A DNA stretch of 46,889 nucleotides. Origin: Acidobacteriota bacterium. GTDB lineage: Bacteria; Acidobacteriota; Blastocatellia; Pyrinomonadales; Pyrinomonadaceae. Both the position numbers and the translations under genes were made by a program. How positions within the stretch are numbered: the first letter of the stretch is position 1; the number at the start of each line of letters is the position of its first letter. The stretch covers positions 1-46,889 of the forward strand of contig JANMAD010000486.1 in assembly GCA_031359515.1 (NCBI GenBank), read 5' to 3'. The notes beneath the pieces were generated by a model that worked only from the letters and a program-made list of their open reading frames with translations, was not told the origin of the DNA and ran no database searches. This document shows, in pieces, positions 1 to 46,889 of the stretch.

Positions 1-17
1 ATGCGCGCCGCCGCTTG

Positions 18-1151
18 CTACGGTTGCAGATTATCCGTGCCGAGAATGTTGATGCCCGCCGCCACGTGGCGGATGATGTTATTCGTGAAGCTGATATCTT
101 CGATGCCGCACCACGGGCATATGCCCTGTTGATTGCGCGGCGTGAGCATGATGGCGGTCCCATCTTGTGCGTCCGCCCAATTATTTTCAAACAGGTTGCC
201 GTCAATGACGACGCGGCGTGCGTTCTTCAACTCCAACACATTCTTCACCATCCAGTGCATCCCGGCATAACTGGGATGCGCGGGATTCCAGCTCATGGGT
301 TTGCTGAACGTATTGCGCCTGATATCGATGTCGCTAGGACGCAAGTTAGGGATGCTGGGGTCAGCCCCGCCGAACATGACGTTCTCGCCCGCCGCTTCCA
401 GATAGTTGTTGATGAGGTGAAAGGGGCCGGGGCCATTCCAACCTAAGATCGCCTGGCACTCCTGCCCGACGACGTGGAAGTCCGCGAGGTAAGAGTTCGT
501 GATGGTGGTCTGGGCGGAGTTCAAGGCGATGCCGCGCTTCCAGGTCTGGGCGGCGAAGGCGTGGATGTAGCAGCGGTCGAAGCTGAGGTCGTGCGGCACT
601 TGCGCCAGCGTCGTCTGCTGCGCCCCCACGTCGCCCAGCCAGATCAGGTCGTAGCCGACGAGCGTGGGCGTGGCGGGTCTAATCTCAACGTTGACGAACT
701 TGTAATGATGCGCACCCGGTTTGGTGTCAATTGCATGAGTAGCATTAGCCGGAGCGACGATGGCGGCCATCTTCGGCGCATCGCTAGGGCTGACGCGCAC
801 GCCCTCGCCCGGCAGCGTCGGGTCACTACTGCGAATGGTGATGTAGTCGGCGTCCGTGCCTGTGCCGCCGCTCTTATTGGGTAAGGTGATGGGGCCCTTA
901 TAAACTGCCCCGGCCGTTAATACAATCGTATCGCCTAACTCTGCCTCTGCGAGTGCCGCTTGCAAATTCCCGCCGGGATTAAGTTTGATCACGTTCGTGC
1001 CGGCAGAGAGAACCCTACGGGGGCGTGTGTGTACAGGCGCTACGTCGCGCCTCTGTGCCAGGACGAGCACTAGACAGGCGACGAGAAGCACGCCCACGGC
1101 CGCGGCGAGCAATACCGTCCATATCCTCTTGCGTCTGAATTTCACGTTCAC
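18..1151 (-). CDS. Membrane-anchored right-handed parallel beta-helix (pectin-lyase-fold) protein; candidate polysaccharide lyase or epimerase
   Basis: 377-aa ORF with GTG start preceded by GAGAGGG. N-terminal hydrophobic anchor WTVLLAAAVGVLLVACLVLVLA. Cap-like motif LQAALAEAELGDTIVLTAGAVYKG and recurring Asn-ladder turns (ITNSYL, LINNYL, FENNW, FTNNII) typical of beta-helix repeats. Confidence 0.6.
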   Translation of the reverse strand: MNVKFRRKRIWTVLLAAAVGVLLVACLVLVLAQRRDVAPVHTRPRRVLSAGTNVIKLNPGGNLQAALAEAELGDTIVLTAGAVYKGPITLPNKSGGTGTDADYITIRSSDPTLPGEGVRVSPSDAPKMAAIVAPANATHAIDTKPGAHHYKFVNVEIRPATPTLVGYDLIWLGDVGAQQTTLAQVPHDLSFDRCYIHAFAAQTWKRGIALNSAQTTITNSYLADFHVVGQECQAILGWNGPGPFHLINNYLEAAGENVMFGGADPSIPNLRPSDIDIRRNTFSKPMSWNPAHPSYAGMHWMVKNVLELKNARRVVIDGNLFENNWADAQDGTAIMLTPRNQQGICPWCGIEDISFTNNIIRHVAAGINILGTDNLQP

Positions 1152-1258
1152 TATTCCCTCTCAAGAGCTTGAAGCAAGATGCATAACCTATCCGCACGCA
1201 AAAGGGCAAACCATCTCTGCCGCACAACCTTTGCTCTCTTTAGAAGAGTCTGATTCTT

Positions 1259-2164
1259 TCATTCAGGTAGGCTGGAAGCTTTACGCTCACTCACGTTCTG
1301 TTCACCTGTCGCGCCGTCCCGTTCTTTCGCAAACACAAATTCGTTGCAGCCAAGGCCGACGCCGCCACACTTCAGTTTCAGGAGCGTGAACCCCCGTGCG
1401 CGGTAGAAGTCGAAAATCTCTTCGGGCGTGGCGACTTCATAAGGGTAGCCGCCGACCCAATCAATAATGTCGCGCCAATGGCTCATGCCTCTATTCTGAT
1501 CGTATTGTGTCCACGAGCGGACATAAGCCTGCGGGCGCAACGTCAAGACCGAACGCAACACCGACTTCAACTCGCCCGGCACGGAGACAGCGACGGCGAA
1601 AGGGGTTTTCAAGAAGCGCGGCATCTCGTTGTAAGTCTTCTTGAGCCACTTCCAACGAGCAGCCTGCGTGCCGGTGTCGTTGTAGATCGCGACGAATAAT
1701 TTACCGCCCGGCGCGACGGGCAGGCGCGCGTTGTCAAGCGCGAGCCACATCTGCCCCGTGTGGTGCAGCACGCCCCACGAGTAGACCACGTCGAACTCTC
1801 CGAGCGAGCGCATGTACTCCGTGTCGAGGGCCGAGCCTTCTTTGACAATCCAATCGGGATCGTCCGCGAAGTAGCGCCGCCGCAACTCTGCTGTGCAGGC
1901 AACTGACTGCGGATCATAATCGAGCGAATACACGCGTGCGCCCAACCGCCGCGCTGCCAGGCTGAACAGCCCGCTCCCCGACCCGATGTCCAGAAAACTC
2001 CGGCCGGTCAGATCATCGCTCTCAAGCATCTGCTGCAACGATCTCTCCGCCTCGCCGATGCGTTTCTCATTCAGCAGCGCGAGGAAACGCCCCCAGTTCT
2101 TCCCGAACTCGAATCGCTCGCCGCCTGCGACCTCGCGCGCGTGGGCACTCAACTCATTCATCAT
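1259..2164 (-). CDS. Class I SAM-dependent methyltransferase (1 of 5)
   Basis: 301 aa, ATG start. SAM motif I FLDIGSGSGLFSLAARRLGARVYSLDYD, followed by FDVVYSWGVLHH. Confidence 0.75.
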   Translation of the reverse strand: MMNELSAHAREVAGGERFEFGKNWGRFLALLNEKRIGEAERSLQQMLESDDLTGRSFLDIGSGSGLFSLAARRLGARVYSLDYDPQSVACTAELRRRYFADDPDWIVKEGSALDTEYMRSLGEFDVVYSWGVLHHTGQMWLALDNARLPVAPGGKLFVAIYNDTGTQAARWKWLKKTYNEMPRFLKTPFAVAVSVPGELKSVLRSVLTLRPQAYVRSWTQYDQNRGMSHWRDIIDWVGGYPYEVATPEEIFDFYRARGFTLLKLKCGGVGLGCNEFVFAKERDGATGEQNVSERKASSLPE

Positions 2165-2246
2165 TCAACCGTCCTTAAAATGTCAAAATCACACGCTGTC
2201 GCCGAGCTTCGGAGCGCCGTGCTATTGCTCACATTGCTCGCCATCT

Positions 2247-2894
2247 CTAAGCTCGATACTGCCACCAGTAATAACCGAATTTGAGGTACTCGCCCGCGAC
2301 CATTCGCCAACCGGCCGCGCTGAGCCACCACGTCAGCGGCGCGGGCGACTGCTCACCCGGCGGCATGGTGGCAAGTCCGATTTCGCGCCCGCTGTCCTTG
2401 AATACTCTGCGCAACGTCCACAGTGCGCGACGCGAGTGGTAGGCCGAAGTGACGAAGAGCAACGAACGAGCGCCGTGCGCGTCGGCGTAAGTGCGTAAGA
2501 GCGCCGCCTCTTCGTAAGTGCTTGCCACACGCTCGGGCAGCGCCTCAATCTTATCCGCCGGCACGCCCGCGCGCCGCAACTCGGCCGCCGCCAGTTCGAC
2601 GAAAGACGGGTTGCGCTGCTCCGCGCTCGACCAGCCGCCGCGCCCGCCATCATCCGTCAAAATGATCTTAGGGGCACGCCCCGCGGCGAAAAGCTGCGCC
2701 GCCCGCCGCGCCCGCTCGACGTAAGCCGACGACCCGCTCAGCATTACAATCGCGTCCGCGTGCGGCAACTCCACGCTCACGATCAAAGACCGCGCCGCCG
2801 CCCACGCGATGAGCGGCCATGCAACGAGGCTCAGCGCGCTAAGCCTGAGGAGTCGTACCGCGAGTCGGCTGCGCTGCTCGCTTCTCGCCCGCAC
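2247..2894 (-). CDS. DUF218 (YdcF/ElyC/SanA-like) envelope protein
   Basis: 215 aa, GTG start, N-terminal hydrophobic segment LSALSLVAWPLIAWAAA. Motifs IVMLSGS, KIILTDDGG and VTSAYHSRRA are characteristic of DUF218. Confidence 0.6.
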   Translation of the reverse strand: MRARSEQRSRLAVRLLRLSALSLVAWPLIAWAAARSLIVSVELPHADAIVMLSGSSAYVERARRAAQLFAAGRAPKIILTDDGGRGGWSSAEQRNPSFVELAAAELRRAGVPADKIEALPERVASTYEEAALLRTYADAHGARSLLFVTSAYHSRRALWTLRRVFKDSGREIGLATMPPGEQSPAPLTWWLSAAGWRMVAGEYLKFGYYWWQYRA

Positions 2895-2906
2895 CGAATG
2901 CCCCCG

Positions 2907-4220
2907 TTACCAGCAGATGCCTTGATACGCGCCGCCCGTCGTCTTGCCGTCGAAGAGGCGGACGAGATCGATGAGCGTCTGATCATTGCGCAGGCGTGCT
3001 TCAAGCTGGCGAAACTCTTCGGCTTTATTGCCGATGATCAAAACTTCGGCGTGGTCGAGCACTTCGTCAATGCTCTCGCGCATCAGTTGCGAGATGTGCG
3101 GAATCTCGCGCTCGATGTACTGCTTGTTAGCGCCGAAGAGGCGCGCGAGCGACACGTCGCGGTCGTAGATCGCGAGTTGCATCCCCTTGCCGATGAGCGT
3201 CTCGATCAGTGTGACCATCGGCGACTCGCGCAGGTCGTCAGTGCCCGCTTTGAAGCTGAAGCCGAGCACGCCGATGCGCTTCCGGCCCGTCGCGTAGACC
3301 ATCTCGACGGCGCGCTCGATCTGCCGCCGGTTACTCGGCAACACGGCGGCGAGCATGGGCACTTCCACGTCCAGTTCTTTCGCCTTGTAAGAGATCGCGC
3401 GCAAATCTTTCGGCAGACACGAACCGCCAAAGGCGAAGCCGGGCTTGAGATAATAAGGCGACAAGTTGAGCTTGGTATCCTGACAAAAAATATCCATCAC
3501 CTGATGGCTATCAATGCCGAGCGCCTTGCTGATGTTCCCGATCTCGTTCGCGAAACTGACCTTCACGGCGTGGAAGCAGTTGCAGGCGTACTTGACCATT
3601 TCCGCCGCCTTGATCGCGGTCACGAAGAGCGGCGCATCAACCCCGCTGTAGAGGCGACGCACGCTCGCTGCCACCTCCTCCTCGTCCGCGCCGATCAGGG
3701 TGAACGGCGGCGCGTAAAAATCTTTAAGCGATGTGCCCTCGCGTAAAAATTCCGGGTTGATGCAGACGCCGAAATCGCGTCCCACCTTCTTCCCGGAATA
3801 AACTTCGAGCGTAGGAATCACGACCGTCTCAATCGTCCCCGGCAACATCGTACTGCGGATGACGACGGTATGTCGCTCGTGCTTCTGCTCTAACACGCCG
3901 CCGATCTGCTGGCAGACGCGCTTGATGAAAGTCAGATCAAGCGACCCATTGGCGTTGCTCGGCGTGCCGACGCAGACCAGCGAGCACTCCGAATTGTTGA
4001 CCGCGTCTGCCACCTCGGTTGTCGCTCGGAGCCGGCCGGCCGCAACCATCTCCGCGATCAACTCGCTGATGCCCGCCTCGACAATCGGACTCTTGCCACC
4101 ATTGATGATCTCTACCTTAACGGGGCTAACGTCCACGCCGACGACCTCATGCCCCTCCTTTGCGAAACACGCAGCCGACACGCAGCCGACATAACCCAAC
4201 CCGAACACGCTCAATCTCAT
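2907..4220 (-). CDS. algD: GDP-mannose 6-dehydrogenase (AlgD-like nucleotide-sugar dehydrogenase)
   Basis: 437 aa. Rossmann N-terminus MRLSVFGLGYVGCVSAACFAKEGHEVVGVDV, KSPIVE, catalytic GGSCLPKD, FKAGTDDLRESP, and a C-terminal GICW ending. Colinear with my recollection of Pseudomonas AlgD (about 436 aa, same N- and C-terminal strings) and unlike Ugd/WecC types. Purine-rich GGGGAGCAGAGAGAAG lies upstream of the ATG. Confidence 0.85.
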   Translation of the reverse strand: MRLSVFGLGYVGCVSAACFAKEGHEVVGVDVSPVKVEIINGGKSPIVEAGISELIAEMVAAGRLRATTEVADAVNNSECSLVCVGTPSNANGSLDLTFIKRVCQQIGGVLEQKHERHTVVIRSTMLPGTIETVVIPTLEVYSGKKVGRDFGVCINPEFLREGTSLKDFYAPPFTLIGADEEEVAASVRRLYSGVDAPLFVTAIKAAEMVKYACNCFHAVKVSFANEIGNISKALGIDSHQVMDIFCQDTKLNLSPYYLKPGFAFGGSCLPKDLRAISYKAKELDVEVPMLAAVLPSNRRQIERAVEMVYATGRKRIGVLGFSFKAGTDDLRESPMVTLIETLIGKGMQLAIYDRDVSLARLFGANKQYIEREIPHISQLMRESIDEVLDHAEVLIIGNKAEEFRQLEARLRNDQTLIDLVRLFDGKTTGGAYQGICW

Positions 4221-4240
4221 TTAGCTTCTCTCTGCTCCCC

Positions 4241-5509
4241 TCAAATCGCCGGCCGCAAGCCTTCCGCCGCCGTGCCCTCGACAAACTCGTGTGCGCCGGC
4301 CCGCCCCTTGATCGCGTCCGCGCAGATTTCCGCGAACCGCGTCGCCACCTGCGCCCAACCGAACCGCTCGCGCACGAGCGCCGCCGCCTGCGCGCCAATC
4401 GCTTTCGCGCTTGCCTCATCCTGCAACAACGCGACGACGCGCCTCGCAAACTCTGCGGGCGTGTCGGCGAGAAAGAGATCGACCCCGGCGCGCACCGGCA
4501 AACCTTCCGCGCCGATTGTCGTCGAGACGATGGGCAACTCCATCCCCATCGCCTCATAGATTTTCAGCCGCGTCCCGCCGCCGATCCTGATCGGCACGAC
4601 GTACACGGACGCTGCCTCCATGTACGGCCGCACGTCCTCGACGCGCCCCGTCACGACGACCGACGGATCACGCTTGCTCAGTTCAACCAGACTCGGATAA
4701 GGCTTGCGCCCGACCACTGTCAGCGTCACACCGGGCACGGACTGCTTGATGCGCGGCATGATCTCTTTCGTGAAATACTGGATCGCGTCTTCATTCGGCA
4801 GCCAGTCCATTGAGCCGGTGAAGATGAGATTGTATGGCTCGCGCTGCCCTACGCCACGCGGGCGGAAGAATTCCGTGTCCACGCCCGTCGGCACGTCCGC
4901 CACGCCCGTCACGCCATAATCGCGCGCCAACGTCTCTCGATCCTCACGCGAGACGGCGATCACCCGGTCGAAGCGGCGACAGGCCGCGCGCTCGTAAGCG
5001 CGCGATTTCAACCATTGCCCGTAAAGAAAAGTCTTCTTCAACGGATTCGCCTGTACCTCATAATGCCGCCGCCAAATCATTGTCTCGACGTTGTGCTGAA
5101 AAAGCACGGTCGCGCAGGGTAACTGCGCGGGCACGTTGACGCTTGGCTGCAAGAAGTCGCAGACGAGCACGTCGAACTTTTCGCCGGCAGTCCGCTTTAA
5201 TATCTCGCGTCTCATTCCCTCCGACTTATATTTGCTCATGAAGTACGGCAGCGGTGAGATGAGATTCTGTGCCAGTTCGGCGTAGAAGCCCGGCGAGAAC
5301 TTCGCGCGCGTGTGATGCGGCACGCGGACTAGCTCGTGGCAATACTCGGCGGCGAGCGTTTGCGCGTCAGCGGCGGCGCTCCCATCGTCGAGCGTCAAAT
5401 ACGTAACGTGATGCGCCCGCTTCAACTCACGCAGCATCTGATAGGTGCGAATCTTGCCGCCCTTATCAACCGGATGAAGCAGTTCAGTTTTGAGCCAGAG
5501 TATACGCAC
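4241..5509 (-). CDS. GT4-family (GT-B) glycosyltransferase, PEP-CTERM/EpsH-locus-like N-terminus
   Basis: 422 aa, GTG start. N-terminus MRILWLKTELLHPVDKGGKIRTYQMLRELKR; C-terminal GGTRLKIYEAMGMELPIVSTTIGAEGL (E-x7-E region). Confidence 0.8.
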   Translation of the reverse strand: MRILWLKTELLHPVDKGGKIRTYQMLRELKRAHHVTYLTLDDGSAAADAQTLAAEYCHELVRVPHHTRAKFSPGFYAELAQNLISPLPYFMSKYKSEGMRREILKRTAGEKFDVLVCDFLQPSVNVPAQLPCATVLFQHNVETMIWRRHYEVQANPLKKTFLYGQWLKSRAYERAACRRFDRVIAVSREDRETLARDYGVTGVADVPTGVDTEFFRPRGVGQREPYNLIFTGSMDWLPNEDAIQYFTKEIMPRIKQSVPGVTLTVVGRKPYPSLVELSKRDPSVVVTGRVEDVRPYMEAASVYVVPIRIGGGTRLKIYEAMGMELPIVSTTIGAEGLPVRAGVDLFLADTPAEFARRVVALLQDEASAKAIGAQAAALVRERFGWAQVATRFAEICADAIKGRAGAHEFVEGTAAEGLRPAI

Positions 5510-5538
5510 GGTGAATCGCCGTTTTGGAACGGATGTGA

Positions 5539-6708
5539 TTACGAGAAGACTCGCTTCAAGCGCAGGAACGGCGCTTCTAAATACTTTCGGGAAAGCAGTG
5601 CCAAAGCAAATGTGACCAGCAGTATTACCGCCGCCCGCACCAGCACCGCGCCGAGCGCGCCCACCGTGCCGGCCACATTTAAGTTCAGCGCATGCGTGAA
5701 AAACTCATACGCATCGCCGATAGCCAGATGAATGAGATAGATGCAGTAGCTGAGATCGCCACTCAAACGGGCGAACGAAGAGCGCAGGAGCGCCGTCCAT
5801 CTGGTTGCACGCAGCGTTAGAGCGGAAAGAATAAATGCCGCAAAGGGCAACTGCGACTGTGTATAGCGTAACGCTGCGCCGAGCGTGCCCCTTTGCATCA
5901 GGCCAAAGGGAAATCCAACCAAGGTTATGATCACCGCGCTGATCAATAGCAAGGCGGCTAACTTGAAGGAATTGCGCGCCGTGCTATAGGGCGTGCGCAC
6001 CCAGACGGCGAGCAAAGCGCCGAGCGCCAGGCCGTCGAAGCGAAACCAGGAGTAAAGATAAATCTCCGCATCGAGATCCATTCCGCGCGCCGCACACACC
6101 CCACGCAAGACGGGCGTGGCGACGACGATTAGCAACGACAAGATGGTTAGATTACGCCGACTAAGATACAAAACAAGTAAGGGCCAGAGCAGATAAAAAT
6201 GCTCCTCCACCGAGAGCGACCAGAAAACCCCTGCCCCGTGCGGCACGCCTGCATTTAAGTAATGAGAGAAGTTAGCAAGGAAAGCTAAGCTGATCAGAAA
6301 GAAGCGGGCCGCGCCTGTATAGCAGAGCCACATCAGGGCAATCACGGTAAAGTAGAGCGGCAAAATGCGGAGGGCGCGGCGGCTGTAAAAATTGCGGAAA
6401 TAAGCCGGGCGAGTCTTGGAGTCCAACAGAATGCCGGTGATCAGGAAACCGGAAAGAATGAAGAACAGATCGACGCCAAGCCAACCGTGACTGATCACGC
6501 CCAAGACAACATTTGGGATATGTGCGAGCGCGCCCTCAGGATTCGGATAGCCATTGAACAGGTGGTTTACCAGCACCATCCATATCGCCAGCGCGCGAAT
6601 GCCATCAAGCTCCGGGATACGTATATGGCTAAACGCCGGAGATGCCGTGCGCACAAGCGGCTTGGGCACGGTGATCTCGATGGGCGCGTCGAATGTATTA
6701 GTAGCCAT
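5539..6708 (-). CDS. Acyltransferase family 3 (OafA/YrhL-like membrane O-acyltransferase)
   Basis: Motif LDGIRALAIWMVLVNHL followed by about 10 hydrophobic helices. The longest ORF begins at a TTG (6756); I prefer the first ATG at 6708 (MATNTF...). Start is uncertain. Confidence 0.7.
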   Translation of the reverse strand: MATNTFDAPIEITVPKPLVRTASPAFSHIRIPELDGIRALAIWMVLVNHLFNGYPNPEGALAHIPNVVLGVISHGWLGVDLFFILSGFLITGILLDSKTRPAYFRNFYSRRALRILPLYFTVIALMWLCYTGAARFFLISLAFLANFSHYLNAGVPHGAGVFWSLSVEEHFYLLWPLLVLYLSRRNLTILSLLIVVATPVLRGVCAARGMDLDAEIYLYSWFRFDGLALGALLAVWVRTPYSTARNSFKLAALLLISAVIITLVGFPFGLMQRGTLGAALRYTQSQLPFAAFILSALTLRATRWTALLRSSFARLSGDLSYCIYLIHLAIGDAYEFFTHALNLNVAGTVGALGAVLVRAAVILLVTFALALLSRKYLEAPFLRLKRVFS

Positions 6709-6765
6709 TGCAGTTCTCTTATAAAAGTTTTCGCTTCTCTGAGCAGAGAATTTCAACCAAGCAGT

Positions 6766-8745
6766 TTAGTAACCCGCGATCTGATTATTAGCCACTATAG
6801 TTTCCGGCGGCGGATACGCTGAGAGCAGCGCTTCTTCGCCATCAATGAATTGCCGCTGCCACATTTCAAAGTTAACGAGCGCCCAGAGTCGCTCCGTGTG
6901 GTTCTCCCCCGCTTGATGGCGGGCGACGAGGCGGCGCACGTAATGCTGATCGAACAAGCCGCGACTCGCCGCCCGCGCGCCCAACACGTATTCATCTATG
7001 ACGTGGCGGTACGGCCCGCGAAACCACGCGCCGACCGGGACGGGGAAGCCCATTTTCTTGCGCGACAGAATCGGTTCAGGCAGCACGTGCTTCATGCTCT
7101 GCCGCAGGATATATTTAGTCGTCCACCCGCGCCTTATCTTCAGGCGTTCGGGCAGGCGGGCGGTGTACTCGACGAGTTTGTGATCGAGGAATGGCACGCG
7201 GCTCTCGATGGACGCCGCCATGCTCATCTGATCCTGCTTCATCAGCAACTCGTGCAGGTACGTCTTCACATCGGCGTAGAGCATCCGGTTGAGCAGCGAA
7301 CCGGCGTCGGTCGAGTCGAAGTAGCGGCGCATGTCTGCGTAAGGCGCGATAGGGCCGACGCGCTCCTTCGTCTCTGCTGTCAACAACTCTTGCTGCATCG
7401 CGCGCGTGAAGACGGCGAAGTTGTCGAAGTAGAGACTCTCGATGTCCGGCTCAAGGCAGAGGAACGTGCGCGACAATTTGTGCCGCGCCCGCGAGTCAAC
7501 CGGCAGACTTTCAATCCGGCGGCTGACCGCGCGGCGCAAAGATGTGCTCGTCAAATTGTGATAGTGCGGGCCGAGCGCCATGTTGTAGATCGTCTTGTAG
7601 TAACGCTCGTAGCCACCGAGCATTTCATCGCTGCCCTCGCCCGTCAGCACGACCTTGACGTGGCGGGCCGCAAGTTGCGAGACGAAGTAAAGCGCGACGC
7701 TCGAAGGGTGCGCGAGCGGTTCGTCCTCGTGCCAGACGAGTTTCGGCAGCGCGGCGAAGAACTGTTCGGGGCTGACGATGATCTCATGATGATCGGTCTT
7801 GAAGGCCCGCGCCACCAACCGCGCGTACTCAAGCTCATTGGCTTCGCGCTCCTTGAATGCAACCGAGAATGTCTTGACGGGCGCGTCAACCATGCCGCTC
7901 ATCACGGCGGCGATGGCCGAGGAATCGATCCCGCCCGACAGAAACATGCCAAGCGGCACGTCGGCCATCAGGCGCAGCCGAACGGACGTGCGAAAGAGCT
8001 CGTCCCACTCGGCGATGTAATCAGCGTCGCTCCGGCGATCATTTTGCCCGTTCGCCTCTGCGTCCGTGTAGCGCAAGTCCCAATACTTTTCGATCCGCAC
8101 CTGCCCGTCGCGCCAAAGCAGATGATGGCCGGGCAACAGCCGTTTGACGCCCGCGAAGAGCGTCTCTGCGGCGGATGTGCCATGGTTCGCGAGGTAATCA
8201 GGCAACGCGCCGAAGTTAATCTCCGGTGTGATGGCGTGCGCCGCGAACAACGCCTTGATCTCCGATGCGAAGTAGAGCGAGCCGTCCGGTGCGTGGACGT
8301 AGTAGAGGGGCTTGACGCCCAGACGGTCGCGCGCGATGAATAACTCGCGCCGCCGCTCGTCCCAGATCGCGAACGCGAACATCCCGCGCAAACGTTCGAC
8401 CGCGCGTGCGCCCTCTTCCTCGTAGAGGTGCAGAATCGTCTCCGTGTCGCAGTGCGTTTGATAGACATGGCCGCGCGCCTCGAGCTCAGCGCGAAAGTCG
8501 GCGTGGTTGTATATCTCGCCGTTGTAAACGATGTGCAGCGTGCCGTCCTCATTCGTCATCGGCTGATGGCCGCCCGCGACATCAACGATGCTCAAGCGCC
8601 GATGGCCGAGGCCGATCTGCGCGCCGACGTAGCTGCCGTGATCGTCCGGCCCGCGATGTCTGATCACGTCGCGCATCCGTTCGAGCGTGCGCACGTCCAC
8701 GCGCCCCGCCCCCGCCGCTAAAGCTATGCCATTAATACCGCACAT
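6766..8745 (-). CDS. AsnB-family glutamine-dependent amidotransferase, paralog 1
   Basis: 659 aa. N-terminal nucleophile MCGI, RGPDD, GEIYN, and PP-loop LSGGIDSSAIAAVM. Confidence 0.85.
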   Translation of the reverse strand: MCGINGIALAAGAGRVDVRTLERMRDVIRHRGPDDHGSYVGAQIGLGHRRLSIVDVAGGHQPMTNEDGTLHIVYNGEIYNHADFRAELEARGHVYQTHCDTETILHLYEEEGARAVERLRGMFAFAIWDERRRELFIARDRLGVKPLYYVHAPDGSLYFASEIKALFAAHAITPEINFGALPDYLANHGTSAAETLFAGVKRLLPGHHLLWRDGQVRIEKYWDLRYTDAEANGQNDRRSDADYIAEWDELFRTSVRLRLMADVPLGMFLSGGIDSSAIAAVMSGMVDAPVKTFSVAFKEREANELEYARLVARAFKTDHHEIIVSPEQFFAALPKLVWHEDEPLAHPSSVALYFVSQLAARHVKVVLTGEGSDEMLGGYERYYKTIYNMALGPHYHNLTSTSLRRAVSRRIESLPVDSRARHKLSRTFLCLEPDIESLYFDNFAVFTRAMQQELLTAETKERVGPIAPYADMRRYFDSTDAGSLLNRMLYADVKTYLHELLMKQDQMSMAASIESRVPFLDHKLVEYTARLPERLKIRRGWTTKYILRQSMKHVLPEPILSRKKMGFPVPVGAWFRGPYRHVIDEYVLGARAASRGLFDQHYVRRLVARHQAGENHTERLWALVNFEMWQRQFIDGEEALLSAYPPPETIVANNQIAGY

Positions 8746-8754
8746 AAAAAATTT

Positions 8755-11256
8755 TCAGTCGCCCCGCACCGACGTTGCGCCGGTCAACTCGAGCTCAGCC
8801 CGCCCCGCCGCCACAAGCGGGCGCGGCGGCCCGTCATTCAATCTTACGCGCCGCGCCCCGCCCAACGCGATGAATAAATCAGCGCCCGCGTCACTTTCAA
8901 CATACCACTCTTCGCCCACGCGCCGCGCGACGATACGGCTGACGCGCGCCGACGCACGCACAACCTCCTGCCCGTCCATCTGCAAGAAACTCCCGTCAAG
9001 CAAAATAAGCTCGACGGGCGCTGTCGCATCCACGCGCGCGAAACGTGCCCACGCCCAAGCGAAGTCCGTTGCGCAGCGCGCAAACTCGACCACATCGCCG
9101 TCTTTAATCGCCGCGCAGTCGCGCCAACCGTCCACTTCTAACTCGAACGCGCGCCCGCCCGTCGCTGCTATCGTACGCGCCCGCGTATGCCCCGATTGCG
9201 CGGCGCGTGGGATCAATAGTGTAACGAACTCCTGCGTGCCCACGCCTGTCGCCGAATATGTGCAGACCTGCGCGGGCGTGCGCGTCGCATAGCACGAAGA
9301 TACCCAGTCTCCCGCGCAATTCCAACTGCCCGCGCCACCAAAGGTGAGCACATCGCAACTTGGCTGTCCGGCGGGCGCGGTGCGCACTATCGTCCCCTCT
9401 TCATCAGTCGCAAGCGCAGGCTCCGCTCCCGGCGCGTAATGGAAATGGAGTTGATAGACGTGTGCGCCCGCCGTCGCCACGCGGTCGCGCACGATCCAGT
9501 AATCGCCCTTGAGGAAGAGCAAGCTGCGCGCGTGCGTTGCAGGCGACGCGAGCCGCGCGTAGCCGTCATGCTCGCCCGCGAAAAAATCGTAGCGCGGATA
9601 ACTTTCCCACTTGTGCGCAGTCGCCTGCGCAGTCTGTGTCCAACTGAAGGGGCCGGCCGGCACGGACGACGATTGCCCGTCAATGGTCAGCGTGTTATGC
9701 GCCGCGGTCGAACGAAAATGGTCGCGCAATTCCCGCGCACCGGTGTAAGTGTAAGTGCCGGGATCGACGAGCAGCGTGCGCCCGCGTGCTGCCACGTCAA
9801 ACGAAAGTACATCCGCGTGTGCGTGCGCGCCGAGGTCTCCGTGCGGCCCGCAGTCAAGCATCATGTAATTCGCAGCGCGCGTCCACCCATCGCGCATCAC
9901 GTAATAGCCGCCGTCCGTGAACGCGCGCGAACCTTGCGCCGGAGTTTTGGCCGCCAGTTCATAGAAGCGTTGGAGGCCGGTGCGCCCCGTAAGCCACAAG
10001 GTCTCTTCCGCCGCTTCACCCGCCACAAACTTGTAATCGCCGCGCCCGATGAGGGCCGCGCCCGTTGAGAGCGTCGCGCGAAAGTCATCGGCCGCGCCGT
10101 CGTCGAGCAGCGCGAGCCGCCCGCCGTCGTCGTCGCCGAAGAGCGGAGTAGTACCGTCCGGGCGCGTCGCATGCATCAGGAAGTCGAGCAGCGCGATCAG
10201 CTTGCTGCGCAGTTGTGGATCGGGCGGCGCGTCGTTAGCTTCAGAGAGGGCAGCCAAGTGCAGATAAAAGTCCGCGGTGTATCGTTGATAGTAAGTTGAC
10301 TGCTCGAAGTAAACACCGTCCGGTCTAATCTGCCGCTCAAGTTGTGCGCGCAGGATGCGCTCACCGGTTGCGCGCCAGCGTTGTCCCGCGCGGAATTCGG
10401 GGAACAGTGTGCCGACGTAATAGAGACCGAGTGCCTCGCCGGTCAGGTGCGTGTTCGGGCTGAAGTAGGTTGAGAGATAGGTTTCGAGATGGCGCGCGTG
10501 CAGGTAGATGAATTTCAAGAGCCGCGTGAAGAACTGCGGCGTGAGGTGCGGTGAATCCCGAAAGAAGTAGAGCGCCCAGAGCCATGAGATGAGCCGGAAT
10601 GAGACTTCCAGACTGCTCGCCCAGTTGATGCCAAGCTTCGGCGGGTTATGCTCCATCCAATCGCTTGCGTGCGCGACGAAGGTCGCGGCGAACTCTTCGT
10701 CGCCGGTGTACCAGTAAGCGCGCCCGAGCGTCTGAAAATATTGTTGCCGATTCAACTCCCACGTCACCTTTTTATCGCCGGCGGCTTCAGGATCGAGATA
10801 ATTGATGCGACTCCAGTGAGAGAGCGGCGCGCTTTTGCCTGCGACGGGTTCGAGTTGCCAGTTGATGGGCGAGCCGAAACTGAGATCGGTCAAGCCGAGC
10901 AGAGCGAACCGGCCGCTGACGATCTTGCGTGCGCGTGCGAGCAAGATGGTTTCGTTGCGGGGCGCGAAGCGTTGGCGCAGTTCCGCGCGCGTCGCGGCCG
11001 GCTCGGCGAACGCGGCGAAGAAGTGCGGCGCAGTGCGTGTGTGGAAGTGCGCGAGCAGAGTTTCGGCGGAGAGCGCGCCGCTGGGCATGCGTGCGGGGTT
11101 GAACCGGCGGAAGAATGCAGCGTCGGCAGGCACGCGCGTCAGCGGCGACAGCCCGCTGCGCTCAGCCAGCGCGGACGCCGCTTGCAGCCCGCGCACGCGC
11201 AGTTCCGCAAGGCTGCGCCCTTTCAACTTCCCCAGTTTTTTTAGTATAGCTGTCAT
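8755..11256 (-). CDS. Heparinase II/III-like protein (N-terminal alpha/alpha toroid plus C-terminal beta domain), no signal peptide seen
   Basis: WELNRQQYFQTLGRAYWYTGDEEFA and INWASSLEVSFRLISWLWALYFF (Hepar_II_III_N-like), then GDLGAHAHADVLSFDV (Hepar_II_III-like). The longest ORF starts at a TTG (11295) and overlaps the upstream gene. The ATG at 11256 gives MTAILKKLGKLKGRSLAELR, a typical N-terminus for this family. Confidence 0.7.
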   Translation of the reverse strand: MTAILKKLGKLKGRSLAELRVRGLQAASALAERSGLSPLTRVPADAAFFRRFNPARMPSGALSAETLLAHFHTRTAPHFFAAFAEPAATRAELRQRFAPRNETILLARARKIVSGRFALLGLTDLSFGSPINWQLEPVAGKSAPLSHWSRINYLDPEAAGDKKVTWELNRQQYFQTLGRAYWYTGDEEFAATFVAHASDWMEHNPPKLGINWASSLEVSFRLISWLWALYFFRDSPHLTPQFFTRLLKFIYLHARHLETYLSTYFSPNTHLTGEALGLYYVGTLFPEFRAGQRWRATGERILRAQLERQIRPDGVYFEQSTYYQRYTADFYLHLAALSEANDAPPDPQLRSKLIALLDFLMHATRPDGTTPLFGDDDGGRLALLDDGAADDFRATLSTGAALIGRGDYKFVAGEAAEETLWLTGRTGLQRFYELAAKTPAQGSRAFTDGGYYVMRDGWTRAANYMMLDCGPHGDLGAHAHADVLSFDVAARGRTLLVDPGTYTYTGARELRDHFRSTAAHNTLTIDGQSSSVPAGPFSWTQTAQATAHKWESYPRYDFFAGEHDGYARLASPATHARSLLFLKGDYWIVRDRVATAGAHVYQLHFHYAPGAEPALATDEEGTIVRTAPAGQPSCDVLTFGGAGSWNCAGDWVSSCYATRTPAQVCTYSATGVGTQEFVTLLIPRAAQSGHTRARTIAATGGRAFELEVDGWRDCAAIKDGDVVEFARCATDFAWAWARFARVDATAPVELILLDGSFLQMDGQEVVRASARVSRIVARRVGEEWYVESDAGADLFIALGGARRVRLNDGPPRPLVAAGRAELELTGATSVRGD

Positions 11257-11272
11257 CAACCGTGCTCTTCTC

Positions 11273-11935
11273 TTACACCGCTTCGACCCGTTCAACCTGC
11301 AATTCCTGCGGCGGCACAGACTCTCTTGCCAGCGCCGCGAGCGCCGCCTGCCGTGCGGGATCGTCCTCGCGATTCTGGTAGAAGATTAGATCAAACGATC
11401 CCTTGCGTGAGATGACGCGCGCCGGATTGCCGACGGCGACGCCGCGCGGCGGCACCGAGCGCGTGACGATTGCGCCCGCCCCGATCACTGCGTCATCGCC
11501 GACGACCACGGGGCCGATAATTACTGCGCCGGGGCCGATGTAGACGCGGTCGCCGATCACCGGCGATTCGACGAGCGTCTTAGTCCCGCCGCCGCCGTGC
11601 CCGATGGTGACGCCTTGCGTCAGCGTGCAATGGCGACCGATGCGCACGCCCGGCCCGACCACGATGTAGCCGGAATGCGGGATGAGGAGACCCGGCCCGA
11701 TCTCCGCGCCGGCCGGCAACTCGATCTGCGTCGCGACATCGAGCCAGACGTTGCCGACGACGATGAGGCGTTGCAACAGGAGGCGCGCAAACTTCGACAT
11801 GGGCGCGGTGTAAACCCAACGCGCGAAGCGGTGGCCGACAATCGCCCAGACACGCGGGTAGAAGAGCATGGCGCGCAGTTGTTCGCGCCCGCCCGCGCCA
11901 TAGCGGTTTAGGTCTTCGCGTATGTGCTCGAACAT
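11273..11935 (-). CDS. Left-handed beta-helix (hexapeptide repeat) O-acetyltransferase, serine-acetyltransferase-like
   Basis: 220 aa, ATG start. Hexapeptide run GVRIGRHCTLTQGVTIG ... IGDRVYIGPGAVIIGPVVVGDDAVIGAGAIVTRSVP. Confidence 0.75.
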   Translation of the reverse strand: MFEHIREDLNRYGAGGREQLRAMLFYPRVWAIVGHRFARWVYTAPMSKFARLLLQRLIVVGNVWLDVATQIELPAGAEIGPGLLIPHSGYIVVGPGVRIGRHCTLTQGVTIGHGGGGTKTLVESPVIGDRVYIGPGAVIIGPVVVGDDAVIGAGAIVTRSVPPRGVAVGNPARVISRKGSFDLIFYQNREDDPARQAALAALARESVPPQELQVERVEAV

Positions 11936-11986
11936 CAGAGCTTCGTTATCCCGTCGTTGATTGTGCTATCGCCCACAGTTTAAAAG

Positions 11987-13195
11987 TCAGTCCTTAACCG
12001 TCAGTGCGCGGGCCGCTTGTCTTGCCTCGCTTGTCTGCGTCGCCAGCGCGACCCGCGGTGCCGGTGTCCGCGCAAGCTCGCGATAAAGCGTCAACCACTC
12101 TTCGCGCACCGCCGCCCAACTGAACTTACGACATTCGGCGTGCGCGTTCGTTGTCAAACGTGTCGCCAACTCCTGATCCGCTAACAAGCCTAAAGCTGCT
12201 TGCGCCAACGCCGTGTGATCGTCGCAAGCAACCATCAAACCTGTCTCGCCGGCGCGGACGATGTAGGGGATGCCACCCGCGTCCGTCGTCACGACCGGCA
12301 GCCCGGCGGCGTAAGCCTCGATGATCGAGCCGGGCATGTTGTCTATGTTCGGGCTGTTCAAATAAATGTCCGCCGCGTCGTACCACTCGTGCATGCGCGC
12401 CTGCTCGATGCGCCCGACAAAGTCCACGTTGTGCAAGCGCAATTCGCGCGCGAGTTGTTCGAGCGCATTGCGCTGGCTGCCGTCGCCGACCACAACGAGA
12501 CGCGCGTCCGCATGCTGCGCTTGTATCAGCGCGAACGCGCGCAACGTGCAGGCGACGTTATAGAGCGGCTCGTGATTGCGGTTCGAGAGAAAGACGGGGC
12601 GCAATGGTCGCCGCGCACGAAAGCGGAAGCGCTCAGTCGCCACGAAGTTGAAGATCGAGCGCGCACTGATCCCGAAGCGCGCGAACACGTCCACGAGATA
12701 GCCGGACGGCGCAACCACGGCATCGGTCAAGCGAAACGTCGGCAGGGCCGTGCGCCGCCAGCGCGCGAGATGATCGGCGGCTTCGCCGCTGCGATAGTTG
12801 AGCAGCACCCTTTTGCCGAATAGTTTGCCGATTAAGATCGCAGGCGTCGGCGCAAGCACGAATGAGAAATAGGAGGCGGAAAAAATGTGTAGCACATCGC
12901 AGGCAGATACGCGCCGGAGCAAAGAAACGCAGTAAGCGATCTCGGTTAAGATCGTGCGGACGTATTTAATGTCTTGCAAGCGACCGAGCAGCCCCGGCAG
13001 ACGCGGGTTGATGGGCAGAAAATCTACAACCAAACCGGACTCGCGGCGCAACTCCGCGAGCAACCGCGCTGCCTGCACTGCCTGACCGCCCAGAATGCCA
13101 AGCGATGGCGCAACCATCAGCACACGCACCGGCCGCGCCGCGCCGTCGTGCGCCCGCGTGCTCATCGCTTCACTCTGTTGCTCTTGCGCCTGCAT
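11987..13195 (-). CDS. GT4-family glycosyltransferase
   Basis: 402 aa. VRVLMVAPSLGILGGQAVQA at the N-terminus; NSPNIDNMPGSIIEAYAAGLPVVTTDAGGIPYIVRAGETGLMV. Confidence 0.8.
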   Translation of the reverse strand: MQAQEQQSEAMSTRAHDGAARPVRVLMVAPSLGILGGQAVQAARLLAELRRESGLVVDFLPINPRLPGLLGRLQDIKYVRTILTEIAYCVSLLRRVSACDVLHIFSASYFSFVLAPTPAILIGKLFGKRVLLNYRSGEAADHLARWRRTALPTFRLTDAVVAPSGYLVDVFARFGISARSIFNFVATERFRFRARRPLRPVFLSNRNHEPLYNVACTLRAFALIQAQHADARLVVVGDGSQRNALEQLARELRLHNVDFVGRIEQARMHEWYDAADIYLNSPNIDNMPGSIIEAYAAGLPVVTTDAGGIPYIVRAGETGLMVACDDHTALAQAALGLLADQELATRLTTNAHAECRKFSWAAVREEWLTLYRELARTPAPRVALATQTSEARQAARALTVKD

Positions 13196-13266
13196 GCTCT
13201 CTCGTTGCGCTCGCTTAGTTAAATGCTAAATCAAACCACGAAAGATTGGGACAATGTGAAAAGCTA

Positions 13267-13338
13267 TCCACGAAACCACACGAACCAATACGAAGCAAAC
13301 CACACGACATTTCGTGTGTTTGCGTGTGCTTTTGTGGG
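13267..13338. repeat. Intergenic hairpin element built on about 10-nt CGAA-phased repeats (CACGAA/TTCGTG type)
   Basis: Three consecutive decamers start with CGAA at 13271, 13281 and 13291. Core stem CACACGA (13301-13307) pairs with TCGTGTG (13312-13318) over a 4-nt loop. It is extended by GCAAA (13295-13299) pairing with TTTGC (13319-13323) after a 1-nt bulge. Lies in the 212-nt gap between two GT4 genes. Confidence 0.6.
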
Positions 13339-13407
13339 TAAATCTTTTTCGCTCTTTGTGCCATGCCGCTGTGCTTCGATTTAGTGCCCGCCGGTCTGCT
13401 TCGCTAA

Positions 13408-14631
13408 CTACCCCGCTGACCTTACATCCGGCTTAACTGCCTTCCGTGCTTCGACGGCGACATCACTGACGCGCCGCTCAGTTTCATCTTGCCTTGCATT
13501 GAGCAACCGCCCGTACAACTGTTCCGTCCGCTCAAGCTGTGCCGCGCACGAGAACATTTGCTGCACGCGCTCGTGCCCGCGCCGGCCCATTGCCCGCGCG
13601 CGGTCAGGGTCTTGGAGGAACGCAATGATGTGCGCGGCCATGGCCGCGTCATCGCCGGGCGCGACGATGTAGCCGGTCTCGCCGTCGGCAACGGCCTCGC
13701 GTGCGCCGCCGATGTCAGTGGCCACGACAGGCCGCGCCGACGCCATGTACTCGATGATCGAATTCGAGAACCCCTCGACACCGCGCGAGCTAAGCACGCA
13801 CACGTCGGAGACGTTGAGCAACTCCGATACTTGCGCGCAACGCCCCGTGAAGAACGTGTCGCGCTCAAGGCCCAACTCGGCAGCGTAAGCGCGCGTCTGC
13901 GCTAACAGTTCGCCCTCGCCCGCGAGGACGAACGCGGCGTCCGGCACAACATCGCGCACGCGCTTGGCTGCACGCAAGAACGTCGCTTGATCTTTCAGCG
14001 CGTGGCGCATGTTGGCGACGATTGTGACGAACCGCCGCGCGCGATCTTGCGGCAACTGGAATAGCTCAAGCGCTTGTACGCGTGTGAGGCGTGCCTGCGG
14101 CGCAACGCGCGCCACGTCCATGCCGTTGTAGATCGTCACGACCTTGCGCGCCGGCACGCCCGCCGCGATCAACTCTTGCCGCACCGCTTCGGCGTTGGCC
14201 ACAATCGCGTGCGCGAATTTGTACGCGCGTCGCTCGACCCACGCTTGCGCCGCTGTCTTCGTGCCCGCAGTCTCGCGCCGCGCGCCGATACGCACGGGCA
14301 CGCGCGCGAGCGCGGCGGCTGTCAGGCCGAAGATGTTCGTGTAGAAATCGAAGGTCTGCACCACGTCGATCTTGTGTGCGCGCAGGTAGCGGGCGCAACG
14401 GCGCAGTTGCGCGAGCATGTTGCGGTCGTAGAAACTCGTGAGTGGGAAGGCGGGGATGTCATGGAAACCTAACGCCTCTACTTCGCCGCGCAGCACGCCG
14501 GTCGGTTTAAGACAAGCGAGGTGGACGCGATAACGACCGGACTCGTGCAGCAAGCGCGTCAGTTGCACGGCCTGCCGCTCGCTGCCGCCTTGATCGAAGC
14601 TGCCGGTGAAGATGAGTACGTTCGGTTTCAT
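13408..14631 (-). CDS. GT4-family glycosyltransferase
   Basis: The ATG at 14631 gives MKPNVLIFTGSFDQGGSERQ. Motif GVEGFSNSIIEYMASARPVVATDIGGAREAVADGETGYIV. The longer GTG-initiated ORF (to 14820) overlaps the AsnB gene and is Arg/Ser-rich junk. Confidence 0.8.
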   Translation of the reverse strand: MKPNVLIFTGSFDQGGSERQAVQLTRLLHESGRYRVHLACLKPTGVLRGEVEALGFHDIPAFPLTSFYDRNMLAQLRRCARYLRAHKIDVVQTFDFYTNIFGLTAAALARVPVRIGARRETAGTKTAAQAWVERRAYKFAHAIVANAEAVRQELIAAGVPARKVVTIYNGMDVARVAPQARLTRVQALELFQLPQDRARRFVTIVANMRHALKDQATFLRAAKRVRDVVPDAAFVLAGEGELLAQTRAYAAELGLERDTFFTGRCAQVSELLNVSDVCVLSSRGVEGFSNSIIEYMASARPVVATDIGGAREAVADGETGYIVAPGDDAAMAAHIIAFLQDPDRARAMGRRGHERVQQMFSCAAQLERTEQLYGRLLNARQDETERRVSDVAVEARKAVKPDVRSAG

Positions 14632-14647
14632 CGTCAAATTAAAACGC

Positions 14648-16579
14648 TCAGACCAATGCGCCATCAGCGTGGACGTGCGCCTGCGCGCTGGCCGCAGACG
14701 AAATTTCGGCTGCGCCGCTTGCTTCGGTTTGCTCGTGCCGCAGCCACGTTTCGAGCACGAAGATGTACCAGAGTTGATTCGGCACGAAGCCGCGCGCCGC
14801 CGTGCGCGCGAGCAGTTCACGCGCCGCGCCTGCGCGCAGCCAACCGCGTTGCTCGACCAATGAATCGGTCAACAACTCTTCGAGTCGCGCACGCCAACGC
14901 CCCGCCAGCCAACGCTGCACGGGCACGCCGAAGCCGCGTTTGCGCCCGCGCGCCACACGCTCGCCCAAGTGTCGCCGCGCCAACTCGCGCAGGATCGCTT
15001 TCAACTGCCCGCCGCGCAGACGCACGTCGTAAGGCAAGCGCGCGGCGTATTCCCACAATGCTTGATCGAGGAACGGCGAGCGCGCTTCAAGCGCATAGTG
15101 CATCGTCGCGCCGTCAACCTTCGGCAAGTATTCGCCGACGAAGCGCGTGCGGCGATCATATGCAAGGAAGTCTGTCAGCGCTTGCCGCGCCGAAGCGGGC
15201 GACAGAGGGATCAGGCGTTGCGCCACGGTCGCGTCACGCAAACGCTCGCCAAGCAAACCGTGTCGTTGATAGACGGGTAGGCCGTCGTGCGCGTTTGCGA
15301 TTGCGCCGAGTCCGCCGGTCGCGTAGTTGAGCAACGAAGCGGCGCGGCGCAAAGGGCCGACGCGCGGGAGGTGTCGCCCGTTGGCGAGCCACACACGCGC
15401 GCCGCTCGCGGGCAGGCGACGCGCGAGCCGTTGGGCTAAATAGAAATGTTTATGCTCCGGGTAGCCGAGAAACACGTCGTCGCCGCCGTCGCCCGTGAGC
15501 AGCACCGTCGCTTCGCCCGCAACGGCGCGCGAGACGCGCAACATGCCGAGCGCGGACGCGCAGGCGAACGGTTCAGCGTAAGCTGTGACCTGTTCCTCAA
15601 CCGACGGCGCATCATCGGCCGACAATTCAAGCACCCGATGCTTGATGCCGAGTGCGGCGGCTGTTGCGCGTGCGTCGTCGGTTTCATCCCACGCATCGCC
15701 GGGCGTGCCGATAGTGTACGCCGTCACGTCGCCGCCGAGTTGCGCAATCGCCCAGCAGACGAGGCTCGAATCCACGCCGCCGCTCAAAAGTGCGCCGACC
15801 GGCACGTCCGCAAACAGACGCGCTTCGACCGCACGCAGGAATAATCGTTCCGTCTCTTCAACCGCTTCAGCGAATGACGGCGTGGCAGTTTGTTCAATGA
15901 CGGGCGGAGTCCAGTACGTGCGCGTCTGTGCGCCGGTAGCGGCCGACCATTCGACGATTGCGCCGGCCGGCACTTTCGTCGCGCCCTGATAGATCACACG
16001 CTCGTCGGGCACGTAACCGAATTCGAGATAATCAACCACCGCCTGCTCATCGAGTTCGCCGACAAAATTGGCGCGACGGAGCGCACGCACGGTCGAAGCG
16101 AACGCGATCCGTTTGTCCGCGCCCAGCGCATAGATGAGCGGCTTGACGCCGAGCCGGTCGCGCACGAGGAAGAGTTTTTGCGCCTCCTCGTCCCACAGAC
16201 CGAAGGCGAACATCCCGCGCAGACGCGCGACCAATTCATCAATGCCCCACGCGCGATAACCTTGAATGAGAACTTCCGTGTCGGTCTGACTGTGAAAATT
16301 ATACCCGCGCGCGGCAAGCTCAGCGCGCAACTCGCGGAAGTTATAGATCGCGCCGTTGAAGGTCACGCCGATGCGCTGGTCGGCCGCGAGCATCGGCTGA
16401 CGGCCCGCCGCGCTCAGATCGAAAATCGCCAAGCGCCGATGACCGAGGACGCACGCGGGCCATGCCTCCAATCCTTCACCGTCGGGGCCGCGCCGCGCGA
16501 GCGCGCACGTCATCAGACCCACCGCGTCCTGCGCCGCGCGCTGATCGTCAAAGCCTGCGATACCTGCGATGCCGCACAT
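14648..16579 (-). CDS. AsnB-family glutamine-dependent amidotransferase, paralog 2 (most divergent)
   Basis: 643 aa. MCGIAGI, RGPDG, GAIYN, and PP-loop LSGGVDSSLVCWAI. Confidence 0.85.
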   Translation of the reverse strand: MCGIAGIAGFDDQRAAQDAVGLMTCALARRGPDGEGLEAWPACVLGHRRLAIFDLSAAGRQPMLAADQRIGVTFNGAIYNFRELRAELAARGYNFHSQTDTEVLIQGYRAWGIDELVARLRGMFAFGLWDEEAQKLFLVRDRLGVKPLIYALGADKRIAFASTVRALRRANFVGELDEQAVVDYLEFGYVPDERVIYQGATKVPAGAIVEWSAATGAQTRTYWTPPVIEQTATPSFAEAVEETERLFLRAVEARLFADVPVGALLSGGVDSSLVCWAIAQLGGDVTAYTIGTPGDAWDETDDARATAAALGIKHRVLELSADDAPSVEEQVTAYAEPFACASALGMLRVSRAVAGEATVLLTGDGGDDVFLGYPEHKHFYLAQRLARRLPASGARVWLANGRHLPRVGPLRRAASLLNYATGGLGAIANAHDGLPVYQRHGLLGERLRDATVAQRLIPLSPASARQALTDFLAYDRRTRFVGEYLPKVDGATMHYALEARSPFLDQALWEYAARLPYDVRLRGGQLKAILRELARRHLGERVARGRKRGFGVPVQRWLAGRWRARLEELLTDSLVEQRGWLRAGAARELLARTAARGFVPNQLWYIFVLETWLRHEQTEASGAAEISSAASAQAHVHADGALV

Positions 16580-16588
16580 AAGATCGTC

Positions 16589-18547
16589 TCAGTCGGGTAA
16601 ACCAACCGCGAGCGGCGCGGCATTGACCGGCAACGCTTGCGCGTGTGTGTCGCTGTCAACAAAGGCGCGCTGCCAGAGTTCGAGCATGAACAAGGCCCAG
16701 AGCGCGGTGGCGTGATCGCGCCGCCCGCGCTCGTGCTCGGCTAAGAGTTGCCGCACGTAGCGCGGCTCGACGTAGCCGCGTCCTTCGGCGCGCGTGTCCG
16801 TCAACGTGTCGTGCATCTGTGCGCGCAGTTGCTCGTTGATCCATTGTTGCAGCGGCATGCCGAAGCCTTGCTTCTCGCGGTGCAGGATTTCGGCGGGCAC
16901 GAGATCGGCGACGGCGCGCTTCAAGATGTGCTTCGTCTCGCCGTTGCGCAGTTTGAGCGCGGCGGGGATTTGCACGACGTACTCGATCAGCTTGTGATCG
17001 AGCAACGGCGCGCGGGCTTCAAGCGAGACGGCCATCGTCATGCGATCAACTTTGGTCAGGATGTCGCCGGGCAAGTAAGTCTTGCTGTCGAGATAGAGCA
17101 AGGTGTCGAGTGGCGCGCCGGTCTTGACGCGCTTTGCGTAGTTGTGAAAGCGCGTGACGGCGAGACCCGGCTCGCGCAGTTGCGCACGAAAGTCGGGCGC
17201 GTAGAGCGCGGCGCGATTGAGCGCGGTGAAGACCGAGACGCTGTCGAGATAACGATCAACGGGATCGAGCGCGACGTTGTTGAGATAGTTGCGCCCCCAC
17301 GCGCCGTGCGGCAGACGCTGACTCAAGGGCTGCATCACGCCCTGCCGCACGGCGCGCGGCAGACGCGCAAAGGCTTGCCGGTTTTGATCCGTGACGTAGC
17401 GCGTGTAGCCAGCGAAGAGTTCATCCCCACCGTCGCCGGAGAGCGCGACGGTGACGTGCGCGCGGGCGAGTTTGGCCACCATGTAGGTCGGGATGGCGGA
17501 CGGATCGGCGAACGGCTCGTCGAAGTGCCAGACGAGATCGCCGACGACCTGACAGATGTCCGGCGTGACGACGAACTCGTGATGCTCCGTGCCGAAATGT
17601 TTGGCCGCGACGCGCGCGTATTTCAGTTCGTCAAAGCTGTCTTCGTTGAAGCCGATGGAGAAAGTCTTGACGGGGCCGCTCGCATGCCGCGCCATCAAGC
17701 CGACGATGGTGGAAGAATCAACGCCGCCGGAGAGGAACGCGCCGAGCGGCACTTCCGCGACGAGCCGGATGCGGACTGCTTCATCGAGCAGAGCGCGCAG
17801 TTGCGTCACACATTCCTGCTCGTCGCGCGGCGGCGCATCGGCAGTGGCAAGCGGCTCGTAACGAAAGTCCCAGTATTGCGTCATGGCCACGCGCCCCTCG
17901 GCGGTGAAGTGCAGGATGTGCCCGGGCGGAAGTTTCTGTATGCCGCGAAAAATGCAGAACGGATCGGGCACGTAGCCGAAGGTGAGATAGGCGTCAATCG
18001 CCTCCGGGCTAATCGCGCGCTCAATCTCCGGATGCTGCAAGAGCGACTTCAACTCGGAGCCGAAGACAAGCGAACCGCCGCGCGTGAGCGCATAGTAAAG
18101 CGGCTTCTTGCCGACGCGGTCGCGCGCAAGCAATAGTTCGCGCTTCCGTTGATCCCAGATGGCGAAGGCGAACATGCCGCGCAAATGCTCCACACATGCG
18201 CTGCCATACTCTTCGTAGGCGTGGACGATAGTTTCCGTGTCCGAATGTGTGTGAAAGCGGTGGCCGCGCGCTTCGAGTTCGTGTTTCAACTCCTGGAAGT
18301 TATAAATCTCGCCGTTGAAGACAATGGAGATCTCACTGTCGCAGCCCGACAGCGGTTGCTGGCCACCGGCGACATCAATGATGGCGAGGCGGCGCATGCC
18401 GAGCGCCGCGCCCTCCGCCGTCAGCATCGTGCCCTGATCGTCCGGCCCGCGATGTGCGATCACATGGCACATGCGCTCAAGCACGGCGGCGCGCTCCGCG
18501 CGCGGCGGCGCATCGTGTCGGCTGACGAATCCGGCAATGCCGCACAC
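16589..18547 (-). CDS. AsnB-family glutamine-dependent amidotransferase, paralog 3
   Basis: 652 aa, GTG start directly followed by TGC (Cys2). RGPDD, GEIYN, and PP-loop LSGGVDSSTIVGLM. Only 9 nt from paralog 2. Confidence 0.85.
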   Translation of the reverse strand: MCGIAGFVSRHDAPPRAERAAVLERMCHVIAHRGPDDQGTMLTAEGAALGMRRLAIIDVAGGQQPLSGCDSEISIVFNGEIYNFQELKHELEARGHRFHTHSDTETIVHAYEEYGSACVEHLRGMFAFAIWDQRKRELLLARDRVGKKPLYYALTRGGSLVFGSELKSLLQHPEIERAISPEAIDAYLTFGYVPDPFCIFRGIQKLPPGHILHFTAEGRVAMTQYWDFRYEPLATADAPPRDEQECVTQLRALLDEAVRIRLVAEVPLGAFLSGGVDSSTIVGLMARHASGPVKTFSIGFNEDSFDELKYARVAAKHFGTEHHEFVVTPDICQVVGDLVWHFDEPFADPSAIPTYMVAKLARAHVTVALSGDGGDELFAGYTRYVTDQNRQAFARLPRAVRQGVMQPLSQRLPHGAWGRNYLNNVALDPVDRYLDSVSVFTALNRAALYAPDFRAQLREPGLAVTRFHNYAKRVKTGAPLDTLLYLDSKTYLPGDILTKVDRMTMAVSLEARAPLLDHKLIEYVVQIPAALKLRNGETKHILKRAVADLVPAEILHREKQGFGMPLQQWINEQLRAQMHDTLTDTRAEGRGYVEPRYVRQLLAEHERGRRDHATALWALFMLELWQRAFVDSDTHAQALPVNAAPLAVGLPD

Positions 18548-18551
18548 CTCT

Positions 18552-20069
18552 TTAATTTACCTCTGACGGGCGGCGCGGAAAGCGCGCGAATTGTCGCCGC
18601 ATCATCCCGCGCTCTTCGGGCGTCCAGAGACCCAGCGCGAAGACGGCGATGGCATAGACGAGACCATAAGCGACGCCGCACACGACGAGCACCGCGAACG
18701 GGCCGCGGTCGAGTACGGCGTGCCTGACGGCGAACGCCACCAAGCCGGCGGCGAGCGCCGCGATGGCTATTTTCCCGACATCCTTCAACAACACCGCGTC
18801 GTGCCGCGTCACGCCCAGTGCCTTCATCATGCGGCGCGTTGACAGACCACGCTCCACGATGTTCGCTCCTACAACCAAAGCGATGACGCCGACGAGGCCC
18901 AGCCGCGCCGTGCCGAACCATAACGCGATGAAGATCAGCACAAAGGTGGTCATCTTCACCCGTAGCAGGAAGAAACGGTGCTCAGGATAGGCGCGGATCA
19001 CGGGGTCGAAGACGACGGCGTAGACGGGGATCAGCGTCAGGTTGACGGCAAGGATGGGCCAGCTCGCGAGGTACGCGGGCGTGAACAGGAAAGACAAGAA
19101 CTCGCGCCCGACGATCATCATCAAGACGTAAATCGGGAAGAAGATCGCCGCAAGCTTCCGGATCACGCGCGCCGTCAAGAGAATGATCTCGCGCCGCTCG
19201 CCCTGCTTTTGCAGCAGACTCACGCGCGGGATCATGACCGAGCCGACCGACTCGCCGAGGATGGCGATGAGCGGCAATTCAAAACATCCGATGGAGTAGA
19301 AGGCGAAAGTCGCCGGCCCGAAATGGTTCGAGACGAAATAGTTGTGCATGTCGTTCTGCAACGCGAACAGCACGCCGGAGAAACCGAGCGGCAGCGAGTA
19401 GGCGAGTTGCGTGCGCATCTGCCCCCAGTTGAAGCCGCGCCAGAAGCGCGGGAAGCGCGAGCGCAGATAGGCGAGCAGAATAATCGTTTGCAGTATGCCC
19501 TGAATCAACGCCGCGAAGATGAGCGCGCGAACCGTGCCGAAGATGACGGCCGCGCCGACGAGCAACAACGTCTTCGTCAATTGCGCCGCGATGATGAAGA
19601 GCGTCGCCAGCACCGTCTCTTGATGCGCGACCGCGACTGTCTCCAAAAAGAGCGAGGTCATCCAGAACAAGATAACCAAGCCGATCAGGGGGGCGAAGGG
19701 CGCGATCTCAGGACTGTTGAAGAGGCGCACGAGCAGCGTCGGGCTGAGCGACAGCGCGAGACAGGCTGCGCCGCCGAGCGTAGCGTTGAAAATGAGGATG
19801 TTGAAGACGATCTGCCCCTGCCGCTCGCGTTCGCGCTCGCGGGGCAGAAAGTAGTAGGCGCTCATCGCGAAGCCGAGCGGCAGCACCGAGAGTGACGTGC
19901 CGACAACGAGGAAGACCTGCTTGTAGAAGCCGAACTCGAACTGACTGAGCCGGCGCACCAGCAGCAGCGGCAGCACGAAGCCGAAGGCAAACGCCAGCGT
20001 CTTCGCCGTCACCAACCAGAACGCGCGAATCGAGAGTGAGCTGACTTTCTTTTCTATCACTTCACTCAT
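18552..20069 (-). CDS. Wzx-like MOP-family polysaccharide flippase
   Basis: The ATG at 20069 (MSEVIEKK...) lies 1 nt after the upstream stop. About 505 aa and highly hydrophobic with many predicted helices. N-terminus FWLVTAKTLAFAFGFVLPLLLVRRLSQFEFGFYKQVF is typical of polysaccharide biosynthesis (Wzx) proteins. Confidence 0.7.
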   Translation of the reverse strand: MSEVIEKKVSSLSIRAFWLVTAKTLAFAFGFVLPLLLVRRLSQFEFGFYKQVFLVVGTSLSVLPLGFAMSAYYFLPRERERERQGQIVFNILIFNATLGGAACLALSLSPTLLVRLFNSPEIAPFAPLIGLVILFWMTSLFLETVAVAHQETVLATLFIIAAQLTKTLLLVGAAVIFGTVRALIFAALIQGILQTIILLAYLRSRFPRFWRGFNWGQMRTQLAYSLPLGFSGVLFALQNDMHNYFVSNHFGPATFAFYSIGCFELPLIAILGESVGSVMIPRVSLLQKQGERREIILLTARVIRKLAAIFFPIYVLMMIVGREFLSFLFTPAYLASWPILAVNLTLIPVYAVVFDPVIRAYPEHRFFLLRVKMTTFVLIFIALWFGTARLGLVGVIALVVGANIVERGLSTRRMMKALGVTRHDAVLLKDVGKIAIAALAAGLVAFAVRHAVLDRGPFAVLVVCGVAYGLVYAIAVFALGLWTPEERGMMRRQFARFPRRPSEVN

Positions 20070-20070
20070 A

Positions 20071-21015
20071 TCAAACTTCTTTTGGCTCACCGAGACGCGC
20101 CACACGACGTACCTTCCGTCCCATCTGTGCGGCAAACACATGCGGGTGGCGGCGCAGGAGCGTGCATGCGCTGAGCGCTGAGCGCCCCCAGCGACGGGCG
20201 TGCGCATGCGCCCGCATCTGTGCGACGAGTTGTTCGCTGGCGAAGACCTGCTCGTAATATTTTATCCCGCGCAGGCACGCCGCTTCGTAACGCTCGTCTC
20301 CCTGCACCTGAGCCAACTGCGCACGTAGCACGGCAGAGATGTACTGCCACATCTTCTCCAGCTTGAGCGAGTAGTTCGCCCCGTGCTGGCGATACTCGAC
20401 CACCGCCTCCTCATAGCAGAGGATGGGGAACGCATGCGCGACGCGCAAATAGAGATCGTAGTCGCCCGAATGGTTGAACTTGGTGTCGAAGCCCTTGACC
20501 GTCTCGAACACCGCGCGGCGGAACATGACGGATGCAGGACAACCGATAAAATTGGCGCACAGCAACTCGTAGTAGTGATCGCGCTCGACGCGGCGGCGCT
20601 CCTCAAGCGTCGGCCTACGCTTGCCCTCGCCGTCAATGTAAACGTGGCGACCCGTGACAAACCCGCATTCGGGGTGCGCCTTCAGAAGCGTCACGCCCCG
20701 CTCGAAGGCGTGCGGCAGGAAGCGGTCGTCGGCGTCAATGAAGACCTGAAATTCGCCTTGGCTATGACTGAGACCCGTGTTGCGCGCTGCTGACACGTCC
20801 TGGTTCTTCTGCCAGACGTAATTGACCTGCGGGTAGCGCGCGACGACCTCCCGCGGATTGTCTTGCGACTCATCATCCACGACCGTGATCTCGTAATGCG
20901 GATAGGTCTGCGCCAGCACGCTCTCGATGGCTTCCGCCAGAAAGCGTGCCTGGTTGTAGCAGGTGATAACCACCGAGACGAGACCGGGCTTTGTCATTTC
21001 AGCACTCGCGTCCAT
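20071..21015 (-). CDS. GT2-family (GT-A) glycosyltransferase
   Basis: VSVVITCYNQARFLAEAIESVLAQTYPHYEITVVDDESQDN, and a DxD-like IDADD. Confidence 0.8.
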   Translation of the reverse strand: MDASAEMTKPGLVSVVITCYNQARFLAEAIESVLAQTYPHYEITVVDDESQDNPREVVARYPQVNYVWQKNQDVSAARNTGLSHSQGEFQVFIDADDRFLPHAFERGVTLLKAHPECGFVTGRHVYIDGEGKRRPTLEERRRVERDHYYELLCANFIGCPASVMFRRAVFETVKGFDTKFNHSGDYDLYLRVAHAFPILCYEEAVVEYRQHGANYSLKLEKMWQYISAVLRAQLAQVQGDERYEAACLRGIKYYEQVFASEQLVAQMRAHAHARRWGRSALSACTLLRRHPHVFAAQMGRKVRRVARLGEPKEV

Positions 21016-21021
21016 TCCAAC

Positions 21022-21774
21022 TCACAAAACTTCTTGCGCCTGTTTTTGCGGCGCGTCCGGCGCGCCCGCGTATTGCGCGATGCAGGCGTATTGTAAATAG
21101 CGCATCTCATTCAGCGCATTAAGTAATAGACGGTTGATGAGGCCAAACTTCCACGGGAGCTTTGCGCCGTTGATGCCCTCCAAGCGCTGCACCGTATAAC
21201 CCACCCCCTCGAACATCTCACGGATAGATGTTTTGGTAAAGAAACGCAAGTGAGTCTGATCCAGGATACCCGCGCTTTGATAGCGCCATTCGCCCCTAAA
21301 ATAAACGTCATTCATTACCTGATGGTGGCGGACGTTAGGGATCGAGGCGATCACGTGCCCGCCCGGTCGAAGGTGCGGCTGGATATCGCGCAGGTGCTGC
21401 CACGGGTCGCGCAGGTGCTCAAGGATGTCGTTGTAAATAACGCAATCGAAGTAGCCAACTGGCAGAGGCAGACTGCCGGTTTCCACATTCGCCACGAGTA
21501 CCTTATCTAACCGCTGCGCGGCGACCTCTGCGGCCGGCGGAAAAATTTCGATCCCCCACACCTCGCAATTTCTTTGCGCCTTGAGGGCGCTGCCGAATTT
21601 ACCGCTGGCGCACCCCACCTCAAGCACACGCTCAACGCCAACGGGCACGAAATCGAACATGACCTGACGGTCCTGCTCGTAATAACCATTTAAGTCGGGC
21701 GCGCTGGTAGCCGTCATTTCCGCACTGGCATCCTTCCAATCCATACTTAAACTTTCCGCGCTTGTCTTTTCCAT
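21022..21774 (-). CDS. Class I SAM-dependent methyltransferase (2 of 5)
   Basis: 250 aa. Motif I VLEVGCASGKFGSAL; FDCVIYNDILEHL. Confidence 0.75.
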   Translation of the reverse strand: MEKTSAESLSMDWKDASAEMTATSAPDLNGYYEQDRQVMFDFVPVGVERVLEVGCASGKFGSALKAQRNCEVWGIEIFPPAAEVAAQRLDKVLVANVETGSLPLPVGYFDCVIYNDILEHLRDPWQHLRDIQPHLRPGGHVIASIPNVRHHQVMNDVYFRGEWRYQSAGILDQTHLRFFTKTSIREMFEGVGYTVQRLEGINGAKLPWKFGLINRLLLNALNEMRYLQYACIAQYAGAPDAPQKQAQEVL

Positions 21775-21792
21775 AGTTTGTCCTCGCGTGCC

Positions 21793-22833
21793 TCAATATT
21801 TGGTGCTGGTTCTTAAAATGAAGCGGTCACGTAGGTTGTAAGCGCTCATCAGCAGTCGCGGCGCATGCCGCATCAACTGGAGCGTCAAGGTCAGCTTACG
21901 GTTATTATAATAGGTGTTAGCTGCATTGAGCTTTTCAATCGCGCTTGATGCGTCGCCGCGAAAGAATGCGCGCTTCCCTTCGTGCAAGCTGAGCATCGCG
22001 CGTACATGCGTGCATTGCTGCTGTACCGTCTCGCGCTCCGCAGGCGTGAGCGCCATCGTCTGCGCCACTTTGTTGAGCACCTGCAAATAGTGGGTACACA
22101 TCCAGACGGGGTCGGACGAGAGGCTACCAGCGCGGCGGCGATAACGCGCCAGCGGCTGCCGGTGGTAAGAGATGCGCCCGCCCGCCTTAAGAATACGCAG
22201 CCAGAGATCAAAGTCCTCAGAGCTGCGCAAAGTCTCGTCAAAGAGTCCGGCGCGGAGAACCGTCTCACGACGCACTGTGGCACAGACCAGCACATTACAT
22301 TCCTGTGTGATGACCCGCTCGAACGTGATCTCTCCATCTGTAGGACAAACATCCATCAGTGTGCGGCCCGCGTCCGGCGCGTCGCCGAAGATGAGCGCGT
22401 TCGAGTAGAGCACATCAAGCGTCGGCTCGTTGCGCATTGCCGCCACCTGCACGGCGAGGTAGTTCGGTTCCCACAGGTCGTCGGGGTCCAAGAGCGCGAC
22501 GAACTCGCCGCGCGCGGCGCGGATGGCGGTGTTGCGCGCTCCGCTTAAACCGCGATTCTCCTGCTTGATGTAAACAATGCGCTGACGATAAGGCGCGAGG
22601 ACGCGTTCCAACTCATCTGTATCCGGCGAGCCGTCGTTGACGACTATGATTTCATAATCGGCAAACGTCTGCGCGAGCACGGAATCAATAGCAGCGCCGA
22701 TGTACTCCGCGACCTGATAGGCTGGCATGATCACGCTGACGGTGGGCGCAGGTGCGCTGCCGTGCGGAGTTCGCCGGGCCATCGTCTCATTTGCCTGCAC
22801 GTCTGCTCTTTCGTTCATCGCTGCACTGGTCAT
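21793..22833 (-). CDS. GT2-family glycosyltransferase
   Basis: VSVIMPAYQVAEYIGAAIDSVLAQTFADYEIIVVNDGSPD and LDPDD. ATGA start/stop overlap with the upstream gene. Confidence 0.8.
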   Translation of the reverse strand: MTSAAMNERADVQANETMARRTPHGSAPAPTVSVIMPAYQVAEYIGAAIDSVLAQTFADYEIIVVNDGSPDTDELERVLAPYRQRIVYIKQENRGLSGARNTAIRAARGEFVALLDPDDLWEPNYLAVQVAAMRNEPTLDVLYSNALIFGDAPDAGRTLMDVCPTDGEITFERVITQECNVLVCATVRRETVLRAGLFDETLRSSEDFDLWLRILKAGGRISYHRQPLARYRRRAGSLSSDPVWMCTHYLQVLNKVAQTMALTPAERETVQQQCTHVRAMLSLHEGKRAFFRGDASSAIEKLNAANTYYNNRKLTLTLQLMRHAPRLLMSAYNLRDRFILRTSTKY

Positions 22834-23765
22834 TCCTCGAAAGCTCCTAACACGGTCAGGCTGCGCACGGCCAACTCTTCGGGCGGGATGTGCTGAAACT
22901 GCGCGGCCAGCGGGAAGCCGTTGCGCAGTTCGAGCAACGACGGCTCGTCAAGCGTCTGCGCTTGCCTGAGTATCTGGACACCGCACCGCGCGAACAGTGC
23001 GCGCAACTCAAACGCGCGGAGACGGTTGTGGTACATAAACTTGTTGCCGGCAAGGCGCTGCCATTGGCGTTCGTCGAACTTGAGGAAGTTGGCCGCGGTG
23101 ATCGATTGATCATCGTGTGCGAAATGATCAGACGGATCGATGATGTGGAGCAATAGTCCGCCGGCTACCAGCAACCGCCGCGCTTCGGCCAGAATCAGGG
23201 CAAGCGAGTCAGCCGGGATGTGCTCGAAGACCGCGTGCGACAGATGGAAGTCGAAGCTGTGCGCGGCGAAGGGTAGCTGCGCGGCATCATGGCGACCGAG
23301 ATACTCGACGTTCATCAATTGCAAGAGACCCGCCATATCGCCCGTGTGCGCGACGAGTTGCGCATAGCGTGTCTGGAAGTCCGGCGTCTCGCCGCGCGGC
23401 CCGAATAGTTGACGAATCTCGTCCTTGTGCTGGCAGACGTACTGCACGGACTCGGCGACGAGCTCGGGTTCAAGATAAGGATTGAGATCGACGGTCACAA
23501 CCTGCCCCGCGCCGCAGAGCCAGAGCGCAGTCGGGATGTTGATCATGCGCCCGGTGCCGACTTCGAGGAAGCGCTTGCCCGCGATGCGCGCTCCTGCTGC
23601 TTCAAGCCACTCCACCATGCTCAGCGCCGCTTTGAAGTCGCCACGCGGATCAATCGAGCCGCGCCGCAAATTGCCGAAGTTGCGCTGGAGCGTGTAGTAA
23701 ATGGCGTTCGACCGCGGCAGCGCGGCCACCACATTCTGAATCATCGCTTTGCGTTGCCAGTTCAT
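22830..23765 (-). CDS. Probable class I SAM-dependent methyltransferase (3 of 5)
   Basis: The ATG at 23765 (MNWQRKAMIQN...) lies 8 nt after the upstream stop. FLEVGTGRMINIP motif-I-like and FDFHLSHAVFEHIP. The longer ORF to 24092 overlaps the GT2 gene. Confidence 0.6.
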   Translation of the reverse strand: MNWQRKAMIQNVVAALPRSNAIYYTLQRNFGNLRRGSIDPRGDFKAALSMVEWLEAAGARIAGKRFLEVGTGRMINIPTALWLCGAGQVVTVDLNPYLEPELVAESVQYVCQHKDEIRQLFGPRGETPDFQTRYAQLVAHTGDMAGLLQLMNVEYLGRHDAAQLPFAAHSFDFHLSHAVFEHIPADSLALILAEARRLLVAGGLLLHIIDPSDHFAHDDQSITAANFLKFDERQWQRLAGNKFMYHNRLRAFELRALFARCGVQILRQAQTLDEPSLLELRNGFPLAAQFQHIPPEELAVRSLTVLGAFEE

Positions 23766-23773
23766 CGCCGCGC

Positions 23774-24859
23774 TCACCTCGCCCCGCTCCGGCGCGCACG
23801 TCGCGGCGCAAGTCCTACAATGAACCCCGTGCCCCAGCATAAGTGGATGGCGGTAAAGCTCAAGAAAATGGGGCCGAGCAGATTGAAAGCGCCGCCGCGC
23901 CGGGCGAGTTGTGCGGCACAGAAGAGTGCGAGCGCCGAGTAGGCAACGATGATGGCCAACAACAGCCAGACGAACGGAGACCACGCCAGACTGAACGCGC
24001 CGGACGCGACGAGCGCAGCGACGAAGCCCGGCGCGACGAGGTGACGCAGTTTGATTGAGCGCGGATGCAGTTTCACCATCTGCGCCTTCCAATAGCCGTA
24101 GCGAAAATACTGGCGGCTCAATTCCTTGAGCGTCGGGCGCGCGAAATACTGACAGTGCGCGGCCGTATCGAGCAGCACTTGCCCGCCGCGCGTCCGCACC
24201 CGGTAGTTAAAATCATAGTCTTCATTCGCGAACAACTTCTCATTAAAGCCGCCAAGTTCCTGCCAGAGAATCTTGTGGAACGCGCCGAATGGCACAGTGT
24301 CAACGAATTGCGGTTCGGCGAGTGCGGGCGCGCGGTATTTAGCATCGCCGATGCCGAACGGATGCGCCACCGCCAGCGCGATAGCACGCGCCATGAGCGT
24401 CTCAGCCCCTGCGCTAATGCGCCACGGCATTCCCACGACGGCTGCGTCTGCCTCGCTTAGCAGTTCGACACAGCGGCGTACGTAATTCGGCGATGGGATT
24501 GAGTGTGCGTCCATACGCACGATAATCTCGCCGCGCGCATGTGCAATACCGAGATTGAGACCTATCGGAATATGGCGGGCAGAATTCTCAACGATGCCGA
24601 CACGCACGGCGGGGTGGGCGGCAACGAACCGCGCAATCGCCGCGCGTGTCCGGTCAGTCGAGTTGCCGTCAACGACGATGATTTCATACGCGGTCTCGTC
24701 ATACTGCGCGGCAAGATTGGTCAGCACTTGCTCGATAAATCGTTCTTCATTAAAGCAGGGAATGATCACAGAAACGGTCGGGGTTGCGGCCGCGACCGTT
24801 GCCACATGTGCATGCGCAGTCGGCGCTACGCGCACTGTCATCGCCACCTCGTTACTCAT
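23774..24859 (-). CDS. GT2-family glycosyltransferase with C-terminal transmembrane helices
   Basis: VSVIIPCFNEERFIEQVLTNLAAQYDETAYEIIVVDGNSTDRT and RMDAHS. Hydrophobic C-terminus LVAPGFVAALVASGAFSLAW...LLLAIIVAYSALALFCAA. Confidence 0.8.
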   Translation of the reverse strand: MSNEVAMTVRVAPTAHAHVATVAAATPTVSVIIPCFNEERFIEQVLTNLAAQYDETAYEIIVVDGNSTDRTRAAIARFVAAHPAVRVGIVENSARHIPIGLNLGIAHARGEIIVRMDAHSIPSPNYVRRCVELLSEADAAVVGMPWRISAGAETLMARAIALAVAHPFGIGDAKYRAPALAEPQFVDTVPFGAFHKILWQELGGFNEKLFANEDYDFNYRVRTRGGQVLLDTAAHCQYFARPTLKELSRQYFRYGYWKAQMVKLHPRSIKLRHLVAPGFVAALVASGAFSLAWSPFVWLLLAIIVAYSALALFCAAQLARRGGAFNLLGPIFLSFTAIHLCWGTGFIVGLAPRRARRSGAR

Positions 24860-26396
24860 ACGCGGATACCCTTTCTGCTTGTGGCTCCGGCAGCGTGAAA
24901 GAGTTGCTGTGGGCTGCGTCAGTTGGGTCGGCGAAAGGTGTTGTCTGGCTCGTGGTGTTAGTTTGTTTGGCGCGCTGCAAGGCGTAGAGCCGACGGAGGA
25001 CGATGGCGTAGCCGACTAGATAGTAGATGTACCACTGATAGGCGACGGACGCAAAGAAGCTGCTGATCATGTAGCCGACGAGGCTCGCCTGTAAGCCCAC
25101 GGCGAGATAGTAGATGCGTGTCTGCCGGCGCGTTTGATAGTTTTCGCGCTCGATCTCGCGCAGTCGTTTGAAAGGCGAGAGCATGAACAACACATAAATC
25201 ACTAACGCGAAGATACCCATCTCCGCGGAGACTTGCGTGTAGGCGTTGTGGCTCACCAGTTCGTGAATGGAGACAAAGTGGAAGTTGCCCATCCCGACGC
25301 CCAGTAAGGGATGCCGGAGCGTGATTAGAATCGATCTGATCAGCAACGCCTGCCGCGAGTCGGCCGAGGCAGCGCCCACCAGATCACTACCGCGCCCGAC
25401 AATTGACCCAAGCCGGTTCGTGTACTCGCCCGGCGCAAGGAGCATGAAGCCGAGCGTGGCGGCGAAGATTAGCACCACCATGAGCAACCGGTTGCGGCGG
25501 CCGATTTTCCACGCCAGCACAGCCGCCACCCCCATCAAGCCTAAAAAGCCGCCCCGCGAAAAGGTGACAACGTTACCCGCCATCGTTAATAAGACGCAGC
25601 CCGCGTAGACGATTTTCATCAGCGCGTTGCGCGTGCTAAACATCAGCGCGACCGCAATCGGCGTAGCCGTCACGAGGTAAAGTGCCATGTCGTTCGGGTT
25701 GCCGAACATGCCGCCGACAATGCCGCCAATGCGCCCGCCCTCTTGCGCAAAGCGGCCGGCGCTATAATCGCTCACGGCGCTAATGCTCAGCAGGCAACTG
25801 ATCGCCAGCGACAGTAAGAGCAGTCCTTTCAACCGCGCTTCAGTCCGCACCACATTCAGCATGACGATGAACATCAGCACGGCCTTAACGAACTCTTTAT
25901 TAAACGTCTCCCACGCTTCCGCCGGCTGGATGGCGAGGGGCATCGACAGCAGGGCGGCGAGCGCCAGCAGCAGGACTAAATTAAGCTCACGCGGGCGCGC
26001 AGTCAGGCTACCTTCAAGCGCGAGTTGCGAAGGCACGAAGACGGCAATAGTGGCAATAGCGATCCAGTATGCGAGCGAGGTGAAAGACGCAAGCGCGGGG
26101 ATTAGCTCATAGGGCCGGAAGTAAAGGACGACGGTAAAGAGGAAGAGGCCGAGATAGCTGAAGAGGTGGCCGTGTTTGGCGCTCCAGCGTTCGGATGTTT
26201 CGGGGGCCAGAGGGGCGGCGGCGGGCGCGACTGCTATATCTAAAATTTCCGGCTCATCTACTCTGTCGTTAGCGCGCGGCTCGTGCGCGTCAGGCACGGG
26301 CCGAACGCTCTCGGCCGCCGTCTTGCTTCCCCCCGGGTTGCGCCAACGTGCCGGCGTAACAGGCTCGTAATCCTCTGTATAGCGAGTATTTGGCAT
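24852..26396 (-). CDS. Wzy_C / O-antigen-ligase-family membrane protein (polymerase or ligase), copy 1
   Basis: 514 aa, multi-pass. FSRGGFLGLMGVAAVLAW, HPLLGVGMGNF and SHNAYTQVSAEMGIFAL are typical of Wzy_C. First gene after a 316-nt gap. Confidence 0.7.
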   Translation of the reverse strand: MPNTRYTEDYEPVTPARWRNPGGSKTAAESVRPVPDAHEPRANDRVDEPEILDIAVAPAAAPLAPETSERWSAKHGHLFSYLGLFLFTVVLYFRPYELIPALASFTSLAYWIAIATIAVFVPSQLALEGSLTARPRELNLVLLLALAALLSMPLAIQPAEAWETFNKEFVKAVLMFIVMLNVVRTEARLKGLLLLSLAISCLLSISAVSDYSAGRFAQEGGRIGGIVGGMFGNPNDMALYLVTATPIAVALMFSTRNALMKIVYAGCVLLTMAGNVVTFSRGGFLGLMGVAAVLAWKIGRRNRLLMVVLIFAATLGFMLLAPGEYTNRLGSIVGRGSDLVGAASADSRQALLIRSILITLRHPLLGVGMGNFHFVSIHELVSHNAYTQVSAEMGIFALVIYVLFMLSPFKRLREIERENYQTRRQTRIYYLAVGLQASLVGYMISSFFASVAYQWYIYYLVGYAIVLRRLYALQRAKQTNTTSQTTPFADPTDAAHSNSFTLPEPQAERVSAYE

Positions 26397-26524
26397 CTAT
26401 GGCACTCACTGCTACGGGAGCCACTTTTCCATCTGCCCGTCTGCATGGGGCAAGATAGATGCCGAGCGGCACAAGACGGACTAACGTGTTGCGCGCCCTT
26501 ACGTAGTTATCTCAGCCCCCTTTA

Positions 26525-26536
26525 GAAGTTAACTTC
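26525..26536. promoter_or_regulatory. Perfect 12-bp palindrome GAAGTTAACTTC in the operon leader (candidate operator)
   Basis: Read directly. Lies about 130 nt upstream of the 26396 start codon, in the only sizeable gap ahead of the 24852-26396 gene. Confidence 0.25.
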
Positions 26537-26648
26537 CCTGGCCGATAACTCTCAACCCTGCGGCGGCGCTTGAAATGCTTACTGCCGGGGCAATCCAGCG
26601 TAAGCGTTCTTGATCCTAGGCTACCTAAGCACAGCAGACTCCCTTGAT

Positions 26649-26678
26649 ACTGTAAGCAGCAGAACCAAGTGTCGTCAA
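26649..26678 (-). promoter_or_regulatory. Candidate sigma70-type promoter for the downstream polysaccharide operon
   Basis: Minus strand reads TTGACG, an 18-nt spacer, then TACAGT. Pattern match only. Confidence 0.2.
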
Positions 26679-26712
26679 ACACGCGCGTCTAAGCGGCTAT
26701 AGCTGCCGCGCG

Positions 26713-27927
26713 CTATACCGGCACACTTTCTTCAGCGCTGACTAGCACCAACGTGCGCACGCGCTCGCGCAGGGCCAGCTCGAAGCGGCGCGCCTCTTCG
26801 ATCTCGGAGAAGGCGAGCGCGCGGAGTTGTTGCTCGATGCGGCGGCGATAATCCGAGACGAGCGAGTCGGAGACGCTCAAGCGCGCCGCCGCTTCGAGCT
26901 GCGTCACGTGATCGGGACTCAGGTAGCAGTGCCACAAGACGCCGAGCATGCGGTCGTACTGCTTCGACTTGCCACGCACAGTGGCGTGCAGACTCTGCAA
27001 AAACTGATCGACGTAACCTACGGCCTCATGCTCCGATTCGCGCCGCAGCAAGCCCTGTTCGGGATTCTCGCGCCCATCCACCGGCTCGAAACCGCGCCCC
27101 TGTTCATCGTCGTCGCCGCCGCCAAGTGGCACGAGATAAATGTCCATCACGGGCAGGCGCGACATGACGAGGCTGCGCAAAGAGCGCACGTCCACCGCCG
27201 CGTCCGCCGCTTCCAGGACACTGATGATCAGGTCTTCGAGATCGGAATTGCTGATGATGATCTGCGCGTCGCCCGTGCAGCCGACCATGCGCGTGTCGCG
27301 CTGGCGGACGGGGATGAGTTGGATGCGCTGCTCTAACTCTTGTGCGCCGCGCCGTGCCTTAGCGTCGGGCCACTCGCTCAAACCATAGATGCGATCCGCG
27401 AGCCGCCGGTGCGTCTCTTCGCTCTCGCCCGCGCCGTCGAAGCGGCGGAAGTTCGGGCTGGATTGGATGATGGTCGAGATGCGGCGCGCAAGCCGGTAGG
27501 ATTCAGGATGGCGTTTGCGCAATTCCGCGGTCAACAAATTCGTCAGCTCGATCTGGCCGATCTCACATTCGATCTCGCCGTCCGACATCTCCGTGTCCAA
27601 ATAGTGTTGGAAGCGCGCCTTGCTAAGGAGCGTGACGAATAGCTCCTGTGTGAGATCGACATAGGCGTTGCCGCGCTCGCCGCCTTCGACGAGTAGGCCG
27701 GCGCTATAGGAAGCGCGCACGAGCGGGTGGCTGCACACCACGCGGTGCAACTCCGTCCAGAGCCGGGTCACGTCGGAACGACGCAATGATTCGACCCACT
27801 GACCGCTGACGCGCGTGCGCTCGGGCGCGTGCGTGCGCGGCGCGGGCGATGGCGCGTGCAGTTCCTCTTCGCTGCCCGTCAGCGCGGTCTCGAATGGTTG
27901 ATTCTGATCGGCGGGTGTTGCAGCCAT
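26713..27927 (-). CDS. Atypical ECF-like sigma-70 family protein with a long insertion between region-2-like and region-4-like segments (function inferred)
   Basis: 404 aa, ATG start. The region-2-like segments are YVDLTQELFVTLLSKARFQHY and IELTNLLTAELRKRHP. Compare ECF patterns DLxQExF...W and RIARNxxxDxxRRR. The region-4-like HTH is RMLGVLWHCYLSPDHVTQLEAAARLSVSDSLVSDYRRRIEQQLRAL. About 185 aa, including an acidic GGGDDDEQG stretch, lie between them. Confidence 0.45.
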   Translation of the reverse strand: MAATPADQNQPFETALTGSEEELHAPSPAPRTHAPERTRVSGQWVESLRRSDVTRLWTELHRVVCSHPLVRASYSAGLLVEGGERGNAYVDLTQELFVTLLSKARFQHYLDTEMSDGEIECEIGQIELTNLLTAELRKRHPESYRLARRISTIIQSSPNFRRFDGAGESEETHRRLADRIYGLSEWPDAKARRGAQELEQRIQLIPVRQRDTRMVGCTGDAQIIISNSDLEDLIISVLEAADAAVDVRSLRSLVMSRLPVMDIYLVPLGGGDDDEQGRGFEPVDGRENPEQGLLRRESEHEAVGYVDQFLQSLHATVRGKSKQYDRMLGVLWHCYLSPDHVTQLEAAARLSVSDSLVSDYRRRIEQQLRALAFSEIEEARRFELALRERVRTLVLVSAEESVPV

Positions 27928-28812
27928 GTTACTCGTTTCGTTCGTTGGGCCAGATTCGTAAGGCAGGCTAGGTGAGGCTTCTTTGGTCGGGCGCTCAGGG
28001 TACGGTTGTCAGCCGGCTTTGCTCCTTTACCGTCCGTCTCTCTTAGGTGAGGGCACGTTAAAGCCGCGCGGTCGCCTATGGGACGAATACGACGTGCGTC
28101 TCACCGAGTTGTGATTGTCAAGACAGTTTGCCCGCGTGCTTGCAGCTTAGGAGAGTGTTGCCTGCAAGCTGAAAGATGTCTCACGTGCTGGCACCTCAAT
28201 CTGGTTGCCGCACATTATCTCTATGAGGGGCGGCAAACGCAATCAGCGATGGCAACTTTAGGCAGCGGGGGGCAATAATTCTTCTATCGGCTGAAGCACG
28301 AGCACCGGGCGTTGGCTCAAGCGTCTGCGCACAGCGCGGGTGGCAGTCCTACCTCATCCGGGATGAAAGCAGACGGTCGCCGCCGCACGTGGCTGCTGTC
28401 TCAATGTCACAAGCTGGAAGTCCGTACCAGATGACCGCAAAGGGGAACGGGCGCGGCCGACCAGTGGGAAGCAGGAAGAACGTCGTCTCCCTGACGACAT
28501 CGAGATATTAACAGTTGCCCACAGAATGAGCAACATCTTTTTACATTTGCCCCAAGCTATTGATTAGACAGGCAGAAAATCATCTCGCGCCCGCGCCGAG
28601 TTGTGGAACTGACCGTCCATTGACGCTTTCTTTGTAATGACTAAGCGAAGTGCCCTTTGATTCGATTGTTCTACGGCTGCGGCTTCCTCATCGTTCTTAG
28701 CCTAGCCCGCGCGTGTGCTGTGCCTGTTACTGGGGCGCTTCGGTCAGAGTCCGTGAGGATATGTGTGCCCTAACAAGTTCGACTCTGACAAAGAGAAGAA
28801 AGAGAGGAGCCA

Positions 28813-29136
28813 ATGGGTTCGGTTAGCACAGCCACATTCTGTAAGCGCAAGACCTGCCCGGCCGCCGAGATGCTGCTGCTCTACCATGATGCAGCGCTCG
28901 CGCCCAGTCTGCGCCGCGAAGTCGGAGCGCACTTGGCCGGGTGCGATTTCTGCGACGCGGAACTGTTTCTGCTCACGCGCTTCCCGCCGCCATGCTTGCC
29001 CCGCTACGCGCCCGTCGCGATCCCTGAATCGCTCTATCATCTCGCCCGTGCATTGCTCTGCGGCGCGCCGCGCGTCGTCAGCCGCACGCTCGAACTTATC
29101 TATGACAGCGACCATCTCTCGCTAACCGACGCATAA
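28813..29136 (+). CDS. Small soluble zinc-binding anti-sigma factor-like protein (zf-HC2 / ZAS, RsrA-like size)
   Basis: 107 aa. ATG preceded by GAGGAG within a purine-rich tract. CPAAEMLLLYHDAALAPSLRREVGAHLAGCDFCDAEL gives Cys15, then His40-x3-Cys44-x2-Cys47. No hydrophobic helix. Confidence 0.7.
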   Translation: MGSVSTATFCKRKTCPAAEMLLLYHDAALAPSLRREVGAHLAGCDFCDAELFLLTRFPPPCLPRYAPVAIPESLYHLARALLCGAPRVVSRTLELIYDSDHLSLTDA

Positions 29137-29152
29137 CGCCGCAGACATAACT

Positions 29153-29267
29153 CACCACAAAGGCACGAAGGACACAAAGAGCAAGACAGAAGGATGAACG
29201 CGGAACGATGAATGAATAGTCTTTCCTTCATCATTCCTCATTCCGCGTTTCCTTTGTGCCTTTAAGG
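29153..29267. repeat. Imperfect inverted repeat of about 110 nt with heptad-phased arms between convergent genes (likely bidirectional terminator or REP-like element)
   Basis: The left arm has 7-nt units ending in GAA: GACAGAA, GGATGAA, CGCGGAA, CGATGAA (29185-29212). The right arm units are TTCATCA, TTCCTCA, TTCCGCG, TTTCCTT (29227-29254). AACGCGGAA (29197-29205) pairs with TTCCGCGTT (29241-29249). AAAGGCAC (29159-29166) pairs with GTGCCTTT (29256-29263). Confidence 0.6.
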
Positions 29268-29292
29268 TCGCAGCAACCAACGTAGTCGCCAC

Positions 29293-31143
29293 TCACTCAT
29301 CTTTGCCCGCGCCGCCCTGATAAATCTCATCAATCAACGGCCCATACTTTTCATCGATCACGCGCCGCTTAATTTTGAGCGTCGGCGTCATCTCGCCACC
29401 GTCAATCGAGAACTCTTCGGGCAGCAACGCGACGCGGCGGACGCGCTCGTAATCATGCAGCGTGGCGGTCAGCGTCGCCACCTCGCGCTGCACGAGCCGG
29501 ACGGCCGCGGGGTTGCGGCTGGCAGCAGCGCGGCCGGCTGCGCCGTTCCCCGTCACACTGCCGCCGTTCTCAGCCAGCGCACTTTGCAACGCCTCCCAAT
29601 CCGGCACGACGAGCGCGGCGGGCTGTTTGCGGCCCGCGCCGACGACGATCACTTGACTGACGAGCGCGCTCTGCTTGATCAAACTTTCGATCTGCTGCGG
29701 CGCGATGTACTTGCCATTTGAAAGCTTGAACAACTCCTTCTTGCGATCCGTCAGATAGAAATGGCCGCGCGCGTCCTTGTAGCCCACGTCGCCGGTCTTG
29801 AACCAACCGTCGGTTGTGAGCACGGCGGCGGTCTCATCGGGTTGATTGTAGTAGCCGCGCATCACGTTCGGCCCGCGCACGAGCAGTTCGCCATCGGCTT
29901 CAACGCGCATCTCTATGCCGGGGAACGGCAAGCCGATAGAGCCGATCTTGTTGTCGTCAGGCCGGTTCGCAGCGACGATGCACGCCTCGGTCATGCCGTA
30001 GCCTTGCAACACGGGGATGCCGGCCGCGTTGAAGGCATACGAGAGCGCGGGCGACAGCGGCGCGCCGCCTGACACGAAGTAACGCAGACGCCCGCCCACG
30101 CCCGCGCGCCACTTGCTGAACACGAGCGCGCTCGCGATCTCTTGTTGCAGTTCAAGCAATGGCGGGACGTGTGCGCCGCTATCGCGCAACTCGGCATAAC
30201 GTTTCCCCGTCGTTAACGCCCACGCGAAAAGTTTTTGCCGCCAGCCTTTGGCCGCCATGCCCTTTTTCACGATGCGGTGATAGACCTTCTCGAACAGGCG
30301 TGGCACGGCCGTCATCACCGTCGGGCGCACCTCCTGTAGATACTCGGCGAGTTGATCGACCGATGGCGCGTAATGCACCGCCATGCCGTTCCAGCAGAAG
30401 ACGTAGAAGGCCGTGCGCTCGAAGATGTGTGAGAGCGGCAAGACCGAGAGCGAAATATCGGCCACACTGATCGGCAGCGCGCTTGTGATCGCATAGACGT
30501 TCGAGACGAAGTTCGCGTGCGTCAGCATGACGCCCTTCGGTTCGCCCGTCGTGCCGGACGTGTAGATGATCGTGGCCAGATCATCGGCCTGCACGGCGCG
30601 CACGAGGTTGTCGAACGCTTCAGGCTCTGCGGCGTCGCGCTGTGCGCCGCGCGCTTCAAGCTCAGCGAGCGTCAACGCGCCCGTCAGTCCTTCCACTGTC
30701 GGCGCGTCGAAGAAGATCAGTTGCTCAAGTGTAGCGACGCCTTCGACGCCGGGGCGGGCGTGGCGAAAGGTGCGGCGGTTCGAGACGAACATGGCGCGGG
30801 CGCATGAGTCTGTCAGGATGTAGCGTACCTGCTCAACCGCTTGCGTCGTGTAGATGGGCACGTTCACCGCGCCGAGACAGAGGATCGCCAGATCGGTGAT
30901 AGACCACTCGGGCCGGTTCTCCGACAGCAGCGCGACGCGGTCGCCTTTGCGTATGCCGAGGTCGTAGAGGCCGAGCGCGATGGCGCGCATACGTCCGCGC
31001 ATCTCCGCGGCGGAGATGTGTTGCCACGCGCCATCTGCCTTGTGGCTGAGTGCGTCGGCGCGCGGGCGCAGCTTGAGCGCGGTCAAGCAGAGCGATGGCA
31101 GCGTGGCGGGCTGCGATTCGGTGTGCGCGTCCGTATGCGTCAT
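29293..31143 (-). CDS. Long-chain acyl-CoA synthetase (FadD-like AMP-forming ligase)
   Basis: 616 aa. AMP-binding motifs YTSGTTGEPKGVMLTHANF, GYGMTEA, TGDVGYKDARGHFYLTDRKKELFKLSNGKYIAP. Confidence 0.85.
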   Translation of the reverse strand: MTHTDAHTESQPATLPSLCLTALKLRPRADALSHKADGAWQHISAAEMRGRMRAIALGLYDLGIRKGDRVALLSENRPEWSITDLAILCLGAVNVPIYTTQAVEQVRYILTDSCARAMFVSNRRTFRHARPGVEGVATLEQLIFFDAPTVEGLTGALTLAELEARGAQRDAAEPEAFDNLVRAVQADDLATIIYTSGTTGEPKGVMLTHANFVSNVYAITSALPISVADISLSVLPLSHIFERTAFYVFCWNGMAVHYAPSVDQLAEYLQEVRPTVMTAVPRLFEKVYHRIVKKGMAAKGWRQKLFAWALTTGKRYAELRDSGAHVPPLLELQQEIASALVFSKWRAGVGGRLRYFVSGGAPLSPALSYAFNAAGIPVLQGYGMTEACIVAANRPDDNKIGSIGLPFPGIEMRVEADGELLVRGPNVMRGYYNQPDETAAVLTTDGWFKTGDVGYKDARGHFYLTDRKKELFKLSNGKYIAPQQIESLIKQSALVSQVIVVGAGRKQPAALVVPDWEALQSALAENGGSVTGNGAAGRAAASRNPAAVRLVQREVATLTATLHDYERVRRVALLPEEFSIDGGEMTPTLKIKRRVIDEKYGPLIDEIYQGGAGKDE

Positions 31144-31197
31144 GGCGCTCCGTTGATTAAGGGGATCAGAAGGGGCCGGTTAAAAAGCGCGGCGATT

Positions 31198-32715
31198 CTA
31201 ACTCGTCATCTGGCGCGTGTCACTTGTCGCCGCCGCGTGCGGCGTGCGCCGACGCCGACGACGCGATTGCTTCTCATCTTCGATGCGCCGATCAGTTGTC
31301 GCTAAAGCTGCGAGTATGAGGAAGAGGAGCGCGATGGAAGTGATGTGCAGCGGGAAGTCGAAGAAGCTATGCACCAGCACTGCGCCGCAGCCCGTGAGCG
31401 CGCCCGCGCTCGTGCCGCGCCGGAACTTGTCCGCCGTGTCGAGCCGCGCGAGGCCGCGCCGGAAGAGTGCGACCAAGAAGAACAGCGCGAGCGCGCCGCC
31501 GAGCAGTCCCGCATCGGCGAGAATTTGCAGATAGTCGTTGTGCGCCTGTTCCAACCGCAGCGCACCGTGCAACGGATCGTAGCGCGTATAAGCGACGCCG
31601 AACGCGCCTAATCCAGCGCCCAGGACGGGATGTGCTTTAATCACTTCAATCGTGCCGCGCCAGAACTGCACGCGCCCCGACGTGGGATCGTCCGCGTTGA
31701 CCGTGCCGACCAGACGGCTGAGCGATTGCTCGCCACCGACCATGAGCACGGCCGATAAGAACACCAGCACAAGCACGAACCCGATGCCGAGCCGCACCAA
31801 AGCCGCGCGCAGGCGCGCACGTCCATCAACTATCTCGTCCGCGGCGCGGTCACGGCGACGCAAGGCACCGCCCAAGACGAAGAGGAACAAGACCTCGCAC
31901 GCGAAGCTCAGCATACCGCCGCGCGAGTTGGTCAGCACGAGCGCGAGGGCCATCAACACCACGGCGAACAGGTAAAGCAAGCGGCGGTCGCGCTCGATTG
32001 CGCCCGCAAATAAAAGCCCGAGCGGCAGCGCCAGCGTCAACTCCATGCAGGCAGCGAAGTGATGACTGTTGATGAACGGGCCGAATGGATGTCCTTGATA
32101 CGGCGTGCGCAGCCAGTAGATTTGATCTGGGTTGACGAAGTGTTGCAGCAGACCGAAGAGGGCCAGCACGAAGCCGAAGACCGTCACGGTGCGCACGACG
32201 ATGCGTAAGCGAGCGGGGCTATCGGTAAAGACGAGCAGCGCGGCGAAATAGATTAAGAGGGCGGCGATCTGTACGAGCGCAAAGCGCGTCGCGTAAGGGT
32301 CGAGCGAGATGGCATGCACCGGCGCGACGCCCGTATCATCTGCGCCACCTGCGCCGAACGGCAACAGTTGTATCAGACCGACGATGAACAGGCCCGCGAG
32401 CGGCCACTGCAAAGCGTTGCGGCTCACGCGCAAACTGCCTGTGCGCCAGGCATCCGCTACCCAGAGCGCGCCGACGAGACACGCGCCCGCCGCGAAGAAC
32501 ATGAGCGCCCACGTATGCACTGTGCCGAAGGCGAGCGTCGAAAGCACGAGCGCCAGACAAAGAGTCAGCATGATGAAGCGACTAGCCAGCGTGCGCGGCA
32601 CGGGCACGAGCGGGTGCGCTGGAGCAGCAGTCGGCGCACTGACCGGCGCATGCTGCGCCGCCGGCGTAGCAGCCTCAGCGTGTGTGGCCGAGGGATTGGA
32701 GGTTGAAATCGTCAT
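31198..32715 (-). CDS. Wzy_C / O-antigen-ligase-family membrane protein, copy 2
   Basis: LTNSRGGMLSF, HPVLGAGLGAFGVAY and EQAHNDYLQILADAGLLGGAL. The longest ORF starts at a TTG (32814). The first ATG (32715) still overlaps the upstream gene by 41 nt, and another ATG lies at 32571. Start is uncertain. Confidence 0.65.
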   Translation of the reverse strand: MTISTSNPSATHAEAATPAAQHAPVSAPTAAPAHPLVPVPRTLASRFIMLTLCLALVLSTLAFGTVHTWALMFFAAGACLVGALWVADAWRTGSLRVSRNALQWPLAGLFIVGLIQLLPFGAGGADDTGVAPVHAISLDPYATRFALVQIAALLIYFAALLVFTDSPARLRIVVRTVTVFGFVLALFGLLQHFVNPDQIYWLRTPYQGHPFGPFINSHHFAACMELTLALPLGLLFAGAIERDRRLLYLFAVVLMALALVLTNSRGGMLSFACEVLFLFVLGGALRRRDRAADEIVDGRARLRAALVRLGIGFVLVLVFLSAVLMVGGEQSLSRLVGTVNADDPTSGRVQFWRGTIEVIKAHPVLGAGLGAFGVAYTRYDPLHGALRLEQAHNDYLQILADAGLLGGALALFFLVALFRRGLARLDTADKFRRGTSAGALTGCGAVLVHSFFDFPLHITSIALLFLILAALATTDRRIEDEKQSRRRRRRTPHAAATSDTRQMTS

Positions 32716-33991
32716 ACCAGACTTTGCCGAAGAGCGGGCACAGCGTTTCCGCGCACGACGAGCGCACGAGGCGCACGATGATCGCCTCGGTCTGCGTGCC
32801 GGTCGTGAACTCAAGCGTCACCGCTTGCCAATCGCTTGCGCCGGCGGCCAACGGCGCGGACGCGGCCAACACATGCGCTGGCTCACCCGCGTCAACTACT
32901 TGCGTCAACAACGTACTCGCACTATTCAACTCTTCCGTGCGGACGAAGTAGGACAGGCGGTAGCGTTGCTGCGGCTCGACGACAACAGACTGCGAGACAT
33001 GATGGAAATCGAGCGCGCTTGCAGCATTGAAGACGAGCCGCAGACTGCGTGCGCCGTCGTGCTTCACGCGCTCGTCTAAACTGATCTGTGCCTGCGCGAC
33101 AGGCGCGACCTGCCAGTCGTACCAACTCTTGCCCGCCGGCCCGACCGGCGCTTCAAACCCGCCATTCAGCAACTGTCCGACATCCGGGCCTGACCCGCCC
33201 TGTGCGCCTTGGCGCTGGCCGAGCAGATCGCGTTGCACGGCGAGCGCCGCGCGGTAGTGTTTCATAGCCAAGAGTGTCTGCACTATCTGCTCGCCCGTTG
33301 CGCGTTGCTCCCCTTGCTGCGCGGGCGTCAACGCTGACCAGAGGCGCAACGCATCATCGGTGCGTTGCTGCTTGAGCAGATATGTGGCCAGCCCGGCGCG
33401 CGTCTCGGCCGCATCGCCGATGGCGGCCAGCACCGCCGGCATGTCCGCGCGTAAGACGTGCCACGCGAGATCGAACATCTGCGGCCGAAATTTAAGCGCA
33501 TCGCCCGCGCTCGCATGGCGCAACTCGGCGAAGGCTTCGTCCGTGCGCCCGGCGCGCAACAAGAGATTGCCGAGATACCAGTGTGGGTCAGGATAGTTGG
33601 GCGCAAGCGCGATAGCGCGGCGCAAGGCGCGCTCGCTGCCCGCGTCGTCGCCCGCGAGACCGCGCGCCCGGCCCAACTCGAACCAGAGCCGATAATCATT
33701 CGGCGACAGCGCGGCCGCCTGTTCATACTCGTGGACGGCGACCGCCAATTGCTCTGGCTCGAAGCTACGTTCGGCCAGCCGCGCGAGCGTGAAGTGGGCT
33801 TGCGGATCAGTGGGCGCGAGTTGCATGGCCGCCCGCGCCGTGCTCGCGTCCGACAGCCACTCTGCCATCGTGTCGCCCAGACACCAACGCGTGACGTACC
33901 ACAGGCACACGAGCGCCACGAGCAATGGCACGAGCAGCAACACACGTCGCCATGCCGCACGCACTTCGATGGAGGTGATTTGCTCGGACAT
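32675..33991 (-). CDS. Membrane-anchored TPR-repeat protein with C-terminal jelly-roll (CBM-like) domain
   Basis: 438 aa. Anchor VLLLVPLLVALVCLWYV. TPR-like repeats (YEQAAALSPNDYRLWFELGRA, LRRAIALAPNYPDPHWYLGNLLLRAGR). C-terminal LLNGGFEAP...SLRLVFN...YRLSYFVRTEEL...VWYDDFNL resembles CBM4/9-like modules. Confidence 0.6.
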   Translation of the reverse strand: MSEQITSIEVRAAWRRVLLLVPLLVALVCLWYVTRWCLGDTMAEWLSDASTARAAMQLAPTDPQAHFTLARLAERSFEPEQLAVAVHEYEQAAALSPNDYRLWFELGRARGLAGDDAGSERALRRAIALAPNYPDPHWYLGNLLLRAGRTDEAFAELRHASAGDALKFRPQMFDLAWHVLRADMPAVLAAIGDAAETRAGLATYLLKQQRTDDALRLWSALTPAQQGEQRATGEQIVQTLLAMKHYRAALAVQRDLLGQRQGAQGGSGPDVGQLLNGGFEAPVGPAGKSWYDWQVAPVAQAQISLDERVKHDGARSLRLVFNAASALDFHHVSQSVVVEPQQRYRLSYFVRTEELNSASTLLTQVVDAGEPAHVLAASAPLAAGASDWQAVTLEFTTGTQTEAIIVRLVRSSCAETLCPLFGKVWYDDFNLQSLGHTR

Positions 33992-33995
33992 GGAT

Positions 33996-34058
33996 CAGAG
34001 GTCAGAGGGCAGAGGTCAGTCAAGTCAGCTTCGCACTAACCTCTAACCTCTGACCTCT
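33996..34058. repeat. Heptamer-tandem inverted repeat hairpin (CAGAGGT-type) at a gene junction
   Basis: The left arm is CAGAGGT CAGAGGG CAGAGGT CAG. The right arm is AACCTCT AACCTCT GACCTCT. 18 of 21 positions pair (33997-34017 with 34038-34058) around a 20-nt loop. It fills the gap between the stop at 34063 and the start at 33991. Confidence 0.75.
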
Positions 34059-34062
34059 ACTT

Positions 34063-35877
34063 TCATTCCTCGTCGCTCAGTGATTCAAGTTGGATACGCA
34101 TGCGGCGCAACACGACGCTGGCGGCGGCACAGTCGCGGCGGATTTCGCGGAGGCGTTCGTCGGTCAGCCGCGTGCTGGAGATGACGACTTCGGCGACGCG
34201 CTGCTCCTTGCAGATGTGTTGCAGCGAACCGTTGCCGCCGAAGACGCGATAGCCATGGATCACTTTGCCCTTCTTCAACGGATCGTCGTCCACGAAGCCG
34301 ACCGGCGTTAGTTGCAACTCGCTGTTGTTGAGCACCTCGCGCAGCAATAGTTCGCCCGCGTCGCCTGCGCCATAGATCAGGACGCGGCGCACGTCTATGC
34401 CGGCCTTCGCCGGGATGATGCGGCGGAACAGACGGAACGCGGCCCGGCTGCCGGCCAGCATCAGGAACATGAACATTGCGTCGAGCACGAAGACGCGGCG
34501 TGATAGGCCATCGAAGCGAAACGCGAAGACGAGCGCGATGATGCTGGCGACCGTGCTGACGACGACCGCGCGCCCATAGACGAGCAGGTTATCAATGCTG
34601 ATGTAACGCCACAGCCCGCGATAGACGCCCGTCGCTAGAAAGACGAACATCTTGACGAAGATGAGCACGGGCACGGTGCGCAAGAACAGTTGCCACTCGT
34701 TAGCGCGCCGCGCCGGCGAGCCTTCCAGCAATATGTAGGCGAAGTAGTACGCGAGCACGACGAGCGCCACGTCGAGCAGCACCTCGAAGATGCGTCGCTT
34801 GTATGAGAGATCGACGAGGAACGAGACGAGCGGCTGGTTGCGCGCCGCCTGCACCTCCGCTTCGTCATACACCTTCACGCCCGCGAGGTATACGCCCACG
34901 AGCGCTAGCACGATGGTGAAGCCTAAGATCGCCGCGAAGCTCAGATCGAGCCGCACCTTGTTGACCACGAGCGCGAGCAAACCTGATAGTCCCGCGAAGC
35001 CGTAGAGCATCCAGACGGCGCGTCGCTCCGAGAGACCGAGCGCGACCAATCGGTGCGACGTGTGATCGCGCCCGCCCTGTGAAGCGGCGCGCCCCGAGAG
35101 CTTGCGCAGGACGGTGACGAACGTCGTATCGAAGATCGGGATGAACAGGATCAGCACCGGCACGGCGACTACGATCAGGTACGAACGCGAGCGCGCCCCC
35201 GACACGCTCAAGAGCGCCATCGCGGCCAGAAAGAAACCGACGAACAGCGAACCGCAGTCGCCCATGAAGATCGACGCCGGGTTCGAGTTATAAACCAGAA
35301 ACCCCATCAACGCGGCCGCGAACACGCCGAGCATCAAGGCTTCGGCCACATGTCCTGTGGCAAGAAAACTGATGGCGAGGAAGGCGGCGGCGATGGCGGC
35401 TATCCCTGTGGCCAGCCCGTCCATGTTGTCGAGCAGATTGAGCGCGTTGGTGATGCCGATGACCCAGATGAAAGTGATCGCGATATTCAGGGCCGGCGTG
35501 TACGTCCACGGTAGGATCAGCCCGTAGTAGATGAGCAGCGACGTGCCCATCACCTGCCCGACCAATTTCTGGTACGGCTTGATGTGCAACAGATCGTCCA
35601 CCAAGCCGACGAGGAACAGAAATGCGCTGGCGATTAACACCACCCAACCATACGGCCGGTGCGGCATCATGGGCAGGAAGATGAGATAGCTGATCCCGAC
35701 CGTCAGAAAGAGCGCGACGCCGCCGAACATCGCGGTCGGCTTGCTATGCCAACGATCCGCTTTGGGTTGCGCGACCAAACCGCGCCGCCGCGCCAGCCAA
35801 CGCACGGCGGGCGTCAGCGCGAGCGCCAGCGCAAACGACACAAAGACGGGTAGCAATTGGAGTACGTCGGGTAACAT
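34063..35877 (-). CDS. WecA/MraY-family polyprenyl-phosphate HexNAc-1-P transferase fused to a WbaP/CapD-type N-terminal membrane plus CoA-binding-like Rossmann module
   Basis: The Glycos_transf_4 motifs are DDLLHIKPYQKL, ITNALNLLDNMDGLATG and NPASIFMGDCGSLFVGF. Four further helices follow (YKRRIFEVLLDVALVVLAYYFAY ... GLWRYISIDNL). The protein then ends with RRVLIYGAGDAGELLLREVLNNSELQLTPVGFVDDDPLKKG. The longest ORF starts at a TTG (35940). The ATG at 35877 gives MLPDVLQLLPVFV. Confidence 0.7.
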   Translation of the reverse strand: MLPDVLQLLPVFVSFALALALTPAVRWLARRRGLVAQPKADRWHSKPTAMFGGVALFLTVGISYLIFLPMMPHRPYGWVVLIASAFLFLVGLVDDLLHIKPYQKLVGQVMGTSLLIYYGLILPWTYTPALNIAITFIWVIGITNALNLLDNMDGLATGIAAIAAAFLAISFLATGHVAEALMLGVFAAALMGFLVYNSNPASIFMGDCGSLFVGFFLAAMALLSVSGARSRSYLIVVAVPVLILFIPIFDTTFVTVLRKLSGRAASQGGRDHTSHRLVALGLSERRAVWMLYGFAGLSGLLALVVNKVRLDLSFAAILGFTIVLALVGVYLAGVKVYDEAEVQAARNQPLVSFLVDLSYKRRIFEVLLDVALVVLAYYFAYILLEGSPARRANEWQLFLRTVPVLIFVKMFVFLATGVYRGLWRYISIDNLLVYGRAVVVSTVASIIALVFAFRFDGLSRRVFVLDAMFMFLMLAGSRAAFRLFRRIIPAKAGIDVRRVLIYGAGDAGELLLREVLNNSELQLTPVGFVDDDPLKKGKVIHGYRVFGGNGSLQHICKEQRVAEVVISSTRLTDERLREIRRDCAAASVVLRRMRIQLESLSDEE

Positions 35878-35960
35878 AACAACTGATCTTGTGAGTCGGC
35901 AATCGCGGGGAAAACTATGCCATACGCCGCGAGAAATCAAGCGCCGAAGCGCCGCGCCGG

Positions 35961-36926
35961 TTAGTTCTGACCGCTATAGTGCGCGATCACTTTTTGCAGA
36001 ATGCCGTCGAGTTTGATCTCCGGTTTGAAGCCGACGAGCGCGTTGACCTTCGTGGTGTCGGGCACGCGGCGCGGCATGTCCTCGAAGCCTTCTTCGTAAG
36101 CCTCGCCGTAAGGCACGAACACGATCTCGGAGTCCGATTTGGTCAACTCCTTTACGCGCCCGGCGACTTCGAGGATCGACACCTCTTCGCTTGAGCCAAT
36201 GTTAAAGACCTGCCCGACCGCCGCATCATTGTCCATCAACTTCATCAACGCGCCGACGACATCGCCGACATAACCGAAGCAGCGCGTCTGCTTGCCGTCG
36301 CCATAGACGGTCAGAGGGCGACCGGCGAGCGCTTGCTTAACGAACGTCGGGATGACCATGCCGTACTGCCCCGTCTGGCGCGGCCCGACCGTGTTGAAGA
36401 GGCGCACGACCACCGTCGGCAATTTCTTCTCGCGCCAGTAGGCGAGCGCGAGAAATTCGTCAATCGCTTTCGAGCAGGCATAAGACCAACGCCCCTTTGT
36501 CGTCGCGCCCATCACGAGATTGCCGTCCTCGCGAAACGGCACGTCGCTCGACAGGCCATAGACTTCGGAGGTCGAAGCGATCAGCACCTTCTTCTTTTTC
36601 TTGTTGGCGAGCGCGAGGATCACTTCCGTGCAATGCACGTTCGTCTCAATCGTGCGCACGGGGCTTTCGACGATCAGTTTGACGCCGACGGCCGCTGCCA
36701 GATGAAAGATCACGTCGCAGCGATCCACCAGTTCAGCCGTGACCTGCTGATTCTGCACGGTGTCAATCGTGTAATGAAAGCGCGGATGCTCTTTCAAGTG
36801 CGCGATGTTCTCAATGCTGCCGGTCGAGAGATCATCAATCACATAAACTTCGTCGCCGCGTTCCAGATACGCATCCGATAGATGCGAGCCGATAAAGCCC
36901 GCTCCGCCTGTAATCAAAACCTTCAT
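35961..36926 (-). CDS. NAD-dependent nucleotide-sugar epimerase/dehydratase (extended SDR)
   Basis: 321 aa. MKVLITGGAGFIGSHL and catalytic YACSK (YxxxK). Confidence 0.8.
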   Translation of the reverse strand: MKVLITGGAGFIGSHLSDAYLERGDEVYVIDDLSTGSIENIAHLKEHPRFHYTIDTVQNQQVTAELVDRCDVIFHLAAAVGVKLIVESPVRTIETNVHCTEVILALANKKKKKVLIASTSEVYGLSSDVPFREDGNLVMGATTKGRWSYACSKAIDEFLALAYWREKKLPTVVVRLFNTVGPRQTGQYGMVIPTFVKQALAGRPLTVYGDGKQTRCFGYVGDVVGALMKLMDNDAAVGQVFNIGSSEEVSILEVAGRVKELTKSDSEIVFVPYGEAYEEGFEDMPRRVPDTTKVNALVGFKPEIKLDGILQKVIAHYSGQN

Positions 36927-36950
36927 AAAGTGAATTTCTCTGCTCCGCTG

Positions 36951-38210
36951 TTAATTAGAAATCTTGTCCGTCAACGCGGGCGCAGTTCGCGTTGCCGCGT
37001 GCGCGTGTTGCCGGTCGAAGCGCGCCAACCGCTCCGGGTAACGCGCGAGGAGCATCGCATAGACCTCCGCGATCTGCCGCACCATCGTCTCGGCGCGAAA
37101 CGCCGGGTCAACGTGTCGCCGCCCCGCCGCGCCCATCTGCGCACGCAACTGCGGATCGTCCAACAGCCGCGCAATACAATCGGCCAGCCCCACCGAATCG
37201 TTCGGCTTGACCAGATAACCCGTCTGATCAGGGATGACAACTTCGGGCGCGCCGTCGATGTCGAACGACACGCACGGCTTGCCCATCGCCAACGCCTGCG
37301 GCAACACGCGCGCCAACCCTTCGCGCAGAGACGTATGCACCACCACGTCCATCGCCGCGAGCATTTCCGGGATGCGCTCGCGATCAATCAAACCGGCGAA
37401 CACGAAGTTATCCAGAATCCCTGCTGCCCGTGCGCGCTCGCGCAGATGCTCTTGCAAGATGCCGTCGCCGATCAGAAAGAAGCGCACGTTTGGATGGCGG
37501 CGCACGATCTCCGGCGCAGCGTCCATCAACTGATCGTGCCCCTTGAGCGGAAACAACCGCGCGATTTTGCCGACGACGGGCGCGTCCGCGGGGATGCCAA
37601 ACTCGCGCCGGATCGCTTGCGCATCAACCTCCGCCTTGAGAAACCAGTCAAGCTCCATCCCGCTATAGATCGTGCAAAACTTCTCCGGCCGAGCAATCCG
37701 CGCCGCGATGGCCTTGTCGCTGATGATGCTCGACACACTGATAAAGTGATCTGTCAGCGGCGCGCAAAGCTTCTTAATAACGCGCCACGTCCGGTTCACC
37801 AACCACGGTTGATATTCGTGAAAGACGAGGCTGTGCAGCGTGTGCACGATGAACGGCGTGCCCGCGAGTTTGGCGGCGAGCCGCCCCAACACGCCTGCCT
37901 TCGACGAGTGCGTATGCACGATGTGATAACGCCCCTGTTTGATCAGGCGATACAGTTTCCAGAACGCCGTCACGTCCGCCCACGGATTGATGTTGCGCCC
38001 CAACTCCGGCACGACCACGAGCCGCGTCGTCTCACGTGCGCGCGTCAACAACTCGCCTTCGGGGCCATTGTCCACGCCGCTCGCCAGCGTCACCTCGTAC
38101 TCCGGCAACTGATCGAGTCCCTCGACCGACAGCAGCGTATTCTCCTGCGCGCCGCCCACGATCATGCGCGTGATGATGTGCAGCACGCGGATTGGTTTAG
38201 TGTCTGACAT
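36951..38210 (-). CDS. GT4-family glycosyltransferase
   Basis: 419 aa. IRVLHIITRMIVGGAQENTL at the N-terminus; HTSLREGLARVLPQALAMGKPCVSFDIDGAPEVVIPDQTGYLV. Confidence 0.8.
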   Translation of the reverse strand: MSDTKPIRVLHIITRMIVGGAQENTLLSVEGLDQLPEYEVTLASGVDNGPEGELLTRARETTRLVVVPELGRNINPWADVTAFWKLYRLIKQGRYHIVHTHSSKAGVLGRLAAKLAGTPFIVHTLHSLVFHEYQPWLVNRTWRVIKKLCAPLTDHFISVSSIISDKAIAARIARPEKFCTIYSGMELDWFLKAEVDAQAIRREFGIPADAPVVGKIARLFPLKGHDQLMDAAPEIVRRHPNVRFFLIGDGILQEHLRERARAAGILDNFVFAGLIDRERIPEMLAAMDVVVHTSLREGLARVLPQALAMGKPCVSFDIDGAPEVVIPDQTGYLVKPNDSVGLADCIARLLDDPQLRAQMGAAGRRHVDPAFRAETMVRQIAEVYAMLLARYPERLARFDRQHAHAATRTAPALTDKISN

Positions 38211-38218
38211 AACGAATG

Positions 38219-38286
38219 AGCTGTTAGCTGTTAGCTGTTAGCTGTTAGCTAAAAACAAAAGGCTGAGAGCTAACAGCTAATAGCTA
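38219..38286. repeat. Heptamer-tandem inverted repeat hairpin (AGCTGTT x4.6 opposed to AGCTAAC AGCTAAT AGCTA)
   Basis: The left arm is (AGCTGTT)x4 plus AGCT (38219-38250), followed by a 17-nt loop. The right arm is 38268-38286. The last 19 nt of the left arm pair with the right arm with one mismatch. The right arm includes the TAG stop of the 38284-38937 gene. The left arm ends 8 nt before the ATG at 38210. Confidence 0.8.
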
Positions 38287-38937
38287 TACCTGCGCCACGA
38301 TCAGATAATCGCGATCCAGATTGATCCATTCATACTGCTGCACGCCCGCGTCGGCCAGAATTTGTTTGACCTGCTGTTCGCGATAGAGAAAGAGCGGCGT
38401 GCCTTTGAGCATGAAGCGCACGCGCCGGACAGGCACGCGCCATTCGATTGCTTTCGGGAAACTCATAATCATCGTGCCGCGCGTCATCTCGCGCATGCGG
38501 GCGATGATCGGCACAGGATGTTCGATGTAGTCGAAGAAGCCGTTGGCGGTGCTGGCGTCGAACGGGCCCGCGTTGGCGACCGCATCGGGGAACGCGCCCG
38601 CGATGAACTCGCAGCGATCCGCGACCCCGGCCGTGCGCGCGATGTCGTTGGCAATGTCAATCATCGCAACGGCGAAGTCCACGCCGACGACGTGCGCCGC
38701 GCCGCGCTCGGCATACGCGATGCAAAAGCGCCCTGAGCCGCAGCCGACATCAAGGATCGTCTTGCCCTTGATCGGTTCTAATTTCTCCAAATTCAATTCC
38801 AACCGTTTGCGCACGACGCCGCGCCACCAGTTATCAATAAAGCGTGTGACCAAGCCTTTGCGCTCGTCGTAGATCGCGTCGAAGCGTTGCGCATCGGCGT
38901 GAAAATGTTCGCGCACCTTCTGTTCAACTTGCGACAT
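38284..38937 (-). CDS. Class I SAM-dependent methyltransferase (4 of 5)
   Basis: 217 aa. Motif I ILDVGCGSGRFCIAYAERGAAHVVGVDFA. 14-nt overlap with the upstream deacetylase gene. Confidence 0.75.
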   Translation of the reverse strand: MSQVEQKVREHFHADAQRFDAIYDERKGLVTRFIDNWWRGVVRKRLELNLEKLEPIKGKTILDVGCGSGRFCIAYAERGAAHVVGVDFAVAMIDIANDIARTAGVADRCEFIAGAFPDAVANAGPFDASTANGFFDYIEHPVPIIARMREMTRGTMIMSFPKAIEWRVPVRRVRFMLKGTPLFLYREQQVKQILADAGVQQYEWINLDRDYLIVAQV

Positions 38938-39760
38938 TGAGCACCTCTTTCATCGGAGCAAATTTGAAATCGCGCAACAGCCGCCGCAAACGACGCTCGG
39001 TCGCGCGCAGATTAAAGTAGTGGGTCAAGCCGGCGACGCGGCGGGGCAACTTGATGCGCGGGTGATCCGGATCAAGTTCCCACGGATGCAGGTAGAAGAC
39101 GAACGGGCGGTGCGCTCGATTGACCGCGCGCAAACCCTGCTTCGTGAACGCATACGGATAGATGCGGAAGTACGCGCCGCCCGCGATAGGCACGTTCTTA
39201 CCCAAGACCTGCCACGTCGAGATCGGGAATTCGGTGAGCGTGTGCCGCTCGGATTTAATCTCATAAGGCCAACGCGGCGCGTCGGCGATGCCATAGCGAT
39301 AGTTGACCACGGGGAAGATGCTCGAATCGTAGCGGATGCCTAGCTCGGCGAGGATGTCGAGCGCCCACAGCGAGTCTTTCGTGATCGAAAAGAACGGCGC
39401 GCGATGGCCTAGCACACGTGCGCCCGTCAGGTCTTCGAGCGTGCCGATGGCGCGCGTCAACTCCGTGCGAAACAGTTCCGGCGTCTGCTCGTAGATGAGC
39501 GCGTGCGAGTAGCCGTGCGTGCCGATCTCGTGCCCGGCCGCCGCGATCTCGCGGATCATCTCTGGATGCTGCTCGGCGATGTAGCCAAGCACGAAGAAAG
39601 TTGCGCGCACGCCTGCATCAGCCAGCAACTGCAACAAGCGACGGCCCACCGGCACGATGCGATCTTCAAAGCCGGCCCAATCCTTATAAGGAATCTCCAA
39701 GCCTTGATACCAATCCTCGAAATCAATCGTCAGCGCGTTAGTAACTTGTGTGTTATTCAT
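38924..39760 (-). CDS. Polysaccharide deacetylase (CE4/NodB fold), PEP-CTERM-locus-like subfamily
   Basis: 278 aa. ALTIDFEDWYQG near the N-terminus, FFVLGYIAEQHPEMIREIAAAGHEIGTHGYSH, and FVFYLHPWELDPDHP. Confidence 0.8.
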   Translation of the reverse strand: MNNTQVTNALTIDFEDWYQGLEIPYKDWAGFEDRIVPVGRRLLQLLADAGVRATFFVLGYIAEQHPEMIREIAAAGHEIGTHGYSHALIYEQTPELFRTELTRAIGTLEDLTGARVLGHRAPFFSITKDSLWALDILAELGIRYDSSIFPVVNYRYGIADAPRWPYEIKSERHTLTEFPISTWQVLGKNVPIAGGAYFRIYPYAFTKQGLRAVNRAHRPFVFYLHPWELDPDHPRIKLPRRVAGLTHYFNLRATERRLRRLLRDFKFAPMKEVLNVAS

Positions 39761-39800
39761 CCTAAATTGGGTGTGGCGCGGTTATGATCACGGAAGCAAC

Positions 39801-40148
39801 TTACGCCTGCCGGCCTTCAAGCGCTTCAATGCGGTCAACTACTTCCTCATGCTCGCGCCGAATGTGATGCAAGTCCTGCCGGAACATACGCATCTCATAC
39901 TTCGTGTCTCTGAAATCTTCCTGCAACCGCGCCAACTTCGCTTCCATTCGCGCGCTACGCTCATCTAAACGAGTAACGCGCTCATCCAAGCGCATTACGA
40001 TCTCGTTTAAGTTTGTGACGGCCTCGCTCAAGCGTGCGACCACGGCAGGCAAGTCTTCCAGTTCCTTGACGCTCTCGCGCAATGCGCCGACATCGCGACT
40101 GATGGCGCTGACGTAGTTGAGGATTTCGGCGGTGCGATCTGTGCTCAT
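39801..40148 (-). CDS. Small coiled-coil protein of unknown function
   Basis: The ATG at 40148 is preceded by AAGGAG with 7-nt spacing, the strongest SD I saw in the window. 115 aa. Heptad-like RLDERVTRLDERSARMEAKLARLQEDF. No hydrophobic segment. Confidence 0.55.
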   Translation of the reverse strand: MSTDRTAEILNYVSAISRDVGALRESVKELEDLPAVVARLSEAVTNLNEIVMRLDERVTRLDERSARMEAKLARLQEDFRDTKYEMRMFRQDLHHIRREHEEVVDRIEALEGRQA

Positions 40149-40181
40149 GGTTTTTCTCCTTAGGTGAGATAAAGACAAAGC

Positions 40182-40946
40182 TTAGCGACTATGACTCGCT
40201 TGCGTGGCGTCTTGCGCGTCGAGTTTGTTCGCGCCGGTCTCGGCCACGAGATTGGAGGCGCGCAGCAGCGACTCGAACGTGCCCGCGTCCGTCCACCAAC
40301 CGTCAAGCTCGTCCCACGTCATCGTGCCGCGCGCGATGTAAGCGTTATTCACATCCGTGATCTCCAACTCGCCGCGCCCCGACGGTTTGAGCGTCTTGAT
40401 GATCTGGAAGACTTCCGCGTCGTACATGTAGATGCCGATGACGGCGTAGTCCGACTTCGGCTCCTGCGGCTTCTCCTCGATACGCACGACACGCTGCCCA
40501 TCCAACTCCGGCACGCCGAAGCGTTGCGGGTCATGGACCTTCTGCAACATGATCTTCGCGCCGTCGCCCTGCTGCCGGTAGGCGCGCACGGCTTGGCAGA
40601 TATTCTTCTCGATGATGTTGTCGCCGAGGACGACGCAGATCGACTCGCCGTCGGCGAAGTCTTCGACGAGCGCAAGCGCCGCCGCGATGCCGCCCTCGCC
40701 TTCCTGATAGGTATAGTTGATGTGTTTCAACCCGAACGCCCGGCCATTCTTCAAGAGGCGGAGAAAATCGCCGGCCGAATTGCCGCCCGTCACGATCATG
40801 ATATCCGTGATGCCCGCGTTGACCAGCGTCTCAATCGGGTAATAGACCATCGGCTTGTTATAGACCGGCAGCAGATGCTTATTCGTCACCTCCGTCAGCG
40901 GCCTCAGCCGCGTCGCCAAGCCCCCGGCCAATACGACACCTTTCAC
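40182..40946 (-). CDS. Sugar-1-phosphate nucleotidyltransferase (short RmlA-like, glucose-1-phosphate thymidylyl/uridylyltransferase family)
   Basis: 254 aa. GTG start preceded by GAGGAGG. MKGVVLAGGLATRLRPLTEVTNKHLLPVYNKPMVYYPIETLVNAGITDIMIVTG. Confidence 0.8.
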   Translation of the reverse strand: MKGVVLAGGLATRLRPLTEVTNKHLLPVYNKPMVYYPIETLVNAGITDIMIVTGGNSAGDFLRLLKNGRAFGLKHINYTYQEGEGGIAAALALVEDFADGESICVVLGDNIIEKNICQAVRAYRQQGDGAKIMLQKVHDPQRFGVPELDGQRVVRIEEKPQEPKSDYAVIGIYMYDAEVFQIIKTLKPSGRGELEITDVNNAYIARGTMTWDELDGWWTDAGTFESLLRASNLVAETGANKLDAQDATQASHSR

Positions 40947-41051
40947 GCTACTCGCCTCCTCGTCAAAGAATCAGTCGGCCGCACCCGCGCACCGCCTCTT
41001 AGAGCGCCAGTCGCCACAGCGCAAAAGTTCCTGTCGCGCCTAACTAACTTG

Positions 41052-42026
41052 CTAACCTTTTGGGACTAACTGCCGCTGCGCACCCTTATAATAAGCGACC
41101 ATGTCTTTAGGTGCGATCTCGTGCTCGGCACGCCGCCCGAGAAAGAAAACGCCTGAAGCGTTGTCCACTTGAAAGCCGATGGGGGCGAACCGGTCGAGAT
41201 AGCTCAACCAGAACATTGACGCCTTCAACAATGTGCCCATCCGTGGCGAGCGGAACAGGCTGCGGCCGACGTAATCTATCGTCCACAACAATTGTGTGCC
41301 GGAACCGCCGGAGATGCCGGAATCGATCAACCCGAACCGCTTGAACAGGTAGCGGTGGCCGCTCTCGGTGAAGCGAGTTAAGTCATACGGCCCCAAATGC
41401 ACCTGTTGCATGAATGGCGTATCAGCATAGACGAGGCCATCTTTTTTGAGCACGCGGTGAATCTCCGTCACCACCTGCCACGGGTCGAGCACGTGCTCCA
41501 GCACCGCTTGAACCACCACGGCATCAACACTCGCATCGCGCAACGGAATCTGATGCCCATCGGCGATGAACTGCGTCACTGGCGTGCCATAAACGTCGAA
41601 GCCAATGACCCTGACTGCCGGATCGTCGTACAAGGCATCAATGCCGCTGCCGACCGTGCCGCCACCCACAACCAGCACAGTCGGGTTGCCGGCAGTCTCT
41701 TTTAAGTTGCCTAACAGCCGGGCAATGTTCTTCGCCGCGACGGCATTGGGCGGGAACATTACACTGAGGAGCTTTTGCTTTAACCCGCGCTTCCCCCCGG
41801 TGGCATTTTCGGCCACACAGCTATTTGCAACTTCGGTCTCGGCTAGGATACTCCGGCTGAAATCAACCAGCACCGGCCATTGCCGCACAATCCGGAAGCT
41901 CGCATGGCCGGCGTAAGTGCAGGCTGAGTCCGTACAGTTATACCCCTGTGGGGTGCGGACTAAAGCGGCGCGGCAACGCGGGCAACACAACAACGGCTCA
42001 ACTTCCGCCAAGCTTAACAGACCCAT
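41052..42026 (-). CDS. Class I SAM-dependent methyltransferase with N-terminal zinc-ribbon-like CxxC...C module (5 of 5)
   Basis: 324 aa. LLCCPRCRAALVRTPQGYNCTDSAC, then VLVVGGGTVGSG motif I and VDAVVVQAVLEHV. Confidence 0.7.
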   Translation of the reverse strand: MGLLSLAEVEPLLCCPRCRAALVRTPQGYNCTDSACTYAGHASFRIVRQWPVLVDFSRSILAETEVANSCVAENATGGKRGLKQKLLSVMFPPNAVAAKNIARLLGNLKETAGNPTVLVVGGGTVGSGIDALYDDPAVRVIGFDVYGTPVTQFIADGHQIPLRDASVDAVVVQAVLEHVLDPWQVVTEIHRVLKKDGLVYADTPFMQQVHLGPYDLTRFTESGHRYLFKRFGLIDSGISGGSGTQLLWTIDYVGRSLFRSPRMGTLLKASMFWLSYLDRFAPIGFQVDNASGVFFLGRRAEHEIAPKDMVAYYKGAQRQLVPKG

Positions 42027-42088
42027 ATCGCATCTTCCACGCCAAGATTTCAGGAGCGAGCAATAATCTCATTCTTAGCGCACGCTGA

Positions 42089-42110
42089 CAAAGGCCGGAG
42101 CACGCCTTTG
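42089..42110 (-). terminator. Short hairpin just downstream of the beta-helix gene stop (weak terminator/attenuator candidate)
   Basis: CAAAGGC (42089-42095) pairs with GCCTTTG (42104-42110) over an 8-nt loop. No U-tract follows on the transcribed strand. Confidence 0.2.
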
Positions 42111-42126
42111 CCCAATGAAGGGCAAT

Positions 42127-44637
42127 CTATCTGACATCCAGCGCCCGGCTGACCTCCTCCAACTCGACGCCATCGGGCGAAATGAACTTAACAATGTCCA
42201 CCTTGCGTGCGCCCGTGCTGAGCTTCGGCGGCGTTCCGCCCGCCCAGCGGACGTTCGACCAGATGATCGTCCGGCCGCCGCTTGTGTCCTGCGCCACGCG
42301 CAGAATGTACTCGCCACCCGCCGCCAGATGTATGAACGCGAGCCTCGTCACGTTGCCCGTCAGCGTGATGGTGTGAACGTTGCCCTGCGCGAAGTCGAGC
42401 GTGAGCGCGCTGGCAAATGTGTCGGTCCTAAGCGGTGAAAAGATCGTGCCGCCGACCGTCAACCCGCCCACTTCCAGATTCCCGCGCCCGCCCGCGCCAT
42501 CTGTTATTTTGAGCGTGTTGACCGCCGAGCGGGTCAGCCCCGTGTCGAAGCTTCCGCCAATGTAGGCAATCCCATTCGGCAGCCAGAGCTTGTGGCCGCC
42601 CTGCGCTGCCGGCGAACCGGAGAAAGCGAAGATGGAGTTGCCTTGATCGGTGGCGTAGTTCGTGCCGATGCTGCCGCCGTGATAGAAGTTGTACCAGCCC
42701 GGCGCTAGTTGGTTGTAGCCAAACTGGAAGGGATAGCGATCAAGGCGCGTATTTGTCCCGCCCCCGGCCGTGTTGCCTATATCTTCCGCCGCGCCTAAAC
42801 CAAGCAGCGTGTTCGGCTGTAGTTGTGAACCGCCGATGCCGATGCCGAAAGGCTTAGTTGTGCCGCCGCCCATGGCGTTGATCTGCGCGCTGTCTAAGCG
42901 TGTCCATCCGTTGCTGTGATCCATCGCCCCGCCCGCAGCTAAGGTGACGCCTGATCCATGTACGCCGCCCTGCACCATCGAATAAGCGTTCGCAAGGGCC
43001 GAAGGCTCGCCGCTCTCCTCGTAGGCATTGATCCAAGAGGAAAGATTGACCGTGCCCTGAATGGAGTAAAACCCACCCCAAAAGTTGCCGCTCGCATGGT
43101 TGTTCAGATAGTGATTGCCTAAGAAACTAAACTCGGCGAAGCCACTGCCGTAGTTGTTGCTCGCGTCGTTACTTTCAAAGGCAATTTGATTGGCGTCGTT
43201 GCCGCGTGCATACGTGCCGTTGCCAGCGCAATTCTGAAACACGCTCCGGCCCACACGCGAGACGTTCATATTTGCACCCGCAAAGCCAAACGACGAGTCG
43301 AGGTTCAAGCAATTGCCCGCGAAGTTATCCACCGTGACATTGGAGACTTCTATCTGCACGCGGCTGTCGAGGCCGTGGAATAGGTTTGGCCGGACAGCAA
43401 TTGCGCTCGCCGCTGTGCCGCCGCTAATAGCAGTGTCTGCCATGTAACAGTCAGTCGCGCTGAAAGCCCCACAGATGAAGCTGGACGTGTTGTCTGTCAG
43501 GCCGCGCACGTTGCTCGCGAGCGTAATGCGCCCGTAGGCATTTGAGCCGTTTTGGATGCGGTTATTTACCGCGCTGATAGTGTAGTTTGTGCCACCGATA
43601 TTAACCGTGTTGCCCACGAACCATGACGACAGATGACTATTCCCCGACCCGATAACATTGTAGAGGTATGGCGATCCGTTCTTGGCGATCAGCAGCACCC
43701 GCGGGGCCTGCAAGACAACATGATCGGTGTCGGTGAACGTATCGATCATCCAATGGTAAGCGTCTGTATCCGAGTTATTGACTGTGATCGTGTTGCCGCC
43801 ATGATAACCGCCTGCGTCGCTAAAGGCCGGGCCGGTGACGCGCGTTAGAATTAACCCTGCAATCATCGCCGTGTGTGTGGTTGCGCCCTGCGCGCCAGTA
43901 ATGCGTAAGTTTTTGATCGTGCTGCGATCTGACAGCCGGCCGGCATTCACCCCGGTTTTAGTGGCAAACCTATGAAAGACCACGCCGGCCGTATTTGGCG
44001 CAAAGCGGAGTTGCGGCCGCATGTAGCCAGTGCCGCTACCTAAGCCCTCTAACAACATCGTCGCGTCAATGTTCCACGTCCCGCTCAAGTAATGCGACTT
44101 GGCGATCACGACGTGCGCCGGCAGGGGCGTCTGAATGGCGGCGGTCAGCTTGTCGAAGGCTGGCAGATCGTCCGTGCCGGTCGTGCCATTCCAGTTACCG
44201 ACCGCGCCGAACCATTCAGGGAATAGCTGATCGGGTAGATTGCCGGTAAACGCCGGTTGCCCCGCACCGCAAAAGATTTGATAACGGCCGGCATCAATGT
44301 CGCCGGTCTGGATCGTGTAATTGCCAGGCGCGTTCAAACAGCCGCCGCGTTCTATCTTTAGCCTGATCGTCGCCGGTATAACCTGCCCCGGCGCTACCGC
44401 CTGAGAGTTTGAAATAACAAGCGTTTTGTTAGATGTTGCCGTAATTGCCGCCGCGAAACTGGCGTAACTGGCGGCGTTCGTCTCGGTCACGCGCTGCTCG
44501 TTACTCCCTGCTACTGTCTGGCCGGTCAACGCCGCGGGCGACGCGCTGCCGCCTTGCGCCTTGATTGAAGCGGCGAGGGTGATGGACAGCAGCGAGAGGG
44601 CGGCGGCGCGGATAAGACTCCGGGTAGGATTTATCAT
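42127..44637 (-). CDS. Secreted large beta-helix protein with pectate-lyase-3 / tailspike-like N-terminal domain (candidate polysaccharide depolymerase or modifier)
   Basis: The ATG at 44637 gives the signal-like peptide MINPTRSLIRAAALSLLSITLAASIKAQG. FPEWFGAVGNWNGTTGTDDLPAFDKLTAAI matches the F-GA-GDG-TDD-AF pattern of Pectate_lyase_3 domains. The protein is Gly/Asn/Thr/Ser-rich and repetitive. The longer ORF to 44721 overlaps the AsnB gene. Confidence 0.6.
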   Translation of the reverse strand: MINPTRSLIRAAALSLLSITLAASIKAQGGSASPAALTGQTVAGSNEQRVTETNAASYASFAAAITATSNKTLVISNSQAVAPGQVIPATIRLKIERGGCLNAPGNYTIQTGDIDAGRYQIFCGAGQPAFTGNLPDQLFPEWFGAVGNWNGTTGTDDLPAFDKLTAAIQTPLPAHVVIAKSHYLSGTWNIDATMLLEGLGSGTGYMRPQLRFAPNTAGVVFHRFATKTGVNAGRLSDRSTIKNLRITGAQGATTHTAMIAGLILTRVTGPAFSDAGGYHGGNTITVNNSDTDAYHWMIDTFTDTDHVVLQAPRVLLIAKNGSPYLYNVIGSGNSHLSSWFVGNTVNIGGTNYTISAVNNRIQNGSNAYGRITLASNVRGLTDNTSSFICGAFSATDCYMADTAISGGTAASAIAVRPNLFHGLDSRVQIEVSNVTVDNFAGNCLNLDSSFGFAGANMNVSRVGRSVFQNCAGNGTYARGNDANQIAFESNDASNNYGSGFAEFSFLGNHYLNNHASGNFWGGFYSIQGTVNLSSWINAYEESGEPSALANAYSMVQGGVHGSGVTLAAGGAMDHSNGWTRLDSAQINAMGGGTTKPFGIGIGGSQLQPNTLLGLGAAEDIGNTAGGGTNTRLDRYPFQFGYNQLAPGWYNFYHGGSIGTNYATDQGNSIFAFSGSPAAQGGHKLWLPNGIAYIGGSFDTGLTRSAVNTLKITDGAGGRGNLEVGGLTVGGTIFSPLRTDTFASALTLDFAQGNVHTITLTGNVTRLAFIHLAAGGEYILRVAQDTSGGRTIIWSNVRWAGGTPPKLSTGARKVDIVKFISPDGVELEEVSRALDVR

Positions 44638-44672
44638 GGATAGGTGCGGCGGCAGGTTATGTTGCCACGCGG

Positions 44673-46556
44673 CTAATCGATGAACCGCTGAAACCAAAGC
44701 TCCAGCATCAGCAGCGTCCATAGTTGGTGCGCGTGATCCTTCTGCCGCGCCGTGTGCTCGTCTACGAGGCGCGCGACGGCGACGGGCTTAAACAGGCCGC
44801 GCTTGAGGCTGCGCTCCGACAACAGCGTCTCGCGCAAGAAGCCTTGCAACTCGCCGCGCAGCCAGTGTGTGATCGGCACGCCAAAACCCATCTTGCGCCG
44901 GTCGATATTCTCGGCGGGCAACAGTTTCCGCAGCACGCGCTTCAACAGGTACTTCGTCGTCAAGCCGCGCAGCTTGTAACGCTCCGGCAAGCTCGCGGCA
45001 AACTCGATGACGTGGTGATCGAGAAACGGCGAACGCGCTTCGAGCGAGACGGCCATCGTGGCGATGTCCACCTTGACGAGCAGATCGTTCGGCAGGTACG
45101 TCATCGTGTCCGTCAAGAGCGCGGCGTCCACCACGCCCGCGCCGTTGACGCTGGCGAACCACGGCGCGAGTTGATCGACCGACTCATGCCCGTTCAACTG
45201 CCGGCGGAAGTTGTCCGTGTACAACTCGTCCTTCGCGCCGCGATCCAGCACGCTCACCCAGCGCGCGTAGCGCTCAACCGTCGGCAGCGAGGCGGCCTTG
45301 ATGAAACGCTGCAAATCGCGCACGCGACTACGGCGCAACTCGGAACTCGGCAACAGGCTAATCGCCTGCTCGATCACACCTGCGCGCAACGCGCCGGGCA
45401 GACGGCGATAGCGTTCCGCCATCCGCATCGCCGCGTAGCGCTCATAACCCGCGAAGCATTCGTCGCCGCCGTCGCCGTTCAAAGCGACGGTGACGTGCCG
45501 GCGCGTCTCGCGGGCCACGTAGTAGGTCGGGATCGCGGACGAGTCGGCGTAAGGCTCGCCGTAGTGCTCGACGAGCGTCGGGAGAATTGCGAGCGCGTCG
45601 GGGCGGACGATGAACTCGTGATGCTCCGCGCCGACGTGCTCGGCGACGCGCCGCGCGTGGTGCAGTTCGCTAAAATCTTGCTCCTCGAAACCGATGGCGA
45701 AGGTCTTGACCGGCGTGCTGCTCACCTCGCTCATCAGCGCGACGACCGTGCTTGAATCAATCCCACCGGAGAGGAACGCGCCGAGCGGCACTTCCGACAT
45801 CAGCCGCACACGCACGGCATCGCGCAACAACTCGACCACGCGCTCGCCCGCTTCTTCTTCGCTCAGCTTCACCTTCTTAGTGAAGTCGGGTTGCCAGTAG
45901 CGTTCGAGCTTGATCTCGCCCGTGCGCGTGAAGCGCAGAGAATGGCCCGGCTCAAGTTTTTTGATCTGCCGGTAAGCGGTCAACGGCGCGGGCACGCACA
46001 TGAACGAAAGATAATGGTGGATCGCTTCGGGCAGCACTTCGCGTCCGATGTCCGGGTGCAGCAGGAGCGCGCTGAACTCCGAGCCGAAGATAAGCTGATC
46101 GCCGACATGCGCGTAGAGCAGCGGCTTTTTGCCGACGCGGTCGCGGGCGAGAAACAGCTCCTCTTTGCGCTCGTCCCAGATGGCGAAGGCGAACATGCCG
46201 CGTAAGTGTTTCGGGCAGTCCGCGCCGTATTGCTCGTAGGCGTGGACAATCGCTTCGGTGTCGCTGTCGGTGTAGAACTCGTGGCCGAGTTTTTCGAGTC
46301 GCTCGCGCAGTTCTTTGTAGTTATAGATTTCGCCGTTGAAAACGATCCACGCCGAGCGATCCTCGTTGTGCATGGGCTGTTGCCCGCCGGCCAGATCGAT
46401 GATGGCGAGACGACGCATAGCGAGGCCCGCGCGGCCGTTGAGATAGTGTCCCTCTTCATCAGGGCCGCGATGGCGGATCGCGTCGCACATGCGCTGCAAC
46501 AGGTCTGCGTCCACCGCGCGGTCGCGCCCGCGCACCATGCCTACGATGCCACACAT
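44673..46556 (-). CDS. AsnB-family glutamine-dependent amidotransferase, paralog 4
   Basis: 627 aa. MCGIVGM, RGPDE, GEIYN, and PP-loop LSGGIDSSTVVALM. Closest by eye to paralog 3. Confidence 0.85.
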   Translation of the reverse strand: MCGIVGMVRGRDRAVDADLLQRMCDAIRHRGPDEEGHYLNGRAGLAMRRLAIIDLAGGQQPMHNEDRSAWIVFNGEIYNYKELRERLEKLGHEFYTDSDTEAIVHAYEQYGADCPKHLRGMFAFAIWDERKEELFLARDRVGKKPLLYAHVGDQLIFGSEFSALLLHPDIGREVLPEAIHHYLSFMCVPAPLTAYRQIKKLEPGHSLRFTRTGEIKLERYWQPDFTKKVKLSEEEAGERVVELLRDAVRVRLMSEVPLGAFLSGGIDSSTVVALMSEVSSTPVKTFAIGFEEQDFSELHHARRVAEHVGAEHHEFIVRPDALAILPTLVEHYGEPYADSSAIPTYYVARETRRHVTVALNGDGGDECFAGYERYAAMRMAERYRRLPGALRAGVIEQAISLLPSSELRRSRVRDLQRFIKAASLPTVERYARWVSVLDRGAKDELYTDNFRRQLNGHESVDQLAPWFASVNGAGVVDAALLTDTMTYLPNDLLVKVDIATMAVSLEARSPFLDHHVIEFAASLPERYKLRGLTTKYLLKRVLRKLLPAENIDRRKMGFGVPITHWLRGELQGFLRETLLSERSLKRGLFKPVAVARLVDEHTARQKDHAHQLWTLLMLELWFQRFID

Positions 46557-46559
46557 AAT

Positions 46560-46889
46560 TTAAACGTTCTGCGGCGCACGCTCCACTGCGCTCACCGCCA
46601 CCTGCGGCCGGGCCGCGAGTTGCTGTGCCCGGCGCGCCTCCCGCCGCTCCTGCAACAACGCATAGCCCACCGCCACGAACATGAAATAGAAGATCAACAA
46701 CTGCGCCCGCTGCCGGTACGCCGTGCCTACGTTGCCCTGAAACACCGAATAAGCCAACGTCAACATCACCGTGAACAACAGGATCGGCAGCGCCTGCCGC
46801 AGCCGGTACTTAAGGGTGAACCACAGCCCCAGCACGAGCAACGGAAAGCAACTCCACCACACCAGCATCTCCGGCAGCGTGATGGCCTG
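46560..46889 (-). CDS. C-terminal fragment of an integral membrane protein (gene continues beyond the window edge)
   Basis: The frame is open to position 46889 with no stop upstream of the listed Met. Hydrophobic helices (CFPLLVLGLWF, ILLFTVMLTLAY, LLIFYFMFVAVGYALL). TAA stop lies 3 nt before the AsnB paralog 4 start. Confidence 0.5.
   Translation of the reverse strand, partial: QAITLPEMLVWWSCFPLLVLGLWFTLKYRLRQALPILLFTVMLTLAYSVFQGNVGTAYRQRAQLLIFYFMFVAVGYALLQERREARRAQQLAARPQVAVSAVERAPQNV

Follow-up and report, generated by a model that had tools for sequence, protein, structure and literature searches.

Four AsnB-type amidotransferase paralogs, probable uronic-acid amidating enzymes, in two glycan modules of an uncultured acidobacterium

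The window analysed here, a stretch of 46,889 nucleotides from an uncultured, Pyrinomonadaceae-like soil acidobacterium, encodes four AsnB-type glutamine amidotransferases, Asn1 to Asn4 (Table 1). All four are catalytically intact, each has its own orthologue group and conserved gene neighbours, and the same protein family scores best for all. Uronic-acid amidation with separate specificities is most likely their function, the acceptors and the separateness being what we infer, and we give a probability of about 0.6 to their being non-redundant amidating enzymes of two surface-glycan modules. The window is best explained as two such modules, adjoining, of the exosortase/PEP-CTERM-associated kind.

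As the conserved residues suggest, the N-terminal cysteine would hydrolyse glutamine, the PP-loop domain would adenylate a carboxylate using ATP, and a primary amide would form by attack of the released ammonia on the acyl-adenylate. Since ATP and glutamine are both required, the reaction must be cytoplasmic, and its target would be a nucleotide-sugar or a lipid-linked intermediate. Acidic sugar groups would be converted to neutral amides, the C6 carboxyls of uronic-acid residues being the most likely acceptors. Asn1, Asn2 and Asn3 would act in a variable Wzx/Wzy EPS module (module 2), and Asn4 in module 1, which is separate, more conserved and centred on a WecA-like initiating transferase.

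Table 1. Features of the window, with the evidence for each assignment
Feature	Position	Strand	Evidence
GDP-mannose 6-dehydrogenase, AlgD-like	2907-4220	-	1mfz, E 5e-159, full length
stp1-like GT4 glycosyltransferase	4241-5509	-	TIGR03087-like, below cutoff
Acyltransferase_3 membrane O-acyltransferase	5539-6756	-	domain search; 93% identity in L001
Asn1, AsnB-type glutamine amidotransferase, 659 aa	6766-8745	-	Pfam + NCBIfam
Heparinase II/III-like protein, 846 aa	8755-11295	-	PF16889 + PF07940; heparinase III 4mmi, E 8e-45
Hexapeptide acetyltransferase	11273-11935	-	domain search
GT4 glycosyltransferase	11987-13195	-	domain search
GT4 glycosyltransferase	13408-14820	-	domain search
Asn2, AsnB paralog, 643 aa, most divergent	14648-16579	-	Pfam + NCBIfam
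Asn3, AsnB paralog, 652 aa, GTG start	16589-18547	-	Pfam + NCBIfam
Variable centre of module 2: Wzx-type flippase, three GT2s, methyltransferases, Wzy_C protein	18552-26396	-	domain searches
Conserved gene, 107 aa, module 1/module 2 border	28813-29136	+	76% identity to L090:970-1293
Module 1 remainder, downstream of Asn4, in order from 44721: 864-aa unknown, methyltransferase, RmlA-like NTP transferase, XrtA-type polysaccharide deacetylase (38924-39760), methyltransferase, GT4, epimerase/dehydratase, WecA-like initiating transferase, TPR/CBM protein, Wzy_C protein, AMP-binding ligase	29293-44721	-	domain/family searches
Asn4, AsnB paralog, 627 aa, most conserved; heads separate glycan module	44673-46556	-	Pfam + NCBIfam

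Catalytic residues and orthologue groups

The four AsnB-type ORFs delimited in the earlier note were placed correctly, all on the minus strand and all full-length. Each has a complete GATase_7 and Asn_synthase domain pair, and the Asn_synthase E-values (2e-69 to 4e-116) exclude a chance match. The MCGI, RGPD and SGG(I/V)DSS motifs are present in every paralog as described, but the GEIYN-type motif claimed for all four is altered in Asn2, which has NGAIYN and not NGEIYN. The view that none is a decayed copy agrees with the retention of the cysteine nucleophile, the PP-loop and the adenylate-site residues in the four proteins. Conservation of the catalytic residues listed in PMC4659947 was followed in groups of about 120 sequences (Asn2, Asn3, Asn4) and a clade of 70 (Asn1). 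Every group keeps Cys1, Arg49, Asn74, Gly75, Asp98, the PP-loop, Gly347, Asp351, Tyr357 and Lys449.

The groups differ from one another by fixed residues at positions 346, 348 and 352 of the adenylate site and 76 of the glutaminase domain (E. coli AsnB numbering). Asn1 retains Glu348 and Thr346, with Glu348 in 70/70 clade members. Asn2 has the fixed changes E76A, E348D and E352D, and Ala76 is invariant in 120/120 members of its group, window copy included. These changes make Asn2 the best candidate for one paralog performing a different chemistry, with another nitrogen donor or nucleophile, as in a TsnB9-like hydroxamate, or with a carboxylate that is not part of a sugar, for instance that of an acyl or amino-acid substituent. 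The AMP-binding ligase and the acyltransferases encoded in the locus would fit this, as would TsnB9 (7ylz), a hydroxyamidotransferase and the nearest solved structure to each of the four proteins. However, we consider it very improbable: Asn2 retains Cys1, Arg49, Asn74, Gly75 and Asp98; Asp348 is also found in the XrtA amidotransferases named by PGAP; and Glu76, to our knowledge, lies outside the universal class II amidotransferase core.

Pairwise identity among the four paralogs is 31-50%, and Asn2, with 31-36% to the other three, is the most divergent, as had been proposed. The earlier argument against recent duplication also stands, as these are four old paralogs, each with its own orthologue group in the Pyrinomonadaceae (Acidobacteriota). 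Orthologues from 119 clusters per group presented identities of 66-100% (Asn2), 67-78% (Asn3) and 77-96% (Asn4). For Asn1, orthologues share 93% (locus L001), 75% (L005) and 68% (L002), and Asn1-type proteins across 72 related loci share 41-76%. A neighbour-joining tree that leaves out WbpS, WbqG and WbtH supported the core clades of Asn1, Asn2 and Asn4 with 96-100% bootstrap, and Asn3 and Asn4 jointly with 88%. Since each paralog has an old orthologue group, a fixed active-site signature and conserved neighbours of its own, the four probably act on different residues or at different assembly steps.

Organisation and neighbours of the two modules

The earlier note treated the four genes as one locus, which does not hold: Asn4 belongs to a separate module, found 1.6 Mb from Asn1-3 in a related 5.19-Mb contig. 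The border in the window is a conserved opposite-strand gene, and 107-aa genes occur at the equivalent position in L005, L006 and L090. All four paralogs are repeated in unchanged order on a second contig (39 kb), and three-gene AsnB cores were seen in L005 and other related loci. The centre of module 2 is swapped in L001 for an ABC-transporter/FdtA/DegT set.

Asn1 is the core member of a cross-phylum cassette comprising genes for a heparinase II/III-like protein, AsnB, an stp1-type GT4 and a GDP-mannose dehydrogenase, which ranges over Acidobacteriota, Gemmatimonadota, Binatia, Nitrospiraceae, Acidimicrobiia, Pirellulaceae and Gammaproteobacteria. The heparinase II/III-like gene is 9 nt upstream of Asn1, its product has no obvious signal peptide at the N-terminus, and it lies within 10 kb of Asn1-type genes in 51/72 loci. 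An stp1-like GT4 is present at most 3 kb downstream in 27/54 loci. The dehydrogenase, previously called GDP-mannuronate-forming, deserves that name, since it matches 1mfz with 533 bits against at most 248 bits for UDP-glucose dehydrogenases. Mannuronate from this adjacent enzyme, installed by the neighbouring GT4s, would be the likely acceptor for Asn1. The order Asn3/Asn2-GT4-GT4-...-Hep-Asn1 is kept in related loci, and a GT4 directly follows Asn2 in the window and in 6/6 orthologues.

The gene order downstream of Asn4 matches in L006, L007 and L091. The deacetylase of this module passes TIGR03006 (316.5; cutoff 276.2), and no uronate-forming enzyme was found in the module by domain and family searches. 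Asn4, possibly with the deacetylase, might instead make an amidated linking sugar that anchors exosortase-processed PEP-CTERM proteins, rather than decorate the bulk polymer. Such a role was proposed in PMC7468200 for TIGR03108-type AsnB, VimE-like deacetylase and FemAB-like genes of XrtA loci. Canonical XrtA loci hold exactly one such amidotransferase, directly after xrtA, in the order deacetylase-FemAB-stp1-xrtA-amidotransferase. The conservation of Asn4, the highest of the four, and the deacetylase, WecA-like initiator and O-antigen-ligase-like Wzy_C protein of its module would agree with this function. We judge it unlikely, however, because profile searches for domains and families found no exosortase (xrtA), FemAB-like gene or PEP-CTERM protein in the window, with its four copies, and because the Asn4 modules of L006 and L091 lack the deacetylase. 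In addition, the exosortase and EpsI genes of the related 5.19-Mb contig are near the Asn2 orthologue, some 6-8 kb upstream, and 1.6 Mb away from Asn4.

Family placement and related enzymes

TIGR03108 (XrtA/PEP-CTERM amidotransferase, 'eps_aminotran_1') is the top-scoring family for the four paralogs, with scores of 456-729; none of them reaches its trusted cutoff of 816.9. Asn3 (728.5) is the closest to bona fide members, with 41-43% identity over 99% of its length to XrtA amidotransferases named by PGAP. All four align end to end with such proteins, from Sphingomonas and Vibrio, at 30-43% identity. The family has the same length (about 625-660 aa) and shares with the paralogs Asp348 and Lys387, and, as here, it is found in EPS loci that also encode an XrtA-type deacetylase and stp1/stp2-like GT4s.

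At least one paralog might not be a glycan enzyme, and could be the asparagine synthetase of the cell or a peptidoglycan amidotransferase for meso-DAP, comparable to LtsA or B. subtilis AsnB. Amidation of mDAP is known for long-form AsnB homologues. All four exceed the cutoff of 267 for the generic asparagine synthase TIGR01536 (383-549), which together with the unreached TIGR03108 cutoff also counts against uronic-acid amidation; Asn1 keeps Glu348 and the GEGSDE motif of true AsnB, and Asn4 has no uronate-forming neighbour. Nevertheless, we find this quite improbable. The NF006949 (AsnB) scores, 231-363, are far under the cutoff of 499, and BLAST alignments with E. coli AsnB (29-34% identity) span only about 60% of its length. 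Moreover, in the four proteins GGYxxY is followed by a large insertion of about 100 alignment columns with no counterpart in E. coli AsnB, and each gene is tightly packed in a glycan operon, with gaps of 4-9 nt and glycan neighbours conserved across phyla. The check proposed in the earlier note, for affinity with housekeeping synthetases, thus favoured the XrtA/WbpS-type branch on family scores and full-length alignments.

Uronic-acid amidation, the reading that we prefer, has precedents among AsnB-type proteins of other glycan loci: WbpS (P. aeruginosa O6), WbqG (E. coli O121), PGN_1234 (P. gingivalis) and H. pullorum WbpS. Genetic proof that such homologues convert HexNAcA-type residues to uronamides exists for PGN_1234/WbpS (PMC7468200) and H. 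pullorum WbpS (PMC6025236); for WbpS and WbqG, these papers cite King et al. 2010. [quoted passage not shown] Sugar 6-dehydrogenases and glycosyltransferases adjoin the AsnB homologue in their loci, as here, but, by published descriptions, the known substrates are UDP-HexNAc-uronates, with one copy per locus, whereas the source here is GDP-mannuronate.

For the AlphaFold (AF2) model of Asn1 (pLDDT 88, pTM 0.89), target-normalised TM scores of 0.81-0.86 were obtained against TsnB9 (7ylz) and E. coli AsnB (1ct9). The two-domain fold is shared with E. coli AsnB (0.82), but Arg387 is Lys in all four paralogs, Glu348 is Asp in three, the 252-264 loop is absent and the genes form part of a glycan operon. 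TsnB9 is also the closest solved structure by sequence (164-271 bits), the alignment spanning only about residues 1-390. It belongs to natural-product biosynthesis, where it produces a hydroxamic acid; nothing suggests hydroxylamine chemistry in the paralogs.

Copy number and number of acceptors

The copy number is not out of the ordinary: at least two AsnB genes occur in 34/72 related loci, several of which hold three. The four-paralog layout is seen again in relatives, and we regard it as a variant of a familiar arrangement rather than as a peculiarity. Three-copy EPS and O-antigen loci have been published (PMC3684757, PMC2615507). By described gene content, three scattered AsnB/WbpS-like genes are found in the Rubrivivax gelatinosus psc1, Thauera MZ1T and Rhodoferax EPS clusters (PMC3684757, PMC4784049) and in the single large wbm cluster of Bordetella (wbmC, wbmI, wbmZ; PMC2615507). 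These clusters, from Betaproteobacteria, also hold GT4s, a deacetylase, Wzx/Wzy and a CapL-type dehydrogenase.

In Bordetella, three glutamine-amidotransferase genes go with a homopolymer built from one uronamide only (PMC2615507); copy number alone therefore does not imply diverse amidation, as the earlier note had suggested. This precedent, that copies need not equal substrates, and the AlgD-like enzyme as sole uronate-forming dehydrogenase of the window, with none in the Asn4 module, count against four separate functions. They favour a shared uronic-acid target for several paralogs, which might be isozymes, form hetero-oligomers or operate in different nitrogen or regulatory conditions; the adjacency of Asn3 and Asn2 (9-nt gap) points the same way. 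We regard such redundancy or partnership as doubtful, although deserving some weight. The groups have long been kept apart with their fixed active-site differences, copy number varies in a modular way among related loci (L001, for example, lacks Asn2), and in another genome Asn4 lies apart from the rest.

Integrity and family placement of the four amidotransferases

The four AsnB-type ORFs, Asn1 to Asn4, lie where the earlier note had placed them and encode proteins of 659, 643, 652 and 627 aa, respectively; GTG is the start codon of Asn3. In each of them the GATase_7 plus Asn_synthase architecture is complete, with Asn_synthase E-values from 2e-69 to 4e-116, PF13537 E-values from 7e-43 to 3e-51, and PF00733 spanning profile positions 2–354 of 354. 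The motifs listed in that note stood in part: by alignment, MCGI, RGPD and SGG(I/V)DSS are present in all four, but Asn2 reads NGAIYN in place of NGEIYN. In the database, Asn4 is called as P0241 (621 aa), which starts six codons late and loses the catalytic Cys; 627-aa orthologues back the MCGI start. An exact-sequence lookup with Asn1 matched no record.

The residues critical in E. coli AsnB, whose numbering is used here, were taken from PMC4659947 and checked in 120 sequences each for Asn2, Asn3 and Asn4, counting the window copy, and in a 70-sequence clade for Asn1. Cys1, Arg49, Asn74, Gly75, Asp98, the PP-loop, Gly347, Asp351, Tyr357 and Lys449 are kept throughout all groups, with Asp351Gly in one Asn4 orthologue as the sole exception. 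Ser234, Gly235, Gly236 and Asp238 of the PP-loop/adenylate site are invariant in all groups, and Cys1 was found in every orthologue with a called N-terminus. An insertion of about 100 alignment columns follows GGYxxY in all four paralogs and is absent from E. coli AsnB; the alignment across it is unreliable at the D384 and K376 columns, which were left uninterpreted.

Asn1, the one paralog modelled, gave a confident AlphaFold model (pLDDT 88.2, pTM 0.89) that presents the two-domain AsnB fold. Target-normalised TM-scores against the hydroxyamidotransferase TsnB9 (7ylz) and E. coli AsnB (1ct9) were 0.81–0.86, with Foldseek E-values of 3e-34 and 9e-30, respectively. Given the conserved critical residues and this superposition, the four paralogs are predicted to be working glutamine-dependent, adenylate-forming amidotransferases. 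Judged from residue conservation, glutamine would be hydrolysed, a carboxylate would be adenylated at the expense of ATP, and attack by ammonia would yield a primary amide. A pseudogene reading was rejected, since the ORFs are intact and their catalytic residues are kept, in agreement with the earlier view that none of the four is a decayed copy.

Family placement was evaluated by scoring against NCBIfam models and by comparison with two amidotransferases, taken from plasmid records, that PGAP assigns to the XrtA system. All four paralogs pass TIGR01536 (asparagine synthase, cutoff 267.1; 536.8, 383.2, 549.4 and 511.6 for Asn1 to Asn4), which is a broad model whose generic name is borne by the database matches of all groups. 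Scores to NF006949, the E. coli-type AsnB model, are split over three stretches and fall below its cutoff of 499 (363, 231, 337 and 311), and BLAST covers about 60% of the length of E. coli AsnB. The top-scoring NCBIfam model for all four is TIGR03108, the XrtA/PEP-CTERM amidotransferase, yet none reaches its cutoff of 816.9 (594.8, 455.9, 728.5 and 694.4). The paralogs align end to end, with 30–43% identity, to the PGAP-named XrtA-system amidotransferases of Sphingomonas and Vibrio replicons, Asn3 being the closest, followed by Asn4, Asn1 and Asn2. For every paralog the nearest protein of solved structure is TsnB9, but its sequence alignment stops at about residue 390, so that the acceptor-binding half is covered by no solved sequence relative. 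Lasso-peptide/macrolactam cyclases were also considered and rejected, with scores of 195–295 for NF033535 (cutoff 525) and 76–108 for NF033561 (cutoff 300); no precursor peptide gene was noted in the glycan-locus surroundings of the four paralogs.

Organization of the locus

All long ORFs of the window but one are on the minus strand, with intergenic gaps that measure just a few bases. The genes point to a surface-polysaccharide locus, which is best divided into two modules. The modules are separated by a 1.4-kb gap containing a conserved opposite-strand gene for a 107-aa protein, which is 76% identical in the related locus L090; L005 and L006 likewise have a 107-aa gene at this position. Together with the neighbouring 404-aa protein, it may form a regulatory pair where the modules meet. 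Neither Pfam nor NCBIfam gave a match for the 404-aa protein, a promoter/terminator scan of the boundary gave nothing beyond the level of shuffled sequence, and Rfam models matched nowhere in the window.

Features of the window
Feature	Position	Strand	Description
Module 1	46556 down to 29293		Asn4 at head, RmlA-like transferase, XrtA-type deacetylase, GT4, epimerase/dehydratase, WecA-like initiating transferase, TPR protein, Wzy_C protein, AMP-binding ligase
Module 2	27927 down to 18		Wzy_C, GT2s, methyltransferases, flippase, Asn3, Asn2, two GT4s, acetyltransferase, heparinase-like protein, Asn1, acyltransferase, stp1 GT4, dehydrogenase
Asn4	44673-46556	-	AsnB-type amidotransferase
864-aa ORF	42127-44721	-	directly after Asn4
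Initiating transferase	34063-35940	-	fusion of WecA/MraY-type Glycos_transf_4 and a CoA_binding_3 region
107-aa protein gene	28813-29136	+	only convincing plus-strand gene in the window; HLxxCDFCDAE zinc-finger motif resembling anti-sigma factors
404-aa protein	26713-27927	-	conserved; adjoins the 107-aa gene; 79-80% identical in L002 and L005
Asn3	16589-18547	-	AsnB-type amidotransferase
Asn2	14648-16579	-	AsnB-type amidotransferase
Heparinase II/III-like protein (Hep)	8755-11295	-	N-terminus without obvious signal peptide
Asn1	6766-8745	-	AsnB-type amidotransferase
AlgD-like GDP-mannose 6-dehydrogenase	2907-4220	-	533 bits to AlgD; UDP-glucose dehydrogenases at most 248 bits
377-aa protein (U377)	18-1151	-	membrane-anchor-like N-terminus; no family match

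AsnB-like amidotransferases are signature genes of polysaccharide loci of the exosortase/PEP-CTERM kind, and canonical XrtA loci were examined for comparison with the window. The deacetylase of module 1 passes the XrtA-system model TIGR03006, and no exosortase was found among the window ORFs. On a related contig of 5.19 Mb, contig_1969 of ERZ25039485, the Asn4 module is located at 4.87 Mb and the orthologues of Asn2, Asn1 and Asn3 at 3.26–3.30 Mb; Exosortase_EpsH and EpsI adjoin the latter group, about 6–8 kb upstream of its Asn2 member. The system therefore probably belongs with the exosortase-associated ones, though the window itself lacks an exosortase. To our knowledge, the substrate of the AsnB-like amidotransferases of exosortase loci has never been biochemically demonstrated.

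The window is not alone in its four-gene layout: all four paralogs also occur, in unchanged order and over about 33 kb, on a 39-kb contig from a different sample, and L005 has the Asn3-Asn2...Asn1 core. Multi-copy loci have also been described. Three wbpS-like genes lie in psc1, a 75-kb cluster of Rubrivivax that has syntenic counterparts in Thauera and Rhodoferax (PMC3684757, PMC4784049), and the wbm locus of Bordetella contains three glutamine amidotransferases, its product being a homopolymer of one uronamide (PMC2615507). Compared with three copies in each of these, the four of the window are an increment, not a new kind. As the Bordetella genes serve a single uronamide, a high copy number is by itself no evidence of chemical diversity. 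The exceptionality that the earlier note attached to the locus was thus overstated, since the arrangement is conserved throughout an uncultured family and varies a theme already in print.

Divergence of the paralogs

The paralogs share 31–50% pairwise identity, Asn2 being the most distant, and they belong to separate orthologue groups. For these two reasons recent duplication was rejected, and the paralogs are old, mutually diverged genes, as had been proposed from the sequence alone. Their best matches carry the names Pyrinomonadaceae or Blastocatellia (Acidobacteriota). Asn2, Asn3 and Asn4 have 119 orthologue clusters each, with identities of 66–100%, 67–78% and 77–96%, respectively, and Asn1 has syntenic orthologues at 41–93% identity. 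In a neighbor-joining tree, the core members (at least 45% identity) were grouped with bootstrap support of 98% for Asn1, 100% for Asn2 and 96% for Asn4; Asn3 and Asn4 together received 88% and Asn3 alone 38%, so Asn3 is probably paraphyletic to Asn4. The clades of the full 153-taxon tree presented low exact-set support (7–28 of 49 bootstrap replicates) because of distant rogue sequences.

Some catalytic-site positions are fixed by group. In the Asn1 clade, Glu348 occurs in 70/70 sequences and Thr346 in 69/70, whereas the Asn2, Asn3 and Asn4 groups and both PGAP-named XrtA amidotransferases have Asp348. The Asn4 group has Asn346, and the Asn2 group has Ala76, Asp352 and Leu232 in 120/120. These differences would fit divergent specificity without proving it.

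The uronate context and the proposed roles

The dehydrogenase of module 2, annotated earlier as GDP-mannuronate-forming, matches P. aeruginosa AlgD over its full length, and the margin over UDP-glucose dehydrogenases supports that call. A species-representative genome scan with Asn1 returned 80 loci, which were annotated against the proteins of the window; 72 of them have an Asn1-type gene, 54 with enough flank. A Hep-like gene lies within 10 kb of the Asn1-type gene in 51/72 loci, and at least two AsnB-type genes are present in 34/72, with three in several. Among the 54 loci with enough flank, a stp1-like GT4 is found within 3 kb downstream in 27 and an AlgD-like dehydrogenase within 6 kb in 26. 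The order of this cassette is [Asn3-like]-GT4-GT4-heparinase-like-Asn1-stp1 GT4-GDP-mannose dehydrogenase, and its hosts include several Acidobacteriota orders, Gemmatimonadota, Binatia, Nitrospiraceae, Acidimicrobiia, Zixibacteria, Dormibacterota, Pirellulaceae and Gammaproteobacteria MAGs. In three Acidobacteriota/Vicinamibacterales MAGs (L037, L038 and L041) a different three-copy layout was observed (heparinase-like, Asn3-like, GT4, Asn3-like, Asn1, stp1 GT4, dehydrogenase); therefore, AsnB copy number has expanded independently in other lineages.

Of the arguments from gene context that Asn1 acts on a uronic acid, this coupling to a supply of mannuronate is the strongest. Uronamide formation by homologues has been shown genetically for P. 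gingivalis PGN_1234/WbpS and in H. pullorum (PMC7468200, PMC6025236), and these papers cite similar work on P. aeruginosa O6 and E. coli O121. The comparison with WbpS/WbqG-type uronamide synthases drew on published function and gene context. Co-location with a sugar 6-dehydrogenase, a trait of WbpS/WbqG, is found for the Asn1-3 module and not for the Asn4 module.

Taking residue conservation, orthology and synteny together, uronic-acid amidation with four separate roles, as first suggested in the earlier note, is the best-supported reading. The acceptor of Asn4 is the least clear of the four, because its module has no uronate-forming enzyme; Asn4 may serve a linking or core glycan, or perhaps act outside glycans altogether. 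Within uronic-acid amidation, a bolder proposal is that the Asn1 clade belongs to an undescribed cross-phylum pathway for a mannuronamide-containing, charge-neutralised, alginate-like polymer, to which the extra paralogs would add amidation steps. Glu348 and Thr346 mark this clade, and in many phyla its genes are linked to the dehydrogenase, the stp1-type GT4 and the apparently cytoplasmic Hep-like protein. Asn2 might use an altered nitrogen-donor site, a suggestion that comes from the invariant Glu76-to-Ala change in its glutamine pocket. We regard this proposal as tentative and rather unlikely; if true, exosortase-associated amidotransferases would gain a concrete substrate assignment.

Amidation strips negative charge from uronic-acid polymers, and this loss would alter how soil biofilm matrices bind cations, hydrate and adhere. 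Metagenomes are the only source of the host lineage, and the question is therefore not yet open to genetics through this locus. Nevertheless, the locus and the cassette provide four enzymes of distinct sequence that could be assayed in vitro, with GDP-mannuronate as a candidate donor. The cross-phylum cassette tying Asn1-type enzymes to GDP-mannuronate is the most useful by-product, since it offers a concrete substrate hypothesis.

Compared with its closest contig, L001 (GCA_038322995.1), the window presents mosaic conservation: the Asn4 module is 88–96% identical and Hep/Asn1/acyltransferase/stp1 84–93%, with only 78% for Asn3 and 64% for one GT4. The centre is swapped (window 18552–27927 against L001:1–9911), with Wzx/Wzy, GT2s and methyltransferases here and an ABC transporter (Wzm/Wzt), FdtA and DegT in L001. 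The pattern looks like serotype-style cassette replacement.

Among the other proteins of the window, the 864-aa ORF matched nothing in Pfam, NCBIfam or PDB; its counterpart has 707 aa in L007 and is absent from L091 and L006. A relationship to the 904-aa protein beside the exosortase in L004 was tested, and the two are unrelated. The CoA_binding_3 region of the initiating transferase matches positions 1–216 of TIGR03025 (the N-terminal part of EPS polyprenyl glycosylphosphotransferase), and L006, L007 and L091 retain the fusion. A literature search pairing heparinase with asparagine synthase found nothing; the Hep-like protein, kept beside Asn1 across phyla, is an apparently cytoplasmic lyase- or epimerase-like protein within a biosynthetic operon. 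In many phyla, U377 is also found repeatedly close to the Asn1/dehydrogenase cassette.

Follow-up and report, generated by a model that had tools for sequence, protein, structure and literature searches.

A divergent gene pair encoding a remote ECF sigma-like protein and a soluble zinc-anti-sigma-like protein inside an XrtA/PEP-CTERM-type polysaccharide locus of Pyrinomonadaceae

Pyrinomonadaceae are among the most abundant soil Acidobacteria. How is transcription of their large exopolysaccharide (EPS) loci controlled? According to Haft et al. (2006), the regulators of PEP-CTERM/XrtA systems beyond Proteobacteria remained to be found. The locus described here raises the question of whether a sigma-like protein of 404 aa and a zinc-anti-sigma (ZAS)-like protein of 107 aa, encoded divergently amid polysaccharide genes, constitute such a regulator.

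We analyzed a 46,889-nt contig of a member of this family, which is referred to as the window. The ORF encoding 404 aa spans 26713-27927 on the minus strand and that encoding 107 aa spans 28813-29136 on the plus strand. Both are genuine, conserved genes, with GC3 values of coding type (0.79 and 0.74, respectively). The initial annotation described them as divergent across an 885-nt gap (27928-28812), and this is borne out by the coordinates. Its statement that the 107-aa gene is the sole plus-strand gene of the window is also correct; the other large plus-strand ORFs, 36882-38207 and 40191-41069, are shadows of minus-strand genes. The initial annotation also put the pair at the locus head, immediately before a 30-gene operon; this placement had to be abandoned. 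Same-strand polysaccharide genes lie on both flanks: Wzy_C, AMP-ligase, TPR/CBM and priming GT genes upstream, and Wzy_C, GT2 and methyltransferase genes downstream. The pair is at a mid-position in an XrtA/PEP-CTERM-type polysaccharide locus, which is marked by a TIGR03006 XrtA-system deacetylase (316 bits; cutoff 276 bits) and by strong matches, below the respective cutoffs, to the TIGR03108 amidotransferase, present in two copies, and to the glycosyltransferases TIGR03087 and TIGR03088.

Homologs of the 404-aa protein form more than 2,584 clusters at 90% identity, named 'hypothetical', with 239 representatives at 50% clustering. As judged from these homologs, the protein is the founder of a large family that lacks annotation and has its centre in Acidobacteriota. 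One family member carries the JGI name 'YdaS/Cro superfamily' regulator. The window protein matched nothing in Pfam and NCBIfam, even at E<=10. The significant matches to Sigma70_r2 (PF04542) and Sigma70_r4/r4_2 (PF04545, PF08281) expected of the ECF-like sigma factor that had been proposed were thus absent, and a sequence search of the PDB matched no sigma factor. Among 34 family members, Sigma70_r2 was matched below threshold in only two (P0237 and P0278; best E=1.4e-3, 18.8 bits against a 24-bit cutoff), on the region 2.1/2.2-like helix of the N-terminal domain. Sigma70_r4/r4_2 was matched in four (best E=1.2e-3). The C-terminal region of the family consensus matched r4_2 at E=5e-3. All these C-terminal matches are below the cutoffs and lie amid generic HTH matches.

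Profile-profile comparisons by hhalign revealed remote similarity at both ends of the protein. The N-terminal helical domain (residues ∼41-142; 27502..27807, minus strand) aligned with ECF regions 1.2-2.4 in two independent ECF profiles, with probabilities of 58.5% and 67.5% (P 1e-4 and 5e-5), the confident core being regions 1.2-2.2 only. The C-terminal domain (residues ∼289-372; 26812..27063, minus strand) aligned with sigma-4 at 56%, 72% and 36% probability (P 3e-5 to 4e-4), the drop to 36% occurring with the larger profile. The motif segments quoted in the initial annotation are present in the translation and align in hhalign with particular ECF regions: YVDLTQELFVTLLSKARF (residues 89-106) on regions 2.1/2.2, IELTNLLTAELRKRHP (residues 126-141) on regions 2.3/2.4, and the HTH LEAAARLSVSDSLVSDYRRRIEQQLRAL (residues 344-371) on region 4.2. 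Within the N-terminal domain, DLTQELF corresponds to the 2.1/2.2-like helix and IELTNLLTAELRKR to the 2.3/2.4-like segment; the C-terminal domain consists of a 'PE' linker motif, also present ahead of sigma-4 in ECFs, a 4.1-like helix (VLWHCY) and a 4.2-like HTH (QLEAAARLSVSDSLVSDYRRRIEQQL). Reversed controls gave 0.1-0.4% probability, and for both domains the real score was reached by none of 60 column shuffles.

The two matches are colinear, in the order and polarity of a sigma factor. D91, Q94, N130 and R137 are invariant or nearly so in the family and align with the near-invariant ECF residues D48, Q51, N80 and R87, the spacing within the D/Q and N/R pairs being the same in both. The region 2.2 core-binding motif (D-x2-Q-E) and the region 2.4 N-x6-R are therefore both conserved; the Trp-Leu of ECF region 2.3 showed no conservation in the family. 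The similarity of the family profile to sigma-2 and sigma-4 is clearly non-random, and below the usual level of proof.

Between these domains lies a family-specific insertion (residues ∼157-288; 27064..27459, minus strand), delimited by conservation and by the secondary structure and pLDDT of an AF2 model. It contains a small beta element and the motif VPxRxRDxRxxGxxGDxQxIISNxEL, which is highly conserved, together with a short helical module and a disordered, acidic linker that ends in the 'PE' motif. A large insertion had been noted earlier, with the two regions placed about 185 aa apart; the insertion stands, and the figure should be lowered, as the alignable cores are ∼150 aa apart (R137 to P289), compared to 31 aa at the equivalent place in RpoE. 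There are about 120-150 extra residues relative to ECFs (∼120 more than in RpoE). Against ECF profiles the insertion gave 0.3% probability in hhalign, which is no match, and with Foldseek it gave weak matches to MarR-type winged helices only. The operational definition of ECFs limits the sigma-2/sigma-4 linker to 50 aa (Casas-Pastor et al. 2021, PMC7826278), and the ∼150 aa found here are far over this limit. In keeping with the same definition, which asks for the absence of sigma-3, Sigma70_r3 had no match in the window protein or in the family members. In view of the missing Pfam domains and the long linker, the 404-aa protein falls outside the classified ECFs.

The full-length AF2 model of the protein has a pLDDT of 84. 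Its Foldseek list is dominated by sigma factors at non-significant scores, and LuxR/FixJ, MarR and StyR proteins are also present. Isolated sigma-4 domains superpose on the model (3vfz_B, TMt 0.70, rmsd 2.8 Å; 3vep_D, 0.63; 3hug, 0.52-0.57), which agrees with a sigma-4 fold, a fold that LuxR-type HTH domains share. For the model of the N-terminal domain (pLDDT 93), the top PDB match was region 2 of sigmaE (5or5; E=1.1, TM 0.39, rmsd 6.6 Å), and SigH/E and SigL chains were also listed (overall E 1.1-7.5, TM 0.24-0.39). Structurally, the predicted models support sigma-4 well and sigma-2 only weakly.

Taken on its sequence, the 404-aa protein resembles a distant relative of ECF sigma factors that carries an insertion. 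Of the earlier description, an ECF-like sigma with an internal insertion, the remote homology to sigma-2 and sigma-4 holds in hhalign, and recognition by Pfam or NCBIfam does not. The reading that we tentatively prefer, at slightly less than an even chance, is that of a diverged sigma-70-type initiation factor or activator of the EPS locus that is held by its divergent ZAS partner. A somewhat unlikely alternative is that the protein is an ordinary one-component DNA-binding activator or repressor of the EPS locus, acting through its C-terminal HTH and not binding core RNA polymerase, with the sigma features being convergent or a relic. The silence of the curated sigma models, the poor agreement of the N-terminal fold with sigma-2, the large conserved middle region devoid of a sigma-factor counterpart and the JGI label are all in line with such a regulator. 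So are the generic HTH models HTH_23, HTH_24, HTH_3 and GerE, which score equal to Sigma70_r4, and the MarR, FixJ and StyR proteins in the Foldseek list, as a sigma-4-like HTH occurs in non-sigma regulators. However, the N-terminal domain is not an HTH, and it matches ECF regions 1.2-2.2 independently (P ∼5e-5) with coinciding invariant residues. The sigma-like order and polarity of the two matches, the shared 'PE' motif and the constant presence of an anti-sigma-type neighbor also argue against an ordinary regulator.

As far as its sequence tells, this neighbor, the 107-aa protein, is soluble and resembles zinc anti-sigma proteins of the CHCC type. The complete ZAS ligand set that had been assigned to it, Cys15, His40, Cys44 and Cys47, was confirmed: an H-x3-C-x2-C motif with an upstream fourth ligand, all four being unchanged in 76 of 76 distinct homologs, at identities as low as ∼35%. 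The Cys-to-His spacing is 25, identical to ChrR and, as claimed, near that of RsrA (26). Equally, the protein contains no hydrophobic or membrane-spanning segment (maximum KD19 of 1.06), in agreement with the earlier prediction. Its sole non-ligand cysteine, Cys10, is variable, and 59 of the 76 homologs retain the C-terminal tail L(T/S)LTDA. The proposed zf-HC2 (PF13490) assignment fared less well; the model was matched at E=0.0028, and the score of 18.2 bits is under the 22.2-bit gathering cutoff. Among 26 family members, 18 matched zf-HC2 (best E=4e-4). NCBIfam 'antisigmaE' gave 12.6 bits against a cutoff of 50. With the family profile, the best matches among solved structures, both below threshold, were ChrR (2q1z_B, E=0.0073) and DdvA (8rlz_A, E=0.012), and the single sequence matched RslA weakly (3hug_B, E=0.43).

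We surveyed the linkage of the two genes across genomes. In Pyrinomonadaceae, the divergent pairing was present in 78 of 78 loci that are centred on the 404-aa gene and have sufficient flank, and in 39 of the 41 metagenome loci centred on the ZAS gene; in none of these paired loci is the 107-aa gene co-transcribed with its neighbor. The expectation that orthologs of the two genes co-occur was thus upheld within this family, where the pairing is very stable, and not outside it, where no ZAS gene was found beside the distant members of the 404-aa family (six members, seven loci). Several distant members are also in polysaccharide loci. A canonical ECF sigma gene was seen near the pair in none of 163 loci, so the ZAS protein is not partnered with another adjacent ECF sigma. 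Adjacency alone is weak evidence of interaction, because the whole EPS locus is syntenic within this one bacterial family.

Inherited synteny is indeed the basis of a second, rather doubtful explanation, namely that the 107-aa protein serves an ECF sigma encoded elsewhere, or works in the PEP-CTERM/EPS regulatory network as a module that senses redox state or zinc. It would account for the distant 404-aa homologs having no ZAS neighbor and for the separate conserved promoter regions of the two divergent genes, an arrangement unlike classic sigma/anti-sigma operons. In one locus (L172), moreover, the genes next to a ZAS-family paralog encode a PEP-CTERM protein, a receiver protein and a response regulator that depends on sigma-54, and no homolog of the 404-aa protein is encoded within 3.5 kb. 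Sequence change is also much faster in the ZAS protein (35-55% identity) than in the 404-aa protein (74-82%). Faster evolution of the anti-sigma partner is, however, normal for ECF/anti-sigma pairs. The gap between the two genes holds at 475-1046 nt while genes come and go elsewhere in the locus, an IS66 insertion accounts for one of the two exceptions among the ZAS-centred loci, and in the 163 loci no canonical ECF sigma was within reach.

It is quite unlikely that the 404-aa protein is instead a group 3-like sigma whose middle is a cryptic, extremely diverged sigma-3 followed by a region 3.2-like acidic finger: the best full-length Foldseek matches are the three-domain SigD and SigB of B. 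subtilis (probability 0.72-0.75, 335-371 aligned columns), followed by SigA and sigmaS, and the short helical module with the acidic linker before sigma-4 has the topology of sigma-3 plus region 3.2, but Sigma70_r3 is unmatched, the middle region gave P=0.56 against a FliA/RpoS/RpoH/RpoD profile of 4 sequences only, and the whole family (P=0.008) barely beat its reversed control (P=0.042) with that same 4-sequence profile.

Returning to the sigma-like factor held by a ZAS partner, we compared the pair with known systems. SigR-RsrA (Streptomyces coelicolor) and SigH-RshA resemble it in having a small soluble partner (105 aa, compared to 107 aa here). In both cases the partner is of the CHCC type, with the N-terminal cysteine 25-26 residues ahead of HxxxCxxC, and here too the neighbor of the ZAS gene encodes a protein with ECF-type sigma-2 and sigma-4 signatures. 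Genes of the SigR-RsrA type are, on the other hand, co-transcribed, whereas those described here diverge across a gap of ∼0.5-1 kb; the context is EPS synthesis instead of thiol homeostasis, and beyond its ligands the 107-aa protein has just the variable Cys10. RpoE-ChrR (Rhodobacter sphaeroides) and DdvS-DdvA (Myxococcus xanthus) provide the best solved-structure matches of the 107-aa family profile. Cys15 aligns with the first zinc ligand of ChrR, but ChrR is of the HHCC type with a C-terminal cupin sensor domain, and the 107-aa protein consists of an anti-sigma domain alone, ending in the LTLTDA tail. The DdvA-related PDB chain 8rot_B, in contrast, has 991 aa and contains a CHAT domain.

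On the sigma side, the order of the two domains, D-x2-Q, N-x6-R, the 'PE' linker and the undetected sigma-3 are as in the ECFs (group 4; Casas-Pastor et al. 2021, PMC7826278). ECF41, ECF42 and ECF238 carry their regulatory extensions at the N- or C-terminus, whereas the extra domain of the 404-aa protein is internal. The group 3 systems FliA-FlgM and SigF-SpoIIAB also combine a sigma of more than two domains with a small cytoplasmic antagonist, and group 3 supplies the best full-length structural matches; yet the 404-aa family has no profile similarity to group 1-3 sigmas or to sigma-3, and the putative antagonist belongs to the ZAS class that is typical of ECFs. With the PrsK/PrsR/sigma-54 system of Proteobacteria, the pair shares the presence of dedicated regulators in or near XrtA-type EPS loci and of long intergenic regions upstream of regulated genes, although a histidine kinase, an enhancer-binding protein and sigma-54 act there in place of a sigma-70-like factor and a ZAS protein (Haft et al. 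2006).

We propose the following model. The 404-aa protein would belong to the sigma-70 superfamily but be highly diverged, a protein in which an insertion and an acidic linker split an ECF-type sigma-2-like domain from a sigma-4-like HTH. Most likely it would serve as a dedicated initiation factor, or a sigma-derived activator, for the surrounding XrtA/PEP-CTERM-type EPS genes; we infer both its binding to RNA polymerase and its regulon. Against this role, the promoter-like element of the 404-aa gene does not recur within any locus, and no common candidate target promoter was found computationally in the loci. The cytoplasmic CHCC zinc protein would bind surfaces of sigma-2 and of sigma-4 directly and keep the sigma-like protein inactive. 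Release could occur upon oxidation of the Zn-thiolate site or loss of the metal, as in RsrA, or through degradation of the 107-aa protein via its conserved LTLTDA tail. Together, the pair probably switches the polysaccharide genes on and off. A bolder version, unlikely in its entirety, is that of a new sigma-70-type lineage, composed of an ECF-like sigma-2, a novel internal RDxR...GDxQxIISN domain and sigma-4, that would act as the master switch of XrtA-type EPS in this family, gated by the CHCC anti-sigma, which would wire thiol/redox stress or zinc status directly to matrix production, and with a riboregulatory leader as a second layer.

The non-coding DNA around the pair was also found to be conserved. 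A promoter-like element of the 404-aa gene (28505..28546, minus strand) is located 577 nt upstream of the ATG and hardly varies among 60 species-level loci. It consists of the A-tract GTGTAAAAAGATG, a -35 TTGCTC (28533-28528), a 17-nt spacer with TGn and a -10 TAATAT (28510-28505). The pattern occurs once in the window (0 expected by chance); its exact form gave 68 matches in 83 loci, never two per locus. A consensus promoter scan missed the element, of which the -35 agrees at only 3 of 6 positions. Two conserved stem-loops (28433..28492, minus strand) mark the start of the long 5' leader. RNAalifold on 32 sequences gave 11 pairs, with compensatory changes in 7 (e.g. AU:12/GC:12), and hairpin 2 displays an invariant TTCCCCTT loop; Rfam gave no match to these stem-loops. 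This deeply conserved promoter of housekeeping type would drive transcription into the structured leader, which is 220-620 nt long, and the supply of the 404-aa protein is therefore probably also controlled after the start of transcription.

A second conserved block in the gap (28600..28660; conservation 0.65-0.8 in 60 loci), which reads GGGCGCTTCGCTTGGTCA...AGAAAGCG.CAAT...TTCCACAACT on the minus strand, may serve the 107-aa gene as its promoter or 5' region, or else be an operator. On the other side of the ZAS gene, between it and the convergent AMP-ligase gene, we observed a long hairpin (29137..29292, minus strand) with an MFE of -59.6 kcal/mol (z = -4.65; 0 of 200 shuffles as stable). It probably terminates transcription in both directions and shields the pair from the operon upstream, and its presence together with the pair's own conserved promoter suggests that the two genes are set apart from the rest of the locus. 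A sub-threshold Rfam match to 'mir-6301' at 29185-29260 reflects the shape of this hairpin.

The sigma-like gene lies on the minus strand at 26713–27927 (404 aa) and the zinc-anti-sigma-like (ZAS) gene on the plus strand at 28813–29136 (107 aa), with a gap of 885 nt separating the two start codons. These coordinates were exact, and the peptide segments of the 404-aa protein quoted in the initial annotation, as well as Cys15, His40, Cys44 and Cys47 of the 107-aa protein, were all found in the translations. The GC3 of the two genes (0.79 and 0.74, respectively, in a window of ∼61% GC) shows the codon-position composition of real genes. Plus-strand ORFs at 36882–38207 and 40191–41069 were rejected as genes; their GC3 values (0.64 and 0.60) fall below those of the minus-strand ORFs (0.79 and 0.84), and they are shadows of minus-strand genes. 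The 107-aa gene is therefore the sole plus-strand gene of the window, as had been proposed. The proposal that the pair heads the polysaccharide locus was wrong, as polysaccharide genes lie on the same strand at both sides. Upstream of the pair are genes for a WecA-like priming transferase fused to CoA_binding_3, a TPR/CBM protein, a Wzy_C protein and an AMP-forming ligase; downstream are another Wzy_C gene, three GT2 genes, methyltransferases and more.

This exopolysaccharide (EPS) locus is of the XrtA/PEP-CTERM type. Its TIGR03006 deacetylase scores above the curated cutoff, and the XrtA-system amidotransferase and glycosyltransferase models have strong matches in it. The scanned ORFs, which left out 14648–16579 and 16589–18547, include at least two paralogs of the XrtA/PEP-CTERM-type (AsnB-like) amidotransferase (6766–8745 and 44673–46556). 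The two Wzy_C genes (24852–26396 and 31198–32814) lie one on each side of the regulatory pair, and a heparinase-II/III-like gene of 846 aa (8755–11295) lies within the biosynthetic cluster. On the minus strand, 42127–44721 had no NCBIfam match at E ≤ 1e-5, and 18552–20207, 5539–6756, 18–1151 and 1259–2164 had none at E ≤ 1e-10. The unmatched sizeable genes of the locus include those of an 864-aa and a 551-aa protein.

The 404-aa protein belongs to a large family. At 90% identity its homologs form more than 2,584 clusters, every one of which carries the name 'hypothetical' and most of which come from metagenome-assembled genomes of Pyrinomonadaceae or Acidobacteriota. Clustered at 50%, the matches of an exhaustive search reduced to 239 representatives, the most distant full-length ones sharing 24–30% identity, and 561 stretches of the one-genome-per-species data encode a relative; the plasmid collection held no homolog. 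The sigma regions expected from the initial annotation were not detected directly: Pfam and NCBIfam scans of the 404-aa protein returned zero matches even at E ≤ 10. PDB sequence searches with the single sequence and with a profile gave nothing meaningful, and matches to FEN1, a baseplate protein and RamR were spurious.

We then compared the family with ECF (group 4) sigma factors at the level of profiles. The ECF reference alignment consisted of E. coli RpoE (verified, 100% identity) and 11 annotated plasmid ECFs, later 20, giving sets of 12 and then 21 sequences for hhalign. The N-terminal domain, with the consensus W..L...D...W..L.R.V..HPL.R followed by DLTQELFL.LL.K.RF.HY, matched ECF regions 1.2–2.4 with a probability of 58.5% (P = 9.6e-5; 12 references) and 67.5% (P = 5e-5; 21 references), the confident core being regions 1.2–2.2. 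A second sigma-like segment has the consensus IEL.N.L...LRKR.PESYRLARRIS, and the C-terminus VLWHCYF......Q...A..LG.SDSLVS.YR..IE..L. The C-terminal region, from the 'PE' linker motif through 4.1 and 4.2, matched at 56% and 72% with 12 references and at 36% with 21. The N- and C-terminal matches are colinear. Reversed-alignment controls gave probabilities of 0.1–0.4%, and none of the 60 column-shuffled alignments per domain came near the real score (33.1 versus 11.6 ± 2.1, and 39.1 versus 10.3 ± 1.9). The invariant D91, Q94, N130 and R137 of the family align with the near-invariant D48, Q51, N80 and R87 of the ECFs, with the same D–Q and N–R spacings in both. The family does not conserve the Trp–Leu of ECF region 2.3 and has 7 extra residues between 2.2 and 2.3. 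Sub-threshold Pfam matches among family members (Sigma70_r2 in 2/34 and Sigma70_r4 in 4/34, plus r4_2 on the consensus) sit on exactly the segments aligned by hhalign.

The AF2 model of the 404-aa protein is a confident one, its mean pLDDT being 84 (93 for the N-domain alone). Foldseek against the PDB gave no significant match with this model, and its ranking consisted mostly of sigma factors (SigD, SigB, SigA, SigL, SigH, sigmaS and T. thermophilus sigmaA). The superposition of isolated sigma-4 domains on the model is good (3vfz_B, TMt 0.70, rmsd 2.8 Å). For the N-domain model, region 2 of sigmaE came first, with SigH/E and SigL chains also listed, at TM 0.24–0.39 and E ≥ 1.1. The predicted structure thus supports a sigma-4 fold of the C-terminal region and is only suggestive of a sigma-2 fold of the N-domain.

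A large gap separating sigma-2 from sigma-4 was borne out, at a smaller size than the ∼185 aa first estimated: R137 and P289 are ∼150 aa apart, compared to 31 aa in RpoE. The insertion is composed of a small beta element, a conserved segment, a short helical module and then an acidic disordered linker. The segment VPxRxRDxRxxGxxGDxQxIISNxEL (27238–27318; residues ∼204–230) ranks with the best-conserved stretches of the family and is predicted as a low-confidence coil (pLDDT ∼55–78); it may serve in interaction or in DNA/RNAP contact and become ordered only on binding. A cryptic sigma-3 in the insertion found no support from a group 1–3 profile (FliA/RpoS/RpoH/RpoD; P = 0.56), a thin reference of only 4 sequences, and the insertion had no match to the ECF profiles.

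Casas-Pastor et al. 2021 (PMC7826278) define ECFs by Pfam matches to sigma-2 and sigma-4, the lack of sigma-3 and a separation of ≤50 aa between the domains. Three of these four operational features do not apply to the 404-aa protein, which therefore cannot be filed as an ECF. The best-supported reading makes it a descendant of a sigma-70-type factor that also works like one. We consider homology to sigma-70-type factors fairly probable; for a true sigma function the odds are close to even and lean slightly to the doubtful side.

The 107-aa protein has 37 close homolog clusters, and an HMM together with tblastn over the fetched loci extended its family to ∼35% identity. C15, H40, C44 and C47, proposed as zinc ligands, are invariant in 76/76 distinct sequences, and Cys10 is variable. 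Complete copies are 95–112 aa long, and the predicted lack of a transmembrane segment was confirmed (maximum KD19 1.06). The zf-HC2 model scored 18.2 bits on the window protein, under its cutoff of 22.2, and matched 18 of 26 family members. Among anti-sigma factors, the family profile found ChrR (E = 0.007) and DdvA (E = 0.012); a search with the single sequence found RslA (E = 0.43). RsrA, of 105 aa, has the CHCC ligands C11, H37, C41 and C44; both proteins are of the CHCC type with equivalent ligand spacing, and it is the N-terminal Cys that makes RsrA redox-releasable. A C-terminal L(T/S)LTDA tail is present in 59 of the 76 distinct homologs (L001–L186, the loci fetched for comparison), occupying the last six codons of the window gene (29116–29133). 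Judged from its sequence, this tail may be a protease or degradation tag, which would suggest regulated proteolysis of the 107-aa protein.

Next, we looked at whether the two genes stay together. Through the 404-aa protein 83 loci were fetched; one-genome-per-species data supplied 80 of these, which all belong to Pyrinomonadaceae or Blastocatellia, and an exact look-up of two close homologs supplied 3. The ZAS gene was divergent from the 404-aa homolog in all 78 loci with ≥700 nt upstream (distance 545–1011 nt), an adjacency to be read with the caveat that the entire EPS locus is syntenic in Pyrinomonadaceae. Conversely, in a set of 80 metagenome loci centred on the ZAS gene, 39 of the 41 with ≥1200 nt upstream had a divergent 404-aa homolog (475–1046 nt). 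The initial annotation named a different, adjacent ECF partner of the ZAS gene in related genomes as a refuting condition; this was not borne out, as no canonical ECF sigma gene was found near the pair in any of the 163 loci (83 + 80). Beside distant members of the 404-aa family no ZAS neighbour was found (7 loci), and 3 of 6 such members lie in polysaccharide loci. Distant members of 37–39% identity adjoin polysaccharide genes in L097 (3022–5605), L096 (2550–3458) and L100 (2583–6483). Of these, one comes after a Ser/Thr kinase and an AAA_16/AAA_22 ATPase, another lies ahead of a Polysacc_deac_1 + DUF3473 deacetylase, and one is divergent from a UDP-glucose dehydrogenase–GT2–flippase operon. 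Distant members in L099 and L102 have housekeeping neighbours. We regard a direct sigma/anti-sigma relationship of the 404-aa and 107-aa proteins as an evenly balanced possibility.

The divergent gap contains a near-invariant element on the minus strand at 28546–28505 (60-locus alignment), consisting of GTGTAAAAAGATG, TTGCTC, a 17-nt spacer with TGn, and TAnnAT. By its sequence it is promoter-like, of the housekeeping type, and combines an A-tract with an extended −10; the predicted transcription start is near 28497–28500. The 404-aa start codon is 577 nt downstream in the window and 219–622 nt downstream across loci (L001–L083). A simple sigma-70 promoter scan missed it and gave only one weak site, past the 404-aa stop codon. 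Sought as a regulon signature, the element occurred as a single copy in the window and at most once per fetched locus; hence it is not a regulon motif. On its 3' side (28433–28492, minus strand) are two stem-loops that show compensatory changes, the second with an invariant TTCCCCTT loop, and this may be a cis-regulatory leader RNA. The 404-aa gene thus appears to have a constitutive-looking promoter of its own and a leader that is long and structured, an arrangement that would fit post-transcriptional control through the leader and post-translational control through the ZAS protein. Rfam gave no known RNA in the gap and leader.

A second conserved non-coding block at 28600–28660 reads GGGCGCTTCGCTTGGTCA...AGAAAGCG.CAAT...TTCCACAACT on the minus strand; neither strand shows an obvious promoter consensus in it, and it could serve as an operator or as the promoter or 5' UTR of the ZAS gene. 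A 156-nt hairpin (29137–29292, minus strand; core 29185–29260; −59.6 kcal/mol, z = −4.65), probably a bidirectional terminator of the upstream operon and the ZAS transcript, separates the convergent AMP-ligase and ZAS genes; it gave rise to a sub-threshold Rfam match to 'mir-6301', an artefact of the hairpin. The 316 nt from the 404-aa gene to the downstream Wzy gene lack conservation and vary in gene content, so that no target promoter could be derived.

The anatomy and the remote homology were observed; the functional steps of the following proposed mechanism are all inferred. The 404-aa protein would be made from its own promoter and, in Pyrinomonadaceae, the 107-aa protein with its bound Zn would keep it inactive. 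Once the CHCC site is oxidised or loses its metal, or the small protein is proteolysed, the 404-aa protein would be set free and would direct or activate transcription of EPS genes.

Acidobacteria, including Pyrinomonadaceae, are dominant soil bacteria whose polysaccharides shape the aggregation of soil. A sigma-like family with thousands of members, missed alike by Pfam, NCBIfam and the ECF classification pipeline, would offer a testable handle (two genes, one promoter, one leader) on the matrix-making decision in bacteria that are hard to culture, and would be a partner new to the ZAS redox switch. The literature searched had no description of the 404-aa family or of a sigma-like/ZAS module; what would be new is a sigma/ZAS module whose sigma-like partner is unclassified and bears an insertion, whose genes are divergent and whose setting is EPS synthesis. 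Known regulators of PEP-CTERM/XrtA EPS are confined to Proteobacteria (PrsK, PrsR and sigma-54), and those outside Proteobacteria were still to be found (Haft et al. 2006); the present candidates in acidobacterial EPS loci are currently annotated 'hypothetical'.

L119 and L172 are the two exceptions among the 41 ZAS-centred loci. In L119, an IS66-family transposase (1607–3049) is inserted upstream of the ZAS gene, where the 404-aa homolog is expected. In L172 (687–4448), where no 404-aa homolog was found near it, a divergent ZAS-family member lies between the gene of a PEP-CTERM-motif protein, a sigma-54-dependent, PrsR-like response regulator (REC, Sigma54_activat and HTH_8 domains) and a single-domain receiver protein, a second link between the small zinc protein and PEP-CTERM regulation.
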